Notes under the pieces: model-generated | The model's input: the letters and a program-made list of their open reading frames with translations, nothing else | The model's database searches: none | What the model was told of the DNA's origin: nothing | In this document: positions 1 through 64,000 of the stretch, piece by piece | How positions within the stretch are numbered: position 1 is the stretch's first letter | Layout of the letters: every line of letters begins with the position of its first letter | IMG/VR virus record: IMGVR_UViG_3300009177_000001 | Direction: 5' to 3' (one strand) | From: an uncultured virus (IMG/VR IMGVR_UViG_3300009177_000001) | Lineage: Duplodnaviria; Heunggongvirae; Uroviricota; Caudoviricetes | DNA: 64,000 bases | Position numbers and translations under genes: made by a program

Positions 1-62
1 GTGGAGACGGCCATGGGGTGTTACTACACGGCACGGTCGCCTTGCCGTCAAGAGCCATTCGC

Positions 63-91
63 TTGACGCTGGACCCTCAGCACGGCATTCT
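63..91 (+). promoter_or_regulatory. sigma70-like promoter, probably leaderless; a divergent partner on the - strand (TTGACG at 51-46) faces an ATG at 14
   Basis: TTGACG 63-68, 17-nt spacer, CATTCT 86-91. Confidence 0.45.
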
Positions 92-97
92 GGCGTC

Positions 98-535
98 TTG
101 AGCTGCTCAGCCTGTGGCCACGACGATCACGTGCCGGACCCGTGCGGTGCATGTGCTGCCGCGGGCACCGTCGGCACCTGCTGGCAGTCCATCACGGTTC
201 ACGGCGGCGACGGTGATCGCGATGCCGCCGGGCACATCGAGATGGCCACCGGGCTTGAAGCGCGCCCGTGCGCCATGTGCAAGAGCTGGGAGGGCGCCGA
301 CAAGCGCAAGGTGATCGAGTACGCGCTGGCGAAGGGCTTGGAGATCCAGCCGGATGGCTCGTTCAAAACACCGATAGCAAAAGACTTCCCAGGTCGCGTG
401 TCGTTGCGCCTCGACCCGAAGAACTTCGGGTGGTGCAAGCGCGACGCGATCTTGTCCGACGCGATGGCCACGTGCGGGCGATGGCAGCCGACGATCGCCG
501 TGCAGGACTTCCAGAACCGGATGCGTCGGGGCTGA
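98..535 (+). CDS. Cys-rich hypothetical protein
   Basis: 145 aa with several CxxC pairs; TTG start 6 nt after a TTGACG-N17-CATTCT promoter-like element. Confidence 0.6.
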   Translation: MSCSACGHDDHVPDPCGACAAAGTVGTCWQSITVHGGDGDRDAAGHIEMATGLEARPCAMCKSWEGADKRKVIEYALAKGLEIQPDGSFKTPIAKDFPGRVSLRLDPKNFGWCKRDAILSDAMATCGRWQPTIAVQDFQNRMRRG

Positions 536-538
536 GGG

Positions 539-649
539 GTGCAACTCTTCACCGACACGGGTTCGCGCATCGTCGCGGGCATAGTGGCGCTCTTCGTGGT
601 CGCGGAGATGGTCGCGCGCACGGTACGGTGGTGGCGGAGGCGAAGATGA
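539..649 (+). CDS. small membrane protein (36 aa)
   Basis: Hand-translated VQLFTDTGSRIVAGIVALFVVAEMVARTVRWWRRRR; fills the gap and overlaps the next start as ATGA. Confidence 0.5.
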   Translation: MQLFTDTGSRIVAGIVALFVVAEMVARTVRWWRRRR

Positions 650-1176
650 GCCGGCCGCGCGAAGTCTATCCAAGCGTGTTCACGTTCCGCGTGCCACGCG
701 ACGAATGCACTTCGCTGTTACAGCTGATCACGGCGTGTCGTGCACGCACGCGAGGTGCACCTGCACCGAATTCGATGAACAAGTACGGCCTTACGCTGAG
801 CGGCGCCGAAGCACGCGAGCGCATGGCCGAGCTACAGCGCTGGTATGTCGAGCCGATCGTGCACGGCCACTACGAGGGCGTGCGCTTGAAAGCCAACCCC
901 TACGCCTTCATCGTCGACTACGAGATGGACAAGCAGCGGGCGCTCGCCGCGCACGACGATTCAAGCGACGTCACGCTGAACCTATGTCTCGGCACCAAGT
1001 GGGAAAGCGGCGAGCTTGTCTTCTACGACAAGGCGGGTAAGAAGCCTGTGTTCACGCTCGAACACCGTGTGGGGCAAGCGATCGTGCACCGAGGAAAACA
1101 CATTCATCGCGCCAAGCCGATCACCGCCGGCGCGCGCACGAATTTGATCCTGTGGTGCGCTGCGAGGAAAAAGTGA
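646..1176 (+). CDS. 2OG-Fe(II) oxygenase (prolyl/lysyl-hydroxylase-like)
   Basis: HxD in AAHDDSSDVTLNLCLG, GELVF, distal H and R in HIHRAKPITAGARTNLILW. Confidence 0.85.
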   Translation: MSRPREVYPSVFTFRVPRDECTSLLQLITACRARTRGAPAPNSMNKYGLTLSGAEARERMAELQRWYVEPIVHGHYEGVRLKANPYAFIVDYEMDKQRALAAHDDSSDVTLNLCLGTKWESGELVFYDKAGKKPVFTLEHRVGQAIVHRGKHIHRAKPITAGARTNLILWCAARKK

Positions 1177-1532
1177 CTCTGAACCTTTCCCAGCTCGTCC
1201 TACTCGGCATCGCCACGGCGGCGATCCACTGGCTCATGTCGCGCGCCGCGATCACCCAGCCTATCTGGTCGCGGGCTCCGAAGGCGCTCGACGCGCTCCT
1301 GCGCTGCCCGAGCTGTTCGGGCTTCTGGCTCGGGCTCGGCGTGTCGGCCGCCGGCGTTCACCCCGTGGAGGGCGTGTCGCGCTGGCTCGGGCTCGTCGGC
1401 GCCGCCGTGCTCGCGATGTTCCTCACACCGGTGTTCGAAGCGGTCATGCTCTGGGGGTTGGGGATGAGCACGGTGGAAGAGGAAGACACCCACGGTGCGA
1501 CGACAACAGGCACGGACACGCGCATCGAATAG
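1173..1532 (+). CDS. DUF1360-like membrane protein
   Basis: Hydrophobic helices around LLRCPSCSGFW; GTGA overlap with upstream stop. Confidence 0.6.
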   Translation: MTLNLSQLVLLGIATAAIHWLMSRAAITQPIWSRAPKALDALLRCPSCSGFWLGLGVSAAGVHPVEGVSRWLGLVGAAVLAMFLTPVFEAVMLWGLGMSTVEEEDTHGATTTGTDTRIE

Positions 1533-1819
1533 GTCATCGTCGGGTATTCGATGCGCTCTCCCTCCCCGTCGAGCGCCGCCACGGCCTGCAACGCGCGCAC
1601 GGCTTCGCCATCCCAGCCGCGACACCACGTCATGCCCTCGTCGTTGGTGTTCACGCGGCCTTGTCGAGCAGCGACCGCACCTGCACCACGGATGTTGTAG
1701 ACGACGCGCCGCCGCCCGTAGTGCTTGCCGACGCGCGCGGGAAACACGTTGCGGCCTCCGTGCCACACGCCGCGCACGGAGATCTCGTCGCCAGGCCGAA
1801 GGTTGTGATGCTTCGCCAT
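1358..1819 (-). CDS. GDP-TWIRG family member 1
   Basis: LRPGDEISV ... DEGMTWCRGWDGEAVRALQAVAAL; TGATG coupling at 1819; tail overlaps the convergent gene. Confidence 0.7.
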   Translation of the reverse strand: MAKHHNLRPGDEISVRGVWHGGRNVFPARVGKHYGRRRVVYNIRGAGAVAARQGRVNTNDEGMTWCRGWDGEAVRALQAVAALDGEGERIEYPTMTYSMRVSVPVVVAPWVSSSSTVLIPNPQSMTASNTGVRNIASTAAPTSPSQRDTPSTG

Positions 1820-2100
1820 CAGAAGCCGCCAGGTCCCCACGTGTCAGTCTCGATGACGAGCGGCATGTCTTCTCGCATGAGGGTGTCGGCGGCACGCAAC
1901 GCACGCGCAGCTTCGGTGCCCCACCCGCGCGCCCACGTTCTGCCTTCGTCAGCGTGCAAGAAAGCCCAATTCTCCCCAAGCGCATCTGCATTGAACGCCG
2001 CGGTTACGGTGAAAGCAAAACGAACTACGGCTTCAACAACACACGTGCCTCGGGTCAGTGGCTCCGTAACAACGATCGTGACGTGATCGCCGACCTTCAC
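1819..2100 (-). CDS. GDP-TWIRG family member 2
   Basis: VKVGDHVTIV ... DEGRTWARGWGTEAARALRAA; GTG at 2100. Confidence 0.75.
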   Translation of the reverse strand: MKVGDHVTIVVTEPLTRGTCVVEAVVRFAFTVTAAFNADALGENWAFLHADEGRTWARGWGTEAARALRAADTLMREDMPLVIETDTWGPGGF

Positions 2101-2313
2101 GCCGTGCGCTCCAATATCACAGCTGCTTCCAGGGCACGTGCCGCTTTCGCTGTTCCATCCGCGCGCCAATGTTCTGCCTTCGTCGCTCACGCTGTATGTG
2201 AACGGGCTGGTGTGGAAGACCGGTGCCTTGATGTGGTCGATACAACGGTAAAGAACATGCGCGATGCGGTCAGAATCGCGCACAACACATGCCACGTGAT
2301 CGCCCACATTCAA
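2097..2313 (-). pseudogene. GDP-TWIRG family member 3, carrying a +1 frameshift that fuses it to member 2
   Basis: NVGDHVA ... DEGRTLARGWNSE; removing one T of TTT 2145-2147 restores AARALEAAVILERTA-stop. Confidence 0.65.
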
Positions 2314-2322
2314 ACGCCGCGC

Positions 2323-2598
2323 TCACTCGTCGAACTCCACGCCGGCCGCGCGCAGCTCCGCCTCGACGAACGCGAGGCGATCTTTCAGCGCGGCGCGGAG
2401 TCCGAGCGCCATCGCCGCGGGCACGTCGCGCTCGGTCATGGTGATCCGGGCACGGCCGCCGTAGACGCGCTCGAACAACACGAGCTTGGCGGGCCGCTTG
2501 GCCGGATCGTACGTGCCGTCAGGCGTCATCCCGAACGCGTGCGGCTGGCAGTTCTGCCCGCACACCACGCATCCGAGACGAAGTTGGCTGGTCGGCAC
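2323..2598 (-). CDS. hypothetical protein
   Basis: 91 aa, CxxC near the N-terminus, TACTGT box just upstream of GTG. Confidence 0.55.
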   Translation of the reverse strand: MPTSQLRLGCVVCGQNCQPHAFGMTPDGTYDPAKRPAKLVLFERVYGGRARITMTERDVPAAMALGLRAALKDRLAFVEAELRAAGVEFDE

Positions 2599-2631
2599 CG
2601 TGTACAGTATGCCGCTGCCGCGCGGCGTGCG

Positions 2632-3090
2632 CTAGCAGCTGATGTTGCAGTGGAGAAACAGCACGCACGTCTGCCCAGAGGAGTGCTTCACGCACTGAGA
2701 GCAGCACTCGTTACGCGGAACCTGCTGGGGAGTCGCCGCTGGCGACGCCGCCCCGGTCGCCGGCCAAAGCCAAGCCGCCGCTCGGTCGACGCTACGGCGC
2801 TCATCGGCCGACACGGCGCGGGCCGACTGCCAACCGGAGAGCATCTGCTGAAGCGCGCAGTTGAGCGCCTGCGCGCCGTACTTGGTGGCAGCGGCCGTCA
2901 GGTGAGTACGCCATTCGGTGTCGAGCGACGCGAGCGCGGCGGTGGCGTCGCTGATCAGCTCGGCAGCAGCGGGAGCCCCGCACGTCACGGCGGTGGTGAC
3001 GACCGGAGATGCGGGCTGGTCGCCGGGCGTGCGGCAACTCTGGCAGGCGGTGAACACGAGGACGGACACGAGCAGGGCGAGTGTTTTCAT
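2632..3090 (-). CDS. putative lipoprotein
   Basis: MKTLALLVSVLVFTAC signal peptide with lipobox-like Cys. Confidence 0.6.
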   Translation of the reverse strand: MKTLALLVSVLVFTACQSCRTPGDQPASPVVTTAVTCGAPAAAELISDATAALASLDTEWRTHLTAAATKYGAQALNCALQQMLSGWQSARAVSADERRSVDRAAAWLWPATGAASPAATPQQVPRNECCSQCVKHSSGQTCVLFLHCNISC

Positions 3091-3144
3091 GGGCGGCATC
3101 CTAACGCAAGCCAGGGTGCTTCGCCCAGCTCGATCGCGAGGGCT

Positions 3145-3393
3145 CTACTTCGACTTCGTTTTCGCCTTCGTCTTTGGCTTCGACTTCTTGGCAGCAGCAG
3201 GCACCAACTTCTTGGCGGCGGGCACCAGCAGCTTCTTGACGTCGGCTGCCATCACACCGACCTGCTTCACCGCAGTTCTGAGCGCCACGGCGGGGACGCC
3301 GAACTTCTTGCACCAGTAGAGCACCTCGTGCTGCTCATGCACGTTGATGCGCTTGGCGTCCGCGGGTCCGCGCTTCGAGAGATCGTCAGGCAT
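3145..3393 (-). CDS. DUF3606-family protein with Lys-rich tail
   Basis: RGPADAKRINVHEQHEVLYWCKKFGV..L..AV..VG. Confidence 0.75.
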   Translation of the reverse strand: MPDDLSKRGPADAKRINVHEQHEVLYWCKKFGVPAVALRTAVKQVGVMAADVKKLLVPAAKKLVPAAAKKSKPKTKAKTKSK

Positions 3394-3404
3394 AAGCCGG
3401 GAGC

Positions 3405-3815
3405 TTACCGCCAGCGGACTTCGGCGGCTAGCAGCTGCTTGCACAGCGCGGCCCGCTCCGCTTGCTGCTTCTCGAATTCAACAGGCGAGACGATCAGCTC
3501 GGGACGATTCGTCGCCGTGTAGTACCGCGCCATTTTCTCGTACGCCGACTCTTTCGCGCCGGATGTGAAACACAGTGGTGCGTGGTTGAGCCGCAGGATG
3601 TGATCGTGCACCGCGAGGCGCAGCTCGTTCGTCACTGGGTCGCCCTTCGCCGCTGCGATAAGTTTCGGAAGAGGCCACAGGTGATACCCACGTAGAGGCG
3701 GATCATCGCTCTCCGTGATGTCCGTAATCGGCGTGTTGCCGAACGTGGCGCCGAAGGCGTTCGGGACTTCCGCCACGAAATCGGCGTGTTCACGCGTGGC
3801 AGGCTTGGGCATCAC
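3405..3815 (-). CDS. hypothetical protein
   Basis: 136 aa with protein-like composition in a co-directional run. Confidence 0.6.
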   Translation of the reverse strand: MMPKPATREHADFVAEVPNAFGATFGNTPITDITESDDPPLRGYHLWPLPKLIAAAKGDPVTNELRLAVHDHILRLNHAPLCFTSGAKESAYEKMARYYTATNRPELIVSPVEFEKQQAERAALCKQLLAAEVRWR

Positions 3816-3839
3816 GCGAAAGGCTACACCGCGAGCGTG

Positions 3840-4109
3840 CTAGCCGTCCAGCGCTCCCGCGCCGCTGAGCGAGTCGCGCCACCCGCAGAGCGCCTGCGCT
3901 GCTTGCATCGCGCGCAGCGGTTCGTCGTCTTGGTGTTCGCCACGGATCCACGCGATGCCCTCCGCGCGCACGGCGAGCGAGCCGTAGTCAGTGCCATTCG
4001 GCAGACCGTACGAGAACGTGTGGCCCTGCACCGTTCCCACGCGGCGGATGTGCGGGCCACCGCCGAACCACACCGTGACGAGATCACCTTCGCGCAGCGG
4101 ATCAGGCAT
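3840..4109 (-). CDS. GDP-TWIRG family member 4
   Basis: LREGDLVTV ... AEGIAWIRGEHQDDEPLRAMQAAQAL. Confidence 0.75.
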   Translation of the reverse strand: MPDPLREGDLVTVWFGGGPHIRRVGTVQGHTFSYGLPNGTDYGSLAVRAEGIAWIRGEHQDDEPLRAMQAAQALCGWRDSLSGAGALDG

Positions 4110-4116
4110 CAGGCGC

Positions 4117-4314
4117 TCACGTTCGCGAGGACGTGTTTCCCGGCACCAGTGCGAAGTACACGAACTGGTCTAACGGCAGCACGGGCGCAATCGCGATCGC
4201 AGGACAAGAGCGCCAGCGCGCACGAAGCGCCTTGGCCTCCCAATCAGCTTCGCCAAGATCAACAGCAGGATCGCGCAGCAGGACGAGCGGATCGGTGCTG
4301 CGGCCCGCGGCCAT
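4117..4314 (-). CDS. hypothetical protein
   Basis: TGATG-coupled to the XRE gene stop. Confidence 0.45.
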   Translation of the reverse strand: MAAGRSTDPLVLLRDPAVDLGEADWEAKALRARWRSCPAIAIAPVLPLDQFVYFALVPGNTSSRT

Positions 4315-4580
4315 CACGCAGCTCGTGCGACCGGACGCGCCGCCGCCACCGCGCGGGCTACGTGCTCCACTCGGAACGGCTGCGCCGCGCGGCGGGTGGC
4401 GTGCACGATCACGAGCAGGCGATCCGCCGGCGGCACCACGCGGCCGGTCTCGTAGGCGGCGAGCGTCTGCCACGGAATGTCGCAGTGTCGCGCGAAGTCC
4501 TGCAACGTCATGCCGAGCTGATCACGCACGCGCCGGATCTCGATTCCGATCGGCGGCGGACTTTTGGTCTCGGGGGCCAC
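4314..4580 (-). CDS. XRE/Cro-C1 helix-turn-helix regulator
   Basis: IRRVRDQLGMTLQDFARHCDIPWQTLAAYETGRVVP; GTG 6 nt after TTGACA-N18-CATTCT. Confidence 0.85.
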   Translation of the reverse strand: MAPETKSPPPIGIEIRRVRDQLGMTLQDFARHCDIPWQTLAAYETGRVVPPADRLLVIVHATRRAAQPFRVEHVARAVAAARPVARAA

Positions 4581-4586
4581 GTGGGG

Positions 4587-4616
4587 AGAATGAGCATTCG
4601 AAGTGGTTAGTGTCAA
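4587..4616 (-). promoter_or_regulatory. sigma70-like leaderless promoter of the XRE gene
   Basis: TTGACA 4616-4611, 18-nt spacer, CATTCT 4592-4587. Confidence 0.6.
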
Positions 4617-4709
4617 GTCCTACGTGTCGGTGCAGCGGTGGCAGCGGAGCGATTCCCAGATCTTGGCCCGACCGCTGCACCCCGCGCGCGTGCGCGCACG
4701 ATGCAGCTG

Positions 4710-4785
4710 AAATCAACTATCACATACCTTCTGGATCGGACGATCGCGCGCAGATCACGTGAAGAAGGTATGCAGTAGTTGATTT
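4710..4785. repeat. 23-bp imperfect inverted repeat in a divergent intergenic region
   Basis: AAATCAACTATCACATACCTTCT (4710-4732) vs AGAAGGTATGCAGTAGTTGATTT (4763-4785), 20/23 complementary. Confidence 0.85.
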
Positions 4786-4860
4786 TTGTTGGATCATGCG
4801 CGCGCGCGAGAAGCATGATAGTTGACTAACATGATAACTATACGCTATACCGTTTTCCAC

Positions 4861-5787
4861 ATGCCAGCCTTCAAGAACCCGGTGTACCTACGTGTAGGCG
4901 CTTCGAGCGTCCCCTTCGCTCCGGGAACGCTCGAAGCGCTTCCTGACGCGCAGGAATTCCTGTTGGGGCTCATGGGCCGCGGAACCGTGTCGCTGCCCAT
5001 CGCCGCCCACTACGTGCGCCTGGCCGCGCGCCTGAAACGCCAGGGGCGCCTCAACATGCCGGCCGCGATCACGCACAACACCGAGCGCACCGCCGCCAAC
5101 GCCTACTGGCGCTGGGTGTCAGAGTCCTACACCGCCCGGCTGAGCCCCGTGCTGCGGGCGTTCGCCAAGAGCGACTTCGTGCGCACGGCCTACACGTGGA
5201 TCCGCGTGCACGCGCTCGTGCCACCGGTGATCCCGGGCAAGGACGTGAAGCGCATCCCGCGGCTGACGAGCTTCGGTCACAGCTCGCTCGATCCGGTGAC
5301 CCGCGAGGTGGTCGTGCACGAGGCCCCCCGTGTCGAGTGGGTGCCGACGACCGCCTGGACGCTACACGTGCCCCACAAGCCCGCGCCACCGCACGAGGAC
5401 CCGTGCCCCGACTGCGCCGTGATCGAGCTGGACGACAAGGGGGTGCAGCTGCAGGTGCTAGCGACGGCGTTCGAGTCGGCGTGGGGGCACCGCGATCTCT
5501 CCCGCGTGCCGGCCGACGCGCTCTTGTTCGGTGCGCCACCTCGGGAGGACGCGCAGGTGGTCGAGCGAACCGTGGCGCCGGCAGGTCGGATCGTGGCGCT
5601 GATGCCGCCGAGCCAGCTGGCGAATGACGTCGAGCGCCTCGGGGGAAGCGTGGTGCGCGAGCTGGACATGTTCGCGGCGCGGGCTCGGGAGGTGGTGCCC
5701 GATGCCGTGGTGATCTCGCGTGCGTCGGCGGGAGCGCGGCTGGAGGACGTGCTAGCCGTGGTGCGGGCGGTGTGGGGTGGCGGATGA
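4861..5787 (+). CDS. hypothetical protein
   Basis: Long ORF, first gene of the rightward run; ATG 4861 follows AT-rich promoter-like sequence. Confidence 0.7.
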   Translation: MPAFKNPVYLRVGASSVPFAPGTLEALPDAQEFLLGLMGRGTVSLPIAAHYVRLAARLKRQGRLNMPAAITHNTERTAANAYWRWVSESYTARLSPVLRAFAKSDFVRTAYTWIRVHALVPPVIPGKDVKRIPRLTSFGHSSLDPVTREVVVHEAPRVEWVPTTAWTLHVPHKPAPPHEDPCPDCAVIELDDKGVQLQVLATAFESAWGHRDLSRVPADALLFGAPPREDAQVVERTVAPAGRIVALMPPSQLANDVERLGGSVVRELDMFAARAREVVPDAVVISRASAGARLEDVLAVVRAVWGGG

Positions 5788-6004
5788 GATCCGATATTGG
5801 GCGCAGATTACCGTCGCGTACAAGGGCACGTTGAACAAAACGAACGTGACGTTGCACTACGATGGCGGCTTACAGGCGGTTACAGATTGGGGGAGCCACC
5901 AGATCCGCCCTGCGCAAGAAGGCAAGCGTTGGATCCGTGGCCACCACGGGGAGGAAACGGAACAGGGTCGTGCGTTGCTGGCCGCGTATGCGCTGACGAA
6001 ATGA
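5777..6004 (+). CDS. GDP-TWIRG family member 5
   Basis: AQITV ... QEGKRWIRGHHGEETEQGRALLAAYAL. Confidence 0.8.
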   Translation: MADEIRYWAQITVAYKGTLNKTNVTLHYDGGLQAVTDWGSHQIRPAQEGKRWIRGHHGEETEQGRALLAAYALTK

Positions 6005-6225
6005 CAGCGTTCCTTCCCGGCCGCCTGTACTTGATCACGGTCGTCGCATGGCGCGGGAAAGTGGCGCCCGTGGTTGAACGCCAACAAATAATGGTCTCGG
6101 AAGGACAAAGAGAAGAAAAGTTCTCGCCGCAGGACGAAGGCACCACATGGATTCACGGCCACTACCCGGACGACTCCGAAGAGAACCGAGCGCTCCTTGC
6201 TGCGTGGTTGCTCAAATGGAAGTGA
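6001..6225 (+). CDS. GDP-TWIRG family member 6
   Basis: LITV ... DEGTTWIHGHYPDDSEENRALLAAWLL; ATGA overlap. Confidence 0.8.
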   Translation: MTAFLPGRLYLITVVAWRGKVAPVVERQQIMVSEGQREEKFSPQDEGTTWIHGHYPDDSEENRALLAAWLLKWK

Positions 6226-6452
6226 AGGTCGGCGATCCCATAACGATGGTCGACATGCTGACTCCCGTGTGGCTAAACGTGGTGGGCTCACCGGGGGCGT
6301 CGATCACAGCCACCTACGTAGTCGCCGGACTCGCGCATACTTTCAACTTTGCTGTCGATGGCGAAGGGATAACGTGGATTCGTGGGCATCACGGGCCCGA
6401 GTCCGAAACGTTGCGAGCGCTCCAAGCCGCGTGGTTACTGAGAAACGTGTGA
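6222..6452 (+). CDS. GDP-TWIRG family member 7
   Basis: VKVGDPITMV ... GEGITWIRGHHGPESETLRALQAAWLL; GTGA overlap (alternative ATG 6216). Confidence 0.8.
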   Translation: MKVGDPITMVDMLTPVWLNVVGSPGASITATYVVAGLAHTFNFAVDGEGITWIRGHHGPESETLRALQAAWLLRNV

Positions 6453-6709
6453 ATGTCGGCGATCCCATAACGACGGTAGGCAAGATCAACGGCGTGGAGA
6501 CACCTGTGTGGCACAGGGTCACCGAGCTGGGCATGATCTCGATCAACGTTGAGGTCGCTCCATGTATGCGAGGGCGCTTTCACGCCACCGAAGGGGCAGT
6601 GCTCCGCAGCGAGGAAGACATAACGTGGATGTGTGGCCACCACGATCCTACGTCCGAAGCGTGGCGCGCGCTTCTAGCCGCATGGTTGCTCATCCGCACC
6701 GAGACTTGA
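6449..6709 (+). CDS. GDP-TWIRG family member 8
   Basis: VNVGDPITTV ... EEDITWMCGHHDPTSEAWRALLAAWLL; GTGA overlap. Confidence 0.8.
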   Translation: MNVGDPITTVGKINGVETPVWHRVTELGMISINVEVAPCMRGRFHATEGAVLRSEEDITWMCGHHDPTSEAWRALLAAWLLIRTET

Positions 6710-6744
6710 CACCTGCACACCTCGCGGTGTATCTACCGGTCCCG

Positions 6745-6978
6745 ATGGTCACTCCTGGCGTCTACAAGCACTACAAGGGCAACTTCTACCGCGTGCTCTT
6801 CGTGGCGAAGAACAGCGCCAACGACGCGGACCCGCGCGACGAGAGCGTGGTGGTGTACGTGGCCCTGTACGATGACGGACGCGTGTGCGTGCGGCCGGAG
6901 CGCGAGTTCTTGGACGTCGTGACGGACGCGCACGGAAGAGTCACGGCGCGCTTCTTTCGCCAGAACGGCGTCAAGTGA
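6745..6978 (+). CDS. DUF1653-family protein
   Basis: GVYKHYKGNFYRV ... VVYVALY ... VRPEREF. Confidence 0.85.
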   Translation: MVTPGVYKHYKGNFYRVLFVAKNSANDADPRDESVVVYVALYDDGRVCVRPEREFLDVVTDAHGRVTARFFRQNGVK

Positions 6979-8693
6979 AAAAAGTCCAGCTCGCGCCCGA
7001 TCTCTCGTTCTCCACCGAGGAGCTGGCCACACAGGTCGTAGCGGCACTCGGCATGCGCGGGTCGGGGAAGTCCAACCTGATGGGCGTCGCGGCGGAGGCG
7101 CTTCTCGACGCGAAGATCCCGTGCATCTTCATCGACTCGGTTGGGATCTGGTTTTCGCTGCGCCTTGCAGCCAACGGCAAGACGGCATCTCGGTTCGAGA
7201 TCCCGGTGCTCGGCGGCGTGCACGGTGACATCGATCTCCAGCCTACCGGCGGCGCTGTCGTTGCGCGCACGCTAGCCCGCAGTCAGGGCTCGGCCGTGCT
7301 CGACATCAGCCGGTTCTCGAAGGGCGACCGCGCGCGCTTCTGTGCAGACTTCTTCGAGACATTCATGCAGGAGAAGATGGACCACCGTGGGCCCGTCTGT
7401 CTCTTCTGTGAGGAAGCGCAGCGGGTCGCGCCGCAGAAGCTGATCAACCCGACGCCGTTCATCACGCGCATGCTCGGGGCCGTCGAGGAGATCGCGGAGA
7501 CAGGTCGGAACTACGGCATCGGCCTGTTCCTGGCGAGCCTACGCCCGCAGAAGATCAACAAGGACGTTCTGAACCTAGCCAACATCGTGGCGGCGTTTCA
7601 AGCGAACGGCGTGGCGGAACGCAAAGCCGTGGCCGATTGGGTGCAGGAGTATGGCGCCAGCGGCCGTGCAGACGTGCACGGGGAGCTGCCGGGGCTCCCG
7701 CGTGGCACCGCACTCGTGTGGGCGCCGAGCATGAAGATCTACGGTCGGTTCCGTTTCGCAAAGAAGACGACCTACGATGCTGGTGCGACTCCGACAGGAG
7801 AGATCGCACGCGTGCACGTCAAGCCGATTGATCTCGGTGTGCTCGCCGCCGAAATGGCCGCCACGATCGAGGAGGCGAAGACCAACGACCCGAAGGCGTT
7901 GAAGGCGCGCATCGCGGAGCTGGAGCGACAGGTGCGGGAGCGACCGGCGGTGGCGCCCCAGATCGTGCACACCGTACCCAAGATGCTTGCGGAGCGCATC
8001 AGCTCGACGGCCGACGCCTTGAATGAGGCGCTGGCACACATCGATACACTGGCGGAACGAACGCGAGGTGCATACAACCTGCTGGCCGCAACGAACAGGG
8101 ACGTCCAAAAGCTGAAGCAATTTCCGGCAGGCGGGTGGGCAGATGTTTTAGCTGCCGGGGTGGTGAAGTCGCTGACGAAGCCTGCCACCCCACCGCCGGT
8201 GCCACCACGCCGCGCCAATCGCACCGAACAGACCGGCGATCTCTCTCGCTGTGCTCGTGCGCTCCTCGTCGCTATCGTGCAGCTCGGCGACAAGGCCACT
8301 GACGCCCGAATCTCCGCGCTCTCAGGGTACAAGATCACCAGCAGCACGTTCGCCAACGGGCTCAGCGAGCTGCGCTCCGCGGGACTCATTGGGCAGGGGC
8401 GTGAACCGCGCGCGGCAACAACGGAAGGCGTGCGTGCCGCTGGCGACGTACCACCGGTCCCGACAGGGAAAGCGCTGCTGGCCTTCTGGCAACCGAAGCT
8501 GTCGGCGTGCGCGTACACGATGCTGGCCGTGCTGTTTGAAGACGAAACCGTGACGCGCGAGTATCTCTCTGAACGAACGGGCTACCGAAGCACCAGCAGC
8601 ACATTCGCGAACGGCATCTCGGAGCTTCGAACGCTCGAACTGATCAACGGTCCCCATGGTGGGGACTTGACGATCGCAGACGCCTTCAAGTAG
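6975..8693 (+). CDS. HerA/DUF87-like ATPase with two C-terminal winged-helix-like repeats
   Basis: Walker A GMRGSGKS, Walker B LFCEEAQ, GRNYGIG..ASLRP, coiled coil, two SSTFANGxSELR repeats. Confidence 0.85.
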   Translation: MKKVQLAPDLSFSTEELATQVVAALGMRGSGKSNLMGVAAEALLDAKIPCIFIDSVGIWFSLRLAANGKTASRFEIPVLGGVHGDIDLQPTGGAVVARTLARSQGSAVLDISRFSKGDRARFCADFFETFMQEKMDHRGPVCLFCEEAQRVAPQKLINPTPFITRMLGAVEEIAETGRNYGIGLFLASLRPQKINKDVLNLANIVAAFQANGVAERKAVADWVQEYGASGRADVHGELPGLPRGTALVWAPSMKIYGRFRFAKKTTYDAGATPTGEIARVHVKPIDLGVLAAEMAATIEEAKTNDPKALKARIAELERQVRERPAVAPQIVHTVPKMLAERISSTADALNEALAHIDTLAERTRGAYNLLAATNRDVQKLKQFPAGGWADVLAAGVVKSLTKPATPPPVPPRRANRTEQTGDLSRCARALLVAIVQLGDKATDARISALSGYKITSSTFANGLSELRSAGLIGQGREPRAATTEGVRAAGDVPPVPTGKALLAFWQPKLSACAYTMLAVLFEDETVTREYLSERTGYRSTSSTFANGISELRTLELINGPHGGDLTIADAFK

Positions 8694-8704
8694 AGGAGAC
8701 TGAA

Positions 8705-9028
8705 ATGGATACGATCGAGTCAGTAACGCGGGAATTCGCGCAGCGCTTGCAGGTAGTGTTTCACCAGCAGGTGATCGCTGCGCTTCCCGGTGATGTGCTG
8801 AAGAACGGCAGCGCCAAAACATCGACCAAGGCGGTGAAGCCGTCGAAGGAGCCGGCGCCGATCGCCCGCAAGAAGCCCCGCAAGAAGCCGCCGATCCAGC
8901 TCTGCCCGGTTCCGAAGTGCACGGGCCGAGCGGCGCCGGTCTTCAGGATGGTGTGCGCAAAGCACAAGGACACGCCGAAGAAGCTGATCGCTCAGTACCG
9001 GGCGGCGCGGAAGGCGAAGAAGAAGTAG
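8705..9028 (+). CDS. basic protein with a putative C3H zinc finger
   Basis: GAGGAG RBS; Lys-rich; CPVPKC...CAKH. Confidence 0.65.
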   Translation: MDTIESVTREFAQRLQVVFHQQVIAALPGDVLKNGSAKTSTKAVKPSKEPAPIARKKPRKKPPIQLCPVPKCTGRAAPVFRMVCAKHKDTPKKLIAQYRAARKAKKK

Positions 9029-9034
9029 CGCTCG

Positions 9035-9229
9035 ATGGCCCGCAAGTCGCCACAGACGACGGTCAAGATCAACTCCGACACGCACCAGCGCGCGTTGGAG
9101 TTGGTCCGCGAGATCACACAGAACGGCTGGCGCGTTATCGGCGCCGACCGTTCTGACCGTGTCTCGCTGACGTCGATCGTGGACGAAGGCATGAAGGCGT
9201 TGACGGAGAAACTCAATCGGAAGAGGTGA
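9035..9229 (+). CDS. putative ribbon-helix-helix protein
   Basis: TTVKIN strand followed by helices. Confidence 0.5.
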   Translation: MARKSPQTTVKINSDTHQRALELVREITQNGWRVIGADRSDRVSLTSIVDEGMKALTEKLNRKR

Positions 9230-9235
9230 CCTCAC

Positions 9236-9337
9236 ATGGCGCAAGCGCTGCAAATCGTGTTCGAGCACTGGTGTCTGACAACGTTCTGGCTGTGCATCAT
9301 CGGCGCTTCGTTTGTCGCCGGCTGCGCTGTTCGGTAA
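9236..9337 (+). CDS. small membrane peptide (33 aa)
   Basis: Hand-translated MAQALQIVFEHWCLTTFWLCIIGASFVAGCAVR; GAGGTG upstream; fills the gap. Confidence 0.45.
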   Translation: MAQALQIVFEHWCLTTFWLCIIGASFVAGCAVR

Positions 9338-9343
9338 GACCCC

Positions 9344-9760
9344 ATGCCCGACCCCAAAGACATTCCCGTACCCGTCTTCATGCGAAGCCTGCTCAAGACC
9401 GCGTATGACCAGCGGGGCGTCGCCGCGATCGTCATCTACTCGTTCATCGACGGTGGCGAGGGCAAGACGATGATGACATCGAACGTGCCACAAGCGCGGG
9501 CCGCCGTGATGTTGGCCATGCTTCGCGGCATCCCCAACCTCGACGCCGTGGCCAAGGCGCTACACGAGGTGCGCGTCGGTGCCTCCACCCGGTGCGCCTT
9601 GTGCGTCGAGATGGGCTTCATCGACGACGGCACCAAGGCGTTCGCCGATCTCTCAAAGGGATCCCAGCGTGCCCACAGGGACATCGCGCAGACGCTGATC
9701 GACGCCGCGCAGGCGGAGGCCCCGCGCATCATCGACCCGAACGCGCCGCCCCCCGCGTGA
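9344..9760 (+). CDS. hypothetical protein
   Basis: 138 aa ORF in the gene run. Confidence 0.6.
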   Translation: MPDPKDIPVPVFMRSLLKTAYDQRGVAAIVIYSFIDGGEGKTMMTSNVPQARAAVMLAMLRGIPNLDAVAKALHEVRVGASTRCALCVEMGFIDDGTKAFADLSKGSQRAHRDIAQTLIDAAQAEAPRIIDPNAPPPA

Positions 9761-9773
9761 TAAACTGGCGGGC

Positions 9774-9992
9774 ATGCTCCAGAGGTTCTTCGCAGGCATG
9801 TCCGCGCTGGCCGTCCAGCTCGGCATCAGAACTGTGGTGGTACTCGCGATCGATCCGCAGACCGGTCAGCCGCAAGCCGTGGCGTCGCCGGGGGCGATGG
9901 ATGCCTTGCGGGTCTTCGCCGCCAAGAAGTGGGGGCTGAAGACGCCCGAGGTGGAAGAAGCGGGGGAGACGGAGGTCGAATGGCCGACGTGA
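9774..9992 (+). CDS. hypothetical protein
   Basis: 72 aa, acidic tail. Confidence 0.5.
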   Translation: MLQRFFAGMSALAVQLGIRTVVVLAIDPQTGQPQAVASPGAMDALRVFAAKKWGLKTPEVEEAGETEVEWPT

Positions 9993-10207
9993 AAAAGAGC
10001 AGCCGGTTCCAGGCACAGGGCGGATCGTTCAAGGCACGTGGGATGACGACGCCCGTGCCCTGCCCTGGCTGTGACGGTACGTTGACATTCTCCAGCGAGC
10101 CGCCAGCCGCGTACCACATGCCAGCAGACGCGTGCACGTTCTTCTTGAAGCGCGATGTGCTGTCGATCATTCGCACCGTGAACAATCTGATGGAGAAGAA
10201 GCAGTGA
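9980..10207 (+). CDS. hypothetical protein (CxxC)
   Basis: GGAGGT RBS before ATG 9980. Confidence 0.55.
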   Translation: MADVKKSSRFQAQGGSFKARGMTTPVPCPGCDGTLTFSSEPPAAYHMPADACTFFLKRDVLSIIRTVNNLMEKKQ

Positions 10208-10422
10208 CCCGCCGTCGTCCACATCGCCGCCGCCAACCGCGGCTGCCGTGCACCGAACGCGCGGCGCAGCTCAGCCGCCTCGGTCCCGAGCAGTGGTACG
10301 ACGACCACATCGTGACGGCCGACGGGTGCCTGTGCTACCCGAACCAGCCCGACCGCACCTGTGACGTGGGCGAGGCCCTGTTCCGCCTGCAGCCCCGCCA
10401 CATGGGGCCACAGGCAGGATGA
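10204..10422 (+). CDS. hypothetical protein
   Basis: Start/stop overlaps at both ends. Confidence 0.5.
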   Translation: MTRRRPHRRRQPRLPCTERAAQLSRLGPEQWYDDHIVTADGCLCYPNQPDRTCDVGEALFRLQPRHMGPQAG

Positions 10423-10715
10423 CCGCGGAAGTTCAGCGCATCGAGAGCGGCACGTCGTGGGTGCGCATCACGTCTGACGACGGCGTGGTCACCGATGTAC
10501 CGATCAAGCGGTGCGATGACGATCGGCACAAGGGTGCATCGCTGGTGTTTTCCTTTCCCGGTTGGCTGCCTGGATTCAAGCCGTACCGCACCCCGAGCGC
10601 GAGCCTTATCACTGTTGTTGACGTCTGCACCATTTGCGTCAATCCGCACGGCCCTCTACTCGCGGATTACCTCCTCGATGCCGTACAGCGGAATCCGAAG
10701 CGCCGCCAACCCTGA
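10419..10715 (+). CDS. hypothetical protein
   Basis: ATGA overlap, 98 aa. Confidence 0.5.
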   Translation: MTAEVQRIESGTSWVRITSDDGVVTDVPIKRCDDDRHKGASLVFSFPGWLPGFKPYRTPSASLITVVDVCTICVNPHGPLLADYLLDAVQRNPKRRQP

Positions 10716-10723
10716 CGAAGCCG

Positions 10724-11983
10724 TCAAGCCTTCTCGACGTCCCACCCGGGAACGATCACGCCCGGCGGCGGCCCGCTCGACTTGATCGGCCCGGCGTTGG
10801 CCGCGACACGGTAGACGAGCCCGCGCGTGTCCTGCGTCTGCGTGATCGAGCCTTCCTGCCGAAGCGTGTCGATGATCGACTGCAGGAACTTCATCTCCAG
10901 CCGCACGCGCTTGATCAACGCGCGGTCGCTGATGCCGATGTCCTTCGTGGACTCGATGATGTCGAGCACCCGTCCGCGGTCGCGCTCCCACACACCGAGG
11001 CGCAGCCGCTCGCCGAGATGGAAGATGCTCGGCATGTAGAGCTTGTCGACGAACAAGATGGCGCGCGCGATGGCATCATACGAGATGGTCCACCCGACGC
11101 CCGCCGCAGGCTCACCGGCGTCGGCGGCGTAGAGCAGCGAGATCTTCGCGGCAAGCGTGGCGGTGCCAGCGACGTGTGACTGCATCCGATCGGCTACGCT
11201 GTGTGCCTGCCCATCGATCCAGCGGGCCCACATCTCGAAGGCGGTCCACGCTTGCGGGGAGAAGCCGGCGCACGGCGGGAAGGCCGCTGCGTTGTATGCC
11301 TGTAGCGTGCCGACGAGCATGTCGTGTGCCGAGCGCCACGTGGCTGGCATGCGAAATCTGCTGCGCTCGCCGTAGAGCATCAACATTCGACCAAAGAAGC
11401 CGCCGGTCCAGTCCTCCGAGTCACAGTAAGCGAAAAGAAGATCTGTTGCGATTGCGCCCATCATTGAGAGCACAATCGGCGGCTCAATGACGGTCTTGCC
11501 TTTCCGCAGATTGCGTACGTATGGCCGATTTGATGGCCAATCGAACAGGTCGTTCAAGATTGTGCGGATGGGCTCGCCGTAGCCACGCATCGTGGTCTTC
11601 AGGAAGTGACCGAACTCGCGGTAGAGCAGACAGCCCTTCGGCGTCGCGCGCACCTGCGTGACCAGCTCCTCGTACGATCCCGGGATCGGGATCACTAGCT
11701 CGTGCTGACAGCTCTGCAGGATCTCGATGCCGGCGTCCATCGACGCCGTCTTGCGCGCCGATCGACTCGGTCCGATGAGCAGCGTGTACAGGTTAGGCAT
11801 CAGCTCGCGGCCGGCGAGCCACGGGCAGCTGATCTTGTGTGCGACCGCCGACGCGAACACCGTGAGCCCAACGCCCACGTGATAGATCTCCGGCGCGTCG
11901 GAGCACTGAGTCGCGTAGTCGACGTAGTTCCGGAGAAACCCGGATCGCTGCGGTAGGACGTCGCTGATCAGGTCCGAGAACAC
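10724..11983 (-). CDS. DUF3987/YfjI-like ATPase (primase-associated helicase type)
   Basis: SDAPEIYH, NLYTLLIGPSRSARKT P-loop, GGFFGRML, C-terminal wHTH-like segment. Confidence 0.8.
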   Translation of the reverse strand: MFSDLISDVLPQRSGFLRNYVDYATQCSDAPEIYHVGVGLTVFASAVAHKISCPWLAGRELMPNLYTLLIGPSRSARKTASMDAGIEILQSCQHELVIPIPGSYEELVTQVRATPKGCLLYREFGHFLKTTMRGYGEPIRTILNDLFDWPSNRPYVRNLRKGKTVIEPPIVLSMMGAIATDLLFAYCDSEDWTGGFFGRMLMLYGERSRFRMPATWRSAHDMLVGTLQAYNAAAFPPCAGFSPQAWTAFEMWARWIDGQAHSVADRMQSHVAGTATLAAKISLLYAADAGEPAAGVGWTISYDAIARAILFVDKLYMPSIFHLGERLRLGVWERDRGRVLDIIESTKDIGISDRALIKRVRLEMKFLQSIIDTLRQEGSITQTQDTRGLVYRVAANAGPIKSSGPPPGVIVPGWDVEKA

Positions 11984-11997
11984 GAGCGGTCACGGCT

Positions 11998-12089
11998 TGT
12001 ACCTCGTTCACCTGACAACCGTCAAGATCTTGGATTCTCGTCTGGCGAGAATTTTCCGTTTGACGGCATCCAGGAGCCAGGAGTACAAC
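11998..12089. promoter_or_regulatory. back-to-back promoters for the DUF3987 gene and the SNF2 operon
   Basis: Both strands read TTGACG-N18-TACAA(G/C). Confidence 0.55.
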
Positions 12090-12122
12090 CTTCGCCGTAC
12101 GCTCTTCGAGCCGATCTCTCGC

Positions 12123-13823
12123 ATGCCCGACGCGCAGATCATCCAGTTCCCCACGCCCGCGGCGTCGCTGCGGCCCGTGCTCAAGCCCAGCATCCACCCA
12201 CGTGGTGGTCGGCCGTACGTGTACCACGGCAAGCTGGACGAGTGGCACGCGCCCGGCGCCATCACCACGCGGGACGGGAACACCAGCTGCGCGGTGGACG
12301 CGGCGTGGTTGGTGGAGGCCGTGCTGGGGCCACCCAAGAACACACCGGTGCGGTGGCCAGGGGTGGCTGGTGCACGTGAGCGTGCTATCGAGTACGGCAC
12401 CCGCGCGGGGCTCTATGGCTACCAGCGCGAGGGCGCCGCGTTCCTGGCGGAGCGCGACTGGGCGGCGCTCACCGACGGCATGGGGATCGGGAAGACCTCG
12501 CAGGCGCTGTGCGCTGCCGAGGCGCGGCTCTCTCTCGGGATCGTGCCGACGCCGACGACACCCGTGGTGCTCGTGCTCTGCCCCGCGCTGGCGAAGCGCC
12601 ACTGGGAGCGCGAGATCAAGCGCTGGACAGGTCACGACGCCGCGATCCTCGACGGGCTCAAGCCCGATCTGCTTCCGCAGGCGCGCTACATCATCGCGAA
12701 CTACGACATCCTGTACGGCGCTCGGCGCAGCGATGCTTCGGGGGTGGTGCACGATCTCGCGCACCTGCCCGGGTGGCAGCGCTGGCTCGCGAACCGCTTT
12801 CTGATCGCGATCCTCGACGAGTTCCACGTGCTCGGTGGGAGGACGTCGCGACGGCGGAACGCCACGAAGGCCGTGTGTAACGGCATCCCTGTCGTGTGGG
12901 GGCTCTCCGGCACACCGGTGAAGAGCTACGTACGTGAGTTCTGGGCGCTCGTCGATTTGCTTTCCGACGGGCTCGCTGGCGCCTATTGGCCGTGGGCGCG
13001 CGTGTACTGTGGCGCGTATCAAGCGCAGTACGGCTGGATGGACAAGGGCGGGGAGCGTCTCGACGAGCTGTCCAAACGCAACGGGTTCTTCATGCTCGGC
13101 CGCACCGCTGAAGGGGTGAAGCTGGAGCTGCCCGAGATCAGGCACGAGGTGTTCCGCGTGGACGTCGAGGTGAGCGCACCGACGCGCCACGAAGGCTACT
13201 CGGCGATCCAGGCCAAGGCCGGCGCGGTGGGAAAGGCGCTCCGCATGACCGCGCGGGCGAAGCGCGCAGCGGTGATCGAGATGGCCGTCGAGGCGCTCGA
13301 AGCGAAGCAGAAGATCGTGGTGTTCACGTACATGCGTGAGCAGGCCGATGCGATCGCCAAGGGAATTCGCGACAAGATCGACTGCCACGTGGCGTGCGTG
13401 CACGGTGACATGACGCCGGACGGCCGCGACGCGCAGGCAGGGGTGTTCCGCGAGGTGGCAGCGCCGGCGGCGTTCGTGTGCACGATCGACTCGGTAGGGC
13501 TTGCCATCTCTCTCGTCGGCGCGCATCTGGGCATCTTCGCCGATCTCACGTACGAGCCGCACGAGCTGCTGCAGGCCGTGAAGCGCCTCCACCGCATCGG
13601 CGGCGACGTACGCGTGATCATCCGCTGGGTGGTTGGCGTGGGCACGATCGACGAAGCCGTGGCGGAGCACGTGATCTCGAAGCTGTCGATGATCCAGCAG
13701 ACGATGGGAGCGCAGACCGAGCAGCAGGAGATGCAGGCGATGCTCGGCGGACGCAGCAGCGAATCGATCATCGAGTCGTTGTTCGAGCGGTTGAAGCAGA
13801 TCGAGGTGAGCACCAATGAGTGA
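12123..13823 (+). CDS. SNF2-family (SF2) helicase
   Basis: LYGYQREG, DGMGIGKT, ILDEFH, LSGTP, QAVKRLHRIG. Confidence 0.92.
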   Translation: MPDAQIIQFPTPAASLRPVLKPSIHPRGGRPYVYHGKLDEWHAPGAITTRDGNTSCAVDAAWLVEAVLGPPKNTPVRWPGVAGARERAIEYGTRAGLYGYQREGAAFLAERDWAALTDGMGIGKTSQALCAAEARLSLGIVPTPTTPVVLVLCPALAKRHWEREIKRWTGHDAAILDGLKPDLLPQARYIIANYDILYGARRSDASGVVHDLAHLPGWQRWLANRFLIAILDEFHVLGGRTSRRRNATKAVCNGIPVVWGLSGTPVKSYVREFWALVDLLSDGLAGAYWPWARVYCGAYQAQYGWMDKGGERLDELSKRNGFFMLGRTAEGVKLELPEIRHEVFRVDVEVSAPTRHEGYSAIQAKAGAVGKALRMTARAKRAAVIEMAVEALEAKQKIVVFTYMREQADAIAKGIRDKIDCHVACVHGDMTPDGRDAQAGVFREVAAPAAFVCTIDSVGLAISLVGAHLGIFADLTYEPHELLQAVKRLHRIGGDVRVIIRWVVGVGTIDEAVAEHVISKLSMIQQTMGAQTEQQEMQAMLGGRSSESIIESLFERLKQIEVSTNE

Positions 13824-14067
13824 ACCGCGCGTAATTGACAGCGATCGAATAGACATCCGTGCTGTACCGCTGGCAAGCAAGGTCATGCACGAAAGCGACG
13901 GTCTCGACGAAGCATTGGACATCCTGCTCGCCGCAGCTGCCAAGGTATTCATCGAAATCCAGAAGTGCGACAAGGCTGATGGCTCCGTTTGCGCTGAGGA
14001 CTCGGAGTTCGCTGAGTCCGCCGCAGATTGGCTGGCGTACGAGCACGAACAAGACAGGGAGGACTGA
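13816..14067 (+). CDS. acidic hypothetical protein
   Basis: GAGGTG RBS, 83 aa. Confidence 0.5.
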   Translation: MSEPRVIDSDRIDIRAVPLASKVMHESDGLDEALDILLAAAAKVFIEIQKCDKADGSVCAEDSEFAESAADWLAYEHEQDRED

Positions 14068-14071
14068 TTCA

Positions 14072-14278
14072 ATGGACGTAGAAACAAGAGCGCGGGAGCT
14101 AGCCGATCAGATGCAGATTGAAGCGCCGTTACCGGGCGAAGCGCTCGATCTGGCGCTCGCTACAGCGGCTATCGTGTTCCGCCGGATGCAAGCGGCGGCA
14201 GAGAACGGCGGCGTCGAGTTCGCTGACGCGGTTTTCATTTCTCAGGCGCAAGTCCTCCTCGCCGCCACGCCTGCCTGA
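14072..14278 (+). CDS. hypothetical protein
   Basis: GGAGGA RBS; TGATG coupling downstream. Confidence 0.55.
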   Translation: MDVETRARELADQMQIEAPLPGEALDLALATAAIVFRRMQAAAENGGVEFADAVFISQAQVLLAATPA

Positions 14279-15156
14279 TGGCCGATTCGCATTCAGGCAA
14301 CGTGAACACCGGTACCGGTGCCATCTGGCCCGGCGGTGCTTCCAAGCAAGGTCCACACAGGATCGGTGCTGCATGCATCTGTCCGCAGTACGAGGCGTTC
14401 TCACAAGAGATGTACCTTCGCCCCATCGTCGAGAAGGACGTCACGCTGATCGGAACGCTCGTTCACGTGGGGCTCGCGTACCGGTACGGGATGCTGCTGG
14501 CGGAACGCCCGAGCTGGCTGGTGTACCCGGATGGCCGCACCGCACTCTGGACGTGTGGCGCGCATCGTCCGGAGCTGGCGGAGGTGGCGCTCTACGTGTT
14601 CGACGCGTATCAGGCGTTCTGGGGGCCGCCGCAGTGGAGGCCGTTGCTGGTCGAGCACCAGTTCGAGGTGTCGTTGGAGGGCGAACCGTACACCTCGCGT
14701 CTCGATCTCCTTGCAATGGAGGGCAACGACTGCATCATCGTCGACCACAAAACCAAGGGTTACATCAAGCGCGAGACCGGGTACGAGTATCGCACCGACC
14801 GGCAGATGCTCACGCAGCTCGCGCTCGCCCGGACGTTCGGGTACGACGTCAAGCGCGTGGTGATCAACGCGATGACGCGGCCGAAGCCAAGCAAGATGGG
14901 GTTCTACGACCTGCAGAACTTCTCGCCGAAGTTCGCCCGCTTCGACGTTCCGATCTCAGCCGTGGCGTACGGGCGCCTGTGGGAAGACACTGTGTGGGCG
15001 CTGCGCAACTTGAAAGCGATGCGCGCGGCGTATCCGGACCCGACGAACCGACCACGCGTGTATGAAAGCTGCGTGCGCGTGTACGGACCGTGCGACTTCA
15101 ATCCGCTGTGCTCGGATGGGCTCGTGCGGATCAACGAATTCACGAAGAGGGGCTGA
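14278..15156 (+). CDS. Cas4/RecB-like PD-(D/E)xK exonuclease
   Basis: GTLVH, RLDLL, IVDHKT, N-terminal CP plus C-terminal Cys cluster (Fe-S type). Confidence 0.85.
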   Translation: MADSHSGNVNTGTGAIWPGGASKQGPHRIGAACICPQYEAFSQEMYLRPIVEKDVTLIGTLVHVGLAYRYGMLLAERPSWLVYPDGRTALWTCGAHRPELAEVALYVFDAYQAFWGPPQWRPLLVEHQFEVSLEGEPYTSRLDLLAMEGNDCIIVDHKTKGYIKRETGYEYRTDRQMLTQLALARTFGYDVKRVVINAMTRPKPSKMGFYDLQNFSPKFARFDVPISAVAYGRLWEDTVWALRNLKAMRAAYPDPTNRPRVYESCVRVYGPCDFNPLCSDGLVRINEFTKRG

Positions 15157-15437
15157 TGGCTAACGAACCAAACGTGTGCGTCGGGCTGTCGTGCGCTGAG
15201 CACAACAACAAGTGCTGCGAAGACCTGTTGAAGGTACCGGTGCCGTTCACGGACGCCACCGTGTTCAAGACGGCGGTGCAGGCCGGCTGGTTCTTGTCCG
15301 TCATCACGGCGCCGGGGCAGGGCGAAAGTGTTCCGCTCATCAACGTTTTGATCTGCCCCACGTGCGCGAAGCGCGTGTATTCAGCTGAGCTGATCGAAGC
15401 TGCACGCGCTGAGCTGCTGAAGAGCTACGGGCAATAA
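15156..15437 (+). CDS. Cys-containing hypothetical protein
   Basis: TGATG coupling; CPTC. Confidence 0.5.
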   Translation: MANEPNVCVGLSCAEHNNKCCEDLLKVPVPFTDATVFKTAVQAGWFLSVITAPGQGESVPLINVLICPTCAKRVYSAELIEAARAELLKSYGQ

Positions 15438-15441
15438 GCCA

Positions 15442-15681
15442 ATGGCCTTCAAAATTCAAGTGGATCAAAGCGACAACATGCCAGCGCACCGCATGGTGCT
15501 CGTCATGATGAACGCAGCGCTCCTCGCGGGTGTATCAGCCGAGGCAATGGTGATCGCGATGCTCTGCTCTGTGGCGCACGGCGCCCGCTCACTGGATATC
15601 GACAAGCAGGATCTGCTCGACGCGCTAGCGCTAGAGTTCGATCGCGCCGGCGACGACACGTGTGCACGAGGCGGAATCTGA
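15442..15681 (+). CDS. hypothetical protein
   Basis: 79 aa; TGATG coupling to next gene. Confidence 0.5.
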   Translation: MAFKIQVDQSDNMPAHRMVLVMMNAALLAGVSAEAMVIAMLCSVAHGARSLDIDKQDLLDALALEFDRAGDDTCARGGI

Positions 15682-16457
15682 TGAAAATCCTCGAAGGCCA
15701 AGACGCCTACGCGCACATCGCCGGGCAACCGATCAACGTCATGCTCTACGGCGATCCAGGCTGCCAGAAAACCACGGACGCCTTCTCGCTGTTCGCCAAC
15801 GGTGGCGGAGTCCCGTTCGGTGTCCCCTGTGAAGATGGCGCGTTCAAGATCTTGGCGAGCCGCGGGCTTCCCATCCCCGCGCAGCCGGACTGCACGATCA
15901 AGTCGTGGCCGCAGATGCAGGAGGTGTTCGCCCACCTCGGCCAGACGCGTGGACGCTACAGCGGGCTCGTGCTCGACGGCATGACGGCGTTCACCTCCTA
16001 CCTCTACAACGAGGGCGAGGCGCTCTACAAAGGCAGCAAGAACAAGTTCCAGGTGCCGCTGTACGTTCGCCAGTGCCTCTTCATGATGCGCGAGTGGATT
16101 CGTATGCTCGGCATCCATTGCGTGATGATCTGCCACGCAGAGCCCCCCGCGGTGCAAGACGGCGTGGCGTATCCCGGTGGCATGAAGCTGTCCCCGCGTT
16201 CGCTGATCCGAGAGTGGTACGGACAGCTCGACACCGTGTTGCGCGTCGGGTACCTTCCGAGCCAGATCGGGCAGCCTCCGCAGCGCGTGTACTTCACCGG
16301 CGGCAACGACTGGCCGGAGGCGCTCGGGCCGATGAGCCAGCCGCCTGATCTTCGCTACTGGCTGACGAAGAATCGTGAAGGCTGCTCATTGGCGGCCGTC
16401 CCGGCGGACCTCGGCGGGTTTCTTCGTCAGCGCCAGCCGCCGTACAAGGGGATTTGA
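15681..16457 (+). CDS. Sak4/AAA_24-like recombination ATPase
   Basis: LYGDPGCQKTT, LVLDGMT, MICH; lies between exonuclease and SSB-like gene. Confidence 0.8.
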   Translation: MKILEGQDAYAHIAGQPINVMLYGDPGCQKTTDAFSLFANGGGVPFGVPCEDGAFKILASRGLPIPAQPDCTIKSWPQMQEVFAHLGQTRGRYSGLVLDGMTAFTSYLYNEGEALYKGSKNKFQVPLYVRQCLFMMREWIRMLGIHCVMICHAEPPAVQDGVAYPGGMKLSPRSLIREWYGQLDTVLRVGYLPSQIGQPPQRVYFTGGNDWPEALGPMSQPPDLRYWLTKNREGCSLAAVPADLGGFLRQRQPPYKGI

Positions 16458-16720
16458 TGCCAATCGAAGTCGAGATAGACCCGCGTACCATTGCGGCGTT
16501 GCGCTGTCAGGCACGTGACACGGCAGCGTTCGAACTTCGTTTGTCGTCTGGGCTCGATACGCTGGCGATCACGGCCGTGTATGCCGGCATGCCAGAAGAA
16601 ATTTTCACGGCAGCAGCACGCGAAGCGTACGTCGCTGCAGTACAGGCCCTGGACGCCAACACGGCCGATCGATTTCAAGAGCTTCGCGAGGAACTGAACA
16701 ACAAAGGAGAACCGACATGA
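16457..16720 (+). CDS. hypothetical protein
   Basis: Coupled at both ends. Confidence 0.5.
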   Translation: MPIEVEIDPRTIAALRCQARDTAAFELRLSSGLDTLAITAVYAGMPEEIFTAAAREAYVAAVQALDANTADRFQELREELNNKGEPT

Positions 16721-17658
16721 GCTTTGGTGGTGGATTCCCAGGAATGCCCGTACCAGGACAGATGCCCGGCGCAGCGCCGCAAGCCCCGGCGCCGGGCGGC
16801 GGTTTCGTGCTGGTCATCCCGCCCGATCCGAATTGGTCGCCCATCGAACAGACGGACAACCTGGAGATGGACGGCTACTACATGGCCAAGATCGTGAAGG
16901 AGGAAGCGCGCACGGACGCGTCGAAGTCCGCCGGCGTGTTCATGTACTTCGAGATCCAAGACCCCGACGCGCTCGGCCGGAAGCTGTCCAAGTTCATGCC
17001 GGATCCCACCTCGTCGAAGGGCAACACGTGGTTCCTGTGGCGCGGGCTCATCGCCTCGATCACCGGCGCGCTCGACAACGCACGTGCCGGTCTGACCTAC
17101 CAGCCCGGCATGCTGATCGGCCAGACGGTGTACCTCAAGACCGAGGCGTACCTGGACGACGGCCAGCCGCGCACCGGAATCGGTCCGTACGTTATGGCCA
17201 AGGAGTACGGCGAGGCCAAGGCGGCGGGCGGAACCAAGTTCCGCTGGCCGGCGAAGCCGAGGCAGCCCAACGCGGGCGTGGGCCAGGCAGGCGCGCTTCC
17301 CGGCGGCGTCCCCTCGTTCCCGGGCCTCGGTGTCGGGCTGCCCGGTGCGCCGACCACCGCGGCGATCCCGGTACCGGCGCAGCAGACCGTGGCGCCGGCG
17401 CCGATGGTCGCAGCACCGATGCAGCCGGTGCCGGCGATGGCGCCTCCTCCACCGGCACCGCAGTTCCAGCAGCCGCAGCCCCCGCAGCAGATGCTGCAGC
17501 CCGCAGCTCCGGTATTCGTGCCGGGGCAGATGCCGCCTCCAGGATCCGCAGCGCCGTGGCAGCCCGCACCGCAGCCGGCCACGCCGCCGCCGGCGAACGG
17601 TGCTCCGCAGCCCACGGGAGCGCCGCCGTTCGCGTTCCCGCCGCCGCGGGTCGCATAG
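16717..17658 (+). CDS. putative ssDNA-binding protein (DUF669-like) with Pro/Gln/Ala tail
   Basis: AAGGAG RBS; DGYYMAKIVK OB-fold-like core; follows the Sak4-like gene. Confidence 0.65.
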   Translation: MSFGGGFPGMPVPGQMPGAAPQAPAPGGGFVLVIPPDPNWSPIEQTDNLEMDGYYMAKIVKEEARTDASKSAGVFMYFEIQDPDALGRKLSKFMPDPTSSKGNTWFLWRGLIASITGALDNARAGLTYQPGMLIGQTVYLKTEAYLDDGQPRTGIGPYVMAKEYGEAKAAGGTKFRWPAKPRQPNAGVGQAGALPGGVPSFPGLGVGLPGAPTTAAIPVPAQQTVAPAPMVAAPMQPVPAMAPPPPAPQFQQPQPPQQMLQPAAPVFVPGQMPPPGSAAPWQPAPQPATPPPANGAPQPTGAPPFAFPPPRVA

Positions 17659-17669
17659 CTTCCTGAAGC

Positions 17670-17745
17670 CTCCGGGGTCGGGCGGCGGAAGAGCGTACAC
17701 TCCTCCGTCGAGAGATGGACGCCGCTCGGCCCCGGGGCACTTTTT
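17670..17745 (+). terminator. branched stem-loop followed by a U-tract
   Basis: 18-bp stem 17670-17687/17720-17737, inner GAGA-loop hairpin, TTTTT 17741-17745. Confidence 0.7.
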
Positions 17746-17754
17746 GGGTTTGCA

Positions 17755-17970
17755 ATGACTAATGAAATTGCCCCGGGCCAGCTGTGGCTGGATCGTGAGA
17801 AGGACGCGTTCGGCGCCGCGCGATACGTGAAGATCGTGACCGTGGCAGAGCTGTACGTAACTGATGTGCGCGTTCATTCTGATGGCCAAGAAATGCCCGG
17901 CCAGACGCCGATTCGGACGCGAAAGACGTTGTTTTTGCACTGCTTCAAAAAGATTCGCGAGGCCCCCTGA
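17755..17970 (+). CDS. hypothetical protein
   Basis: 71 aa; TGATG coupling. Confidence 0.55.
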   Translation: MTNEIAPGQLWLDREKDAFGAARYVKIVTVAELYVTDVRVHSDGQEMPGQTPIRTRKTLFLHCFKKIREAP

Positions 17971-18794
17971 TGCCCCATCTCGTGTTCGATATCGAAACGA
18001 TCACTGACACGTCGCTGTGGACGCTTCCGAAGCCGGCGGCGCCCGAAGAGCCCGGAGCGTGCACGTGCGTGCCGGCCCCGACAGGTCTCGCGAAGCACAA
18101 GCGTGGTTGCCCGTCACAGAAGAAGGCCAAGCCCGTCAAGGCACCGGAGGACGTGTTCGCACCGCTGCACGCGCACCGCCCGATCGCTATCGGTATGGTC
18201 GTGCTGGGTGACGATCTCGTGCTGGCGCCCAACGGTCTCGGCGTGATCGGTACGAGCATGTTCGGTGACGATGAGCGCGCGCTGCTCGCGGCGTGGTCCA
18301 CGTACGTGGAGCAGCACCGTCCGAAGCTCGTGTCGTTCAATGGACGCGGGTTCGACTTGCCCGTGCTGTCGTTGCGTGCGATGCGGCTGGGCGTCCCGAT
18401 GACGTGGTACGTGGGCGACTACCGCCACCGGTACAACGGGGACCACACGGATCTATTCGACTACCTCACAGACTTCGGCGCGGTGTCTCGCCGCACAGGC
18501 TTCGCGCTCGACGACATGGCGCAGCTGATCGGGCTGGCGTCGAAGGGCGACACCAGCAGCCAGGTAGGGAAGCTGTGGGCGGAGAAGCAGGCGGCCAAGA
18601 TCGAGGCCCACTGCTTGGCCGACGTGGCACGAACCGCGTTCTTGTTCATGCGTGCGTCGCTGCTGCGCGGGCGGATCACGCTGGAGCAGTACCGGCTGGC
18701 GGCGAGCACGCTGTTCAACACGATGATGACGGCGCTCGGGCAGTCGAGCGGGCTGTTCGGCGCGGATCCGAAAATTCTCATGCTGCAGGACTGA
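17970..18794 (+). CDS. DnaQ/PolB-like 3'-5' exonuclease
   Basis: ExoI VFDIET, ExoII SFNGRGFDLP, ExoIII HCLADV. Confidence 0.88.
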   Translation: MPHLVFDIETITDTSLWTLPKPAAPEEPGACTCVPAPTGLAKHKRGCPSQKKAKPVKAPEDVFAPLHAHRPIAIGMVVLGDDLVLAPNGLGVIGTSMFGDDERALLAAWSTYVEQHRPKLVSFNGRGFDLPVLSLRAMRLGVPMTWYVGDYRHRYNGDHTDLFDYLTDFGAVSRRTGFALDDMAQLIGLASKGDTSSQVGKLWAEKQAAKIEAHCLADVARTAFLFMRASLLRGRITLEQYRLAASTLFNTMMTALGQSSGLFGADPKILMLQD

Positions 18795-18826
18795 CCGGCA
18801 GCGGAGGCAACAACAAGGAGGCACAG

Positions 18827-19003
18827 ATGGCGAAGGACAAGAAGGTTGTGGTGAATCCGACGGCCGAGAGCGGCTACCAGCAGACGACGTACACGATCGT
18901 CGAGGACGTCGAGATCGAAGACGGCTTCGTCACGATCAAGCTGCCAGGCGGCCGTGAGGTCGTCTGGTTCGAGCACGTGATCGCGAACATCGAGATCGGG
19001 TAG
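18827..19003 (+). CDS. small hypothetical protein
   Basis: AAGGAGG RBS. Confidence 0.6.
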   Translation: MAKDKKVVVNPTAESGYQQTTYTIVEDVEIEDGFVTIKLPGGREVVWFEHVIANIEIG

Positions 19004-19006
19004 CAC

Positions 19007-21478
19007 GTGAGCGCAACCGACACCGCCGGCACGCCGATTCCGCCACAGCACGTTGCTGCTGTTCAGGCGGGGGCGGAGTGCTGGCGGTGTCCGTTGCTGA
19101 ATTGCGGTGCAGGCCCCGTACCCCCGACGCATCCGCCTGACACCGACGCGCTCAACCCGATGGAGATCCTCGTCGTCGCTGAGGCCCCGGGCAGCACGGA
19201 GGTTGAGAAGGGCCAGACCTTGATCGGCGCCTCGGGCCGCGAGATCCGAACGGCGCTGCGCGACGCCGGCGCGCCGATGGACCGCGTGGGCTACACCAAC
19301 GCCACCCTGTGCCGTCCGCCCGACGACATGAAGCGGTACCTGCGCACCGTGAAACGGCAGGGGCTGATGTCTCCGATCGAAGCGTGTCGACCACGGCTGC
19401 AGGCGGAGATCGCGCAAGCCAAGTACGTGGTGCTCATGGGCGGCGCTAGCGTGCAGGCTGCAGGCTTCGGCAGCAGCACCTCGGTGATGAAGGTGCGCGG
19501 CACGCCGCTACAGCTGCCGAACAGCGGTCCACCAGCGATGGCGATCCCACACGCTGCTTTCGTGATGCGCGACGAGGGGCGTGTCATGCGCCCGATCTTC
19601 CACGCCGACGTGAAGAAGGCCGTGCGTTTCTCCCGCGGCCAATCTACCTGGCAGGATCCGTGGTACTTCGTGCCGAAGACTGCCGCGGAGGTGCACAACT
19701 TCCTTGCCGTCCCCCGCGAGCGCGTGTCGGTCGACGTCGAGACCGATGGCGTGGACCAGTGGACGTGCAACCTGCGCCGCGTGGGCATCGGCACCTCGAC
19801 GGAGGTGATGATCTACGCGCCGCTGTCCGTGCACGGGCACCTGCTGTTGCCGATGCACGAGATTCAAGCGCAGACCCGCGCCATCGCGGACTACTTCCAG
19901 CGCGCGCCGCGTATCGATACCTGGAACGGCGTGGCGTTCGACTCCGTGGTGCTTTGGCGCCACGGGATGCCGCTGCCCGACGAGCGCATGTTCGACGGCA
20001 TGGTGGGGCACCAGATCGGGATCACCTCCGAGCTGCCGCACGGCCTCGACTTCGCTGGCTCGATGTACACGGACGCCCCGCGATGGAAGGACGACGTCAA
20101 GCACTCCAGCGTGAAGAGCGACGAGATCCTCGATCACTACCTCAGCTTCGACATCTCGGTCACGCAGCAGTCGACACCGTACGTGGAGCAAAACCTGGCG
20201 TGGTCGCAGCAGGGGCACATCTACGGCGAGGACATGGAGCTGTTCCGCATCGGCCGCTCGATGGCGATGCTCGGGATGGGCATCAACCCGCAGCTGCGCG
20301 CGAAGTTCATCAGCGAGTACCAGGAGAAGTCGGATCGCCTGCGTGCCGAGTTCCAGGCGGCTGTCGGCCGCGACGTGAATCCGGATTCGCCGCAGCAGGT
20401 GCGCAAGCTCCTCTACACGGATCTCGGGCTTCCGATCATGGACGAGCACATGACGGACTCGGGCGATCCGTCAACGGACGAGTCCACGCTACTCGATCTC
20501 CTGTCACTGGGGCTCGACGAGCGTGCCACCAAGATCGTGCATGCGGTGCTCGGCTGCCGCGAGGCGGAGAAGGTGCTCGGCACGTACGTGGGCCGCTTCG
20601 AGAACGGTCAGATCGTCGGCGGCCTGCCGGTGCACGCCGACGGACGCATCCGCGTGTCGTGGCGCCCCGGCAAGCGCTCGGGCCGTTGGGGCAGCTCGCC
20701 CAACATGCAGAACATCATCAAGCGGCTGCGGGCGATGTTCACGCCGGCGCCTGGAAACGTGTTCGTCGCAGCGGACTCCAGCGCCGTCGAGCTGCGGAAG
20801 ATCGCGCTCCTCTCCGGTGACGAGCTGCTCATCAAGGCGTTCGCCGAGTTCGACGCCGGGACGGGCCCGGACGTGCACGTGGCCAACGCCTGCACGCTCT
20901 TTCGCTGCCAGCCAAAGGAAGTCACCGACGCCATCCGCGACTTCGTGAAGCGCTTCGTGTACGCGCTCAGCTACGATGCTCAGCCGCCGCGCATCTACCA
21001 GACGCTCTCGCTGCTTCGCGACGACAACCTGCGTCCGAAGTTCCCGCACATCACGCTGCCCGAGGTGGAGCGCGTGTTCAACCTGTGGTGGCAGATCCAC
21101 CCGGCGATCCCGGCGTGGAAAAAACGGCTGATCTACACGTGGCGACGCTGCGGGTACATCGAGACCGAGTATCACAAGCGGAGACGGTACTTCATCGGAG
21201 GAGAGAAGCAGGAGGAAATGTCGAACCATCCGGTGCAAGGCAGCTGCGCCGATATGCAAAATGATGCCATTAGAGCCGTAGTTCGCGCCTACCCGTTTGA
21301 CTACACCAACCATCGTGGATTGGTCGTCAATGGCCACGATCAGATCGTAGTAGAATGCGCCGAGCGCGAAGCCGAAGACGTCAAACGTTTGATCGAACAC
21401 GCAATGTTTCGCCAGATCAAAGACATGAAGTTCCCGGCTTCGGGTAAAACCGGCCGCGACTGGAAGTCCGTGTCGTGA
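19007..21478 (+). CDS. polA: family-A DNA polymerase with N-terminal family-4 uracil-DNA-glycosylase-like domain and 3'-5' exonuclease domain
   Basis: AEAPG/TNATLCRPP/HAAF (UDG), VDVET (exo), SGRWGSSPNMQNI, motif A DSSAVELR, motif B RDFVKRFVYALSY, motif C HDQ. Confidence 0.93.
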   Translation: MSATDTAGTPIPPQHVAAVQAGAECWRCPLLNCGAGPVPPTHPPDTDALNPMEILVVAEAPGSTEVEKGQTLIGASGREIRTALRDAGAPMDRVGYTNATLCRPPDDMKRYLRTVKRQGLMSPIEACRPRLQAEIAQAKYVVLMGGASVQAAGFGSSTSVMKVRGTPLQLPNSGPPAMAIPHAAFVMRDEGRVMRPIFHADVKKAVRFSRGQSTWQDPWYFVPKTAAEVHNFLAVPRERVSVDVETDGVDQWTCNLRRVGIGTSTEVMIYAPLSVHGHLLLPMHEIQAQTRAIADYFQRAPRIDTWNGVAFDSVVLWRHGMPLPDERMFDGMVGHQIGITSELPHGLDFAGSMYTDAPRWKDDVKHSSVKSDEILDHYLSFDISVTQQSTPYVEQNLAWSQQGHIYGEDMELFRIGRSMAMLGMGINPQLRAKFISEYQEKSDRLRAEFQAAVGRDVNPDSPQQVRKLLYTDLGLPIMDEHMTDSGDPSTDESTLLDLLSLGLDERATKIVHAVLGCREAEKVLGTYVGRFENGQIVGGLPVHADGRIRVSWRPGKRSGRWGSSPNMQNIIKRLRAMFTPAPGNVFVAADSSAVELRKIALLSGDELLIKAFAEFDAGTGPDVHVANACTLFRCQPKEVTDAIRDFVKRFVYALSYDAQPPRIYQTLSLLRDDNLRPKFPHITLPEVERVFNLWWQIHPAIPAWKKRLIYTWRRCGYIETEYHKRRRYFIGGEKQEEMSNHPVQGSCADMQNDAIRAVVRAYPFDYTNHRGLVVNGHDQIVVECAEREAEDVKRLIEHAMFRQIKDMKFPASGKTGRDWKSVS

Positions 21479-22080
21479 AGAAGCGCGAGTACCACGGACA
21501 CGCCGGCAAGCATCAAGTGTCGGTTGAGTACCAGACGTGGCAGCGTATGCTTAAGCGCTGTCACGACAGCAAAGACAAAAACTACGCAGATTACGGAGGC
21601 CGTGGGATTTCGGTGTGCCACGCCTGGCGCATGTCATTCCGGAAGTTCTTTGCCCACGTAGGCGTCCGTCCGGGTCCGGGCTATACGATCGAGCGCATCG
21701 AAAACAACAAGGGGTACGCGCCGGGAAATGTTCGATGGGCGACGCGCGCGGAGCAGTCACGAAACCGTCGCGCCAACATAATGATAACGCGCGGCGGTGA
21801 GACGCTAGCGCTAGTGGATTGGGTGAAACGTACCAACCTAAAGTACGTGACTGTACTTGAGCGTTTGTACCTAGGCTGGACGCCAGAAAGGGCGCTGACT
21901 ACGCCAGCTCGCCCGCGGCGGCCCGAGCACAAGCTGACAGCGGCTGAGGTGCGTAAGATCAGAGCGCTGTATGCCACAGGCAAGTACACGCAGGTGCAGC
22001 TTGCGAAGATGTTCGGCACATCTAACCATTCGCGGATCAGCTCAATTGTATTGCGACGAACGTGGAAGGCCGTGTCGTGA
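21475..22080 (+). CDS. free-standing HNH-type homing endonuclease with C-terminal HTH
   Basis: WQRMLKRC..YGGRGISVC..W..TIERIENNKGYAPGNVRWAT; lower GC than neighbours. Confidence 0.88.
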   Translation: MKKREYHGHAGKHQVSVEYQTWQRMLKRCHDSKDKNYADYGGRGISVCHAWRMSFRKFFAHVGVRPGPGYTIERIENNKGYAPGNVRWATRAEQSRNRRANIMITRGGETLALVDWVKRTNLKYVTVLERLYLGWTPERALTTPARPRRPEHKLTAAEVRKIRALYATGKYTQVQLAKMFGTSNHSRISSIVLRRTWKAVS

Positions 22081-22463
22081 GTGGCGAGGCGTACAGCGAC
22101 GACGTGATCGCCGAGCTGATCGAGCTGGATGCGCTCACGCCAGCGGTCCCACCGCTCGTGTCCGATGGCGCCAAGCGCGCGTTCGAGCTGCGGCAACGCC
22201 AGCGGAACGCACCGGAATTTGCGCGATCGATCGAAGCACAGATCGCGTTGATCGGCGTGCGCGCGCCCAACGTGAAGGTGCAGCCGAATGGCATTACCGT
22301 CCACGTGGTGCTTTCTTGTCCGCTTGGCTGCACGCTGTACGACGTTCCGAATGCGGTTCGCATCGGTCCGGTGGCGGAGTGGGCTGTGGAGGGCGATCCG
22401 GAGCCGGCGATTGCTTTGTACCTCGAACACATGCGCTGGAAGCACAACGAGGTGCCGGGGTGA
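22077..22463 (+). CDS. hypothetical protein
   Basis: GTGA overlap. Confidence 0.55.
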   Translation: MSGEAYSDDVIAELIELDALTPAVPPLVSDGAKRAFELRQRQRNAPEFARSIEAQIALIGVRAPNVKVQPNGITVHVVLSCPLGCTLYDVPNAVRIGPVAEWAVEGDPEPAIALYLEHMRWKHNEVPG

Positions 22464-22729
22464 TGGCCACGAGTGAACAAGATCGGGCGCTCACAGCACG
22501 GTTTGCACTGCTCGGGATTCCTGTACCAGACGTCGACGACGAGTTCGAATGCACGCCCGATGGCGACGGCGGAATAATCGGTACCGTGACGATCACCTGC
22601 AACATCGGAATGTGTGTGTGGAACGATTGGACGAATGCGGGAGACCGATGGAGCATTACGGCTGATCGTGAACACGCCCTAGCGGCGTACCAGAAGCACG
22701 CGCTCGAAAGGCACTACGATGACCGGTGA
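22463..22729 (+). CDS. hypothetical protein
   Basis: TGATG coupling. Confidence 0.5.
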   Translation: MATSEQDRALTARFALLGIPVPDVDDEFECTPDGDGGIIGTVTITCNIGMCVWNDWTNAGDRWSITADREHALAAYQKHALERHYDDR

Positions 22730-23024
22730 TGTGCTTGAACGCGTCCTCGGCCGCATACGCGTCGTGCACGGCTTCCTCGGCGGCTGCTGGGTATACACTG
22801 GTGCACGCGTAGCCAACCCCCGTGGTGGTTACGGTAAGATCAAGGTCAACGGGCGCGTCCACCGTGTGCACCGCTGGCTGTGGCGCGAGCTGATGGGTGA
22901 ACCTGCGCCGCCGCTGCTCGACCACCTGTGCCGCGTGCGCCCGTGTGGAAACCCGGGACATCTGCAGCCTAGCAACGTGAAAGAGAACACCAAGAACGGG
23001 CGGAGTGGCGTGGTGCGAAGATGA
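22719..23024 (+). CDS. HNH endonuclease
   Basis: CWVYTG..GYGKI..HR..LDHLCRVRPCGNPGHL..N. Confidence 0.88.
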   Translation: MTGDVLERVLGRIRVVHGFLGGCWVYTGARVANPRGGYGKIKVNGRVHRVHRWLWRELMGEPAPPLLDHLCRVRPCGNPGHLQPSNVKENTKNGRSGVVRR

Positions 23025-23365
23025 GGTGGGACTGGGTGATGGCCGCGGTGATCTCCGCTGCGTGGCTTGGACCGGTGCTGCGCGAGATCGCGTGTGAGAT
23101 AAGAAGTCGCCATCGATTGCACGTTGGGGGCCGCATCCGGTTCTTTACCGAATGTGGTTCGCTGCTGCGGGGCGTGCTGTCACCAACAGCGACGGGAATT
23201 GTTTGCGGTCCGCGTGTCGACTTTCGCGTATGGTGCGATGGAGAACAGCGTCACGTCCAGTTGTGTGATGAGGGGCTGACGTGGATTCGCGGCTGGTACA
23301 GTGGCGGCGTTCATGCAGCAGAGGCCGCACGGGCGTTACTGCAAGACGATCAGGGTTGCACATGA
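23021..23365 (+). CDS. GDP-TWIRG family member 9, with hydrophobic N-terminal extension
   Basis: LHVGGRIRF ... DEGLTWIRGW ... AARALL. Confidence 0.7.
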   Translation: MRWDWVMAAVISAAWLGPVLREIACEIRSRHRLHVGGRIRFFTECGSLLRGVLSPTATGIVCGPRVDFRVWCDGEQRHVQLCDEGLTWIRGWYSGGVHAAEAARALLQDDQGCT

Positions 23366-23688
23366 AGCACGCCATCAACCTCATGCTTGACGCCGTCGCT
23401 GAGTGGCTAGCGGAGAAGCTGAAGAAACGGCTGCAGCCCCAACCGGCACAGCCCGAGCTGTCGCCCGACACCGTGATGGAACGCCTCGTGGACTACACGC
23501 GGCTCACGCACAAGCTGTTCGAGAGCGAGAACACGATCCACTACTGCGTGCACCCGAACGGCGACTTCAGCGTGATGGTGGCGTGCCGCAAGTGCAAGAG
23601 GAAGAACCGCATGGCGCTCGATAAGAGCATCTACAGCGCCAAGTGTGGCAACTGCAAGACGCCAATTGTGAAGCAGACGATCAACTAG
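23362..23688 (+). CDS. zinc-ribbon protein
   Basis: CRKC...CGNC; ATGA overlap. Confidence 0.6.
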   Translation: MKHAINLMLDAVAEWLAEKLKKRLQPQPAQPELSPDTVMERLVDYTRLTHKLFESENTIHYCVHPNGDFSVMVACRKCKRKNRMALDKSIYSAKCGNCKTPIVKQTIN

Positions 23689-23700
23689 AGGAGTCATTTC

Positions 23701-24057
23701 ATGCCAGCGAGAAAGAGCACGCCATTTTCCGTGCAGCCGCGGAAGCCGATCAATCCGATGATGAAGCGGCGGCAGGAACACCTCGACCACCTCAAGAAGT
23801 ACATCGGCGACGACAAGGTGGCGGGCCTGGAGACGCCGTGGGCGAAGCTGGAAGTCGAGCTGCGACGGCTGACGGAGCGGTCGTTGCGCTCGCTCTCCTA
23901 CCGCGTGGAGCGTGCTGTGGAGGAAGGCGAGAAGAACGCGGTGGAATTCGAGAAAGTGCAAGACCTGCGCGAGCAGCCGGTCGACTTCGAACCAGACGAC
24001 GAGGTGGATGAAGACGGCGCGGTCGATGCGCTTGCTGGCGCGGCGGGTATGCGCTGA
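23701..24057 (+). CDS. hypothetical protein
   Basis: GAGGAG RBS; acidic C-terminus. Confidence 0.6.
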   Translation: MPARKSTPFSVQPRKPINPMMKRRQEHLDHLKKYIGDDKVAGLETPWAKLEVELRRLTERSLRSLSYRVERAVEEGEKNAVEFEKVQDLREQPVDFEPDDEVDEDGAVDALAGAAGMR

Positions 24058-24260
24058 TGGCCCGTGTTACGGTCGAAGTAGAGGAGACGACGCTGATCGG
24101 CTCCGACGGCCGCGACGTCGACGGCGTGAACGTCACGTGTTCGCGTTGCAACCACTCGGTCGAGGTGTTCGGCACGGGAGAAGGAAGCGTGCGCCGGGGC
24201 TGCGTGATGCTTCGTGAGGAGTGCCCGGAGAAAGAGCACAACTTCTACGTGCCTGAATGA
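24057..24260 (+). CDS. small Cys-containing hypothetical protein
   Basis: Coupled at both ends; CSRC. Confidence 0.55.
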   Translation: MARVTVEVEETTLIGSDGRDVDGVNVTCSRCNHSVEVFGTGEGSVRRGCVMLREECPEKEHNFYVPE

Positions 24261-24799
24261 ACATTCGTCCCCGTATAGCCTGCATCGGCTCGCGCGAAGC
24301 TCCGCCGAGTGCCCTTGTGCTCATGGAGCGTGCTGGCGCGGCGATCGTCCGCGCCGGCTGCATCCTATCGAGCGGCAACGCACCGGGGTCAGACCAGGCG
24401 TGGGCACGCGGCGGTAACCGGATCGACCCCACGCGCGTCGAGCTTCACCTACCCTGGTACACCTTCGAGCGCCGGATGATCCGTGACGGCAACAAGGTGC
24501 GTGTACTAGCGCAGCCGGACACAGCTGATCGTCGCTACTTCGACATCGCCGAGACGGTTCACGGTCGGTGGCGTAGTCTGAGCGACGGCGCCCATCGGCT
24601 GCACGCGCGCAACGTGATGATCGTGGAGAACACCATCGCCGTCATCGGTTGGTCCAACCCAAACAAGTCGTGGGGCGGAGGCACGGGCGGAGCGTTCCGC
24701 ATCGCGAAGTTCCTGAATGTGCCCGTGTTCGACGCGTGGAAGATCGAGGGCTTCCTCCCGCGGCTCATCTATGATCTGGAGGCGCTGGTCTGCGCATGA
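24257..24799 (+). CDS. SLOG-superfamily (DprA/Smf-like) protein
   Basis: ACIGSRE, SGNAPGSDQAW, LHARN, GGTG. Confidence 0.8.
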   Translation: MNIRPRIACIGSREAPPSALVLMERAGAAIVRAGCILSSGNAPGSDQAWARGGNRIDPTRVELHLPWYTFERRMIRDGNKVRVLAQPDTADRRYFDIAETVHGRWRSLSDGAHRLHARNVMIVENTIAVIGWSNPNKSWGGGTGGAFRIAKFLNVPVFDAWKIEGFLPRLIYDLEALVCA

Positions 24800-26442
24800 C
24801 CGCGTCTCCGCTCATGCAGCTCGTCGCGGTGACCTGCGCCGCGTGCGGCCGTCCACTCACGGATGCGTTGTCGGCGCAGCTCGCGATGGGGCCCGACTGC
24901 CGTCAGCAATACGGCTACGTGCTCGACGGCGTGTCGTTCGGCGCGCGTGACGAGGCCAACCGGATCATGCACACCATCGCCGGCAACTACCTCGCGGGCG
25001 ACAACCTCCGGTTGGCGATCTTCCGGCTGTCCGAGCTGGGCTTCAACAAGGTGGCGCAGCGGATCGAACGGCGGCTCGGCCGCTGGATCGCGCAGACGAT
25101 GGCCGCGGCGGCACAGGCCGAGTTCAGCTTCGATGCGCCGGCCGCCGTGCCCGAAGAGCCTATCAAGCTCGACCTGCCGTTCGCGCTCACCGAGGGGCAG
25201 GATCGTGCGCGCGAGCTGGTCGGTCGCCTCCGCAAGGCAAAAGGCTTCGCTGTGGGCTTCGTCGTCGGTTTTGCAGGCACAGGCAAGACGACGGCCCTCA
25301 AGGTCTTCGCGGCGGAACACGGGACGCCCATCGTGATCACACCGACCGGTCGCGCGGCGCTGCGTGTGCGTGAAGCAACCGGGCTCAAGGCGTCGACGAT
25401 TCACCGGTGGCTTTACAAGCCGATCGAAGACGAGAAGACCGGCGCGGTGAAATTCACGCGTTCACGCGCCGAGGATCTCGCGGTCCCGCAGTCGCGCATG
25501 GTGCTGCTTGACGAAGCATCTATGGTGGGCCCGGATGTGTGGAAGGACGTGCGCAACGTCTGCGAGCAGCGAGAGTTGAAGCTCGTGGTGGTAGGCGACG
25601 GCTTTCAGCTGCCGCCGGTGCAGGCGCCGAACGCGCCGCCGTTCTCGGTGCTGTTGCCCGAGTTCGCCGCCAGCCTCGGTGCCGAGCGCGTGGAGATGAC
25701 CGAGGTGGTACGGCAAGCGCAGGGCTCACCGGTGATCCGTGCGTCTATGGCGCTCCGGAACGGTGAGGGCGTGCGAGCGCTGCGTGACCTTCAACGTGTC
25801 GAGACCGCGCAGCTGCGCGACGTGGTGACGGCGGTCCACAAAGCGGGCGGCGTGACCATCTGCCACCGCAACGTCACGCGCTACTCGTTGAATGCGGGTA
25901 TCCGGCAGACGTTAGGCATTTTCGACGAGATGCCACAGGTTGGAGAGCCGTTGCTTTGCCTCAAGAATACATACGAGGCTGGCATCGTGAACGGTGAGGC
26001 GTTCTCGTTTGAGGGCTGGATTAAGGCACAGGAAGATGGAGATGTGCTGCGGCCGGATATGCCGGAAATGGTCTACGATCGCTACAAGGACGTCAGGGAG
26101 ACCGTGCGCTTCGGCGCAACTCAGATCGGTAAGGTCAAGGTCTCCTTGGCATTGGAAGAGCTGCACGGACGACTGACGGTTGGTCAGCGTCCGCTTCTGG
26201 ACAGTGCTGCGAAATGGGCACGGCTCCAAAACCTGTTCTCGAACGATGCGCTAGCGCCACACGTGTCGGCCAACTTCGGTTACGCATACACCGCGCACAA
26301 GGCGCAGGGCAGCCAGTGGCCATTCGTGCTGGTGGTGCTCGAACCGTCCGTTAGGCTCGATCAAGAGGAAGGCCGTCGTTGGGCCTATACGGCAATTACT
26401 CGCGCGCAACAGCAAGCCGCGCTCCATTACGGAAGGGTGTGA
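24796..26442 (+). CDS. RecD/Dda-like SF1B helicase with N-terminal zinc finger (DUF6011-like)
   Basis: CAACGRPLTD..S...MGPDC, GFAGTGKT, LDEASM, GDGFQLPPV, YAYTAHKAQGSQW, YTAITRA. Confidence 0.92.
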   Translation: MTASPLMQLVAVTCAACGRPLTDALSAQLAMGPDCRQQYGYVLDGVSFGARDEANRIMHTIAGNYLAGDNLRLAIFRLSELGFNKVAQRIERRLGRWIAQTMAAAAQAEFSFDAPAAVPEEPIKLDLPFALTEGQDRARELVGRLRKAKGFAVGFVVGFAGTGKTTALKVFAAEHGTPIVITPTGRAALRVREATGLKASTIHRWLYKPIEDEKTGAVKFTRSRAEDLAVPQSRMVLLDEASMVGPDVWKDVRNVCEQRELKLVVVGDGFQLPPVQAPNAPPFSVLLPEFAASLGAERVEMTEVVRQAQGSPVIRASMALRNGEGVRALRDLQRVETAQLRDVVTAVHKAGGVTICHRNVTRYSLNAGIRQTLGIFDEMPQVGEPLLCLKNTYEAGIVNGEAFSFEGWIKAQEDGDVLRPDMPEMVYDRYKDVRETVRFGATQIGKVKVSLALEELHGRLTVGQRPLLDSAAKWARLQNLFSNDALAPHVSANFGYAYTAHKAQGSQWPFVLVVLEPSVRLDQEEGRRWAYTAITRAQQQAALHYGRV

Positions 26443-26446
26443 AACA

Positions 26447-27457
26447 ATGACGCCGCAAGAACACGCGCTCACGTTGATTTCGATGTTGCACCCCAATCCC
26501 GGTGCTTCAGCGCTGATCGAGATCACGGGGCTTGCGCCAAAAACCAAGCCGGTGAAGGACTACTATTTTCGCGCGGACCTGGCGGCGTCACACGCGTTGG
26601 AGCTGAACGCCGTGGGGTACTCGGCCTTCGTGAACTTGAACCCGCGCAAGGCGATGAGTGGCTTCGAGCACGACGTGCCGTACGTGACGTGCTTCGGTCT
26701 CGACGTCCAGCCCGAGCGCATTCCGCTGGCTGAGGCGCTGCGGCTTCTCGACGTCGCAGGGCTGCCGCCGACCGCAACAGCGGTGTCGGGGAACGGCGGG
26801 CACTTCTACTTCATCGTGCGACCGGCAGAGATTCACGCCGCCAAGCGCGTGTGGGAGCGGCTGTGCAAGTGGACGACGAGCGACGCCGTGTTCAACGTGA
26901 ACCGGATTTTCCGCTGTGCCGGGACCGTGAACTGGAAGCCTCCGGCGCCGCGCTGGTGCTACCTCACCGGCGTGTGGTCCGAGCGCGTCTACACCATCGA
27001 GCACATCGAGAGCCGGCTGAACGCTGTGGGGGCACCACCGGCGCGGACAGCGAAAGAGGGCATCCCGGTCCCGGTGAATCCGCCAGAAGACCTGATCGAG
27101 CTGCGCAAGCGGCTTTCGCCCGGCGTGCTGGACATCCTCGCCACCGGGGAGCGCAACATGTTCAGCGAGCGGCAGGTGACCCGCAGCGAAGCGGACTTCG
27201 TGGTGGTGTGCGGGCTCATCAATGCGGGCTGCTCCGACGCGATGATCGAGTGGGTGTACGAGACGCAGCCCGTGGGGCTCATGAAGTACCGAGAGGCAGG
27301 TCCGCGATATTTGCGGCAGACGATCGATGCTGCCCGGCGCGCGACAGCTGCACCCAAGCCACCGTCGGTGAGCGCGCGCTCTACGTACTACCCGACGTTC
27401 ACCGGCGGCGCGCGCGACGGCGGGCGGATGCGCGCGCTCAACGGCATGTACCGATAA
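26447..27457 (+). CDS. RepB-like archaeo-eukaryotic DNA primase
   Basis: GLDVQ, SGNGGHFY, NRIFRCAGTVNWK, C-terminal RSEADF helical domain. Confidence 0.8.
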   Translation: MTPQEHALTLISMLHPNPGASALIEITGLAPKTKPVKDYYFRADLAASHALELNAVGYSAFVNLNPRKAMSGFEHDVPYVTCFGLDVQPERIPLAEALRLLDVAGLPPTATAVSGNGGHFYFIVRPAEIHAAKRVWERLCKWTTSDAVFNVNRIFRCAGTVNWKPPAPRWCYLTGVWSERVYTIEHIESRLNAVGAPPARTAKEGIPVPVNPPEDLIELRKRLSPGVLDILATGERNMFSERQVTRSEADFVVVCGLINAGCSDAMIEWVYETQPVGLMKYREAGPRYLRQTIDAARRATAAPKPPSVSARSTYYPTFTGGARDGGRMRALNGMYR

Positions 27458-27468
27458 GGAGGACCGAG

Positions 27469-28383
27469 ATGATCGACTGGACTGATAGGCGCCCGATCGA
27501 CACGATGCCGTTCGGGTCGGACACGCCAGAGACGTCGCGCACCGAGACGGTGACGATCGTGCGCGGCATCCTGACGGCGTGCGGCTGCACGGTCGCCGAC
27601 GACATCACCAAGCTGGGGTGTACGGGGCTCGCGGCGCACGTGGAAAAGGTTGTGGCGTACCTCGCGACGCTGCCTGTTCTGCCCGTTCCCTTTGCCACCG
27701 ACCAGAACGAACTGGCGACGGCGTGGGGCCGCTTCCTCCGGCTCGGCCTCGCCGGCGGCGGTGTCGGTCTCCCCTGCTTCGTCCCACCGGACCGCTACTG
27801 CCTCATCCACGACACCATCGGGGGGTTGCAGGACGGCCAAGAGCAACACCACGCTGAGTTCGTGGGCGACGTGTCGCGCGAGCTGACGCCTGCGGAGCGC
27901 GCGAAGACCGCCATGGTGGAGTCCGCGCGGCGTGTGAAAGGCGCTGATGCGGCTTCCGAGCTGCTCACGGGATGGAAGCGTGGCGAGGCGGTGAAGGCGG
28001 TGAAGGAACGGCTGGAGGAGGAAGGCGTCGGTGAGCCTCCCGCGTCTGCGGCAGAAGAGGCGGAAGACGGTTCGAGATCTGACACCGCGATCCGCCGTAT
28101 GCTCGGCGGCGCAGTCGGCATGCCTGCTGCGACGCCGGCGTGGAAGTGCCCCGAGCACCCCACAACGAACTGGAGGTGCCGCTACTGTGTGGCACAAGCG
28201 GTAGTCGAGGGCCCGCTCGAACCAGTGTACGTGCTGGACGGCGATGACGACGGCGACATAACCGTGAACCTGGATGCAGCACAAATGGAGCGGAAACTGA
28301 TCGTGCACGACGAGGAGTGTGACGCACGGGTTACGTTGTACGCCCGCGTCGCACGCTTCACCCGCAAACTGTCACGAGACTGA
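27469..28383 (+). CDS. hypothetical protein
   Basis: AAGGAGG RBS; about 304 aa. Confidence 0.65.
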   Translation: MIDWTDRRPIDTMPFGSDTPETSRTETVTIVRGILTACGCTVADDITKLGCTGLAAHVEKVVAYLATLPVLPVPFATDQNELATAWGRFLRLGLAGGGVGLPCFVPPDRYCLIHDTIGGLQDGQEQHHAEFVGDVSRELTPAERAKTAMVESARRVKGADAASELLTGWKRGEAVKAVKERLEEEGVGEPPASAAEEAEDGSRSDTAIRRMLGGAVGMPAATPAWKCPEHPTTNWRCRYCVAQAVVEGPLEPVYVLDGDDDGDITVNLDAAQMERKLIVHDEECDARVTLYARVARFTRKLSRD

Positions 28384-28395
28384 AAGGACACGCAC

Positions 28396-28680
28396 ATGAT
28401 CGTTCGTCAGATTGATCTCAAGCACCACGTCGACGAGAACGGACAGATCGTCAAGACGGGTAACGGCGTAGTCATCCCGCAGGAAGAGCCGCTGATTCTC
28501 TTCCGCGGGCGTGACCGCCTGGCGGTGCCGCTGCTCAAGGAGTATCTGCAGCTGTGCATCGAGGACGGCTGCAACGACTACCAGCGGGGGCAGATCGAAG
28601 AGCTGATCGCCCGCTTCTCGTCGTTCGCGGCGGAGTACCCGCAGGTGATGAAGCAGCCCGGCGTGACGAGAGGGCTGTGA
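28396..28680 (+). CDS. phage hypothetical protein
   Basis: AAGGA RBS; EEPLILFRGRDRLA. Confidence 0.65.
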   Translation: MIVRQIDLKHHVDENGQIVKTGNGVVIPQEEPLILFRGRDRLAVPLLKEYLQLCIEDGCNDYQRGQIEELIARFSSFAAEYPQVMKQPGVTRGL

Positions 28681-29306
28681 GCCTGCTCATCGCGATCGAG
28701 GGGCTCGACGCCAGCGGAAAAAATACGCAGGCAAAGCGGCTGGCGTGGCGCCTCAACGGAATCGTCTTCGCCTTCCCTCGCTACGATGCGCTCCCGCTCG
28801 GCCCTGTGATTCGCGCGCACCTTCTCGGGCAGGTGGCGCTGCGCAAGTGGGACAAGGACGGCGCCGACCTCTACCCGATCCACGCGGCCGACGCGACGAT
28901 GTTCCAGAGCCTCATGCTCGCGGACAAGTGCGATGCCTCCGTGGAGATCCGAAAGATGCTCGCGGACGGCCGGCACGTCGTCTGCGACCGCTGGATCCCG
29001 TCGTCGCGCTGCTACGGCCGTGGCGACAGGATCGATCCGGGCTGGCTTGACCGGATGCATGCGCTGCTCCCGCAGGCGGACATCAACATCTTCATCAACG
29101 TGTCGCCAGAGGAGGCGCTGCGCCGGCGCCCCGAAGCGCGTGACCGATACGAGCGTGATCGGCAGAAGCAGGCGCTCGTGCGGCGCAACTACGAGCACCT
29201 CTGGGCGGAACACAAGGGTGATCCGCGCTGGGCCGTGATCGACGGCGAGGCCGACGTGGACACGGTGGAAGAGCACGTGTGGCAAGCCGTGCAGCGCGTG
29301 CTCTGA
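28677..29306 (+). CDS. tmk: thymidylate (dTMP) kinase
   Basis: IAIEGLDASGKNTQ P-loop, FPRY, CDRW. Confidence 0.92.
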   Translation: MSLLIAIEGLDASGKNTQAKRLAWRLNGIVFAFPRYDALPLGPVIRAHLLGQVALRKWDKDGADLYPIHAADATMFQSLMLADKCDASVEIRKMLADGRHVVCDRWIPSSRCYGRGDRIDPGWLDRMHALLPQADINIFINVSPEEALRRRPEARDRYERDRQKQALVRRNYEHLWAEHKGDPRWAVIDGEADVDTVEEHVWQAVQRVL

Positions 29307-29875
29307 TGAGAATCCTCATCGATCTCGATATGACGGTGGCGGACCTGCTCGGCACGTTGATACCGCTGCACAACGAGGAGAACGGCGACGACTTTACCAT
29401 CGAGCGCATGCTCACGTGGGAGATCCAGGATCACTGTCGCCCCGGCACCGCGGACAAGCTCGTGCAGCTCTTCGCGCGCCAGGGGCTCTTCTGGACGCTG
29501 AAGCCGCTGCCTGGCGCCGTCGAAGCCGTGAAGGAGCTGAACGAGAACCACGACGTGTACATCGTGACGGCAGCGGAGCACCCGTCGGGGTTCTCGGAGA
29601 AGGCGCGGTGGGTACACGAGTATCTTCCGTTCAGCCAGAAGCGCCGGTTCATCCTCGCGCACGACAAGCACTTGATCCGCGCCGACGTTCTCATCGACGA
29701 CAAGCCGGCGACGATTCAAGCGATGCGCGCCGAGCAGCCGTTCGCGCGCACGTACGGCATTTTGTACCCGTACAACGCCGCGCACGGCCACGCCTACACG
29801 CTGCTGGCACCGAGCTGGAAGGACACCGCGACGGCGTGGAACGCAATCGTCTCCGACATCAACGACAGGAGCTGA
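29306..29875 (+). CDS. 5'(3')-deoxyribonucleotidase (HAD, NT5C-like)
   Basis: ILIDLDMTVAD, PLPGAVE, VTA, LIDDKP. Confidence 0.9.
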   Translation: MRILIDLDMTVADLLGTLIPLHNEENGDDFTIERMLTWEIQDHCRPGTADKLVQLFARQGLFWTLKPLPGAVEAVKELNENHDVYIVTAAEHPSGFSEKARWVHEYLPFSQKRRFILAHDKHLIRADVLIDDKPATIQAMRAEQPFARTYGILYPYNAAHGHAYTLLAPSWKDTATAWNAIVSDINDRS

Positions 29876-29879
29876 CCAC

Positions 29880-30323
29880 ATGGGGTACATGACCGATGGG
29901 CTGACGTTCAACGTGCTCCGGCAGGCCAACTTGAGACGCCTGCCCGAGTTCCGGAACAAGAAAGGTGAAGTCGTCCACTCAGAGCCAGACGGCTCCGATT
30001 GGCCGCTGTCGCAGTGGGGGAACGCGCTCTTCGGCGAGATCGGAGAGGCGGCCGAGGCGTGGATGCGGCTCATCGCGCACGCTGGTGCAGCGGCCAACCT
30101 CATCAAGAAGGTCGAGCGCGGCGACGTGGCCCTCGAAGAGGCGCGCGACCAGCTCGCCGAGGAGTACGCGGACATCGCTACGTACCTCGACATCATCGCG
30201 CTGAACTCGGGCGTGGACCTCGGCGCGGCTGTCATGGCGAAGTTCAACAAGATCAGCGTGCGCGCGAAGAGCCGCGTGCGGATCCGCGAGGACGGCAGCG
30301 ACTGGTTCTACGTGGACAAATGA
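29880..30323 (+). CDS. MazG-like NTP pyrophosphohydrolase
   Basis: GEIGE, EEYADI, AVMAKFN. Confidence 0.8.
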   Translation: MGYMTDGLTFNVLRQANLRRLPEFRNKKGEVVHSEPDGSDWPLSQWGNALFGEIGEAAEAWMRLIAHAGAAANLIKKVERGDVALEEARDQLAEEYADIATYLDIIALNSGVDLGAAVMAKFNKISVRAKSRVRIREDGSDWFYVDK

Positions 30324-30330
30324 TCGAACG

Positions 30331-30996
30331 ATGGCCACACCTGCCAAAATTCTTGCGATAAGCCCTGGACCAACGCGAAAGCGCCGTGCGCCGAAGTACG
30401 TGCGAATAGACGTTGGGGACAGAATCAATAGGCTTACGGTCTTGGCTGTTAGAAACGTGACAAAGCGCTTCAGCTCGGGTAGTGAGCGTAACGTGAAAGA
30501 AGTGTACGTGCGATGCACGTGCGGGCGGGAGAAGTGGACCAACAGCGCTCACGTTGCAATGGAGCGGGTTAAATCTTGCGGTTGCTTGAACTACGAGCCA
30601 CGTTGCACCGATCCACATGTGCGAATCGCGCGCATTCTTAGGGCGATCACGCGCACTTCGGCTCGCGCGCGTGGAATAGCATTCCAGCTCGACATCGAGC
30701 ACATCGTTGCGATCGCATTTCTTCCTTGCTTTTATTGTGAGGAACCGCCCAACCGGCAACTCGATAAGGTCCGACCGTTTGCCGGCGCACCAATCGCATG
30801 TCACGGAATCGACCGCGTGGATTCAGCGTTAGGGTATACAGCTGAAAACGTCGTCACGTGTTGCTGGCAATGCAATCTAGCCAAGCTTGACTTTTCTGCC
30901 GAAGCGTTCTTGCAGCACGCTGAACGCGTTGCTGCACGCGCGCAAAACGTTAGAAGCCGATTACTACAACGCACGGGAGGGAAACGATGCGCGTAA
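30331..30996 (+). CDS. HNH-type homing endonuclease
   Basis: RLTV, CTCG, SCGC, PCFYC, GIDRVDSALGYTAENVVTCCWQCN; lower GC. Confidence 0.85.
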   Translation: MATPAKILAISPGPTRKRRAPKYVRIDVGDRINRLTVLAVRNVTKRFSSGSERNVKEVYVRCTCGREKWTNSAHVAMERVKSCGCLNYEPRCTDPHVRIARILRAITRTSARARGIAFQLDIEHIVAIAFLPCFYCEEPPNRQLDKVRPFAGAPIACHGIDRVDSALGYTAENVVTCCWQCNLAKLDFSAEAFLQHAERVAARAQNVRSRLLQRTGGKRCA

Positions 30997-31751
30997 CAGT
31001 GTTGGACCATGGCTATCTGGCGCTGGTCGAGTCGTGGGGTAGCGACGAGCGGATCGTCGAGGCGGCCCGGATGTCAACGGGCAAAGGGTTCTTGCGGTGG
31101 GACGCGGGGCCCTGCCCGTTGTGCTCTCCCGACGGCACCGCCAACGGTTCGGGCTGCTACGCCTGCGAAGGCAAGGGCGCCGTTCGCGGCGACGCTGTGC
31201 TGTTGAAGCGGCTGTGGGATGCCAAGCACGCCACCCCCTTCGAGATGGGTGGGATCGTGATCGAGGTGCAGGCGCCGATCTTCGTGTTTCGCGAATGGCA
31301 CCGCCACCGGACGCAGTCATACAACGAGATGTCGGCGCGCTACGTCCCGCTGCCCGACGTGAACTACGTCCCTAGCGTCGAGCGTCTTCTGATCAACAGC
31401 AAGACCAACAAGCAGGCGGGTACGGTGAAGGACGCCGCGGAGTTGACGGAGGGCGGCGCCATTACGTTTCGGCTTTCGCTTCGTCGCGTGTACGCCGAGG
31501 CCGAGGCGCTGTACCAAGCCGCGCTTCAGTCTGGCGTTCCGAAGGAACTGGCGCGGGTTCACCTGCCTGTCGGCCGCTACTCGCGGATGCGTGCGAGCGC
31601 GAACTTGCGCAACTGGCTGGCGTTCCTGACGCTCCGGATGGACTCCGCGGCGCAGTGGGAGATCCGGCAGTACGCGAACGCCGTAGGCGAGATCGTCGCC
31701 AAGGTCTTCCCGCGAACGTGGGAGCTGTTCTTGGAAGGGCGGGCGAAGTGA
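30987..31751 (+). CDS. thyX: FAD-dependent thymidylate synthase
   Basis: AARMS, HATPFE, REWHRHRTQSYNEMSARY, KELAR, AQWEIR. Confidence 0.95.
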   Translation: MRVTVLDHGYLALVESWGSDERIVEAARMSTGKGFLRWDAGPCPLCSPDGTANGSGCYACEGKGAVRGDAVLLKRLWDAKHATPFEMGGIVIEVQAPIFVFREWHRHRTQSYNEMSARYVPLPDVNYVPSVERLLINSKTNKQAGTVKDAAELTEGGAITFRLSLRRVYAEAEALYQAALQSGVPKELARVHLPVGRYSRMRASANLRNWLAFLTLRMDSAAQWEIRQYANAVGEIVAKVFPRTWELFLEGRAK

Positions 31752-31999
31752 GCCCCCCCACCAACCGCACCTGCGCTTACTGCCATCACCAGATGCTGGC
31801 CTACTTCAAGCTGCAGCGCTTCGACGCCCGCGGAGACCCAGCGCTGAACGTCGAGCTGTGCAGCCTGGTGTGTCTCCTCCAGTGGTTGCACACGACGACC
31901 ATCGAGCGCGGCGCTGATGCCATCGCGGCGGCGAAGGGCGTGTTCTCGCGTGTCGTCGAGGCCATCCGCGGGCCGAAGCTGCCGCCGGCCAAGCCGTGA
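31748..31999 (+). CDS. hypothetical protein (CxxC...CSxxC)
   Basis: GTGA overlap. Confidence 0.5.
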   Translation: MSPPTNRTCAYCHHQMLAYFKLQRFDARGDPALNVELCSLVCLLQWLHTTTIERGADAIAAAKGVFSRVVEAIRGPKLPPAKP

Positions 32000-32208
32000 T
32001 GCGCGGGCGAATCGGGCGAGACGCGGGACCAACGGAGCAAATCGCGGTGCGCTTGACACCACCCGTGCTGAAGGCGCTAGACGAATTGCGCGCCAAGCTC
32101 TCGCAGCCCGGCCTGGAGATCACGCGCGCCGATGCGGTCCGCGTGGCGCTTGAGAAGGGGCTAGAAGTGCTACGGCGCATCGACCAAGAGAACAAGGCCA
32201 AGCCATGA
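31996..32208 (+). CDS. ribbon-helix-helix protein
   Basis: QIAVRL..LD.L..TRADAVRVALE.GL. Confidence 0.75.
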   Translation: MMRGRIGRDAGPTEQIAVRLTPPVLKALDELRAKLSQPGLEITRADAVRVALEKGLEVLRRIDQENKAKP

Positions 32209-32516
32209 GAGTACGGGTAGCGGAGCGGCTGCGGGAATGCGTTCTCCTGGGAAGCCAGCTGACCGTTCCGTGTCATTGCGGAGACGCGGAATTGAGCATC
32301 GTGGACTGGTATCGAAAGGAATCAGGTCACGACTTCTCGGACGGCCGGGCGGAGGCCGCCGACATTGCAGAGTCCATCGCCTACTGCGAACCGCCGCAAC
32401 CAGATCGCACCGCGGCTCCATGTGGCCCGCTTGCCTGGTGCCAGGAATGCGCGAGGCACGAAGCCGCCATCATCGCCAGCCAGGTTCGTGAAGACAGGGC
32501 CGCGCTTTGCCGATGA
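32205..32516 (+). CDS. hypothetical protein
   Basis: ATGA overlap. Confidence 0.45.
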   Translation: MRVRVAERLRECVLLGSQLTVPCHCGDAELSIVDWYRKESGHDFSDGRAEAADIAESIAYCEPPQPDRTAAPCGPLAWCQECARHEAAIIASQVREDRAALCR

Positions 32517-32713
32517 CCACCAGCGACCCGTCACCGGAGGCGATGGAGAGGGCGCTGCCCGTCGCTATAGCTGTGCTGGATGAGTTTCTGGCCTGCATGC
32601 GTGAGGGCAGCCCTCGCAGCATGGGGCTCAGAGCTTTCTGCGCCACGGCCATCGCTCGCGCCATCGACGCCGCCACAGCTGAGGCCGTGGCGAAGGTGCA
32701 GGCGAAACCGTGA
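32513..32713 (+). CDS. hypothetical protein
   Basis: Overlaps at both ends. Confidence 0.45.
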   Translation: MTTSDPSPEAMERALPVAIAVLDEFLACMREGSPRSMGLRAFCATAIARAIDAATAEAVAKVQAKP

Positions 32714-32910
32714 CCGCCGAACAAGCGGCCGAAGCGAAGAAGGTGATCCGGCGTGCGCGCGAGGAGCTACTGACGCTGCTGCAACAGCACACGCCGGAGT
32801 TCGAGAGCGAGTGGCACGGGTATGTGAACGACGCGTGTGCAGCTCTTCGCGTCGCACTCGGTAGCCCGATCCCAGAACGGCTACCGGACACCCCTACGGT
32901 AGAACCGTGA
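32710..32910 (+). CDS. hypothetical protein
   Basis: GTGA overlap. Confidence 0.5.
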   Translation: MTAEQAAEAKKVIRRAREELLTLLQQHTPEFESEWHGYVNDACAALRVALGSPIPERLPDTPTVEP

Positions 32911-33549
32911 TGTCGAGTTCGCCCGCTTGAGCGCCCGGCGCATCGGCACGCCGGCGTCTGTGTTCTGCCACTCGTCGTACACCCGCCCGTCCGGGTCACG
33001 CACGATCATGCTCCCGCCGGGGCGCAGCTCGAACGAGCCGGGCGCGCCGGCGCGGAACCAGTCGGGCGTGACGAAGGACGACACGAGCACCACGCGCTTC
33101 TCCTCGGGCGTGACCGGCACCTCCACGGCGTATCGGTCGGCCTCCGCCGGGTCGGCGATCTCCAGGGCGCAGGATCTCCCGTCAGGCATGTCCACCCACA
33201 GGTTGCACGCGGGATCGGCCGCCAGCTCCAGCGCTTGGTGGGATAGCGACGCTGCCGTCATCGAGCCCTGCGCCATCACCACGGTGCTCACGGAAGGATC
33301 GCGGTAGCCCGGCACGCCATCCGCGTCGATCGTGTCGCTCACGATGAGCAGCCACAGCATCTCGTGCGCGAGCGGAAGCTTTCGCGGCGACGTGTAGAAG
33401 CGCACCGGCGCGTACGGCAGCCGTGGCCACGTGCGAGCGACCTGCGTGCGCATCTGCAGGTCGCACGCCATGGCGGCGCAGCTGACGTCGAAGTCGTCCA
33501 GCGCCGACTGATTGAGCACCGCGATGACCCTCTCCGACACGCCCTCCAT
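32881..33549 (-). CDS. zincin-like protein with a degenerate metal motif
   Basis: SHQALELAADP, EIADPAE, VSSFVTPDWF; start may be the GTG three codons later. Confidence 0.55.
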   Translation of the reverse strand: MEGVSERVIAVLNQSALDDFDVSCAAMACDLQMRTQVARTWPRLPYAPVRFYTSPRKLPLAHEMLWLLIVSDTIDADGVPGYRDPSVSTVVMAQGSMTAASLSHQALELAADPACNLWVDMPDGRSCALEIADPAEADRYAVEVPVTPEEKRVVLVSSFVTPDWFRAGAPGSFELRPGGSMIVRDPDGRVYDEWQNTDAGVPMRRALKRANSTSRFYRRGVR

Positions 33550-33612
33550 AGTACCTGTTTGACCCTCGCCGCCACATCGGTGTACGCTCGGGCGTAAGCG
33601 AGGTAACCGAAG

Positions 33613-34197
33613 ATGATTCTAGGCCAAGGTCGCACGTCCGGGTTCACGCGTCCTTCCGGCGCGTCGCCCAACTTCCAGCCGAAGCTGCCGAACACGGGGT
33701 TCTACAGCCACTTCCATCCGCTGGCGCTCGTCACGCGTTCGATGTCGTCGACGGGTGGGTACATGCCGCCGCTCAACCCAGGTATGGGTCCGGCACCGCT
33801 GCCGATGGTGCCCGCCCCCGCGGTGCAGGCTCCGGCGCCGATGGCTCCGGCGGTGCCGAAGGCCGGCGGCGTCGCCGGCGCGTTCGGCGGCGCGGGCTTC
33901 GGCTCGACCGGCGGCGTGCAGGGCCACATGCACGTGGACCCCTACATGGTGATGCGCCAGGGCGTGATCCCCGGTGTCGCGCCGAGCGGCCGGAACATTC
34001 GTGCGGGCGTGAACAACGCCGGTGCGCGGGTGAACTCGTCGATGCCGTTCCAGACGGCCGCGCTGCCCCCGCCGCCGCCCTCACCGGCCCCGATGCCGGC
34101 GCCCACCGCGACGGGCATCAAGGGCTTTCTCGGCGCGCTGCAGGACCACCTCGGGCTCACCCCGGCGCCGCACTTCCGCCGCTTCCGCCGCTGCTAA
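33613..34197 (+). CDS. Gly/Pro-rich putative virion protein
   Basis: GAGGT RBS, TTGACC-N18-TACGCT upstream, Arg-rich end. Confidence 0.55.
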   Translation: MILGQGRTSGFTRPSGASPNFQPKLPNTGFYSHFHPLALVTRSMSSTGGYMPPLNPGMGPAPLPMVPAPAVQAPAPMAPAVPKAGGVAGAFGGAGFGSTGGVQGHMHVDPYMVMRQGVIPGVAPSGRNIRAGVNNAGARVNSSMPFQTAALPPPPPSPAPMPAPTATGIKGFLGALQDHLGLTPAPHFRRFRRC

Positions 34198-34203
34198 CCC
34201 ACC

Positions 34204-34665
34204 GTGGAGCGGCGGTATCCAAATCCGGCTGCGGTGGCCTACCCGTCCACCCAGCCCCCCAAGTTTCCGTGCCAGCTCACCTCGCGCAACGCTGGCCGGA
34301 TGTACCCGATCCACAACCACAGCGCGTTCCTGGATCGGGAGGGGAACGGGAACACGGACGTCGATGCGGGGCACTTCCATCGCGTCCGTGGTTTCCGCGT
34401 GCTGCCCGACCCGAGCGACGGCCACACGCACGAGCTGACGATGCTCCCGTGCGGCGACGGCGCGCCGTGGCCGACGGGCCGCGAAGGGCCGCTGCAGCTC
34501 GGTGCCGCCGGCGACGTGCACGCGACGCAGCCGGGGGAGGTGGCGCCGCGGGCGATCGACACGTCGATGGGGCGGGTGCCGATCTTGCCGCTGATCCTCG
34601 GAGGGCTGGTCGCCGCCGGTGTAATCGCTGGCGGTGTGTACCTCATGTGCCAGGACGAGCGGTGA
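34204..34665 (+). CDS. His-motif (YmaF-like) protein with C-terminal TM helix
   Basis: HNH, GHFH, GHTH; ILPLILGGLVAAGVIAGGVYL. Confidence 0.6.
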   Translation: MERRYPNPAAVAYPSTQPPKFPCQLTSRNAGRMYPIHNHSAFLDREGNGNTDVDAGHFHRVRGFRVLPDPSDGHTHELTMLPCGDGAPWPTGREGPLQLGAAGDVHATQPGEVAPRAIDTSMGRVPILPLILGGLVAAGVIAGGVYLMCQDER

Positions 34666-34669
34666 CGCG

Positions 34670-34894
34670 ATGATGATCGGATCGGAACGGCCGCTTCCAC
34701 AGCCGCTGCAGCCCGGACCGTCGACGACGGACACGTACATGCAGATCCCGCAGGCGCAGCTGGCCATGATGCTGCGCACGCGCGACGCCGACTACGCCGC
34801 GCTCAAGCAGACCACCATGCGCGTGGGGATCGCCGCTGCCGTGCTCGGAGCGCTGAGCATCGCGCTGGGTATCGCCCACCTCGTACGGAAGTGA
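34670..34894 (+). CDS. small protein with C-terminal TM helix
   Basis: VGIAAAVLGALSIALGIAHLVRK. Confidence 0.6.
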   Translation: MMIGSERPLPQPLQPGPSTTDTYMQIPQAQLAMMLRTRDADYAALKQTTMRVGIAAAVLGALSIALGIAHLVRK

Positions 34895-34901
34895 GGGAGC
34901 G

Positions 34902-35267
34902 ATGACCAAGACACGGATCCTCCAGTACGTCACGCAGGCCGAGCACGCGGTGGCGCGCGGCGACTGCTACACCGCGATGCAGGCCATCACGAACGCCACC
35001 ACAGGCGCCGCCTCGCTGAAGGGCTACGGTGCTTCGGGCGTCCGCAAGCGCGTGGCGCAGGCGTACGCGCGTGTGGCCGGGTCGGGCTGCGTGGGCGAAG
35101 GGCTGCTGCCACCGTCAGGTGAGACGGCCCGCGGCAACACGCCAGATTTCTCAGGCGCCCTGGCGCTGCCGGACACCGTGAGCAAGTTCAAGCACGTCGT
35201 CGGTTTCGCCGCAGCGGTGGTGGGACTGACGATCGGTATCGGCGCGCTCTACAAGTCGGCGAGGTGA
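34902..35267 (+). CDS. protein with C-terminal TM helix
   Basis: GAGGGAG RBS; VVGFAAAVVGLTIGIGALYKSAR. Confidence 0.65.
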   Translation: MTKTRILQYVTQAEHAVARGDCYTAMQAITNATTGAASLKGYGASGVRKRVAQAYARVAGSGCVGEGLLPPSGETARGNTPDFSGALALPDTVSKFKHVVGFAAAVVGLTIGIGALYKSAR

Positions 35268-35334
35268 GCACGACAACGAGAACGGCTGCACCGAGATAAG
35301 GGGTTACCTCGATGCACCCTGCGGAGCAGGGAGA

Positions 35335-35592
35335 ATGGACAGCGCAGATGCCCGCGACCGGACAAATCCGGGAACACGACTCATACTCCGGGAGTTCCTT
35401 GCAGGAGCTGCGCGCGAGCTACAGAAGTGTGCCGGATCTCTCCAGGCGATTGAGCGCCGTATCGACAACGTTCCACCGGATCGCGTTGGAGGTGTGCTCG
35501 ATGACCTCGCCGGCGCCGTCGGAGAAACTGAAGACTTCCTCGCTGATCTCCGTCGGTACCTTGGAGAGCAGGCTCTGACGCTGGGGCGGTGA
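35335..35592 (+). CDS. helical hypothetical protein
   Basis: 85 aa; overlap with next gene. Confidence 0.5.
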   Translation: MDSADARDRTNPGTRLILREFLAGAARELQKCAGSLQAIERRIDNVPPDRVGGVLDDLAGAVGETEDFLADLRRYLGEQALTLGR

Positions 35593-35807
35593 TGGCGCGC
35601 AAGTCCAACATACCGACCGACGACGAGAGGCGTGCCACGCTCACGTACATTGCGAAGCAGCCAGGCACGCCAGGAGTAAGGATGCCTGTGGAGATCGCGC
35701 ATCCGCTGATGGTGCTCGAACGCGCCGGCTGTATCCGCTATAGCCCACACGACGGCTGGCACATCACCCGACTCGGCCAGCACGTGGCTCGCGGTGCTGC
35801 CGCCTAA
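35589..35807 (+). CDS. small wHTH-like protein
   Basis: LERAGCI..GWHITRLG. Confidence 0.5.
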   Translation: MMARKSNIPTDDERRATLTYIAKQPGTPGVRMPVEIAHPLMVLERAGCIRYSPHDGWHITRLGQHVARGAAA

Positions 35808-36262
35808 GCCGGCACGATGCCCGGCAGCGCCCTGCCCTCGCCGCGCTCGACCTTCAGCATCGCCGTGAGGTAGGGATCGCAGGCGTGTAGCGCTGTCGCG
35901 TGGCGGTCCTGCTGCTGTGTGATGAAGGCACGCACCACTGAAGGATCGAGCCCGGAGAGCAGCCGAAGCTTGTCGCGGCCGATCATCTCCTCCGTCGTAT
36001 CGAGCAGCACGAGCGCGTAGGAGGCGTGCGTGAGCCCGACGATGGGGCTCTGGTCCTGGCTCGCGGCGAAGGCGTAGCGACGAATCTGGCGAAGCGCGAC
36101 GCCGGGGTCAGCGCCGGGCAGCGCCGCGAGAGCCGGATCGGCGAAGGCGCCCGAGAAGGGGTGGCGCATGCGCCGGAAGAGGCTGACGATCCAGCCGCGC
36201 TTGTACCAGGCGAGGAGCCCGAGCGCGCCGACCGCCGTGCCGGTGAGAAAGGGGTGCTTCAT
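35804..36262 (-). CDS. protein with N-terminal membrane anchor
   Basis: MKHPFLTGTAVGALGLLAWYKRG; ATGA overlap. Confidence 0.6.
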   Translation of the reverse strand: MKHPFLTGTAVGALGLLAWYKRGWIVSLFRRMRHPFSGAFADPALAALPGADPGVALRQIRRYAFAASQDQSPIVGLTHASYALVLLDTTEEMIGRDKLRLLSGLDPSVVRAFITQQQDRHATALHACDPYLTAMLKVERGEGRALPGIVPA

Positions 36263-36459
36263 CGGCGCGATCCGCCGCAGCGCTTGATGATCAGATCACG
36301 TCGGCGCATGAGCTTCGCGACGACCGGATCGTCGAACAGCCCGCCCTTGCTTCCCACGTAGCCGGTGTAGCCGCGAGCATCGGCGCCGTCGATCGCCTTC
36401 ACAAGCTTGCGCTCGATCGCCTTCATCCGCCCGCTTGCAGCTGCGCACCGTGCCACCAT
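36259..36459 (-). CDS. small basic protein
   Basis: TAGCCT-GGAGGGC-ATG start; coupled to the downstream gene. Confidence 0.45.
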   Translation of the reverse strand: MVARCAAASGRMKAIERKLVKAIDGADARGYTGYVGSKGGLFDDPVVAKLMRRRDLIIKRCGGSRR

Positions 36460-36521
36460 GCCCTCCAGGCTACCGCCACTTCCCCCGCCGATGCAAGCCG
36501 TGGTACGCTCGACGCACCCAC

Positions 36522-37070
36522 GTGGCACAAGAGGTGTACACCATCTCCGGCGCTTTCGATTATCCGGCGTTCGGTGAGATCCCGGGGAACCTCCGCCAGC
36601 TCGATCAGCAGATGCAGGCGCAGGCCGCGAGCCCCGCCGTGCGGCTGCAGAACGCGCTCAAGGCGCTCGGCGTGACGGCGAACGATGCGCTGCTCAAGGC
36701 CATCAAGGTCGACGGCGCCATCGGTCCTGCCACCGTGGCTGGCGTGAACCACGCGCTGGCCCACTACGTGGGCGCGACGCCGGCGTTCCAGAACGCGAAC
36801 CTCACGCTGCCGCGGGTGAAGTCGAACGCCGCAGCCCTCGCCGGCCTCATCGAGTTTCGCGTGCAGAAGAGCGGCGGCAGCGTGCCGGCGCCCGTGATCG
36901 AGCGACCTGCAGCACGCACGCGGCGCGCGTTCGCGCCGATCGTCACTCCAGACGTCACGCCGACGCCGAGCTTCCCGCGATGGGGCTGGTACGTCGTCGC
37001 CGGCGTGTCTGGTCTCGTCGTGCTGGCTGCGTTCGCGAGCGCCGTCAAGAAAAAGCGAGCAACAGCATGA
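36522..37070 (+). CDS. peptidoglycan-binding-like domain protein with C-terminal TM helix
   Basis: VRLQNALKALG..VDGAIGPATVAGV; WGWYVVAGVSGLVVLAAFASAVKKKR. Confidence 0.7.
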   Translation: MAQEVYTISGAFDYPAFGEIPGNLRQLDQQMQAQAASPAVRLQNALKALGVTANDALLKAIKVDGAIGPATVAGVNHALAHYVGATPAFQNANLTLPRVKSNAAALAGLIEFRVQKSGGSVPAPVIERPAARTRRAFAPIVTPDVTPTPSFPRWGWYVVAGVSGLVVLAAFASAVKKKRATA

Positions 37071-37480
37071 GCGTTCGCCTCTTCAACAAGGCGCTCACGT
37101 CGAGCTTCCAGGCCAGCAGCGCGCTGCTGGTCGCGACAGACACCGTGGTGCTAGATTTCTTCATCGACGTCGGCAGCGACGTCGTGATCCAGTGGTATCT
37201 GGAGTTCTCCGAAGATCCGAGCGATACGACCGGCTGGGCCCGTGAGGTGACGCAAGAGGTGACGGGGCAGGGTGCCGTCGGGCATTTCCTCGCGCTCCGC
37301 ACGTTCTATCCGAATGGCAGTACGGGTCCGCTCACCGCCGTCGGTTCGCCCTACGCGCTGGAGACCGAGTTCGTGCGTCGGGCGAAGTTCGCACGCGCGC
37401 AGATCAAGGCCGTATCAGGCGCTGCGGATGTCGAGATCATCGCGCCGTTCGGCTCTCCCGTCGTCATGGTGGCGCCGTAA
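37067..37480 (+). CDS. beta-rich putative structural protein
   Basis: Alternating hydrophobic strand pattern; ATGA overlap. Confidence 0.55.
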   Translation: MSVRLFNKALTSSFQASSALLVATDTVVLDFFIDVGSDVVIQWYLEFSEDPSDTTGWAREVTQEVTGQGAVGHFLALRTFYPNGSTGPLTAVGSPYALETEFVRRAKFARAQIKAVSGAADVEIIAPFGSPVVMVAP

Positions 37481-37549
37481 GCGGCCAGCACGCCAGCAGC
37501 CCAGCACGAGGGTTGCTAACCAGCTGGCACGGCGATAGAGTCGCCTTCG

Positions 37550-37969
37550 ATGCTGCTCGTCGTCACCGGCACGATCCACATCGAGGGTGGTGAGCGAAAC
37601 ACCGTCGTGAAGGCGGCGAAGGGCGCGCGCGGCGGTCGCATCGTGCTCGACCGTAAGGTGTCGGCCGACCGGCTCGCGGCGAACGTCATCACGACCGACT
37701 ACATGCGGCGACTGCGGGGGATCGCGCTCATGCGCACCCCGTTCGGGGTGCTGGTGCCGGGTGAGAAGCGCGCCGAGCTGAAGGCGCTGCTTGCGCACAC
37801 GGACAAGCGCATCCGCGCGTACGCCAAGGGCAAGCGCGCGTGCACGATCACGAACTGCGTGGTGTTCGAGGATCTGTGCTGTGAGCGCCAGGAAGCGATC
37901 GAGGCGTGGGCGAAGAAGTCCTGCCGGAAGCGCGAGGCGCAGCCGCTACTCACCGCGATGGCGGCTTGA
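37550..37969 (+). CDS. hypothetical protein
   Basis: 139 aa basic ORF. Confidence 0.55.
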   Translation: MLLVVTGTIHIEGGERNTVVKAAKGARGGRIVLDRKVSADRLAANVITTDYMRRLRGIALMRTPFGVLVPGEKRAELKALLAHTDKRIRAYAKGKRACTITNCVVFEDLCCERQEAIEAWAKKSCRKREAQPLLTAMAA

Positions 37970-38264
37970 CTCCCGGAATGTACGTGTTGCAGACGGCGCA
38001 GAGCTGCTGCAGCCGATCGAAGTAAGGGACGTTCGCACTACACACGGTGCACCATGCGACAGGCAGGTCAGCAACACCACGCGTGTTAAGCGCCCAAGCG
38101 CTGATAGCCGCGTGCGTGGTCCAGCACGTTAGTAGCTCAGGAACGAGTGCTCGTGCAGCGTGGTCGGATGCCCCATCGCACAACCCGCGCGTCTCGCCTT
38201 CCACAAGCTGAATCGTGTGCTTTCCGTCGTTCACGAGCACGCACGGAACGAGCAGCGTCTTCAC
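37950..38264 (-). CDS. hypothetical protein with C-terminal zinc ribbon
   Basis: GTGA overlap with dam stop; CTVC..CAVC. Confidence 0.45.
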   Translation of the reverse strand: MKTLLVPCVLVNDGKHTIQLVEGETRGLCDGASDHAARALVPELLTCWTTHAAISAWALNTRGVADLPVAWCTVCSANVPYFDRLQQLCAVCNTYIPGVKPPSR

Positions 38265-39082
38265 CAAATCAGCGACTCCATGATCGCTCCACGGCCATCT
38301 GCCTTCGAGTTCACGCTCCGGCGTGCCGGCACCTTCTCGATCGTGAATCCCGCGTAGAGCTGCTCGATCACCGGCGCCGTCGAGTTCGAGAGGAGCACGT
38401 GCACGCCCTGTTCGGTTTTGAGCTTCCACGCCAGGTCACGCAGCGCCACCTGCTCGGCGTGGCCGAAGCCTTCCGCGGTGTACGCCGTGAAGCTGCTGGT
38501 GGCGGTCAGCGGGACATAGGGCGGGTCGGCGTACCAGAACGCATCGTTGCGGACGTTAGCGGGGCACATCGTACGGAAGTCGCGCTCTACAATCTGCGCG
38601 CGCTTCAGCACCACGGAGCACGCACGCAGGTTGTCCTCGTCGCAGATCATCGGAGGTGACTTGGATTTCCCAATCGGCACGTTGAACGCGCCCGAGCTGT
38701 TCACGCGCCACAGCCCGTTGAAGCATGTCTTGTTGAGGTAGATCATACGTGCGGCGGCATCGACATCGGGCCACGTCGCGTCCGACAGCCCGCGCACGTG
38801 ATAGTAGAACGGCGCGCCGTGCAGCGCATGCTCTTCGGCATAGCGCTTCAGCAGCCGAATCACCTGCTCCACGTCGTCGCGCACGGCCGTGTACGTGCGC
38901 ACTAGCGTCCTGTTCGTGTCGCTAAGGAAGGCGCATCGCGGTTGCAGAGCGAAGAAGAGCGCGCCGCCGCCAAGGAACGGCTCGTAGTAGAGGACCGGAT
39001 CCTTCGGCGCACGCTTGCGCAGCTCGGGCAGGAGTTGCCGCTTCCCACCACTCCACTTGAGAAACGGCCGCGCGTCGCTCAT
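38261..39082 (-). CDS. dam: DNA adenine methyltransferase (Dam/D12 class)
   Basis: FLKWSGGKRQL, EPFLGGGA, YLNKTCFNGL, YADPPY, LSNS. Confidence 0.95.
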   Translation of the reverse strand: MSDARPFLKWSGGKRQLLPELRKRAPKDPVLYYEPFLGGGALFFALQPRCAFLSDTNRTLVRTYTAVRDDVEQVIRLLKRYAEEHALHGAPFYYHVRGLSDATWPDVDAAARMIYLNKTCFNGLWRVNSSGAFNVPIGKSKSPPMICDEDNLRACSVVLKRAQIVERDFRTMCPANVRNDAFWYADPPYVPLTATSSFTAYTAEGFGHAEQVALRDLAWKLKTEQGVHVLLSNSTAPVIEQLYAGFTIEKVPARRSVNSKADGRGAIMESLIW

Positions 39083-39426
39083 CGAATCGCCGTTTTCAGC
39101 ATCTCGGCCGCGGTGTCGAACACGAGGTGGTGCCCCTTCAGCTTCGAGGCGTCGTACAGCCCAAGGCGTTCGCAGATCCGCATCATCTGTGTAGGCGCCT
39201 CGTGCTTCTCAGCGAAGATCAGCGCGCCGGCGCAGTGCTGTGATTCCGCGGTCACGACCGTCTCGCCGTCGTCGTCTTCGCCTAGCGTCCTGTGGCATGC
39301 GAAATCGCCAGTACCCTTCTGCAAAAAGATTCGCGTGATCCCGCGGGTGCGCTCGCGGCGAAGGCGCATGCCGCCCTTTCGCAAGAAAGGACAGTCGCGG
39401 CAGGGGCTGCGCAGCTCGTACTTCAC
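39079..39426 (-). CDS. Cys-motif phage protein
   Basis: PCRDCPF..FACH..HCAGA. Confidence 0.65.
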   Translation of the reverse strand: MKYELRSPCRDCPFLRKGGMRLRRERTRGITRIFLQKGTGDFACHRTLGEDDDGETVVTAESQHCAGALIFAEKHEAPTQMMRICERLGLYDASKLKGHHLVFDTAAEMLKTAIR

Positions 39427-39797
39427 AGGTGCACGTGCCGTCCGTCGCAGAGCACGCGATCGACGTAGTACCCACGTTCCGGATCGCCCTCCGTGTAGCG
39501 CGTGGCGAAGCACCCCGGGTGGTCGCGGTACGTCCGCTTGCACGTCTCGCACACGACGTTCCCGTCCGCCCGGAACGTCTCGGCATCGCACCCGTCGTGG
39601 CACTTCGCCTCGTAGCGCGCGCACCAGAGCGAGCCATCGCGCCGGTACGCGGGACCCACTTTTCCTCCACAGGCGGAGCAGTTGTAAGCGTCGAGATCCG
39701 GACACGTTTCGTACCGCCGTCCACAGGCAAGGCAGACGTAGGGGCGCTGCGGATCGTCTAGGAGCGCCTGGCGGAAGGCGTCGGTGCGCCGGTCCAT
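39423..39797 (-). CDS. Cys-rich hypothetical protein
   Basis: Several CxxC pairs; coupled at both ends. Confidence 0.5.
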   Translation of the reverse strand: MDRRTDAFRQALLDDPQRPYVCLACGRRYETCPDLDAYNCSACGGKVGPAYRRDGSLWCARYEAKCHDGCDAETFRADGNVVCETCKRTYRDHPGCFATRYTEGDPERGYYVDRVLCDGRHVHL

Positions 39798-40423
39798 CAC
39801 CCCTCCGGCGTGAGCGAGGTGGCTGTCATCGTGTAGCGTGCTGCACAGCGGGTGCACGTACGGACGCTCGCACGGATTCCCGGCGTGGCCGACGACAGCA
39901 GCTCGCCGCACTTGCACACCCAGCGCTCGTACCGCGCGGGACTTCCGATCACGAGCGCGTACGGCGTCACGGGTCGCGTGACCACAGCGCCGGCGCCGAC
40001 CATCGCGTATTCCCCGATCGTGACGCCGCAGACGATCGTGGCGTTGGCGCCGATGGAAGCCCCGCGGCCCACGTGCGTTTCCTTGAATTCCGCCCGGCGG
40101 TCCACGAAGGCGCGGGGCGTGAGCACGTTCGTGAAGACGACGTGCGGTCCCACGAACACGTCGGGGTGGAGCGTGACGCCCGCGAAGAGCTGCACCCCGT
40201 TCTGGATTTTGCAGCGATCGTGGATCACGACGCGCGCGCCGATGTGGACGTACTGGCCGATTGTGCAGTCTTTCCCGATCTTGCAGTCTTCACCGATGTA
40301 CACGCCATGCCAGATGCTGGTGCCGTCACCGACGGCGATGCCACGCTGGCGCAGCTCGGGCACGCGGACGCCTTCGAGTACGCCCAGCACGAATCCAGCG
40401 TGCACGTGAACGCCTTCGCTCAC
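39797..40423 (-). CDS. hexapeptide-repeat sugar N-acetyltransferase (WbpD/WxcM-like)
   Basis: IWH, IGEDCKIG, KIQNGV, FVGPHVVFTN, GASIGANATIVCG. Confidence 0.92.
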   Translation of the reverse strand: MSEGVHVHAGFVLGVLEGVRVPELRQRGIAVGDGTSIWHGVYIGEDCKIGKDCTIGQYVHIGARVVIHDRCKIQNGVQLFAGVTLHPDVFVGPHVVFTNVLTPRAFVDRRAEFKETHVGRGASIGANATIVCGVTIGEYAMVGAGAVVTRPVTPYALVIGSPARYERWVCKCGELLSSATPGIRASVRTCTRCAARYTMTATSLTPEG

Positions 40424-41505
40424 TGTGGTGCCTTCTCGAAGGCCACCGCCACAGCTTCAGCGTCCGCGAGTGTCATCCCGTACCACACCGGCAGGTTCAG
40501 GACGTGCTGGCAGTGCAGCTTGCTGAAGAGCAGCTCGCCGAACCGCAGCGCCTCCGTGGCGCCCGTCTGGTCTGATACCGCCACCGGGTACACGCGTCCG
40601 CACGTGACGCCTAGCTCGCGCATGCGATCGTGGCGGGGGTCGTACGGGTGCATGATGTTTAGGTAGCCGTTCTCCGTCACGTCGTTCGGAGGACGCTTGG
40701 CAGCGAGCCGCTGCTGGTAGAAGCGCACGATTCGTTGGCGGTCAGCGATGACGCGTTCCTCGGCGATCTTCGTCGCGTGAAGCACGTAGGCCGCATTGAT
40801 CCCGCTCATGCGCGAATTCCATCCGACCAGCGCGTGCTCGTAGTGGCCCGTGCGTCCGTGATCTGCGAGCAGCCGGACGCCTTCGGCCGTGACGGGATCA
40901 TTCGTGAGCACGGCGCCGCCGTCGCCGAGCCCGCCGACCACCTTCGCCGGGTGGAAGCTGAGCGTGATCACCTCCGCTTCGGAGAACACAGACTGGCCCC
41001 GGATCAGCGTGCCGTACGCCTGTGCACCATCCTCGATGAGCGTGATGCCGTGCTCGCGGCAGTAGGTGCGGAACTCGGTCAGCCGTGTGCTCGTCCAACC
41101 GAAGAGGTGCACGAAGATCGCGGCCTTGAAGCGGTGCTGCTTGTGGGCGCGCTTGAATTCGTCGAACGACATCTGCAGGTCGTCCGGATCGATGTCGATG
41201 AGCAGCGGGCGAGCACCGGCGTGGACGACGGCCTCGTACGTAGCCCAGAACGTGACGTTCGGCATCGCGACGCACTGGTCGCCTCCGATGTTGTACGCCG
41301 CGAGCGCCAGCGTGAGCGCCGAGGTGCCTGACGCACAGGTGATGGCGTGGCGTACGCCGAGCTGCTGGCAGAGCTGCTGTTCGAGCGCCTGCACGTGGAA
41401 ACCGCGGCTGACGAACTCCGTGTTGTCGAGAATCTCGCCGAGGCTCTGCATGATCTTCGGGCGCAGCTCGTCGGCAAGGGGGCGAAGGTTGATGAACGGA
41501 ATCAC
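40420..41505 (-). CDS. DegT/DnrJ/EryC1/StrS sugar aminotransferase
   Basis: SGTSAL, VHLFG, IEDGAQA, SFHPAK..G..GDGG, GWNSRM. Confidence 0.95.
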   Translation of the reverse strand: MIPFINLRPLADELRPKIMQSLGEILDNTEFVSRGFHVQALEQQLCQQLGVRHAITCASGTSALTLALAAYNIGGDQCVAMPNVTFWATYEAVVHAGARPLLIDIDPDDLQMSFDEFKRAHKQHRFKAAIFVHLFGWTSTRLTEFRTYCREHGITLIEDGAQAYGTLIRGQSVFSEAEVITLSFHPAKVVGGLGDGGAVLTNDPVTAEGVRLLADHGRTGHYEHALVGWNSRMSGINAAYVLHATKIAEERVIADRQRIVRFYQQRLAAKRPPNDVTENGYLNIMHPYDPRHDRMRELGVTCGRVYPVAVSDQTGATEALRFGELLFSKLHCQHVLNLPVWYGMTLADAEAVAVAFEKAPQ

Positions 41506-41564
41506 AGCCTACGAGGCTACACGCGTGCTTGCCAACTGTCCAGCATCCCTGATAGCGTCCGTGC

Positions 41565-42752
41565 ATGCCCACGACCATCCACCTGATCGCCCCGCACCAC
41601 ACGGTCTTGAACGACGAGCACAGCCACTGCGCCTTCACCGGGAAGGCGCGGCGCTTCGCGAAGATGATGCACCTGGTAGGTCGCGGGGTCTTCGGCGGCC
41701 CGTTCGTGCACAAGTACAACATCATCGAGTACGCGAACGAGGGCTCGATGTCCGAGGCCGACGAGAAGGTCGTGATGCTGAACGCGGCCGAGTACAAGAA
41801 GTTCTACAAGCACGAGACGAATAGCCCCGGCGCGCAGTCGAACGTGGATCTCCCCGGAGCGCGGCTCTTCCGCCAGCGGCTCGAAGCGGCGCTCGCCGAT
41901 CGCGCCAAGGTCGGCGACATCTGCGGGCACATCTGGGCGGCGCACTCGCCGATGGTGCAGCGGTTCCCCGGGCTCATCCACATCGAGACGGGTATCGGCT
42001 ACCCGCAGGGCAGTTTCGGCGCCTACCGGATCTTCGAGAGCGAGGCGTGGCGCCACTACCAGTGGGGGCGCATCGGTTCGCATGGAGGCGTGATGCCCGG
42101 CTGTGAAGTCCATCCGCAGGGCATCGACACCAACACCGCGCGCACGTGGGTGGTCCCGAACTACTTCGATCTCGATGACTGGCCGGTGGTGAGCGAGCGC
42201 CCGGCCGCGGAGAGCGACTACGTGGTGTTCATGTCCCGCTTCGTCGTCGACAAGGGGATCGTGATGCTCGCCCGCGTGATCAAGGCGTGGTGCAAGAAGC
42301 ACCCCGAGTCGGTGCTGCGCTTCAAGCTCGCAGGCATGGGTGGCTACGCGCAGTGGCTGGTCGACTCGGACTTCACGCCGGCCGAGCTGGGCCGCATCGA
42401 TTATGTCGGCGTGGTGAACGGGCGTGATCGCGCGAAGCTGATCGGCGGAGCGCGCGCGATGCTCCTGCCGACGATCTTCGTCGAGCCGTTCGGCGGCGCC
42501 GCTGTCGAGGCCATGCTGTGCGGGACGCCGGCGATCACGTCCGATTTCGGCGCGTTCACGGAGACTGTATGGCCAGAGACGGGCTTTCGCTGCCGCACCG
42601 TCGACGACTACGTGGCCGCGATCGAGGGCGCGGCGCACATGCACCGAGGCGAAGTCGCCGAGCTGACGCGCAACCGCTACTCGCTCGAAGCCTGCGCGGA
42701 GAAGTACGACAAGATCTTCGAGGAGCTTGTGACGCACCCGTACGCCTCTTGA
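41565..42752 (+). CDS. GT-B glycosyltransferase, GT4-like
   Basis: SRFVVDKG, EPFGGAAVEAMLCGTP (EX7E); TTGCCA-N18-TAGCGT 6 nt before ATG. Confidence 0.9.
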   Translation: MPTTIHLIAPHHTVLNDEHSHCAFTGKARRFAKMMHLVGRGVFGGPFVHKYNIIEYANEGSMSEADEKVVMLNAAEYKKFYKHETNSPGAQSNVDLPGARLFRQRLEAALADRAKVGDICGHIWAAHSPMVQRFPGLIHIETGIGYPQGSFGAYRIFESEAWRHYQWGRIGSHGGVMPGCEVHPQGIDTNTARTWVVPNYFDLDDWPVVSERPAAESDYVVFMSRFVVDKGIVMLARVIKAWCKKHPESVLRFKLAGMGGYAQWLVDSDFTPAELGRIDYVGVVNGRDRAKLIGGARAMLLPTIFVEPFGGAAVEAMLCGTPAITSDFGAFTETVWPETGFRCRTVDDYVAAIEGAAHMHRGEVAELTRNRYSLEACAEKYDKIFEELVTHPYAS

Positions 42753-42831
42753 CAGGCGGTCGCCAGCCCGGCGATCCTTCTCGTGACATAGGGGTGCGCG
42801 TCGGCGCGCCCCACCCGCGACCAGAGAAACT

Positions 42832-42879
42832 GGCGCCTCATCGGAGAGCTTCGCGCTCCTCCGAAGGGGCGCCTTTTTT
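42832..42879 (+). terminator. intrinsic terminator-like hairpin nested in a larger structured leader
   Basis: GGCGCCTC/GGGGCGCC stem with inner hairpin, then T6. Confidence 0.75.
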
Positions 42880-42924
42880 CGTTTCTGGCCGCGCACCGCA
42901 CGAGGAGGCGCTCCAGCAGACGAA

Positions 42925-44700
42925 ATGGGACAAGACGACGGCACTGGCGGGTTCCTCGGGCCGCAGCTCACTGGCGGCGGTGGCAGCGGCGGCGCCACCG
43001 GCGCGACTGGCGCATCTGGTTCGCCCGGTGGAGCGACGGGGGCTACAGGTGCAGCTGGGGCCACCGGCGCAGGAGCGACCGGCGCCACCGGAGTTCGCGG
43101 CGCCACCGGTGCCACAGGCACGGCGGGAGCTGCTGGTGCGACCGGTGCGACGGGCACCGCGGGAGCTGCAGGCGCCACCGGTGCCACAGGCGTAGGTGCC
43201 ACGGGAGCGACGGGCGTTCAGGGAGCGACAGGCACCGCGGGTACGACTGGCGCCACGGGAGCGACCGGCGCAGGGACAACCGGCGCGACAGGAGCGACAG
43301 GCGCGGGTGGCGCTGCGGGAGCCGCAGGCGCTACCGGTGCGACAGGGGCAGGCACCACCGGAGCGACCGGCGCGACCGGGACAGCCGGCACGGTAGGTGC
43401 GACCGGTGCCACCGGCGCGACAGGATCGGGTGCCACCGGTGCAACGGGCACCGCGGGTACGACCGGTGCCACCGGCGCGACAGGAACTGCAGGTGCCACC
43501 GGCGCGACAGGATCGGGCGCCACCGGACCAACGGGCGCGACGGGGGCGCAAGGCGTGCCAGGTGCGGAGGGAGAAGAGGGCCCGCCAGGTGATGATGGTC
43601 AGCCGGGCCCTCCTGGTGCGAACGGGGCCACCGGTGCGACAGGTGCGGCGGGAGCAACAGGTGCGACGGGGGCGGGCACGACGGGCGCCACCGGTGCAAC
43701 CGGAACCGCGGGAGCTGCTGGCGCTACCGGCGCGACGGGTGCAGGCACGACCGGAGCGACTGGAGCAACAGGCACAGCTGGTACGACGGGCGCCACGGGG
43801 GCTACGGGTGCGGGCACGACGGGCGCGACCGGCGCGACCGGAACCGCAGGGGCCACGGGAGCTACCGGTGAGACGGGCGCGACGGGATCGGGTGCCACGG
43901 GTGCGACGGGCACCCAAGGGGCGACGGGCGCCGGTGGGGGCGCCAGCGGCGCTACGGGGCCGACCGGGGCTACCGGCGCCACGGGTGCCACAGGCGTTCC
44001 GGGCGAGGACGGCGCGGATGGGCCGCCCGGTGACGATGGACCACCCGGAGCACCCGGCGTCAACGGCGCGACGGGTGCCACCGGCACGGCAGGTGCGAAC
44101 GGCGCGACGGGTGCCACTGGATCAGGCACCACTGGTGCGACCGGGGCGACTGGTACCGGTACGACAGGAGCGACCGGAGCCACAGGAACACAGGGGGCCA
44201 CGGGTCCGTCGGGTGGTGGCGGCGGTACCACGCTGCTCGCCGGCGGTGCCGTCTACAACGCGACGGCGATCCCGCAGTTCAACATCGTGCAAGGGACCAA
44301 CTTCCCGGTCCCGTCGATCGGCTTCGCGGTCAGCGACTTCGCGTACTGGGATTTCCCCGCCAAGGCGTACACGAGCGGCGACATCACCGTCGTGATCTAC
44401 TGGTACGCGGCTGCGACGTCCGGGAACGTGCAGTGGTCCGTGGCGCTTGCAGCGATCACCGTGGGAACCGACACGGGTTCCATCGAGGCCAAGGCGTTCG
44501 CGACGGCTACGAACGCGCAGACAGCGACGAACGCAAATGCAAAGGCGGGGGCCAGCACCACGATCACGATCACCGGTGCGTCGCTGGACAGCGTTGCCGG
44601 AAACGACCTCTGCAACATCTTCGTGAAGCGCATCGCGGCATCGGCCAGCGAGATGTCTGGCGATGCCCTGTTCTTGTACGCCACGGTGAGCTGGGCATGA
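42925..44700 (+). CDS. collagen-like (Gly-Ala-Thr) fibre protein with C-terminal beta-rich head
   Basis: About 400 aa of interrupted GXY repeats dominated by GAT, two GPPGDDG islands, about 155 aa globular end. Confidence 0.88.
42990..44210 (+). repeat. degenerate 9-nt coding tandem repeat (GGN GCN ACN)
   Basis: Encodes GAT triplets; third codon positions vary. Confidence 0.85.
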
Positions 44701-45368
44701 GCATTAAGACGAACGGTACCGCTGGATCGCAGCTAACGCTGCTCACGCCCGCTACCGCGCTCGTGGCGACGCACACGTGGATGGGCTGGTTCAAGCAGAC
44801 GGCCGGCGACATACAGGTGCCGGTGAGCTTCGACAGCGGCGGAGGAAGTCTGTTTGAGCAGTTCTACACGAATGGACCCGTCTGGTTCTTCTTCACGGAT
44901 CTGGGCGGTGGCGTGGACAACAGCGTGGGAGGGAGCCCATCGGAATTCACGTTTCTTGCCTTCGCGCGCGTCGGCGATGCATCAACGGGCACGATTGACG
45001 TGTACACGGGTAACGGCGGGGCACTGACAGCCACGAACTTCAGCGTGCACTCCTCGTCGCAAGGCACGGACATGACCCACTTCGGTGTAGGCTCTACGAG
45101 CAGCTTCGCTTTCGACGGCATCGGCGTTGGCATCCGATACTGGAACGGCGTGGCGCTGACGGCTGACGAGATCGGCATAGAGTACCGTCGGCTTTCGCCT
45201 CTCGTTCAGCTCGGAAGCTTGTACCAATATTTGCCGTGCTTGAACAACGCTAGCCCCGGCACCGACATGAGCGGCAGCGGGCACAACGCCACCGTAGTGA
45301 ACACATTCACGACCAACAGGACGATGCCGCCGATTCCGTACGGTACGCCATCGTTGCTGGCAAAATAG
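44697..45368 (+). CDS. LamG/ConA-like beta-sandwich protein
   Basis: [31 protein letters not shown]. Confidence 0.7.
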
Positions 45369-45383
45369 AAGGAGAAAAGGGAA

Positions 45384-45710
45384 ATGGCTCAGACAGTAGT
45401 TCGATTGGCGGGTCCCGCGCTGGTGACCAACACTGCGGCGACGAAGTACACGGTTCCAGCCGGAACGAAGACCAAGGTGCAGAACATTCACGTGTCGAAC
45501 CCTGGTGGTGGATCGGCCGTGACGTTCACGTGCTCGATCGGGGCGGATGCGGCAGGCACGCGCATCGCTGACGGCATTTCGATCCCGGCCGGCACCGTGT
45601 TCGACATGTACGGGCCCTTCTATCTGAGCGCGGCCGAGATCATCCAGGCACTGGCGGGGACGACCAACATCCTCACCCTGACGATCGACGGCATCGAGTA
45701 TACGCCGTAG
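45384..45710 (+). CDS. small beta-rich virion protein
   Basis: AAGGAG RBS; YTVPAGTKT..NIHVSN..L.A.E.I.A..DGIE. Confidence 0.7.
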   Translation: MAQTVVRLAGPALVTNTAATKYTVPAGTKTKVQNIHVSNPGGGSAVTFTCSIGADAAGTRIADGISIPAGTVFDMYGPFYLSAAEIIQALAGTTNILTLTIDGIEYTP

Positions 45711-45724
45711 CGGCTGGTCTTCCT

Positions 45725-46723
45725 TTGGCGCGCTCCGGAGTAAGGCTGGCTGGTCCAGCCTTGGTTACAACTACGCCGACCACGGTGTACACCGTCCCCA
45801 GCGCGACGAAGACGAACGTCCAGAACATTCACATCTCCAACCCCGGGGGCGGCAGCGCCGTTACGATCACAATATCTATTGGGTCGGATGCGGCCGGAAC
45901 GCGCGTCGTAGCCACGCTGTCGGTCCCGAGCGGAACACCGCGCGACTTCGGCCTGTTCTACATGACCGAAGGCGAGGTGCTGCAGCTCGCGGCGAGCAGC
46001 AATAATGTGCTCAGCGCGATCGTAGATGGGGTGGAGTACAACGTCGGTCTAGGGGTACCGGGGATAGGGGCACACGGCAGTGCGGTTCTAGCTGTCGGTG
46101 AGTCGGCTACGGAAATCGTGTCGTCGTCCATGAACACCCAGTCGAGCGGAAGCGCGATGGTGGTGTGCATCGGAAGGGGCAACATCCTCAACTTCGCGCT
46201 CAGCGGAGCACCGCCGGTAGACAACAAGGGGAATCCTGCATACCCGCAGATAGGTTCCACGGAACCATATGTCCATCCTTTTGAAGACTCAGGCACGGCT
46301 CTGTATGTGCGGACGGGCGCCGCCGGTGGTACAGGCATGCAGGTCAGCGCAATTAGCGGGTTGCAGCCCAACTCCAATTTTGACGAGGTGTCGCTGCTTG
46401 TCCTCGAAGTGCTTCGAGGGAGCAGTGTTCACGACTTTGCGTGGAACGACCCGCAGGATCCGGATCCTATACAAAGCGGGAACGTTACAACGACAGCGCC
46501 TGCGGTTCTGGTGGCGTTCTGGTGGGGTGAAGGCGAGGGCGGGACGGCCACGCCAAACAACGGGTTTACTGTGCTGGAGGAGATCGACGTGATCCCGGGT
46601 GAGAGCAAGATCCAGTGCGTGATGGCCGCGAAGGTTGTTAGCACCCCCGGAACGTACAATGTCACTTGGACGCCCACGCTTACAGAGTCGGGTGCGCAGC
46701 TCTGGTTGGTAGCTATTCAGTAG
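45725..46723 (+). CDS. paralogue of the preceding protein with an extra C-terminal beta domain
   Basis: First ~105 aa align with 45384..45710; lower GC; TTG start. Confidence 0.7.
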   Translation: MARSGVRLAGPALVTTTPTTVYTVPSATKTNVQNIHISNPGGGSAVTITISIGSDAAGTRVVATLSVPSGTPRDFGLFYMTEGEVLQLAASSNNVLSAIVDGVEYNVGLGVPGIGAHGSAVLAVGESATEIVSSSMNTQSSGSAMVVCIGRGNILNFALSGAPPVDNKGNPAYPQIGSTEPYVHPFEDSGTALYVRTGAAGGTGMQVSAISGLQPNSNFDEVSLLVLEVLRGSSVHDFAWNDPQDPDPIQSGNVTTTAPAVLVAFWWGEGEGGTATPNNGFTVLEEIDVIPGESKIQCVMAAKVVSTPGTYNVTWTPTLTESGAQLWLVAIQ

Positions 46724-46734
46724 GCCGCGGAGCG

Positions 46735-47541
46735 CTACTTCAGGAACAGCTCGGCCAGCTCCTTGCCGCTGCCGCCCTTCGTAATCCACTTGAGGATCGC
46801 TTTCTCGCGCGGCGTGGTGTGGGCCACCACTTGATCGGCGAAATCGCTGACCTGCTTCGCGCTCGGCCGCGTGGCCTTTCCGCGTTTCTTCTTCTCCCGC
46901 GGCTTGGACGTGTCGAGCTTGAGGTAGCGGTTGATCGAGGCTACGGAGAGGTTCATCTCGGCGGCGATGTCAGGAGTCGCCCAGCCAAGCTCGGCGAGCC
47001 GCTTGGCCTGGTCCGCCTGAACGACCACCGTGTCTTCACCGCGCCGCCACACCTGCGCGGAGACCTTGAGCCCGAACGCCTTCGCCTCCGTCATGCCCTT
47101 GGCTTCGGTGCGCACCACGCCGGGAATCTTCACGCCCTTCGGCGCTAGCGTCATGACACGCTTGAGCATGTCCGCGTCGTTCTCGATCGCCTCGATGGCG
47201 GCACGAACACTCTTCAGCGGCCCGTCGTATTTGTGCGCGCCGACGACGTGATCGATCACGGCTGCACGCTTGGCGCGCGTGTGCCCGTCCGTGATGATCT
47301 CATCCTTGCGTCCGTCGGTCGTTTTGCGCACGAACACGATGATGGGCTGGATCACGCCGTGCAGTGCTGTGTTCAGCACCCCACCGAGCACGATGGGCTC
47401 GTCGACGTGCTTGTCGTAGAGCTTGTCTGCCGGATCTGTGATGAACACCAGCTCGTGTGCCGAGTAGGCGTGAACGCCTCCGTACTTGGGGCGCTCAACA
47501 GAGTTTCTCCACTTGCGTTCGTCCTTGCGCTCTTTGGTCAT
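46735..47541 (-). CDS. ParB/Srx-like protein with HTH
   Basis: GVIQPIIV..ITDGHTR; IAAEMNLSVASINRYLKL; AAGGAG RBS. Confidence 0.75.
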   Translation of the reverse strand: MTKERKDERKWRNSVERPKYGGVHAYSAHELVFITDPADKLYDKHVDEPIVLGGVLNTALHGVIQPIIVFVRKTTDGRKDEIITDGHTRAKRAAVIDHVVGAHKYDGPLKSVRAAIEAIENDADMLKRVMTLAPKGVKIPGVVRTEAKGMTEAKAFGLKVSAQVWRRGEDTVVVQADQAKRLAELGWATPDIAAEMNLSVASINRYLKLDTSKPREKKKRGKATRPSAKQVSDFADQVVAHTTPREKAILKWITKGGSGKELAELFLK

Positions 47542-47912
47542 GATTCGGTCTTCTCCTTTGTCCTGTCCGGAACGAGAATGTCGGCGGCACGCTCGGCGCG
47601 CCGCTCGAACAGATTGATAACGGCTTTTGACGCCCGCAAAAGCGAGGCCAGCACGGGCTCGATGCCGTCGTGCGGGGACCAGCTTTCGCTGTGCACGACG
47701 ATCTTGCTGTTTTCGCAGACGTTCCAGAACGTGAGTAACCCGCGGTCCACGACTTCGGCTGTCACTGCGCCAGCGGCTAGCTTCCAGCGGTACGACCCCG
47801 ACAGCTCACGGTGGTGCGTCCACGACACACCGTGTGCCGCCAGGTCACGCTTCATGGCCCAGATGCGGATCTTCGCGCGGCGGAGCTGACGCTGTGCTCG
47901 ACGGTCGGTCAC
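47538..47912 (-). CDS. hypothetical protein
   Basis: Fills the gap; ATGA overlap with the ParB-like gene. Confidence 0.45.
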   Translation of the reverse strand: MTDRRAQRQLRRAKIRIWAMKRDLAAHGVSWTHHRELSGSYRWKLAAGAVTAEVVDRGLLTFWNVCENSKIVVHSESWSPHDGIEPVLASLLRASKAVINLFERRAERAADILVPDRTKEKTES

Positions 47913-47914
47913 GG

Positions 47915-48283
47915 TCAGAGCTTTACTTTCGGCGAGTGCGGCCACGGCACGCCCGGAGGCAGCGGTGGGATCTGGGCCGGCGGCGTGGTGTACCCAACCA
48001 CTCCTGTTGCACCGACGATCCCACCGACGCCAGTCGCTCCGGTAGCTGGCGGATTTTCCGTGAGCAGCGCGATCGCTGCGCGTGCTGCACGCACCGACTC
48101 CGAGTCGAATAGGTGGTGCCCGTGTAGCCACGTGACGTCGTGGGTGGCCAGGTAAAACGTGCCGCCCATGTCTAAGACGGTGAACCCGGTTAGCATGCTC
48201 GTCTCCACCGTGGTCAGCACGACAGAGTTTTGGCGAACGATCGTAACGGGCTCGCCAGGACGCAGCGGCATCTCGGATGTCAT
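47915..48283 (-). CDS. GDP-TWIRG family member 10, with GATG/Pro-rich tail
   Basis: LRPGEPVTIV ... DVTWLHGHHLFDSESVRAARAAIAL. Confidence 0.78.
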   Translation of the reverse strand: MTSEMPLRPGEPVTIVRQNSVVLTTVETSMLTGFTVLDMGGTFYLATHDVTWLHGHHLFDSESVRAARAAIALLTENPPATGATGVGGIVGATGVVGYTTPPAQIPPLPPGVPWPHSPKVKL

Positions 48284-48465
48284 GGCTTCTTGGTCGTGAT
48301 GTTCGTGAAGAAGCGCGTGTGGTCGAGGTTGATGTTCATGCCACGCTCGCACTGTGCTGCGTGGCCCTCCGATTTGAATGGCCCCATGCGCTTCTCCACC
48401 TTGCGCGTCTTGATGTCGCGGATCTCGACGTAGAACTCTTTCGGTGCTCGCTTGCCCATCTGCAT
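48280..48465 (-). CDS. small hypothetical protein
   Basis: Coupled at both ends. Confidence 0.55.
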   Translation of the reverse strand: MQMGKRAPKEFYVEIRDIKTRKVEKRMGPFKSEGHAAQCERGMNINLDHTRFFTNITTKKP

Positions 48466-48725
48466 CAGCCCTTCTTCAATGACTTCGCCGCCAGCGCAGC
48501 GCGGATCGGTTCCGATTCGAACGTGTGGTGCCCTTTCACCCAGGTTGCGCCCTCACGATTCAAGTACAGCTCCATCTCGTGCGTCTCTTTGGCGTAGCCA
48601 GTGACGGTGAAACGCTCGCGGTAGCTGATGTCCACTTCCGTTAGCAGTAGCGCTTTGCCGCCGTTGATGAGCAGCGTGACCCGAGCACCTGGCAGCATCG
48701 GCTCCGGTTCTTCTTTGTCCGCCAT
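48465..48725 (-). CDS. GDP-TWIRG family member 11
   Basis: LPGARVTL ... REGATWVKGHHTFESEPIRAALAAKSL. Confidence 0.78.
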   Translation of the reverse strand: MADKEEPEPMLPGARVTLLINGGKALLLTEVDISYRERFTVTGYAKETHEMELYLNREGATWVKGHHTFESEPIRAALAAKSLKKG

Positions 48726-48729
48726 TCCT

Positions 48730-49125
48730 TCAGCCCGTACGAACCCAAACGCCGGCGGCTTCCCGCCGCGCGAGACCGCGGCGCTTCAGATCGGACAGAT
48801 AGGACGACAGGCTGCCCGCGTTGACGCCCGTGTCCTTTACGATCTGCGCGATCGCTTTCGGTTCCCGGATCGCCGTCAGCACCTTGAACAAGTCCGACGC
48901 GGGATTGATGCCGTCGATTTTCTGCGCTTGCGCGGGCTTCGGCGGCTCCAAACAGGTCGCCAGGTCGTTGCGGGCCGCCGCTAGGTCGATGCCAGCGGCC
49001 TTCAGCTCCTCCTCTGCTTTGGCGAACGCCAGCTGTGCAGCGTTCACGCGGATTTGAGCGGCATCGACTGCGCGCGCTGCCTGAACGATTGGGGCTTCTT
49101 CCGTTTCTTCTTTTCCGTTGTCCAT
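48730..49125 (-). CDS. coiled-coil plus winged-helix DNA-binding protein
   Basis: IAQIVKDTGVNAGSLSSYLSDLKRRGLA..GVW. Confidence 0.7.
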   Translation of the reverse strand: MDNGKEETEEAPIVQAARAVDAAQIRVNAAQLAFAKAEEELKAAGIDLAAARNDLATCLEPPKPAQAQKIDGINPASDLFKVLTAIREPKAIAQIVKDTGVNAGSLSSYLSDLKRRGLARREAAGVWVRTG

Positions 49126-49151
49126 GTGGCTTCTCCCTCTTGTTGTGCGGA

Positions 49152-49853
49152 TTACTCGTCCTCGTCGAACGCCTTGTTCACTTTTGCGCGCGCCGCTTCA
49201 GTCGCGTGCATGTAACCAAACGTGGTTGCTAGATCCTTGTGGCCCACGCGCTCTTGAATCTCGGGCGGCAGCAGCCCGGTGTTCAGCATGTGCGTGACCG
49301 CCGAGTGCCGCAGCACGTGCGGGAAGTGGAACTCGGGCGGGATCCCAGCGCGCTTGAACACGGCCACGATGATGTGGCGCATCTCGTGCCGCGACATCCC
49401 CCAGCGCGTGCCCATCGCGTGGCAGTGCGGGCACGGGATCACGCGTGCGCTGCCGTCCTTGCGCCGGGACTTCTGCGTTACCGTGCGCGTGCCCTTGCAG
49501 GGGTAGCACGTCGTCGGATTCGCGCTCGGGAACACGTATGCGCGCTGCGCTTCGTCCTTGAAGATGCGGAGCGGCAGCCACGTCTTGAGCGCGTCGAGAC
49601 ACGTTCGCGACAGCGGCATGGGCTCCGGTTCGAGGCCGCCCTTCAGGTGCGTGAGGCTCACCGTGCCGTTGTGCAGGTCGAGATCGTCGAGCCGCGTGAG
49701 CCCTGGTTCGCTGGCACGTTGGGCGTTCGTGAAGACGAACTCGACGACGGCGTGGTCACGCGGATTCTCTCTACCTGCGGCGCGGATGGCACGCAGGTAC
49801 TCGATGCCGAGCACCGCGCGCTTCTTTCGTTTCTTTTGCTTGCGTTTGGTCAC
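49152..49853 (-). CDS. tyrosine recombinase, catalytic domain only, with zinc-finger insertion
   Basis: QRASE, LKG, HVLRHS, VGH, TTFGY give the R-K-H-R-H-Y set; CYPC..CPHC insert. Confidence 0.9.
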   Translation of the reverse strand: MTKRKQKKRKKRAVLGIEYLRAIRAAGRENPRDHAVVEFVFTNAQRASEPGLTRLDDLDLHNGTVSLTHLKGGLEPEPMPLSRTCLDALKTWLPLRIFKDEAQRAYVFPSANPTTCYPCKGTRTVTQKSRRKDGSARVIPCPHCHAMGTRWGMSRHEMRHIIVAVFKRAGIPPEFHFPHVLRHSAVTHMLNTGLLPPEIQERVGHKDLATTFGYMHATEAARAKVNKAFDEDE

Positions 49854-50224
49854 CGCGGTTCCATTTCGATGGTCAGTCCGTCAGCAGCGAGGCGAAACCG
49901 GTCGGTGCTCACCACGAACTCCGGCGCCACCCTCCTAATGAACGCGTTGCAGTGCTTGCAGCCGTCGTGCTCGCAGCGCTCCATTTCGCCTGGAACAAGC
50001 AGCGCAAATCGCGCGAGACGGCCCTTCGGGACCGTGATCTCAAGCTCGTCGTACTCGGCCTGCATGTCCTGCTCTTCCGTCCACGGACCGCGCAACGTGC
50101 GCTGAACAGCTCGGCGAACGAAAGCAGAGACCGGCATGCTGAGCTGGTGTGCCGCTGCGCGTACGACGGCGTGCTCGCGGTCCGACACCATTGCGCAGAC
50201 AGTGCGCGGTTGCTTGTACGGCAT
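49850..50224 (-). CDS. RHH-like protein
   Basis: VSDREHAVVRAAA..MPVSAFVRRAV. Confidence 0.6.
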   Translation of the reverse strand: MPYKQPRTVCAMVSDREHAVVRAAAHQLSMPVSAFVRRAVQRTLRGPWTEEQDMQAEYDELEITVPKGRLARFALLVPGEMERCEHDGCKHCNAFIRRVAPEFVVSTDRFRLAADGLTIEMEPR

Positions 50225-50496
50225 CAGCGCACCACCGGCTTTCGCACCTGCCGCTTCGACCACGGCCGCCGCCACATGATGCCGTCACCGATGATCGCGC
50301 GTCCGAGCTTGCGGTCGGTCTCGCTGAGAAAGCCTTCCGGCACGGCGGCGAGCGGCACGGTCTTGCGCTCGCAGTCACCGCAGCACGAGTGCGGGTGCGT
50401 GGACTTGTTCTGCCGACAGATCCCGGTGCCGTCGCAGTCCTCGCACGGCACACGCCAGTACGTGAGGCGAATCCAAAGGCGGCGAAGGCGGTTCAC
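50224..50496 (-). CDS. Cys-rich hypothetical protein
   Basis: CEDCDGTG; coupled at both ends. Confidence 0.5.
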   Translation of the reverse strand: MNRLRRLWIRLTYWRVPCEDCDGTGICRQNKSTHPHSCCGDCERKTVPLAAVPEGFLSETDRKLGRAIIGDGIMWRRPWSKRQVRKPVVR

Positions 50497-51044
50497 TTGA
50501 CCGTGCTCCAGTCGATTCGCGCGGTGACTTCGCTAGCTGCCGCTGCAGCTCGCGTGTCGCTGTCTGCTTTTGCTTGCGCCACGGGGCCCGCGCACGTCTT
50601 GCAGATCAGCGCGTACTTGTTGTCCGGCCACGGCTTGCCGTTGCTGATGGTCGTCCAGCCATCGAAAATCGGGCTGCGGATGGCCTCACCAATGTGCAGC
50701 GCTGCCCTGTACCGCTTATGTGCCCCTTCGAGATCCACGGTCGGCACGTATGTGGTCCCGCAGGCCGCACACGTGTCGGTCGGGATCTTGATCGCGATGA
50801 GGAGGTAGCCGTCGGCCACCTCGGCGCTGAAGCCCTCTGCGCTGTACTTCAGGCCACATAGTGCGTGCAGCTCCGCTTGAAATTCGGGATCGGTCAGCAC
50901 TTCGGCTGCCTCACGCCGGTACATGTTTCGCACCAACGCGAGTTCTCGCATGGTTTCGCTTGCGTGCGGGTTGGCCCCTACTATCGTGATGATCTTCTCG
51001 GCACGCGCCTTGAGAGCCTGCGCCGCTATCGCCAGAACGTTCAC
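50493..51044 (-). CDS. hypothetical protein
   Basis: AAGGAG RBS; GTGA overlaps. Confidence 0.55.
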   Translation of the reverse strand: MNVLAIAAQALKARAEKIITIVGANPHASETMRELALVRNMYRREAAEVLTDPEFQAELHALCGLKYSAEGFSAEVADGYLLIAIKIPTDTCAACGTTYVPTVDLEGAHKRYRAALHIGEAIRSPIFDGWTTISNGKPWPDNKYALICKTCAGPVAQAKADSDTRAAAAASEVTARIDWSTVK

Positions 51045-51634
51045 GGCTTCTCTCCTTTGTGCACCCACTCGACGAGCGCCGCGCCTGCGGGCTCGTCAGG
51101 CGCTACGCACTTCCGCAGCGCCGCCAGCGCCTCCTGCCACGTGCGGTGCGCATACGTCTTCCGCACTTCCAGTGGTTCTTCGCGCTCGGAGTAGCGCCAC
51201 GTACCATCGTGCTTGAGCACGAGCGGTCCGAGCTTCACGTAGTGCCAGCGGTTGACGCCGAGCCACTCGCCGAAGCCGTCAGGGGAGAACTGCGTGACGA
51301 GGCCAGACTCCACCGTGGCAGCTGCAGCTGCGATCCCGCGCCAGTAGCTCGTGTGATCGAGGAGTGCCTTCGCCTCGACACCGTTGAGCGTGACCTCGCG
51401 GCCGAAGTCCTTCGCGTCTTCGAGCGCGCCGAGCAGTCGCGGCATGTCCGCACGCTCGACTGCACGCGCGTCGCCGTCCTTCCAGTAGAGGAACGTGGAG
51501 ACCGTGCGGCACTCCGCTTGGTGCTCCTCCTGCTTGTGCCCTGCATCGAGCAGGCACCTGGCGGCGTCGTAGTGCGCGTTTTTGGGCAGTGGCGTGGTGC
51601 CCGGTAGCGTGGCGGAGCATCGGTTGACTTTCAC
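51041..51634 (-). CDS. hypothetical protein
   Basis: GTGA overlaps. Confidence 0.55.
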   Translation of the reverse strand: MKVNRCSATLPGTTPLPKNAHYDAARCLLDAGHKQEEHQAECRTVSTFLYWKDGDARAVERADMPRLLGALEDAKDFGREVTLNGVEAKALLDHTSYWRGIAAAAATVESGLVTQFSPDGFGEWLGVNRWHYVKLGPLVLKHDGTWRYSEREEPLEVRKTYAHRTWQEALAALRKCVAPDEPAGAALVEWVHKGEKP

Positions 51635-52059
51635 GGCCTCTTCTTCGCTTTCTGCCGCGCCTGCACGGCTGCGATCGCGTCGTTCAGCTCCCTCGTGCAC
51701 GCCGGGCAGGTCAGCTTGCCGTCGACGTCCGTCCAGCCCTTCACCGGGTACCGGTCGCGCTCCTGCCGTGTGTTCTCCGCCGCGGGAACCACGAGTCGTT
51801 CGTGATCGTGGTTCGCGAGAATGAAGGTGCCAGCGTCTGCGTCAGGCAGCGGCGGGCGTTCTCCGCACGCGCAGATCCAGTACGGCTTATCCACCGGGCG
51901 GCTGATCGGCACCTCGACCGACAACACGAGTGTCTGCGTGATGCGCACGATCGTGGTCGCGGCGTCCTTCTCGGCCAGCACGGTTACCACGGCTGGCGTG
52001 CGCTCGACCTTCGTGCCACCGTGCCCGAGTTTTATGTAATCTCCAGACCATACGGGCAT
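51631..52059 (-). CDS. hypothetical protein
   Basis: GGAGGA RBS; CAC..CPAC. Confidence 0.55.
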   Translation of the reverse strand: MPVWSGDYIKLGHGGTKVERTPAVVTVLAEKDAATTIVRITQTLVLSVEVPISRPVDKPYWICACGERPPLPDADAGTFILANHDHERLVVPAAENTRQERDRYPVKGWTDVDGKLTCPACTRELNDAIAAVQARQKAKKRP

Positions 52060-52061
52060 GA

Positions 52062-53726
52062 CTACACATCCTCCGTCGGCTTGAAACGCTTCACGAAGTC
52101 AATCGTGTCCGCGGTGATCGGCGGCGTGACCAGCCGCGCGAGCTTGAGCAAGTTCTTCACGTCACGTCCGGTCAGCCGCGGGTTCCTCCGAACGATCTCG
52201 ACGATCGTCTCATCCGCCAGCGCCGTCTTCGACCCGTCGGCGAGAATGCGCCAGATCGCGCATTGGTCTGCCGGCGATGGCACCGGGTAGGTCAGCCGTG
52301 CCACGCAGCGTGAGGCGATGGCGTCGTCGACATCGGCGGGCCGGTTCGTGGTGAAGAACAGCAGCGCGTCCTGGTACTCCAGCACGCGCAGGAATACGCC
52401 GACGATCGCGTTCTGCTGAAGATCGTTCCCACGCTTGTGCACGTAGACGTCGGCCTCGTCGAGCAGGAGCACGGCGTTCCAGCGTGTCGCGCGAGCGAAG
52501 ACCAGGCCCAGCTGCTCTTCCAGCGCCGTCGGGCTGGTGCCGAGCTGCGAGCACTGGACGGAGTAGAGCGCGCGCTGCGTGGCCTCGGCGTAGATCTCCG
52601 CGGTGAGCGTCTTGCCCGTACCCGGAGCGCCGCCGAGAAGCACCACGACACCACCGCTTTTGCCCTTGATGATGTCCTGGAAGGCCGCCGCTTGGTGCGT
52701 GCAGAGGAGCTGCACCAGATCTTTCATCTCGCGGGGCAGCACCAGCTTGGTGGCCATGTCGGGCTTGTAGACGTACTCGGTCAAGTGCGATACGTGGATG
52801 CGCAGCCGCAGGTGCCGGGCGAGATCGAACACAGCGAGCATGGGGTGGATCGGAATCTCCAGCTCCGGCGCCGTCTCCCCGCTATCGCCGTCGATCTCTT
52901 CCGAGTCCTCGTCTTTCTTCTTCACGCGATGGTTGGGCCAGAACCACGTGTCCGCGTGCACGTCTTTGCTGTTGTGCTCCTTGTCGTCTTCAAAGAAGAC
53001 GTCTAGAACGACACGCGAGGGCTCACCGTCGCGCTCCATTGTGAAGGTTGAGTGGCGCCAGCTGCTAGTGCCGTCGATGTCGTCGGTGGCGGTGCCGCCG
53101 GCGTAGAACTGCGCGCCGATCTTCGGCACTAGCGACGAGAAGCGTTCAACGGTCTTGAGGTGTGCTGCACGCAGCTCGGCCGTCTCGACGTACAAGTCTT
53201 TGCGCGCGAACGCTTCGCGGACCGTGAAGCCGCGAACATCGGACTCGTAGAAGCTCCAGGTGGTCTTCTTTCTGCCGCCGAACTCCTCCCACAGCAGCTC
53301 GATGAACACGTAGGCGGGGTGGTAGCTACCGTGATCGCGTCTCTCCGGTTCGTACTCGACGCGGTTCACGTAGTACGGCTGCCACACGCCCTCGGCCCTG
53401 CGGTGGTACACGTGGTGGTGCGGCAGCGGTTCGAGAAAGCGTGTCGCCAGCCCCTCGAACTGTTGTACCGTGCGCGGTTTCTGTCCGGCAGCGTCTGAGA
53501 TCGCGGCCTTCCACGTGGCGATGTCCTTGCGGAGCACGCCAACACCGTGCGCGGTGTCGTAGGCCGCGAGGAGCTTGTCGAGCGCCGTGAGCTTCTTCGG
53601 CACCAGCTCGGACAGGTCGATGCCGTCGGAATCGTTCCACTCCCACCGTTTCTCGTTGATGCCGAACGGTTCGAGCTTTGCTGCGCCGATCGTCTTGGCT
53701 AGCGTTCTGCGGATACGAAGAATCAC
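52062..53726 (-). CDS. AAA+ ATPase
   Basis: GAPGTGKTLTAE, LLLDEAD, FLRVLEY, TTNR..DDAIASR, GRDVKN. Confidence 0.92.
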   Translation of the reverse strand: MILRIRRTLAKTIGAAKLEPFGINEKRWEWNDSDGIDLSELVPKKLTALDKLLAAYDTAHGVGVLRKDIATWKAAISDAAGQKPRTVQQFEGLATRFLEPLPHHHVYHRRAEGVWQPYYVNRVEYEPERRDHGSYHPAYVFIELLWEEFGGRKKTTWSFYESDVRGFTVREAFARKDLYVETAELRAAHLKTVERFSSLVPKIGAQFYAGGTATDDIDGTSSWRHSTFTMERDGEPSRVVLDVFFEDDKEHNSKDVHADTWFWPNHRVKKKDEDSEEIDGDSGETAPELEIPIHPMLAVFDLARHLRLRIHVSHLTEYVYKPDMATKLVLPREMKDLVQLLCTHQAAAFQDIIKGKSGGVVVLLGGAPGTGKTLTAEIYAEATQRALYSVQCSQLGTSPTALEEQLGLVFARATRWNAVLLLDEADVYVHKRGNDLQQNAIVGVFLRVLEYQDALLFFTTNRPADVDDAIASRCVARLTYPVPSPADQCAIWRILADGSKTALADETIVEIVRRNPRLTGRDVKNLLKLARLVTPPITADTIDFVKRFKPTEDV

Positions 53727-53892
53727 TTGGGCTCCTTTTGTGCAGGCGGCCTCTCGTCTGGCTCCTCGTGCGGCAGCTCGTGCACGTACAACGGTCCCGG
53801 CTTCCGCAGCGCACGCAAGATCCGCTGCAGCTTCAGCTCGTCGCTCACGATGGTGGTCGAGCCGTCGTCGTCCTTGATCTCCAGCGGCTTGG

Positions 53893-54345
53893 TCACGCCT
53901 GCCTCCGGCAGTTCGACGAGCCGCACGTGCACGTGTCGTTCTTGATCTCGCGCACGTGCTTCGCGGCCTTCTTCGCGCCGTACGATTCGCAGTCGGTGGC
54001 GATGCGCTCCTGCATCGCGGTCTCGCCCGCAGCGTGTGCCTTCTCGATCGTGTCGATGAGCGCCGATGCTTCGGGAGCGGAGAGCTTGACTTCGGTGTTG
54101 GTCACCACGGAGACGCGCAGGCACGCCAGCAGCTCGTCGACGACGAAATCGGGGGGCTCGACAGCCGCATGTGGATCGGGCCCGGCGTCGACAGCGCGGA
54201 TCTCTGTGATCACGCCTTCCGGCGCCTCCGTGTCGTCGAAGCGCTTCGCGAGAATTCCGACGAACGAGACGCGGCGGCCAGCACGGCGCAGTCGAAGCGC
54301 TTCGAGGACGGCGCGGTCGTCCGAATCATGCGTGTTCCAGGTCAT
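53893..54345 (-). CDS. hypothetical protein
   Basis: ATGA overlap at 54342-54345. Confidence 0.5.
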   Translation of the reverse strand: MTWNTHDSDDRAVLEALRLRRAGRRVSFVGILAKRFDDTEAPEGVITEIRAVDAGPDPHAAVEPPDFVVDELLACLRVSVVTNTEVKLSAPEASALIDTIEKAHAAGETAMQERIATDCESYGAKKAAKHVREIKNDTCTCGSSNCRRQA

Positions 54346-55010
54346 CGCTTCCTCGCTTTCGCCTTGGGCCCCGGCGGCTCCGCGACAGGCCCGAGCAGCG
54401 GCGTGTTCGTCAGCCCGTCGAGCTGCAGCCCCGTCTTGTCGCCCACGACATCTGCGATCCTGCCGCGCACGTCGCGGATCGCAGCGGCGATCGCCGTGAG
54501 CTTGTGCCAGCGATCGGAGGTGAAGGGAATCAGCCGGCGGACGTCGGCAGCATCCAGCCATCCGGCACGGCCACGCTCGTGTTCGTCGAGCGGCATGGGC
54601 TCTCCTGTTTTCTTGTCGACTTCTCCGCGTGCCTCGCGCCGATGCGTTTCACGTCGCGTGTAGTGGGTCGTCACGGTGATCGGCGCCGCCTGGTCGGACA
54701 CCCAAACTAGCTCGAAGCCGATCGTTACTTCCTCCCGGTTCTCCTTGCCCTGATAGTTGTCGAAGCGACTGTGGCGCTCCTCGAAGTGCACGCGGATGTA
54801 CGGCTTCCACGTGAGTCTGCGCGTCGTCTCCAGGTGCTTCGTGATGGCGTCGCGCCACTCGTCCAGCGTCTTGAACTCGAACACGGTGGAGTCGACCTCG
54901 CCGTAGAAGCGCCCGTCGTCATATCCAGCGAGCCGCAGATCGACGAGGATAAGCACGCCGTCGACGACGAAGCGCTCCTGCCGAATCTTCTTTCCTGGTT
55001 GGCGTGGCAT
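54342..55010 (-). CDS. hypothetical protein
   Basis: 222 aa; TGATG coupling. Confidence 0.6.
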   Translation of the reverse strand: MPRQPGKKIRQERFVVDGVLILVDLRLAGYDDGRFYGEVDSTVFEFKTLDEWRDAITKHLETTRRLTWKPYIRVHFEERHSRFDNYQGKENREEVTIGFELVWVSDQAAPITVTTHYTRRETHRREARGEVDKKTGEPMPLDEHERGRAGWLDAADVRRLIPFTSDRWHKLTAIAAAIRDVRGRIADVVGDKTGLQLDGLTNTPLLGPVAEPPGPKAKARKR

Positions 55011-55420
55011 CAGCGACCCTTTCCTCTTCGCGCTCGACGCCACGCCACCGCGCGTTCCCGCAGCTGTTTCGCCGCCACATCGATCTTGAACACGGTGCCG
55101 CCCCTCGCGCGCGTAGCGAACACCAAGACCTGTTCATAGTCCTCGTCGGGGCTGATGCGATGGAGAAGCACGCGCTCTGGGTTCTCAGTGTCTGAGATCA
55201 TCCCGCGCGAGAATTTTCGGCGGCAGCGCCGACACTGAAGGAAGTCCTCGTTCGTCACTGCGACCGTCCCGCCGCACGCGGAGCTGCTGCACTTCCACTT
55301 CATCTCGCCGTCGTAGAGCTTCTTTAGCGCCTCCCGCGGGCAGTCCCGCTCGTGATCGTCCTCGAAGCCGCCACAGGTGTGGCAATCCATACGCAACCGC
55401 ACGGTCATGCGCATCTCCAT
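55010..55420 (-). CDS. Cys-rich hypothetical protein
   Basis: TGATG coupling; several CxxC. Confidence 0.5.
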   Translation of the reverse strand: MEMRMTVRLRMDCHTCGGFEDDHERDCPREALKKLYDGEMKWKCSSSACGGTVAVTNEDFLQCRRCRRKFSRGMISDTENPERVLLHRISPDEDYEQVLVFATRARGGTVFKIDVAAKQLRERAVAWRRARRGKGR

Positions 55421-55632
55421 CAGCGCGTGACCTTCAAGCGCCCGTCCACGTTGCGCCCCGGGTGCTGCTTGAACTTCACGAAGTCCGGGCAGTGGGGCAG
55501 TCCTTTGTGGATCTCGTGCACGTAGGCGCCCATCTCGCCCGCATCGGGATGTGCGCACACGAGGAAATCGTCGTCGGGCGCCATCCCCGAGTAGGCGCAC
55601 GCGGCGCAGTTCTTCTTCACGGCTTCGGGCAT
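55420..55632 (-). CDS. small Cys-rich protein
   Basis: CAACAY..C.H..CP; TGATG coupling. Confidence 0.5.
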   Translation of the reverse strand: MPEAVKKNCAACAYSGMAPDDDFLVCAHPDAGEMGAYVHEIHKGLPHCPDFVKFKQHPGRNVDGRLKVTR

Positions 55633-56393
55633 CACCTGGCCCTCACGCTCCGCAGGTGTCCACGAATGATCGACGGTGGGCTGGTCGTCGCGTGGTGCAG
55701 ATCCGCACCGCACGTGTGGCACTTCACGTTGAAGCGCATGCGGGCCGTGTGCATGCCGTCTTTGTCTGTTGGCTGTACGCTGAACTCGTGGCCTTCGACC
55801 GTGAACACGGCGCCGTTCACGGGGCCGTTCGTCTGGTAGTGGCTGTCCGGTCCGGTGGGCTCGGGCCACGGGAAAGGCCACGCTTCGGCGCGCATAACCG
55901 TCTCCTTGCGTGGCGCACACGTTCGCGTTTTGCAATAGCAGCCTGTGGGGCACGGGCACGTCATCGGCGCTTCGTTCGCGTGCTCGCAGAGATGGGCCGC
56001 AGGAAGCGCGGGCGCTTCATACGCACGCGCCCCTTCGTGCACGAGTGCCCCCGGACGAAGCGCACCGGTGCCGATGACCTTCGCGGCTTCGGTCGCGTGT
56101 GCCGGCACCTTGTCGAATTCCTCGGCGGGCTCATGCTCTTTCACGCGCGTGGTCAGCTCGCCGTCCTCGATGATGGTGACGACGAGAACGCGCTTCGCTC
56201 CGCCAGCGATCAGCTTCGCCGCCTCGAACAGCTGCGCGTCGGACGGCACCTGGAAGAAGCGGCTTTGGAGAAAGACGGCGGTCGCGGAGATCGTGGCGTG
56301 TGTTGGACTGCATGGCATCGCACGAAAGCGCTTCCCGCATTGGCTGCAGACATCGCCGGTTGGCGTAGCCTCGTTAGTTATTGCGTTCGCCAT
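55632..56393 (-). CDS. hypothetical protein (possibly fused small genes)
   Basis: GAGGGG RBS at 56393; mosaic of Cys motifs. Confidence 0.45.
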   Translation of the reverse strand: MANAITNEATPTGDVCSQCGKRFRAMPCSPTHATISATAVFLQSRFFQVPSDAQLFEAAKLIAGGAKRVLVVTIIEDGELTTRVKEHEPAEEFDKVPAHATEAAKVIGTGALRPGALVHEGARAYEAPALPAAHLCEHANEAPMTCPCPTGCYCKTRTCAPRKETVMRAEAWPFPWPEPTGPDSHYQTNGPVNGAVFTVEGHEFSVQPTDKDGMHTARMRFNVKCHTCGADLHHATTSPPSIIRGHLRSVRAR

Positions 56394-56406
56394 TCCCCTC
56401 GCCCTC

Positions 56407-56856
56407 CTACGGTTCGTGGTTATAGACGCGTGTGATGAAGACTTCGACGTGCACGTTGTGCTTGTGCCGGCGGGCGTGTATGGCCGCGGGGCCCTGCGCG
56501 TTGGTGCTTTGGAGCTTCCAGCCGCACGTGAGGCACTCGGCCAGGTAGTCGGGCTTCGTGCTCCACTCGCCACGCCGGTAGCCGCTGGCGGATTTGTTGT
56601 CGTCGGCGGGCATCAGGTGCGGCGCCGCTTGGGGTTGTACCGGGCAGGGCTTGTCGGGGTGGTAGTCGGGTCCGGCGCAGCAGCACGTGGCCAGCGCGCG
56701 CTTGACCCGCCGGTGCACCTCGCGACCGACCGCGTGGCCGATGAGGAGCTGCCGACGCGCCTGACGGGGCGGCGCCTTGAACGCCACCCCCCGCGACAGC
56801 GCCCGCACCGATGGGGAGACGATCGCGATCTGGTTCTTCAGCGCTCTTTTGCTCAC
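56407..56856 (-). CDS. hypothetical protein with C2H2-like end
   Basis: CLTCGW..HARRH; GTGA overlap. Confidence 0.5.
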   Translation of the reverse strand: MSKRALKNQIAIVSPSVRALSRGVAFKAPPRQARRQLLIGHAVGREVHRRVKRALATCCCAGPDYHPDKPCPVQPQAAPHLMPADDNKSASGYRRGEWSTKPDYLAECLTCGWKLQSTNAQGPAAIHARRHKHNVHVEVFITRVYNHEP

Positions 56857-57401
56857 GTCGGCACCGCCGTCAGCGTCGGCTGCTCGGCTAGATCAGCCGC
56901 CTCGTTCAGGAGTCGCGCGAGGTTGCGCACCTCCACCACGTCGTCGAACCGGATGAACTCGTGCGGCGTCCGCCCTGACGTGCACAACGTGCGCAGCCAC
57001 ACCTTCGTGTTGGCTTCCGCGCGGCGTTCGACGCCCACGTACATCTCGGCGTAGGCGTAGGGCCCCGGCTGGGGCTGTTCCTCGTCCTGGTATCCGGTCG
57101 TCTCGGTGGCCACGGCGTCCTCGGGTCCGTCGCCGATCCATTCGACCTGCGGCACCACCCGCCGGCAGGGCTCACCGAGCGGACATGTGGGCCCCAGGCA
57201 GTTGCATCCAGGCAGCGCCAGGCAGCTGTCGGGGATCTGGTAGGGCGGCGCGTGGTCGCGCCATCGGCGCCACTCGTTCGATGATGCTGGCGGAACGGGG
57301 TACATCCCACCTCCGCAAGCCTTCCCGCACGTGCGGCAGATCTTGGGCAGTAGGGCCTTCGCGGCGCCCTCCTTGACCTCGTCCTGTTTTCCGTCCACCA
57401 T
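56853..57401 (-). CDS. hypothetical protein, first gene of the leftward run
   Basis: ATG next to the AT-rich divergent region. Confidence 0.55.
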   Translation of the reverse strand: MVDGKQDEVKEGAAKALLPKICRTCGKACGGGMYPVPPASSNEWRRWRDHAPPYQIPDSCLALPGCNCLGPTCPLGEPCRRVVPQVEWIGDGPEDAVATETTGYQDEEQPQPGPYAYAEMYVGVERRAEANTKVWLRTLCTSGRTPHEFIRFDDVVEVRNLARLLNEAADLAEQPTLTAVPT

Positions 57402-57514
57402 GAGACCACCCTTAGCGCATTATATATGTATTGCGCAAGTAAATGTATCTCTAGGAATACATTTCGTAATCTGGACTACAGACCGACCCCGGCGCCGGTG
57501 CTAGCTTCGGTTTC
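57402..57514. promoter_or_regulatory. AT-rich divergent promoter/operator region
   Basis: Strand switch point; AAATGTAT-N8-ATACATTT at 57441-57464; TATAAT on - strand; TAGCTT 7 nt before GTG 57515. Confidence 0.7.
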
Positions 57515-57811
57515 GTGGGCAGACCAGCTGGACCGGAGCACCTCACCGAGGACAACAGCGAGACGATCTCGGTGCGCGTCCCGCGGGATCTCGCCGACGC
57601 CATGCGCGCGTCGGCCGGACAGACGCCGCTGCGGCTCTGGATGCGCGCCGTGCTTCGCAGCGCCACCACCTACGGCAGCCGGCTAGGAAACGCCTTCGCC
57701 AGCGGCATCGAGCACAGCGAAGGCTGGCGCGCCGGTTGGGCGGCGGCGAACCGCCAGTTCCGCGAGGCGCTCAAGATCGTGCTGGGGAACGAGCCCCCGG
57801 AGGCGCCGTGA
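57515..57811 (+). CDS. RHH-like regulator
   Basis: ETISVRVPRDLADAMR..WMRAVL. Confidence 0.65.
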   Translation: MGRPAGPEHLTEDNSETISVRVPRDLADAMRASAGQTPLRLWMRAVLRSATTYGSRLGNAFASGIEHSEGWRAGWAAANRQFREALKIVLGNEPPEAP

Positions 57812-57815
57812 CGGC

Positions 57816-58061
57816 ATGCAGATCGGCGACCCCGTCACGCTGTACTGGTACAGCGTGTATTCGTACATGCTCGCTGTAGTCGTCAACGTTGACGTGCGGG
57901 GTGGGTTCGGCGTCCAGAATCGAAACGCCGACGCTATCAATCGCGCCACTACGTACAGGTGCGACCTTCGGCAAGAGAATGTGCACTGGATTCGCGGCCA
58001 CCACGCCGAGGATTCCGAAGCTTTCCGCGCACTGGTCGCGGCTGCGGTGCTCCGTGGCTAA
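57816..58061 (+). CDS. GDP-TWIRG family member 12
   Basis: MQIGDPVTLYW ... QENVHWIRGHHAEDSEAFRALVAAAVL. Confidence 0.82.
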   Translation: MQIGDPVTLYWYSVYSYMLAVVVNVDVRGGFGVQNRNADAINRATTYRCDLRQENVHWIRGHHAEDSEAFRALVAAAVLRG

Positions 58062-58281
58062 ACGCCCTGCCCACGCTCGCGTTTCTCGCGATCACATCTT
58101 CGTCAACCAGTTCATCTGGTATCGCGACGTCGCGAGCCACCTGCGCGAGGTGCTCGGTCCGTGCGCCGCGGACAGCGATGACCACTGCGTGGCCCGTGAC
58201 TGCCCGCAGCTGCGCGACGGTGAGCCCAAGAAGACGGGACGGCACTGCCCGCGGGATAGGAGATACGACGATGAAGGGTGA
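58054..58281 (+). CDS. hypothetical protein
   Basis: CPQLRDGEPKKTGRHCP; fills the gap between family members. Confidence 0.5.
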   Translation: MAKRPAHARVSRDHIFVNQFIWYRDVASHLREVLGPCAADSDDHCVARDCPQLRDGEPKKTGRHCPRDRRYDDEG

Positions 58282-58642
58282 GAAGCGCGAGCCACTGCGC
58301 ATCGGTGATCCGGTCACGCTGTACTGGGCGCAGCAAGAGGCGTTCACCTACACCCTGGTCGTGAATGTCAGCTCCGTCGGCTTTCAAGGAGCTACGCCAC
58401 GTGACAGCCACCGGCACTTTAACAACGAAGGTGTAACTTGGGTGCGTGGCCACCACCCGCCTGATTCTGAGCCGTGCCGAGCGATGATCTCCGCTGCGGT
58501 GCTGATCGGCGGCGACGAACCCACGCCCGACGTTCCATCCGCAGCGGCTGTCACGCGCGCCTTCTATGCCACCAGGTTCTTCGCTGTCACCGGTGGCGAG
58601 AAGCTGCGCTTCGCGACGCACAACCACGGCATCGAAATCTAA
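58271..58642 (+). CDS. GDP-TWIRG family member 13
   Basis: LRIGDPVTLYW ... NEGVTWVRGHHPPDSEPCRAMISAAVL plus tail. Confidence 0.82.
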   Translation: MKGEKREPLRIGDPVTLYWAQQEAFTYTLVVNVSSVGFQGATPRDSHRHFNNEGVTWVRGHHPPDSEPCRAMISAAVLIGGDEPTPDVPSAAAVTRAFYATRFFAVTGGEKLRFATHNHGIEI

Positions 58643-59056
58643 ATGGCCAGACGCGACCACCAAACCAAGAACGCATCCGTGATTGGGGGCCTGCGCCTCG
58701 AAGCCGACGTCGCCCAGCGCCTGTGTGAGGCTGCGCGGACACACGCGGCCGACAAGCACGGACGTGGCGACGTGGCACAGATGGCCCGCTACTACGTTCG
58801 CACGGGGCTCGGGTACACTGCCGAGGCGTCGAACACGCTGGAGGACAAGGCGCCGAAGCCCGAGCGGCTGTGTGGGCTCACGCTGGAAAAGGACGTGATG
58901 GTGCGGCTGCGCGCGAGCGGCGCGAACGTGTCTGCGGTGGCGCGCCACTTCATCCGCCGGGGGCTGGGGTTCTCCGACGCGGAATCGCGGCGGCGCGAGG
59001 AGAAATTCGCAGCGCTGGCGGAGGCACTGCGGGAGATCCGGGAGGCGCACGAGTGA
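58643..59056 (+). CDS. protein with two tandem RHH-like repeats
   Basis: GLRLEADV..VAQMARYYVRTGLGY and GLTLEKDV..VSAVARHFIRRGLGF. Confidence 0.65.
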   Translation: MARRDHQTKNASVIGGLRLEADVAQRLCEAARTHAADKHGRGDVAQMARYYVRTGLGYTAEASNTLEDKAPKPERLCGLTLEKDVMVRLRASGANVSAVARHFIRRGLGFSDAESRRREEKFAALAEALREIREAHE

Positions 59057-59319
59057 TCACGCACGGTGAAGACTTGACGGCCTACAAAGTCGTGGAGCTG
59101 GAGTTCACCACGGCCAAAGGTGCCGGTGACGAAGTCCACGGCGTGCTCGAACGCAATCTGCCCGAGCGCGTGTGGCAAAACACAGGTCTGTCGTGGAACA
59201 CCGAGACGGGGCGCTTCACCATCACGGTGTTTGAACCGGGGCTAGAACACCGGGCCGGCATCATCCGCTGCCTCAACGACATGGGGTTCACGCCGATGGA
59301 GACGCTGCTGTGGATTTGA
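59053..59319 (+). CDS. hypothetical protein
   Basis: GGAGG RBS; GTGA overlap. Confidence 0.55.
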   Translation: MITHGEDLTAYKVVELEFTTAKGAGDEVHGVLERNLPERVWQNTGLSWNTETGRFTITVFEPGLEHRAGIIRCLNDMGFTPMETLLWI

Positions 59320-59323
59320 CACC

Positions 59324-59515
59324 GTGACCGAAACACGCGCCGCACGCCTCGCTTCGGTCGTCGCGGCCGTGAAGAACGCGATCGAGACCAAGTTCAAGCT
59401 CGTCGCGCTCCGCGCCGAAGACGCCGAGGCGTGCCACAAGACGCGCTTCGTGGTGTGCAGCTGCGGCGACCACGCCGACGCACACATCCACGTGCCGCTG
59501 AGGCCGCGCAGATGA
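59324..59515 (+). CDS. hypothetical protein
   Basis: ATGA overlap with next gene. Confidence 0.45.
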   Translation: MTETRAARLASVVAAVKNAIETKFKLVALRAEDAEACHKTRFVVCSCGDHADAHIHVPLRPRR

Positions 59516-59889
59516 CCGTCGGCGCGCTGATCACGGTCATCCGGCCGGAGGGTCCATGTCGTGCTGTAGTGCACGCAGCCAACATTCCCGAGCTGCCTGC
59601 GCATTTTCACTGGAAGCTCGACAGGCCGCCATCCGACTACTTGCCCTTCCTTGATGATGGCTATGCGGCCCCGAGCGACGAAGGACTCACGTGGATCGCC
59701 GGCTGGCCTCCGTTTGACAGCGAAGGCATGCGTGCGGCATTGGCCGCGTACGTGCTCTATTCAGATGCGTCCGGTTTTCGGCGGGTGCAGGGCGAGGTTC
59801 CTACGCTCGGAGAGGTCACAACGTACAGCGGCATCTTCCCCGTAGACAACACGAGCACAGCGGTACCACCGCAAGGGAAGCGCAGATGA
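59512..59889 (+). CDS. GDP-TWIRG family member 14
   Basis: MTVGALITV ... DEGLTWIAGWPPFDSEGMRAALAAYVL plus tail. Confidence 0.8.
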   Translation: MTVGALITVIRPEGPCRAVVHAANIPELPAHFHWKLDRPPSDYLPFLDDGYAAPSDEGLTWIAGWPPFDSEGMRAALAAYVLYSDASGFRRVQGEVPTLGEVTTYSGIFPVDNTSTAVPPQGKRR

Positions 59890-60140
59890 CCGTGAAGGTT
59901 GGCGATCCGATCACGGTGGACACGGCTGTCGGTCTGCTGCATGCGAAGGTCACGTCCGTATTCGACACCAGCTTCGGTGCAACAGGGCGCGTCGCGGACG
60001 GCGGCACAGTTTCAGTCGTGGCGTCCTTCTACTTAGAAAACAGGTTCTGGATCCACGATCACCACGCGTTCGATAGTGATCGCGTTCGGGCGATGCTGGC
60101 GGCTAGCGCGTTGAACCGCGTTGAACAGGTGCCCATGTGA
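59886..60140 (+). CDS. GDP-TWIRG family member 15
   Basis: VKVGDPITV ... ENRFWIHDHHAFDSDRVRAMLAASAL. Confidence 0.8.
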   Translation: MTVKVGDPITVDTAVGLLHAKVTSVFDTSFGATGRVADGGTVSVVASFYLENRFWIHDHHAFDSDRVRAMLAASALNRVEQVPM

Positions 60141-60457
60141 CCGTCGGTACGAAGATCACGCTGGTGCGGGACGGCCGAGCCGTGCGAGGGACGATATGCG
60201 CGCGCGCCACCATTCTCGGGTTTTTCGCGTGGCGCCGGCGGGGTGAAACCGGTCCGCGCCTGGCACGCATCGACCGCAAGGACGTGACGTGGATCTACGG
60301 CTGGCCGCGCCTGGACAGCGAACGCGTGCGCGCTCTGTGCGCTTCCGCTGCGCTCCATGGGGAAGATGCACCATGGGAGCGGCTCCCGGATCTCACGCCG
60401 CCTTTCGGTATCCGCTTCGCCGCCACTATCGACATCATGAAAGGAGAACCAAAATGA
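60137..60457 (+). CDS. GDP-TWIRG family member 16
   Basis: TVGTKITLV ... DVTWIYGWPRLDSERVRALCASAAL. Confidence 0.78.
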   Translation: MTVGTKITLVRDGRAVRGTICARATILGFFAWRRRGETGPRLARIDRKDVTWIYGWPRLDSERVRALCASAALHGEDAPWERLPDLTPPFGIRFAATIDIMKGEPK

Positions 60458-61191
60458 AAAAGCTGCTCGCGTTTCTCGCCTTCTTCACCGCCTGTGATGC
60501 CACCGCGCCCGTCGATCGTACGCGCGCCAAGGAAGTCGCCGCCGGCACCACGTCGTTCGAAGCCTATGCCACGGATCGCGCGCTCGATCTGCTCGGCGCT
60601 GACAAGCCCGACGTGTTCTACGATCCGTTCTTCGCGCTTCCCGGCACGCCGGCATCGCCGTGGCTTGTGTCTGGCTCCGGCACGGTCTCCACCGGCGAAG
60701 GTGCCAAGCTGCACCTTGACGCGACGGCGCCTGCCATCTACGCCCGTGCCACGCTCGGCGCCACCGACCGCGGCCTGCTCGGTGACCCGGCGACCACGGC
60801 GCTCTACGTCGCAGCACGCTTTCGCCTGCGCGGCCCCGTCTCGAACATCAGCGCGTTCGGCGTCGGGCTGACCAACCCCGTGGCTACGCTGATGGCGGGT
60901 GTGCTCTACAACGAGCCCGGCAGCGGATTCCATCTGTTCGAAGCGTCGGCCGCGGGGCTCGCTGACGCCGACTCATCCGTGATCGTGGACCAGGAGTGGC
61001 ACATCTCGGAGCTGTGGTTTCTCGGCGACGGGCTCGCGCGCGGTGCATTCGACGGCGAGGAGGCGCTGGCGTTCACGGTGAATCCGATCGGCGCTGCGGT
61101 GCCGGCCATCGTGCTGTCGCGGGGAAGCGTGGCGAGCCTAGCAGCCGACGTGGATGCCGTCGTCTACGTGGTGCCACAGGAAGGTTGGTGA
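60454..61191 (+). CDS. lipoprotein with beta-sandwich-like domain
   Basis: AAGGAG RBS; MKKLLAFLAFFTAC. Confidence 0.7.
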   Translation: MKKLLAFLAFFTACDATAPVDRTRAKEVAAGTTSFEAYATDRALDLLGADKPDVFYDPFFALPGTPASPWLVSGSGTVSTGEGAKLHLDATAPAIYARATLGATDRGLLGDPATTALYVAARFRLRGPVSNISAFGVGLTNPVATLMAGVLYNEPGSGFHLFEASAAGLADADSSVIVDQEWHISELWFLGDGLARGAFDGEEALAFTVNPIGAAVPAIVLSRGSVASLAADVDAVVYVVPQEGW

Positions 61192-61261
61192 ACCGCCCGA
61201 GCAACGGTCTGTGTTGGAAAAAAGTCGCGATAAACGCCCGCAAAACGAAAGGATACGCCCG

Positions 61262-61909
61262 ATGAGACGCATTCTGCTCCTGGTACTGCTCACCGCCACA
61301 ACGTCGTTGGTTTCTCCTGTCTACGCGCACGACCACAACCACCCGATGCCCGTGGCAATCAAGGCTCGGACGCCCCAGGCCATCGAGTTCCGCAACAACA
61401 TGCGCCGCGTGTGGGAGGACCACATCGTGTGGACGCGCAACGTAATCCTGAGCTTCGCGCACGAGCTGCCCGACAAGGCAGCGGTGGTCGAGCGGCTGCT
61501 GAATAACCAGGTCGATATCAGCGCGCTGTTTCAGCCGCACTACGGCTCGGCCAACGCAGCGACGCTCGCCAGCTTGCTGAAGGATCACATCGTGATCGCC
61601 GCCGACATCCTCACCGCTGCAAAGGCCGGAGACAACGACGCCGTGGGCAAAGCCGTAGTGCGCTGGCAGGCGAACGCCGATGACATCTCCACGTTTCTGG
61701 CCAAGCTCAACCCACGAAACTGGCCGTTGGCGGAGATGAAGCCGATGATGCGTGAGCATCTGGACTTGACCCTCAAAGAAGCGGTGGCGCGCCTGCAGGG
61801 CAACTTCGCGGGCGACATCGCGGCCTACGAAGAGGTGCACGACGCCATCCTGATGATGGCGGACACGCTGTCGTTGGGAATCATCGCGCAGCGCCCGGCA
61901 GCGTTCTAA
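61262..61909 (+). CDS. secreted His-containing helical-bundle protein
   Basis: Signal peptide ending VYA; MRRVWEDHIVWTR, LLKDHI, MMREHL. Confidence 0.75.
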   Translation: MRRILLLVLLTATTSLVSPVYAHDHNHPMPVAIKARTPQAIEFRNNMRRVWEDHIVWTRNVILSFAHELPDKAAVVERLLNNQVDISALFQPHYGSANAATLASLLKDHIVIAADILTAAKAGDNDAVGKAVVRWQANADDISTFLAKLNPRNWPLAEMKPMMREHLDLTLKEAVARLQGNFAGDIAAYEEVHDAILMMADTLSLGIIAQRPAAF

Positions 61910-61926
61910 CACGGTGGTGTTCGGCG

Positions 61927-61970
61927 GCTGAACCGGTACGTAGGACGAGCGCCCCGCGTACCGGTTCAGC
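61927..61970. repeat. perfect 14-bp inverted repeat
   Basis: GCTGAACCGGTACG-N16-CGTACCGGTTCAGC. Confidence 0.8.
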
Positions 61971-61973
61971 ATC

Positions 61974-62567
61974 ATGAAAGGAATCCAGACTATGGAGCAC
62001 GACACCTTCGAGCGCGACTACTGGGGTGACTGCACCAACACCTTCGACGAGGAGCAGAAGCACTACACGTACGCGCGCTACATGGGCATTCCGCAGGTCG
62101 GGTACGCGTTCGACGCGCGTGGCAAGAGCGTGCTCGACATCGGCGGTGGCCCCGTGTCGATGCTGCTGAAGTGCAAGAACGTGCGTGGCAGCTTCGTGAT
62201 CGACCCGCTGGTCGAGAGCTACCCGCCGTGGGTCATCGATCGCTACGGTACTAAAGGCATTGCCTGTCAGGCGCGGCGTGGAGAAGACGTGCAAGAAGCC
62301 TTCCTCGAAGCGCCATTCGACGAAGCGTGGATCTACAACGTCCTCCAGCACACCGACGACCCGGCGAAGGTGGTAGCGAACGCCAAGGCCGTGGCGCCCG
62401 TGCTGCGCATCTTCGAGTGGGTGGACATACCGCCGCACGAGGGACACCCGCACATGCTCACGGCGCCGGCGCTACAGGAGTGGATCGGCGCGCGGGGGAA
62501 CGTGGTGCAGCTCAACGAGCGCGGCTGCACGGGGAAGGCGTTCTACGGGTGCTTTCGCCACCGTTGA
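61974..62567 (+). CDS. class I SAM-dependent methyltransferase
   Basis: VLDIGGGP, IDPL, FDEAWIYNVLQH; start may be ATG 61992. Confidence 0.85.
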   Translation: MKGIQTMEHDTFERDYWGDCTNTFDEEQKHYTYARYMGIPQVGYAFDARGKSVLDIGGGPVSMLLKCKNVRGSFVIDPLVESYPPWVIDRYGTKGIACQARRGEDVQEAFLEAPFDEAWIYNVLQHTDDPAKVVANAKAVAPVLRIFEWVDIPPHEGHPHMLTAPALQEWIGARGNVVQLNERGCTGKAFYGCFRHR

Positions 62568-62812
62568 AGGTTGGAGATCCAATTACGCTGTGCTGGATAG
62601 ATGCCCCCAACCACGTCGTCATGCACGCCCGCGTCGGGTGCATCCATCCGCCGGGCGGCTTGTTCCCTAACATGTTCGAGACCGAGGCGGTCAACGCTAC
62701 GTATTATATCAGGTACCTGTCAGGCGAGAATCGCACCTGGATCCGTGGCCACCATCCCCCTGACTCCGAAGCTTGCCGCGCAGTCATAGCCGCCGCTATT
62801 CTCACCACATGA
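62564..62812 (+). CDS. GDP-TWIRG family member 17
   Basis: LKVGDPITLCW ... ENRTWIRGHHPPDSEACRAVIAAAIL; TTGA and ATGA overlaps; lower GC. Confidence 0.8.
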   Translation: MKVGDPITLCWIDAPNHVVMHARVGCIHPPGGLFPNMFETEAVNATYYIRYLSGENRTWIRGHHPPDSEACRAVIAAAILTT

Positions 62813-63480
62813 ACGACATCGGAACCATCGGTGACCCTCAAGGCGAGCCTGACGTCCAGTTCTGGGCGCGGCAGTTCTCGGAACACGCGCTCTTCTTCCA
62901 GCTCGGGATCGACAACCCGGCGCTGAAGGCCGACGCGAAAGCGCTGCACGAAGCGTGGGAACGCGTGCGAACACCTACGCTCACGCTCTCGACGACGCTA
63001 ATGCTCGCGCAGGAGCTTCGCGCCTACAAGATGGAGCTGGGCGACCGGCTGAACCGCGGCGAGTGGCTCGGCTGGATCTTTCCGACCTTCGTGGATCACA
63101 CCCGTCGCGAGCTGGACTTGTTCGTCGCGCACGCCACCACGGCCGTGCCGGCGAGCGTGGACTGCGAAGCGTGGCTCCGTTTCATGGCGGAGCACGCCGC
63201 CTTCGCGGCCCATCTGATGGACCCTGTGGAAGCCCGTCGGATTCGCATGGCGCTGGAGTTCGTCGGGAACTTCACGCGGCTCACCCGCGGCTGCGGCGTC
63301 GGGGTGAACACGCAGCTGCTCTCACTCTCGAAGCGCGCCGGCGACGGGCTCGACAAGTTCATGGTGGGACAGGTGGCGAAGGCGAAAGGCATCATCCACC
63401 CGGTGCTGGCCACGCACGTGGTGCGCGAGGGCCGGCGCTTCCTGCGCACGGTGAACATGCTGCGGGGGCACCACGGGTGA
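62809..63480 (+). CDS. DUF2935-like protein (two repeats)
   Basis: FWARQFSEHALF..DHTRRE and WLRFMAEHAAF..THVVRE. Confidence 0.8.
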   Translation: MNDIGTIGDPQGEPDVQFWARQFSEHALFFQLGIDNPALKADAKALHEAWERVRTPTLTLSTTLMLAQELRAYKMELGDRLNRGEWLGWIFPTFVDHTRRELDLFVAHATTAVPASVDCEAWLRFMAEHAAFAAHLMDPVEARRIRMALEFVGNFTRLTRGCGVGVNTQLLSLSKRAGDGLDKFMVGQVAKAKGIIHPVLATHVVREGRRFLRTVNMLRGHHG

Positions 63481-63710
63481 GTTCGACGGACTACTACGGG
63501 CGCTGCACGCCGGAGGAGCACTGGGCGTACCTGGCGCCGGACATGTACGAGAAGCTGTGGCTGTGGACCGACGAGGAGCTGCTCAAGCGTGTCGGCGACG
63601 AGTACCGGGCGCGCGTGCTGGCCGCTAAGCCCGGCGACTGGATCGGGATGCATGACGGGATCGCCGTTAGGCTACGCGAGATGCTGGTGCCAGAAGACGA
63701 CGAGCCGTGA
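63477..63710 (+). CDS. hypothetical protein
   Basis: GTGA overlap. Confidence 0.5.
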   Translation: MSSTDYYGRCTPEEHWAYLAPDMYEKLWLWTDEELLKRVGDEYRARVLAAKPGDWIGMHDGIAVRLREMLVPEDDEP

Positions 63711-63711
63711 A

Positions 63712-64000
63712 CTACGCCCAGATCGCGCCGCCCGCCGTACTGTCCACCTGTGGTACGGTGGCCGACGACACGCCATTGAGCTGAAACGGCGCCGGATCTG
63801 TCGTCGTTGCCGTGACACCAGCGGCGCCGTACACCACGGCGCGATTGGCGGTAATGAGCTTGCCCGTCATACCGCTGCCGACGACGGACTCCAGCTGCAG
63901 CGTAGAGGCGAAGTCGGCACCCACCGGCGCGGTCGATCCGAGGTCGAAGAACACGAGCGTGCCAGCGGCGCCGATCACACCACCGTGGCGCACGGCAAGC
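63712..64000 (-). CDS. 3' end of a Gly/Ala/Thr-rich, probably structural gene truncated by the window edge
   Basis: Frame appears open from the window edge to the stop at 63712. Confidence 0.5.
   Translation of the reverse strand, partial: LAVRHGGVIGAAGTLVFFDLGSTAPVGADFASTLQLESVVGSGMTGKLITANRAVVYGAAGVTATTTDPAPFQLNGVSSATVPQVDSTAGGAIWA

Follow-up and report, generated by a model that had tools for sequence, protein, structure and literature searches.

What are the small genes that recur along this DNA, each with constant ends and a highly variable middle, and what might they do for the virus that carries them? The window, by which we mean the whole 64-kb stretch analyzed, is part of a ~116-kb contig from an uncultured soil virus of bacteria. 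The original prediction counted 17 such genes at seven loci. We searched all six frames of the window with a profile of 128 relatives (E<0.05) and recovered 17 domains at those seven loci and none elsewhere; a second profile also counted 17. The domain and locus counts stood, but the ORFs number only 16, because 1819-2313 joins two domains in a single ORF, one of these domains being degenerate (Table 1).

Table 1. Family domains and neighboring features in the 64-kb window
Feature	Coordinates	Strand	Basis
Family member of 153 aa; short-loop type, helix after W-x-R-G-W	1358..1819	-	HMM E 1.5e-13
Family domain forming the second half of ORF 1819-2313, with its own GTG start	1819..2100	-	HMM E 5.5e-14
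Degenerate family domain with out-of-frame helix; joined to next domain	2137..2327	-	HMM E 0.0018
Family member	3840..4109	-	HMM E 6.8e-17
HTH repressor-like gene, first divergent region	4314..4580	-	Pfam HTH_31/HTH_3
Inverted repeat, 46-nt arms, first divergent control region	4687..4808	.	context
Family member 1 of 4-gene coupled array	5777..6004	+	HMM E 1.2e-18
Family member 2 of 4-gene coupled array	6001..6225	+	HMM E 2.6e-17
Family member 3 of 4-gene coupled array	6222..6452	+	HMM E 1.6e-21
Family member 4 of 4-gene coupled array	6449..6709	+	HMM E 1.7e-17
HerA-like ATPase, candidate partner only	6975..8693	+	weak Pfam DUF87
Family member, N-terminally extended; coupled to a preceding HNH gene	23021..23365	+	HMM E 2.5e-9
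Family member, Gly-X-Y (collagen-like) tail	47915..48283	-	HMM E 1.9e-17
Family member	48465..48725	-	HMM E 1.1e-18
Family member, Atlas model SH3-like	57816..58061	+	HMM E 2e-21
Family member, modeled residues 1-80 = barrel + helix	58271..58642	+	HMM, structure prediction
Tandem ribbon-helix-helix-like gene inside second array region	58643..59056	+	weak Pfam CcdA
Family member 1 of 3-gene coupled array	59512..59889	+	HMM E 1.7e-14
Family member 2 of 3-gene coupled array	59886..60140	+	HMM E 8.2e-20
Family member 3 of 3-gene coupled array	60137..60457	+	HMM E 6.6e-17
Family member, chimeric; start 62549 GTG or 62564 TTG	62549..62812	+	HMM E 2.4e-18

The siting of the genes was as described. 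Of the 17 domains, 13 fall within 1.4-6.7 kb or 57.8-60.5 kb, close to the two divergent regions, and start and stop codons overlap (ATGA, GTGA, TTGA, or TGATG) at most junctions. Members adjoin the HTH repressor-like gene in the window and, by synteny, in the related genomes G001, G002, G003, and G004. The lower GC content noted earlier also held across three genomes, with a family GC3 of 0.68-0.72 versus 0.80 in 201 other short genes (p=2e-11). The family consists of translationally coupled genes in accessory operons beside the two divergent regulators. Because of this siting and their weak codon adaptation, the members are probably low-level, early, nonvirion proteins.

The first of the two domains in the fused ORF lacks an in-frame helix. 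A sequencing error does not explain the fusion, since a near-identical strain from another study, X2, is identical at the fusion point and protein P0017 is fused in the same way. Relative to X2, the degenerate domain carries eight substitutions at 2242-2297, six of them nonsynonymous, and a 1-nt indel at 2312 that displaces its coupled start. Comparison of contigs over positions 1000-9000 found no credible junction deleting a member. The neighboring member at 1358..1819 ends in a tail that is read-through antisense to the gene at 1152-1532 and matches the opposite strand of that conserved gene.

The suspicion that this was not a named family was borne out by profile searches of Pfam, PHROG, NCBIfam, and PADLOC, which together with PDB gave no consistent match. 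In the 17 window members, to which the PHROG comparison applied, there were one stray Pfam match and six stray PHROG matches, each in a single member, and no Pfam, NCBIfam, or PADLOC family was matched by more than one of the 128 relatives. The members nonetheless form one real family with a constant C-terminal helix. The model of member 58271..58642 has five strands and a helix, with pLDDT 89-98 over residues 1-80. Its best structural matches (VIA) were all Tudor/MBT/PWWP/SH3-like, at Z 5.0-5.8 and, for the top ones, an rmsd of 1.7-2.9 A over 46-71 residues, although Z-scores below 8 may reflect merely a common arrangement. The match to WHSC1 PWWP1 (71 residues, 2.9 A, Z 5.1) covered both barrel and helix, and the Atlas model of the second member, 57816..58061, also matched SH3-like barrels. 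Foldseek gave no match at E<=0.001 in PDB or BFVD. We predict, in agreement with the SH3-like barrel first proposed, a five-stranded SH3/Tudor-like barrel with a 3-10 turn before strand 5, closed by a helix that is hydrophobic on most faces. Of aromatic residues that might form a cage like that of Tudor/PWWP methyl-lysine or methyl-arginine readers, only Trp57 (100%) and Phe38 (84% aromatic) are conserved. Homodimer prediction of member 58271 from the 128-row alignment scored 0.40 against a mark of 0.42 and is given no weight here. Longer, fused forms were absent from 8000 scored candidates, which is weak evidence, and the fusions P0137 and G001 68386 do exist.

The predicted five-stranded barrel is common to the royal-family and SH3-like domains (Tudor, PWWP, and MBT; in bacteria, CarD, the UvrD/PcrA C-terminal Tudor, and NusG KOW), and PWWP domains likewise follow the barrel with a helix. 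Unlike these, the family shows no sequence match (6-18% identity), has its own E-G-x-T-W-I-R-G-H-H box and Ala/Leu helix, and consists of stand-alone multicopy viral genes. A small SH3-like barrel, DUF1653 (PF07866), is encoded directly after the 5777-6709 array; with a profile comparison probability of 0.1%, it was rejected as a member.

Fold matches of this kind raise the question of whether the members regulate host or viral gene expression, sitting on RNA polymerase, Rho, the ribosome, or RNA as CarD, the UvrD C-terminal domain, and NusG do. CarD, UvrD/PcrA Tudor, NusG, Spt5, Hfq, and ribosomal KOW domains were among the matches, and the siting beside two divergent regulators would suit such a role. 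These matches were no better than those to eukaryotic Tudor domains, however (Z 4.4-5.0, 7-18% identity), and the 128 relatives gave no Pfam KOW or LSM match. The members are mostly neutral to acidic: the median net charge is -2, which would speak against nucleic-acid binding, and only 10% of 250 reach +4 or more. Since 8 to 20 copies with 12% identity in the middle also suit one conserved target poorly, we consider this explanation quite unlikely.

The middle, which earlier did not align by eye, can in fact be aligned. It spans 35-52 aa (5th-95th percentile, 94 proteins), forms alternating hydrophobic strands in the 128-row alignment, and has a core of Val30 (80% of 128) and Phe38 (70%). Its mean identity is 12-13%, versus 41-44% for the C-box. 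Across 21 ortholog pairs, dN/dS was 0.30 for the N-box, 0.41 for the middle, and 0.22 for the C-box, about twice the values of neighbor genes (0.11-0.29). The middle is thus not a free variable insert; it comprises barrel strands 2-4 under purifying selection, and its dN/dS below 1 gives no average arms-race signal. A conserved scaffold with a variable surface is supported. Between copies the helix stays constant, as do strand 1, strand 5, and the 3-10 turn; strands 2-4 differ in their loops and exposed faces, which would set a separate binding specificity for each copy.

The repertoire itself turns over from strain to strain. Compared with the window, six related genomes (89-122 kb across the set) bring the copy numbers to 17, 18, 8, 20, 18, 1, and 0, so that five of seven viruses are expanded (8-20 copies). 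G002 retains one copy and G006 none; the library is therefore dispensable. At 62549..62812, a 215-bp one-gene indel relative to L058 has its breakpoint in the N-box, and the resulting chimera takes its first codons from one copy of the two-copy L058 array and its body from the next. Crossover within the conserved boxes, by which whole genes are gained, lost, or turned into chimeras, was demonstrated at this locus and seen at a second. FastTree resolved almost nothing among 74 copies, leaving almost no supported cross-genome orthology. By C-box, 38 of the 74 copies had their nearest neighbor within their own genome (14.4 expected); by middle, 18 of 73 did. This genome specificity of the C-box holds at the amino-acid level (0/500 permutations); synonymous codon identity in the boxes is only 0.42-0.46, which rules out a DNA-level recombination site. 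The box is enriched in ATT and GAA codons, and GATC avoidance was rejected as the cause (o/e 0.85-1.19).

Known diversification systems did not account for the variation. Integron cassettes and shufflons were rejected because there is no nucleotide-conserved flanking site, the genes overlap without spacers, and only the coding boxes repeat. No reverse transcriptase was found among 102 window ORFs (64 kb of the ~116-kb contig), a motif scan of seven genomes gave only two noncredible strings, and the DNA searched held no near-identical repeat pair; a diversity-generating retroelement, lacking both a reverse transcriptase and a template/variable repeat pair, was thus also set aside. The same results bear on whether the members are selfish or nearly neutral minigenes that spread by recombination of their conserved ends and gather random 3' gene scraps. 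Low GC3, insertion at gene junctions, the N-box indel, the mostly nonsynonymous changes in the degenerate copy, and the near-total loss in G002 are all consistent with that idea. Purifying selection on all three regions is not, nor are the absence of a DNA-level site and of a credible reverse-transcriptase motif, and we regard it as very unlikely.

The viruses carrying the family are probably tailless-type phages of ~100 kb not previously described. Neither a portal nor an HK97 capsid was found when 69 of the 157 called ORFs of the complete relative G001 were scanned. Tailless jelly-roll viruses (Singelaviria/Varidnaviria-like), to which the lineage might belong, have a jelly-roll capsid protein and lack portal, HK97 capsid, and tail genes. 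In that scan, one PHROG labeled terminase matched the HerA-like ATPase; collagen genes also occur in G001, as do transglutaminase-like and SLT genes. A 262-aa protein, 83-86% identical between relatives and thus better conserved than any other in the lineage, may tentatively be taken as the major capsid protein: among named Atlas families it lies nearest to P2/P3 capsids (0.75-0.76), which is no more than a lead, and it gave no PDB match and no confident fold (pLDDT 32, single-sequence prediction without an alignment). Neither it nor one family member matched anything in 50,697 GenBank phage records, and the literature searched yielded no account of the family or lineage. Motif-pattern matches at 6 loci in genome contigs and 11 of 41 metagenome loci proved to be nonmembers by HMM, or matched in motif length only without lineage genes, so neither a provirus nor a host was identified.

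Two genes had been put forward as a shared partner. The AAA+ gene at 52062-53726 cannot be one, because it has no counterpart in the six relatives. The HerA-like ATPase is present in 5/5 expanded genomes and 0/2 others, as is the tandem RHH-like gene, but since G002 is nested among the expanded genomes (tree support 95), this pattern rests on one loss event.

Beyond the helix, the C terminus appears to accept add-on peptides. Tails of at least 12 aa follow the helix in 86 of 281 distinct members. At E<0.01, six of these 86 have a match among 89 lineage profiles (0.2 per shuffled set). Four of these six match the putative capsid protein, which makes up 262 of 19,098 profile residues, although detection is biased toward it as the most conserved lineage protein. 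The copied parts are its N terminus, its C terminus, and one internal helix, which appears in two tails at separate loci; none of the four members lies in the window. At the same threshold, no capsid segment was found in 158 other accessory proteins. Two tails match fiber genes (E 8e-13 and 2e-6). Gly-X-Y runs occur in 12 tails versus 3.4 expected, and that of 47915..48283 recurs in the near-identical P0023 and the ortholog P0052. The best tail case has diverged from its source mainly at silent sites, which, with the enrichment for virion proteins, also speaks against random scraps. By similarity, a minority of copies carry pieces of proteins from the virus itself, namely its putative capsid, capsid-neighbor, and fiber proteins.

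Such tails, together with the hydrophobic helix, might point to minor components of the virion or to packaged cargo, with the helix serving as a packaging or membrane tag and the capsid and collagen pieces aiding coassembly. No genes in the genome are more weakly codon-adapted than those of the family, however, against a GC3 of about 0.9 in candidate virion genes, and the family genes lie in accessory operons outside the virion block; this reading seems highly improbable. Competition between viruses could also explain the repeated copying of capsid pieces. The members would then be superinfection-exclusion or self/nonself factors whose capsid and fiber tails poison competitor assembly and whose helix docks on a viral partner such as the HerA-like ATPase, in keeping with the genome-specific C-box and the co-occurrence of the HerA-like and RHH genes. 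With relatives' capsids 83-86% identical, a capsid poison would strike its carrier too; most members lack a C-terminal tail, and the co-occurrence reflects a single loss. We consider it unlikely.

The explanation we prefer, with a probability of about one half, is a birth-and-death library of low-expressed nonvirion binders aimed at host or defense proteins, some bearing virion-peptide baits. Its small interaction modules would be specific to one lineage of large bacterial viruses, probably without tails, and crossover within the conserved boxes would add copies, delete them, or produce chimeras. Their likely role would be to bind, neutralize, or distract host proteins, above all defense sensors, each virus with a different set. 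A docking role for the helix and an anti-defense function are what we infer. Capsid proteins are known immune triggers, and CapRel senses a capsid protein; the virion-copying tails lend some indirect support to the decoy idea. A further possibility, which we hold to be unlikely, is a recombination-shuffled bait library in these undescribed ~100-kb tailless phages: the constant scaffold would capture the virus's own capsid and fiber peptides and present them early, occupying host virion sensors or jamming competing relatives. If so, the recurrent attachment of the same capsid segments to one scaffold would be a new route to self-mimic decoys and would hint at which capsid surfaces hosts may sense.

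The family is large and uncatalogued, with 661 representatives at 50% identity and a visible mode of repertoire turnover, and about one in ten genes of these large soil viruses, themselves an undescribed group, belongs to it. If the copies bind host proteins, they form a ready list of candidate anti-defense or host-takeover proteins. Borg elements offer a partial parallel: they carry multicopy, clustered protein families under relaxed yet purifying selection (dN/dS 0.235), which resembles the family described here, but the Borg families, borne by archaeal elements, comprise metalloproteases and enzymes of glycosylation, and neither SH3 nor Tudor is mentioned in that text (10.1101/2024.11.05.622173). 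Phage decoys such as T7 Ocr share the concept of a phage protein that mimics a sensed structure (PMC12409349). In contrast to T7 Ocr and the CapRel system, the putative mimicry here would be of the virus's own virion peptides, carried on a shared scaffold.

A profile built from 128 relatives found 17 domains in the window and no others at an E value of <0.05, and a six-frame motif scan with ORF extraction recovered the members where the original prediction had placed them. Sixteen ORFs hold the 17 domains; the two-domain ORF carries its first domain with the helix out of frame. A near-identical strain, recovered in another study, has the fusion as well but differs from the window by 8 substitutions inside 2242-2297 and one base at 2312. 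We therefore rejected mis-sequencing and conclude that the degenerate domain is a copy in decay. Start/stop overlaps were seen at most member junctions, and the lower GC ascribed to the members was borne out, with a GC3 of 0.68 to 0.72 for the family and 0.80 for other short genes (n = 201, three genomes, p = 2e-11). Among 105 members, GAA (65/105) and ATT (40/73) were used for the C-box Glu and Ile above genome usage. Features of the window and of a related complete genome, G001, are listed in the table; the inverted repeat likely represents symmetric promoters or operators.

Features of the window and of related genome G001
Location	Strand	Feature
Window 1819-2313		Two-domain family ORF
Window 4687-4808		Inverted repeat, 46-nt arms, 80% complementary, in divergent control region
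Window 6745-6978		Small SH3-like gene outside family (DUF1653)
Window 6975-8693		HerA-like ATPase
Window 17755-17970		Small SH3-like gene outside family, judged by eye only
Window 19160-21478		Family A DNA polymerase with N-terminal uracil-DNA-glycosylase-like domain; kept in relatives
Window 47915-48283		Family member
Window 52062-53726		AAA+ gene
Window 58271-58642		Family member, structure predicted
Window 58643-59056		Tandem-RHH-like gene
Window 61262-61909 and 62809-63480		Helical, His-rich accessory genes, one DUF2935, near second array region; common to relative L058 only
G001 76928-77716 (L010:16931-17716)	minus	Putative jelly-roll capsid protein, 262 aa; outside window
G001 85995-87482 (L011:5998-7482)	minus	Transglutaminase-like virion-block gene split by intein

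The family belongs to no catalogued family, as first suspected. We found no consistent Pfam or PHROG match among the 17 members, no Pfam, NCBIfam, or PADLOC family common to any two of the 128 relatives, only chance matches in PDB sequence searches with members, no match in GenBank phages, and no description in the literature searched. An exhaustive profile search yielded 661 representatives at 50% identity (E ≤ 0.001), and nearly all family members among the matches listed (150 of 661) were stand-alone proteins of 70 to 130 aa.

AlphaFold2 with the family alignment predicted five strands plus a helix for member 58271 (pLDDT 89 to 98 over residues 1 to 80). Structural matches were Tudor, MBT, PWWP, and other SH3-like barrels at Z 5.0 to 5.8, middling scores that indicate fold, not function; WHSC1 PWWP1 aligned across both barrel and helix, and the Atlas model of a second member matched the same class. 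The SH3/Tudor-like barrel originally proposed thus agrees with the model. Conservation mapped to strand 1 (Gly-Asp-x-Ile-Thr), the core of strands 2 and 3 (Val30, 80%; Phe38, 70%), the Glu-Gly turn, strand 5 (Trp57, 100%), and the helix (Ala71, Leu72, Ala74, Ala75, and Leu78, 81 to 96%). On this model, the middle is therefore barrel strands 2 to 4 with variable faces and loops; it had been described as not aligning by eye, but its core positions do align, and it is no free insert. Most faces of the helix carry hydrophobic or small residues, seemingly to a greater degree than its packing against the barrel requires, and it may have a second interface. That the members are transcription or RNA regulators we regard as doubtful.

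Best matches and synteny gave 21 ortholog pairs, of which four were nearly identical. Pooled over these pairs, dN/dS was 0.30 for the N-box, 0.41 for the middle, and 0.22 for the C-box, compared with 0.11 to 0.29 for neighbor genes. The genes are therefore functional, under purifying selection, and evolving faster than their neighbors; the supposedly diversified middle was indeed highest, but below 1, without average positive selection. The C-box had its nearest neighbor in the same genome for 38 of 74 copies (of 82 in all), against 14.4 expected, and the middle for 18 of 73. Across 67 copies, this C-box excess was clear for amino acids (0/500 permutations) and slight at silent sites (7/500), which suits local duplication, gene conversion, or coevolution with a genome-specific partner. 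A DNA-level recombination site was ruled out because silent identity was only 0.42 to 0.46.

The family is expanded to different extents among relatives. At E < 0.01, we counted 17 copies in the window (64 kb), 18 in G001, 8 in G003, 20 in G004, 18 in G005, 1 in G002, and 0 in G006; a separate tool count gave 9 for G003 and the same numbers for the other five relatives. A seven-marker tree rooted on G006 put G002 within the expanded set (support, 95); G002 therefore probably lost its copies, along with the HerA-like and tandem-RHH genes, a joint absence that is one event. In five genomes and three short contigs, the tandem-RHH-like gene lies next to arrays of the family; it is absent where the family is lost. 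The AAA+ gene, once suggested as the helix's common partner, proved specific to the window and absent from six relatives. Locus occupancy revealed box-mediated turnover: relative L058 (92 to 96% DNA identity) has two tandem copies at the site of a single window copy, and the 215-bp indel breaks within the N-box, leaving the window gene chimeric. By eye, L039 compared with G001 shows a like pattern. Inter-virus interference is an unlikely explanation of the family, and that these are selfish mini-genes is more doubtful than a regulatory role.

Tails of 12 to 130 residues past the helix occur in 86 of 281 distinct members examined, and a minority are virion derived. We compared the 86 tails with 89 profiles built from conserved proteins of the lineage (19,098 residues), and 6 matched at E < 0.01; shuffles gave 0.2 matches per set, and reversed tails gave three below 0.01 in the smaller set. 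Four matched the putative capsid protein, the profile easiest to detect and hence favored: one its N-terminal 40 residues (E = 4e-23), another its C-terminal strand, and two, on different members of G003 and G004, the same internal helix. The fifth matched the gene upstream of the capsid gene and the sixth, probably a read-through, an HNH gene. Two further tails matched fiber genes (E = 8e-13 and 2e-6), one that of its own genome, and 12 had Gly-X-Y runs (3.4 expected), among them the ortholog group to which window gene 47915 belongs. Capsid-type segments are found on only about 5% of the tails, or 1.4% of all members examined, and on none in the window; no capsid segment was found at E < 0.01 in 158 other accessory proteins. 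A recurrent helical tail on four members (P0030, P0076, L041:2535-2879, and G005 44131) has a tentative resemblance to a SHOCT-type oligomerization module. A self-mimic bait library, the scaffold presenting the virus's own virion peptides, is a further, rather unlikely reading; virion cargo is as improbable as selfish mini-genes.

The window is part of a contig of ~116 kb and encodes PolA with a UDG domain, SNF2 and Dda-like helicases, Sak4, Thy1, glycosylation genes, and a collagen fiber. Syntenic relatives were located by motif scans. The 262-aa protein (66 to 100% identity, 178 homologs) marks six records of 89 to 122 kb; in the Atlas, the closest named families are those of jelly-roll capsids, with a score that amounts to a lead. 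Among 69 of 157 called ORFs scanned in G001, we found no portal or HK97 capsid, and one PHROG labeled terminase matched the HerA-like ATPase; no Walker-A packaging ATPase was evident in common across all six records. The protein marks an undescribed group of viruses of this size, apparently lacking a recognizable portal or HK97 capsid. Window DNA occurs in rhizosphere and soil metagenomes, and motif matches in genome and metagenome contigs gave no host.

We favor, at a probability of about 0.5, the idea that the family is a library of binders. Members would be expressed early, at low level, as nonvirion proteins; each copy would bind its own target, perhaps a host or defense protein, through strands 2 to 4, and the helix would have one role common to the copies. 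Ocr offers a precedent for the decoy idea (PMC12409349), and the family behaves much as the Borg multicopy families do (10.1101/2024.11.05.622173).
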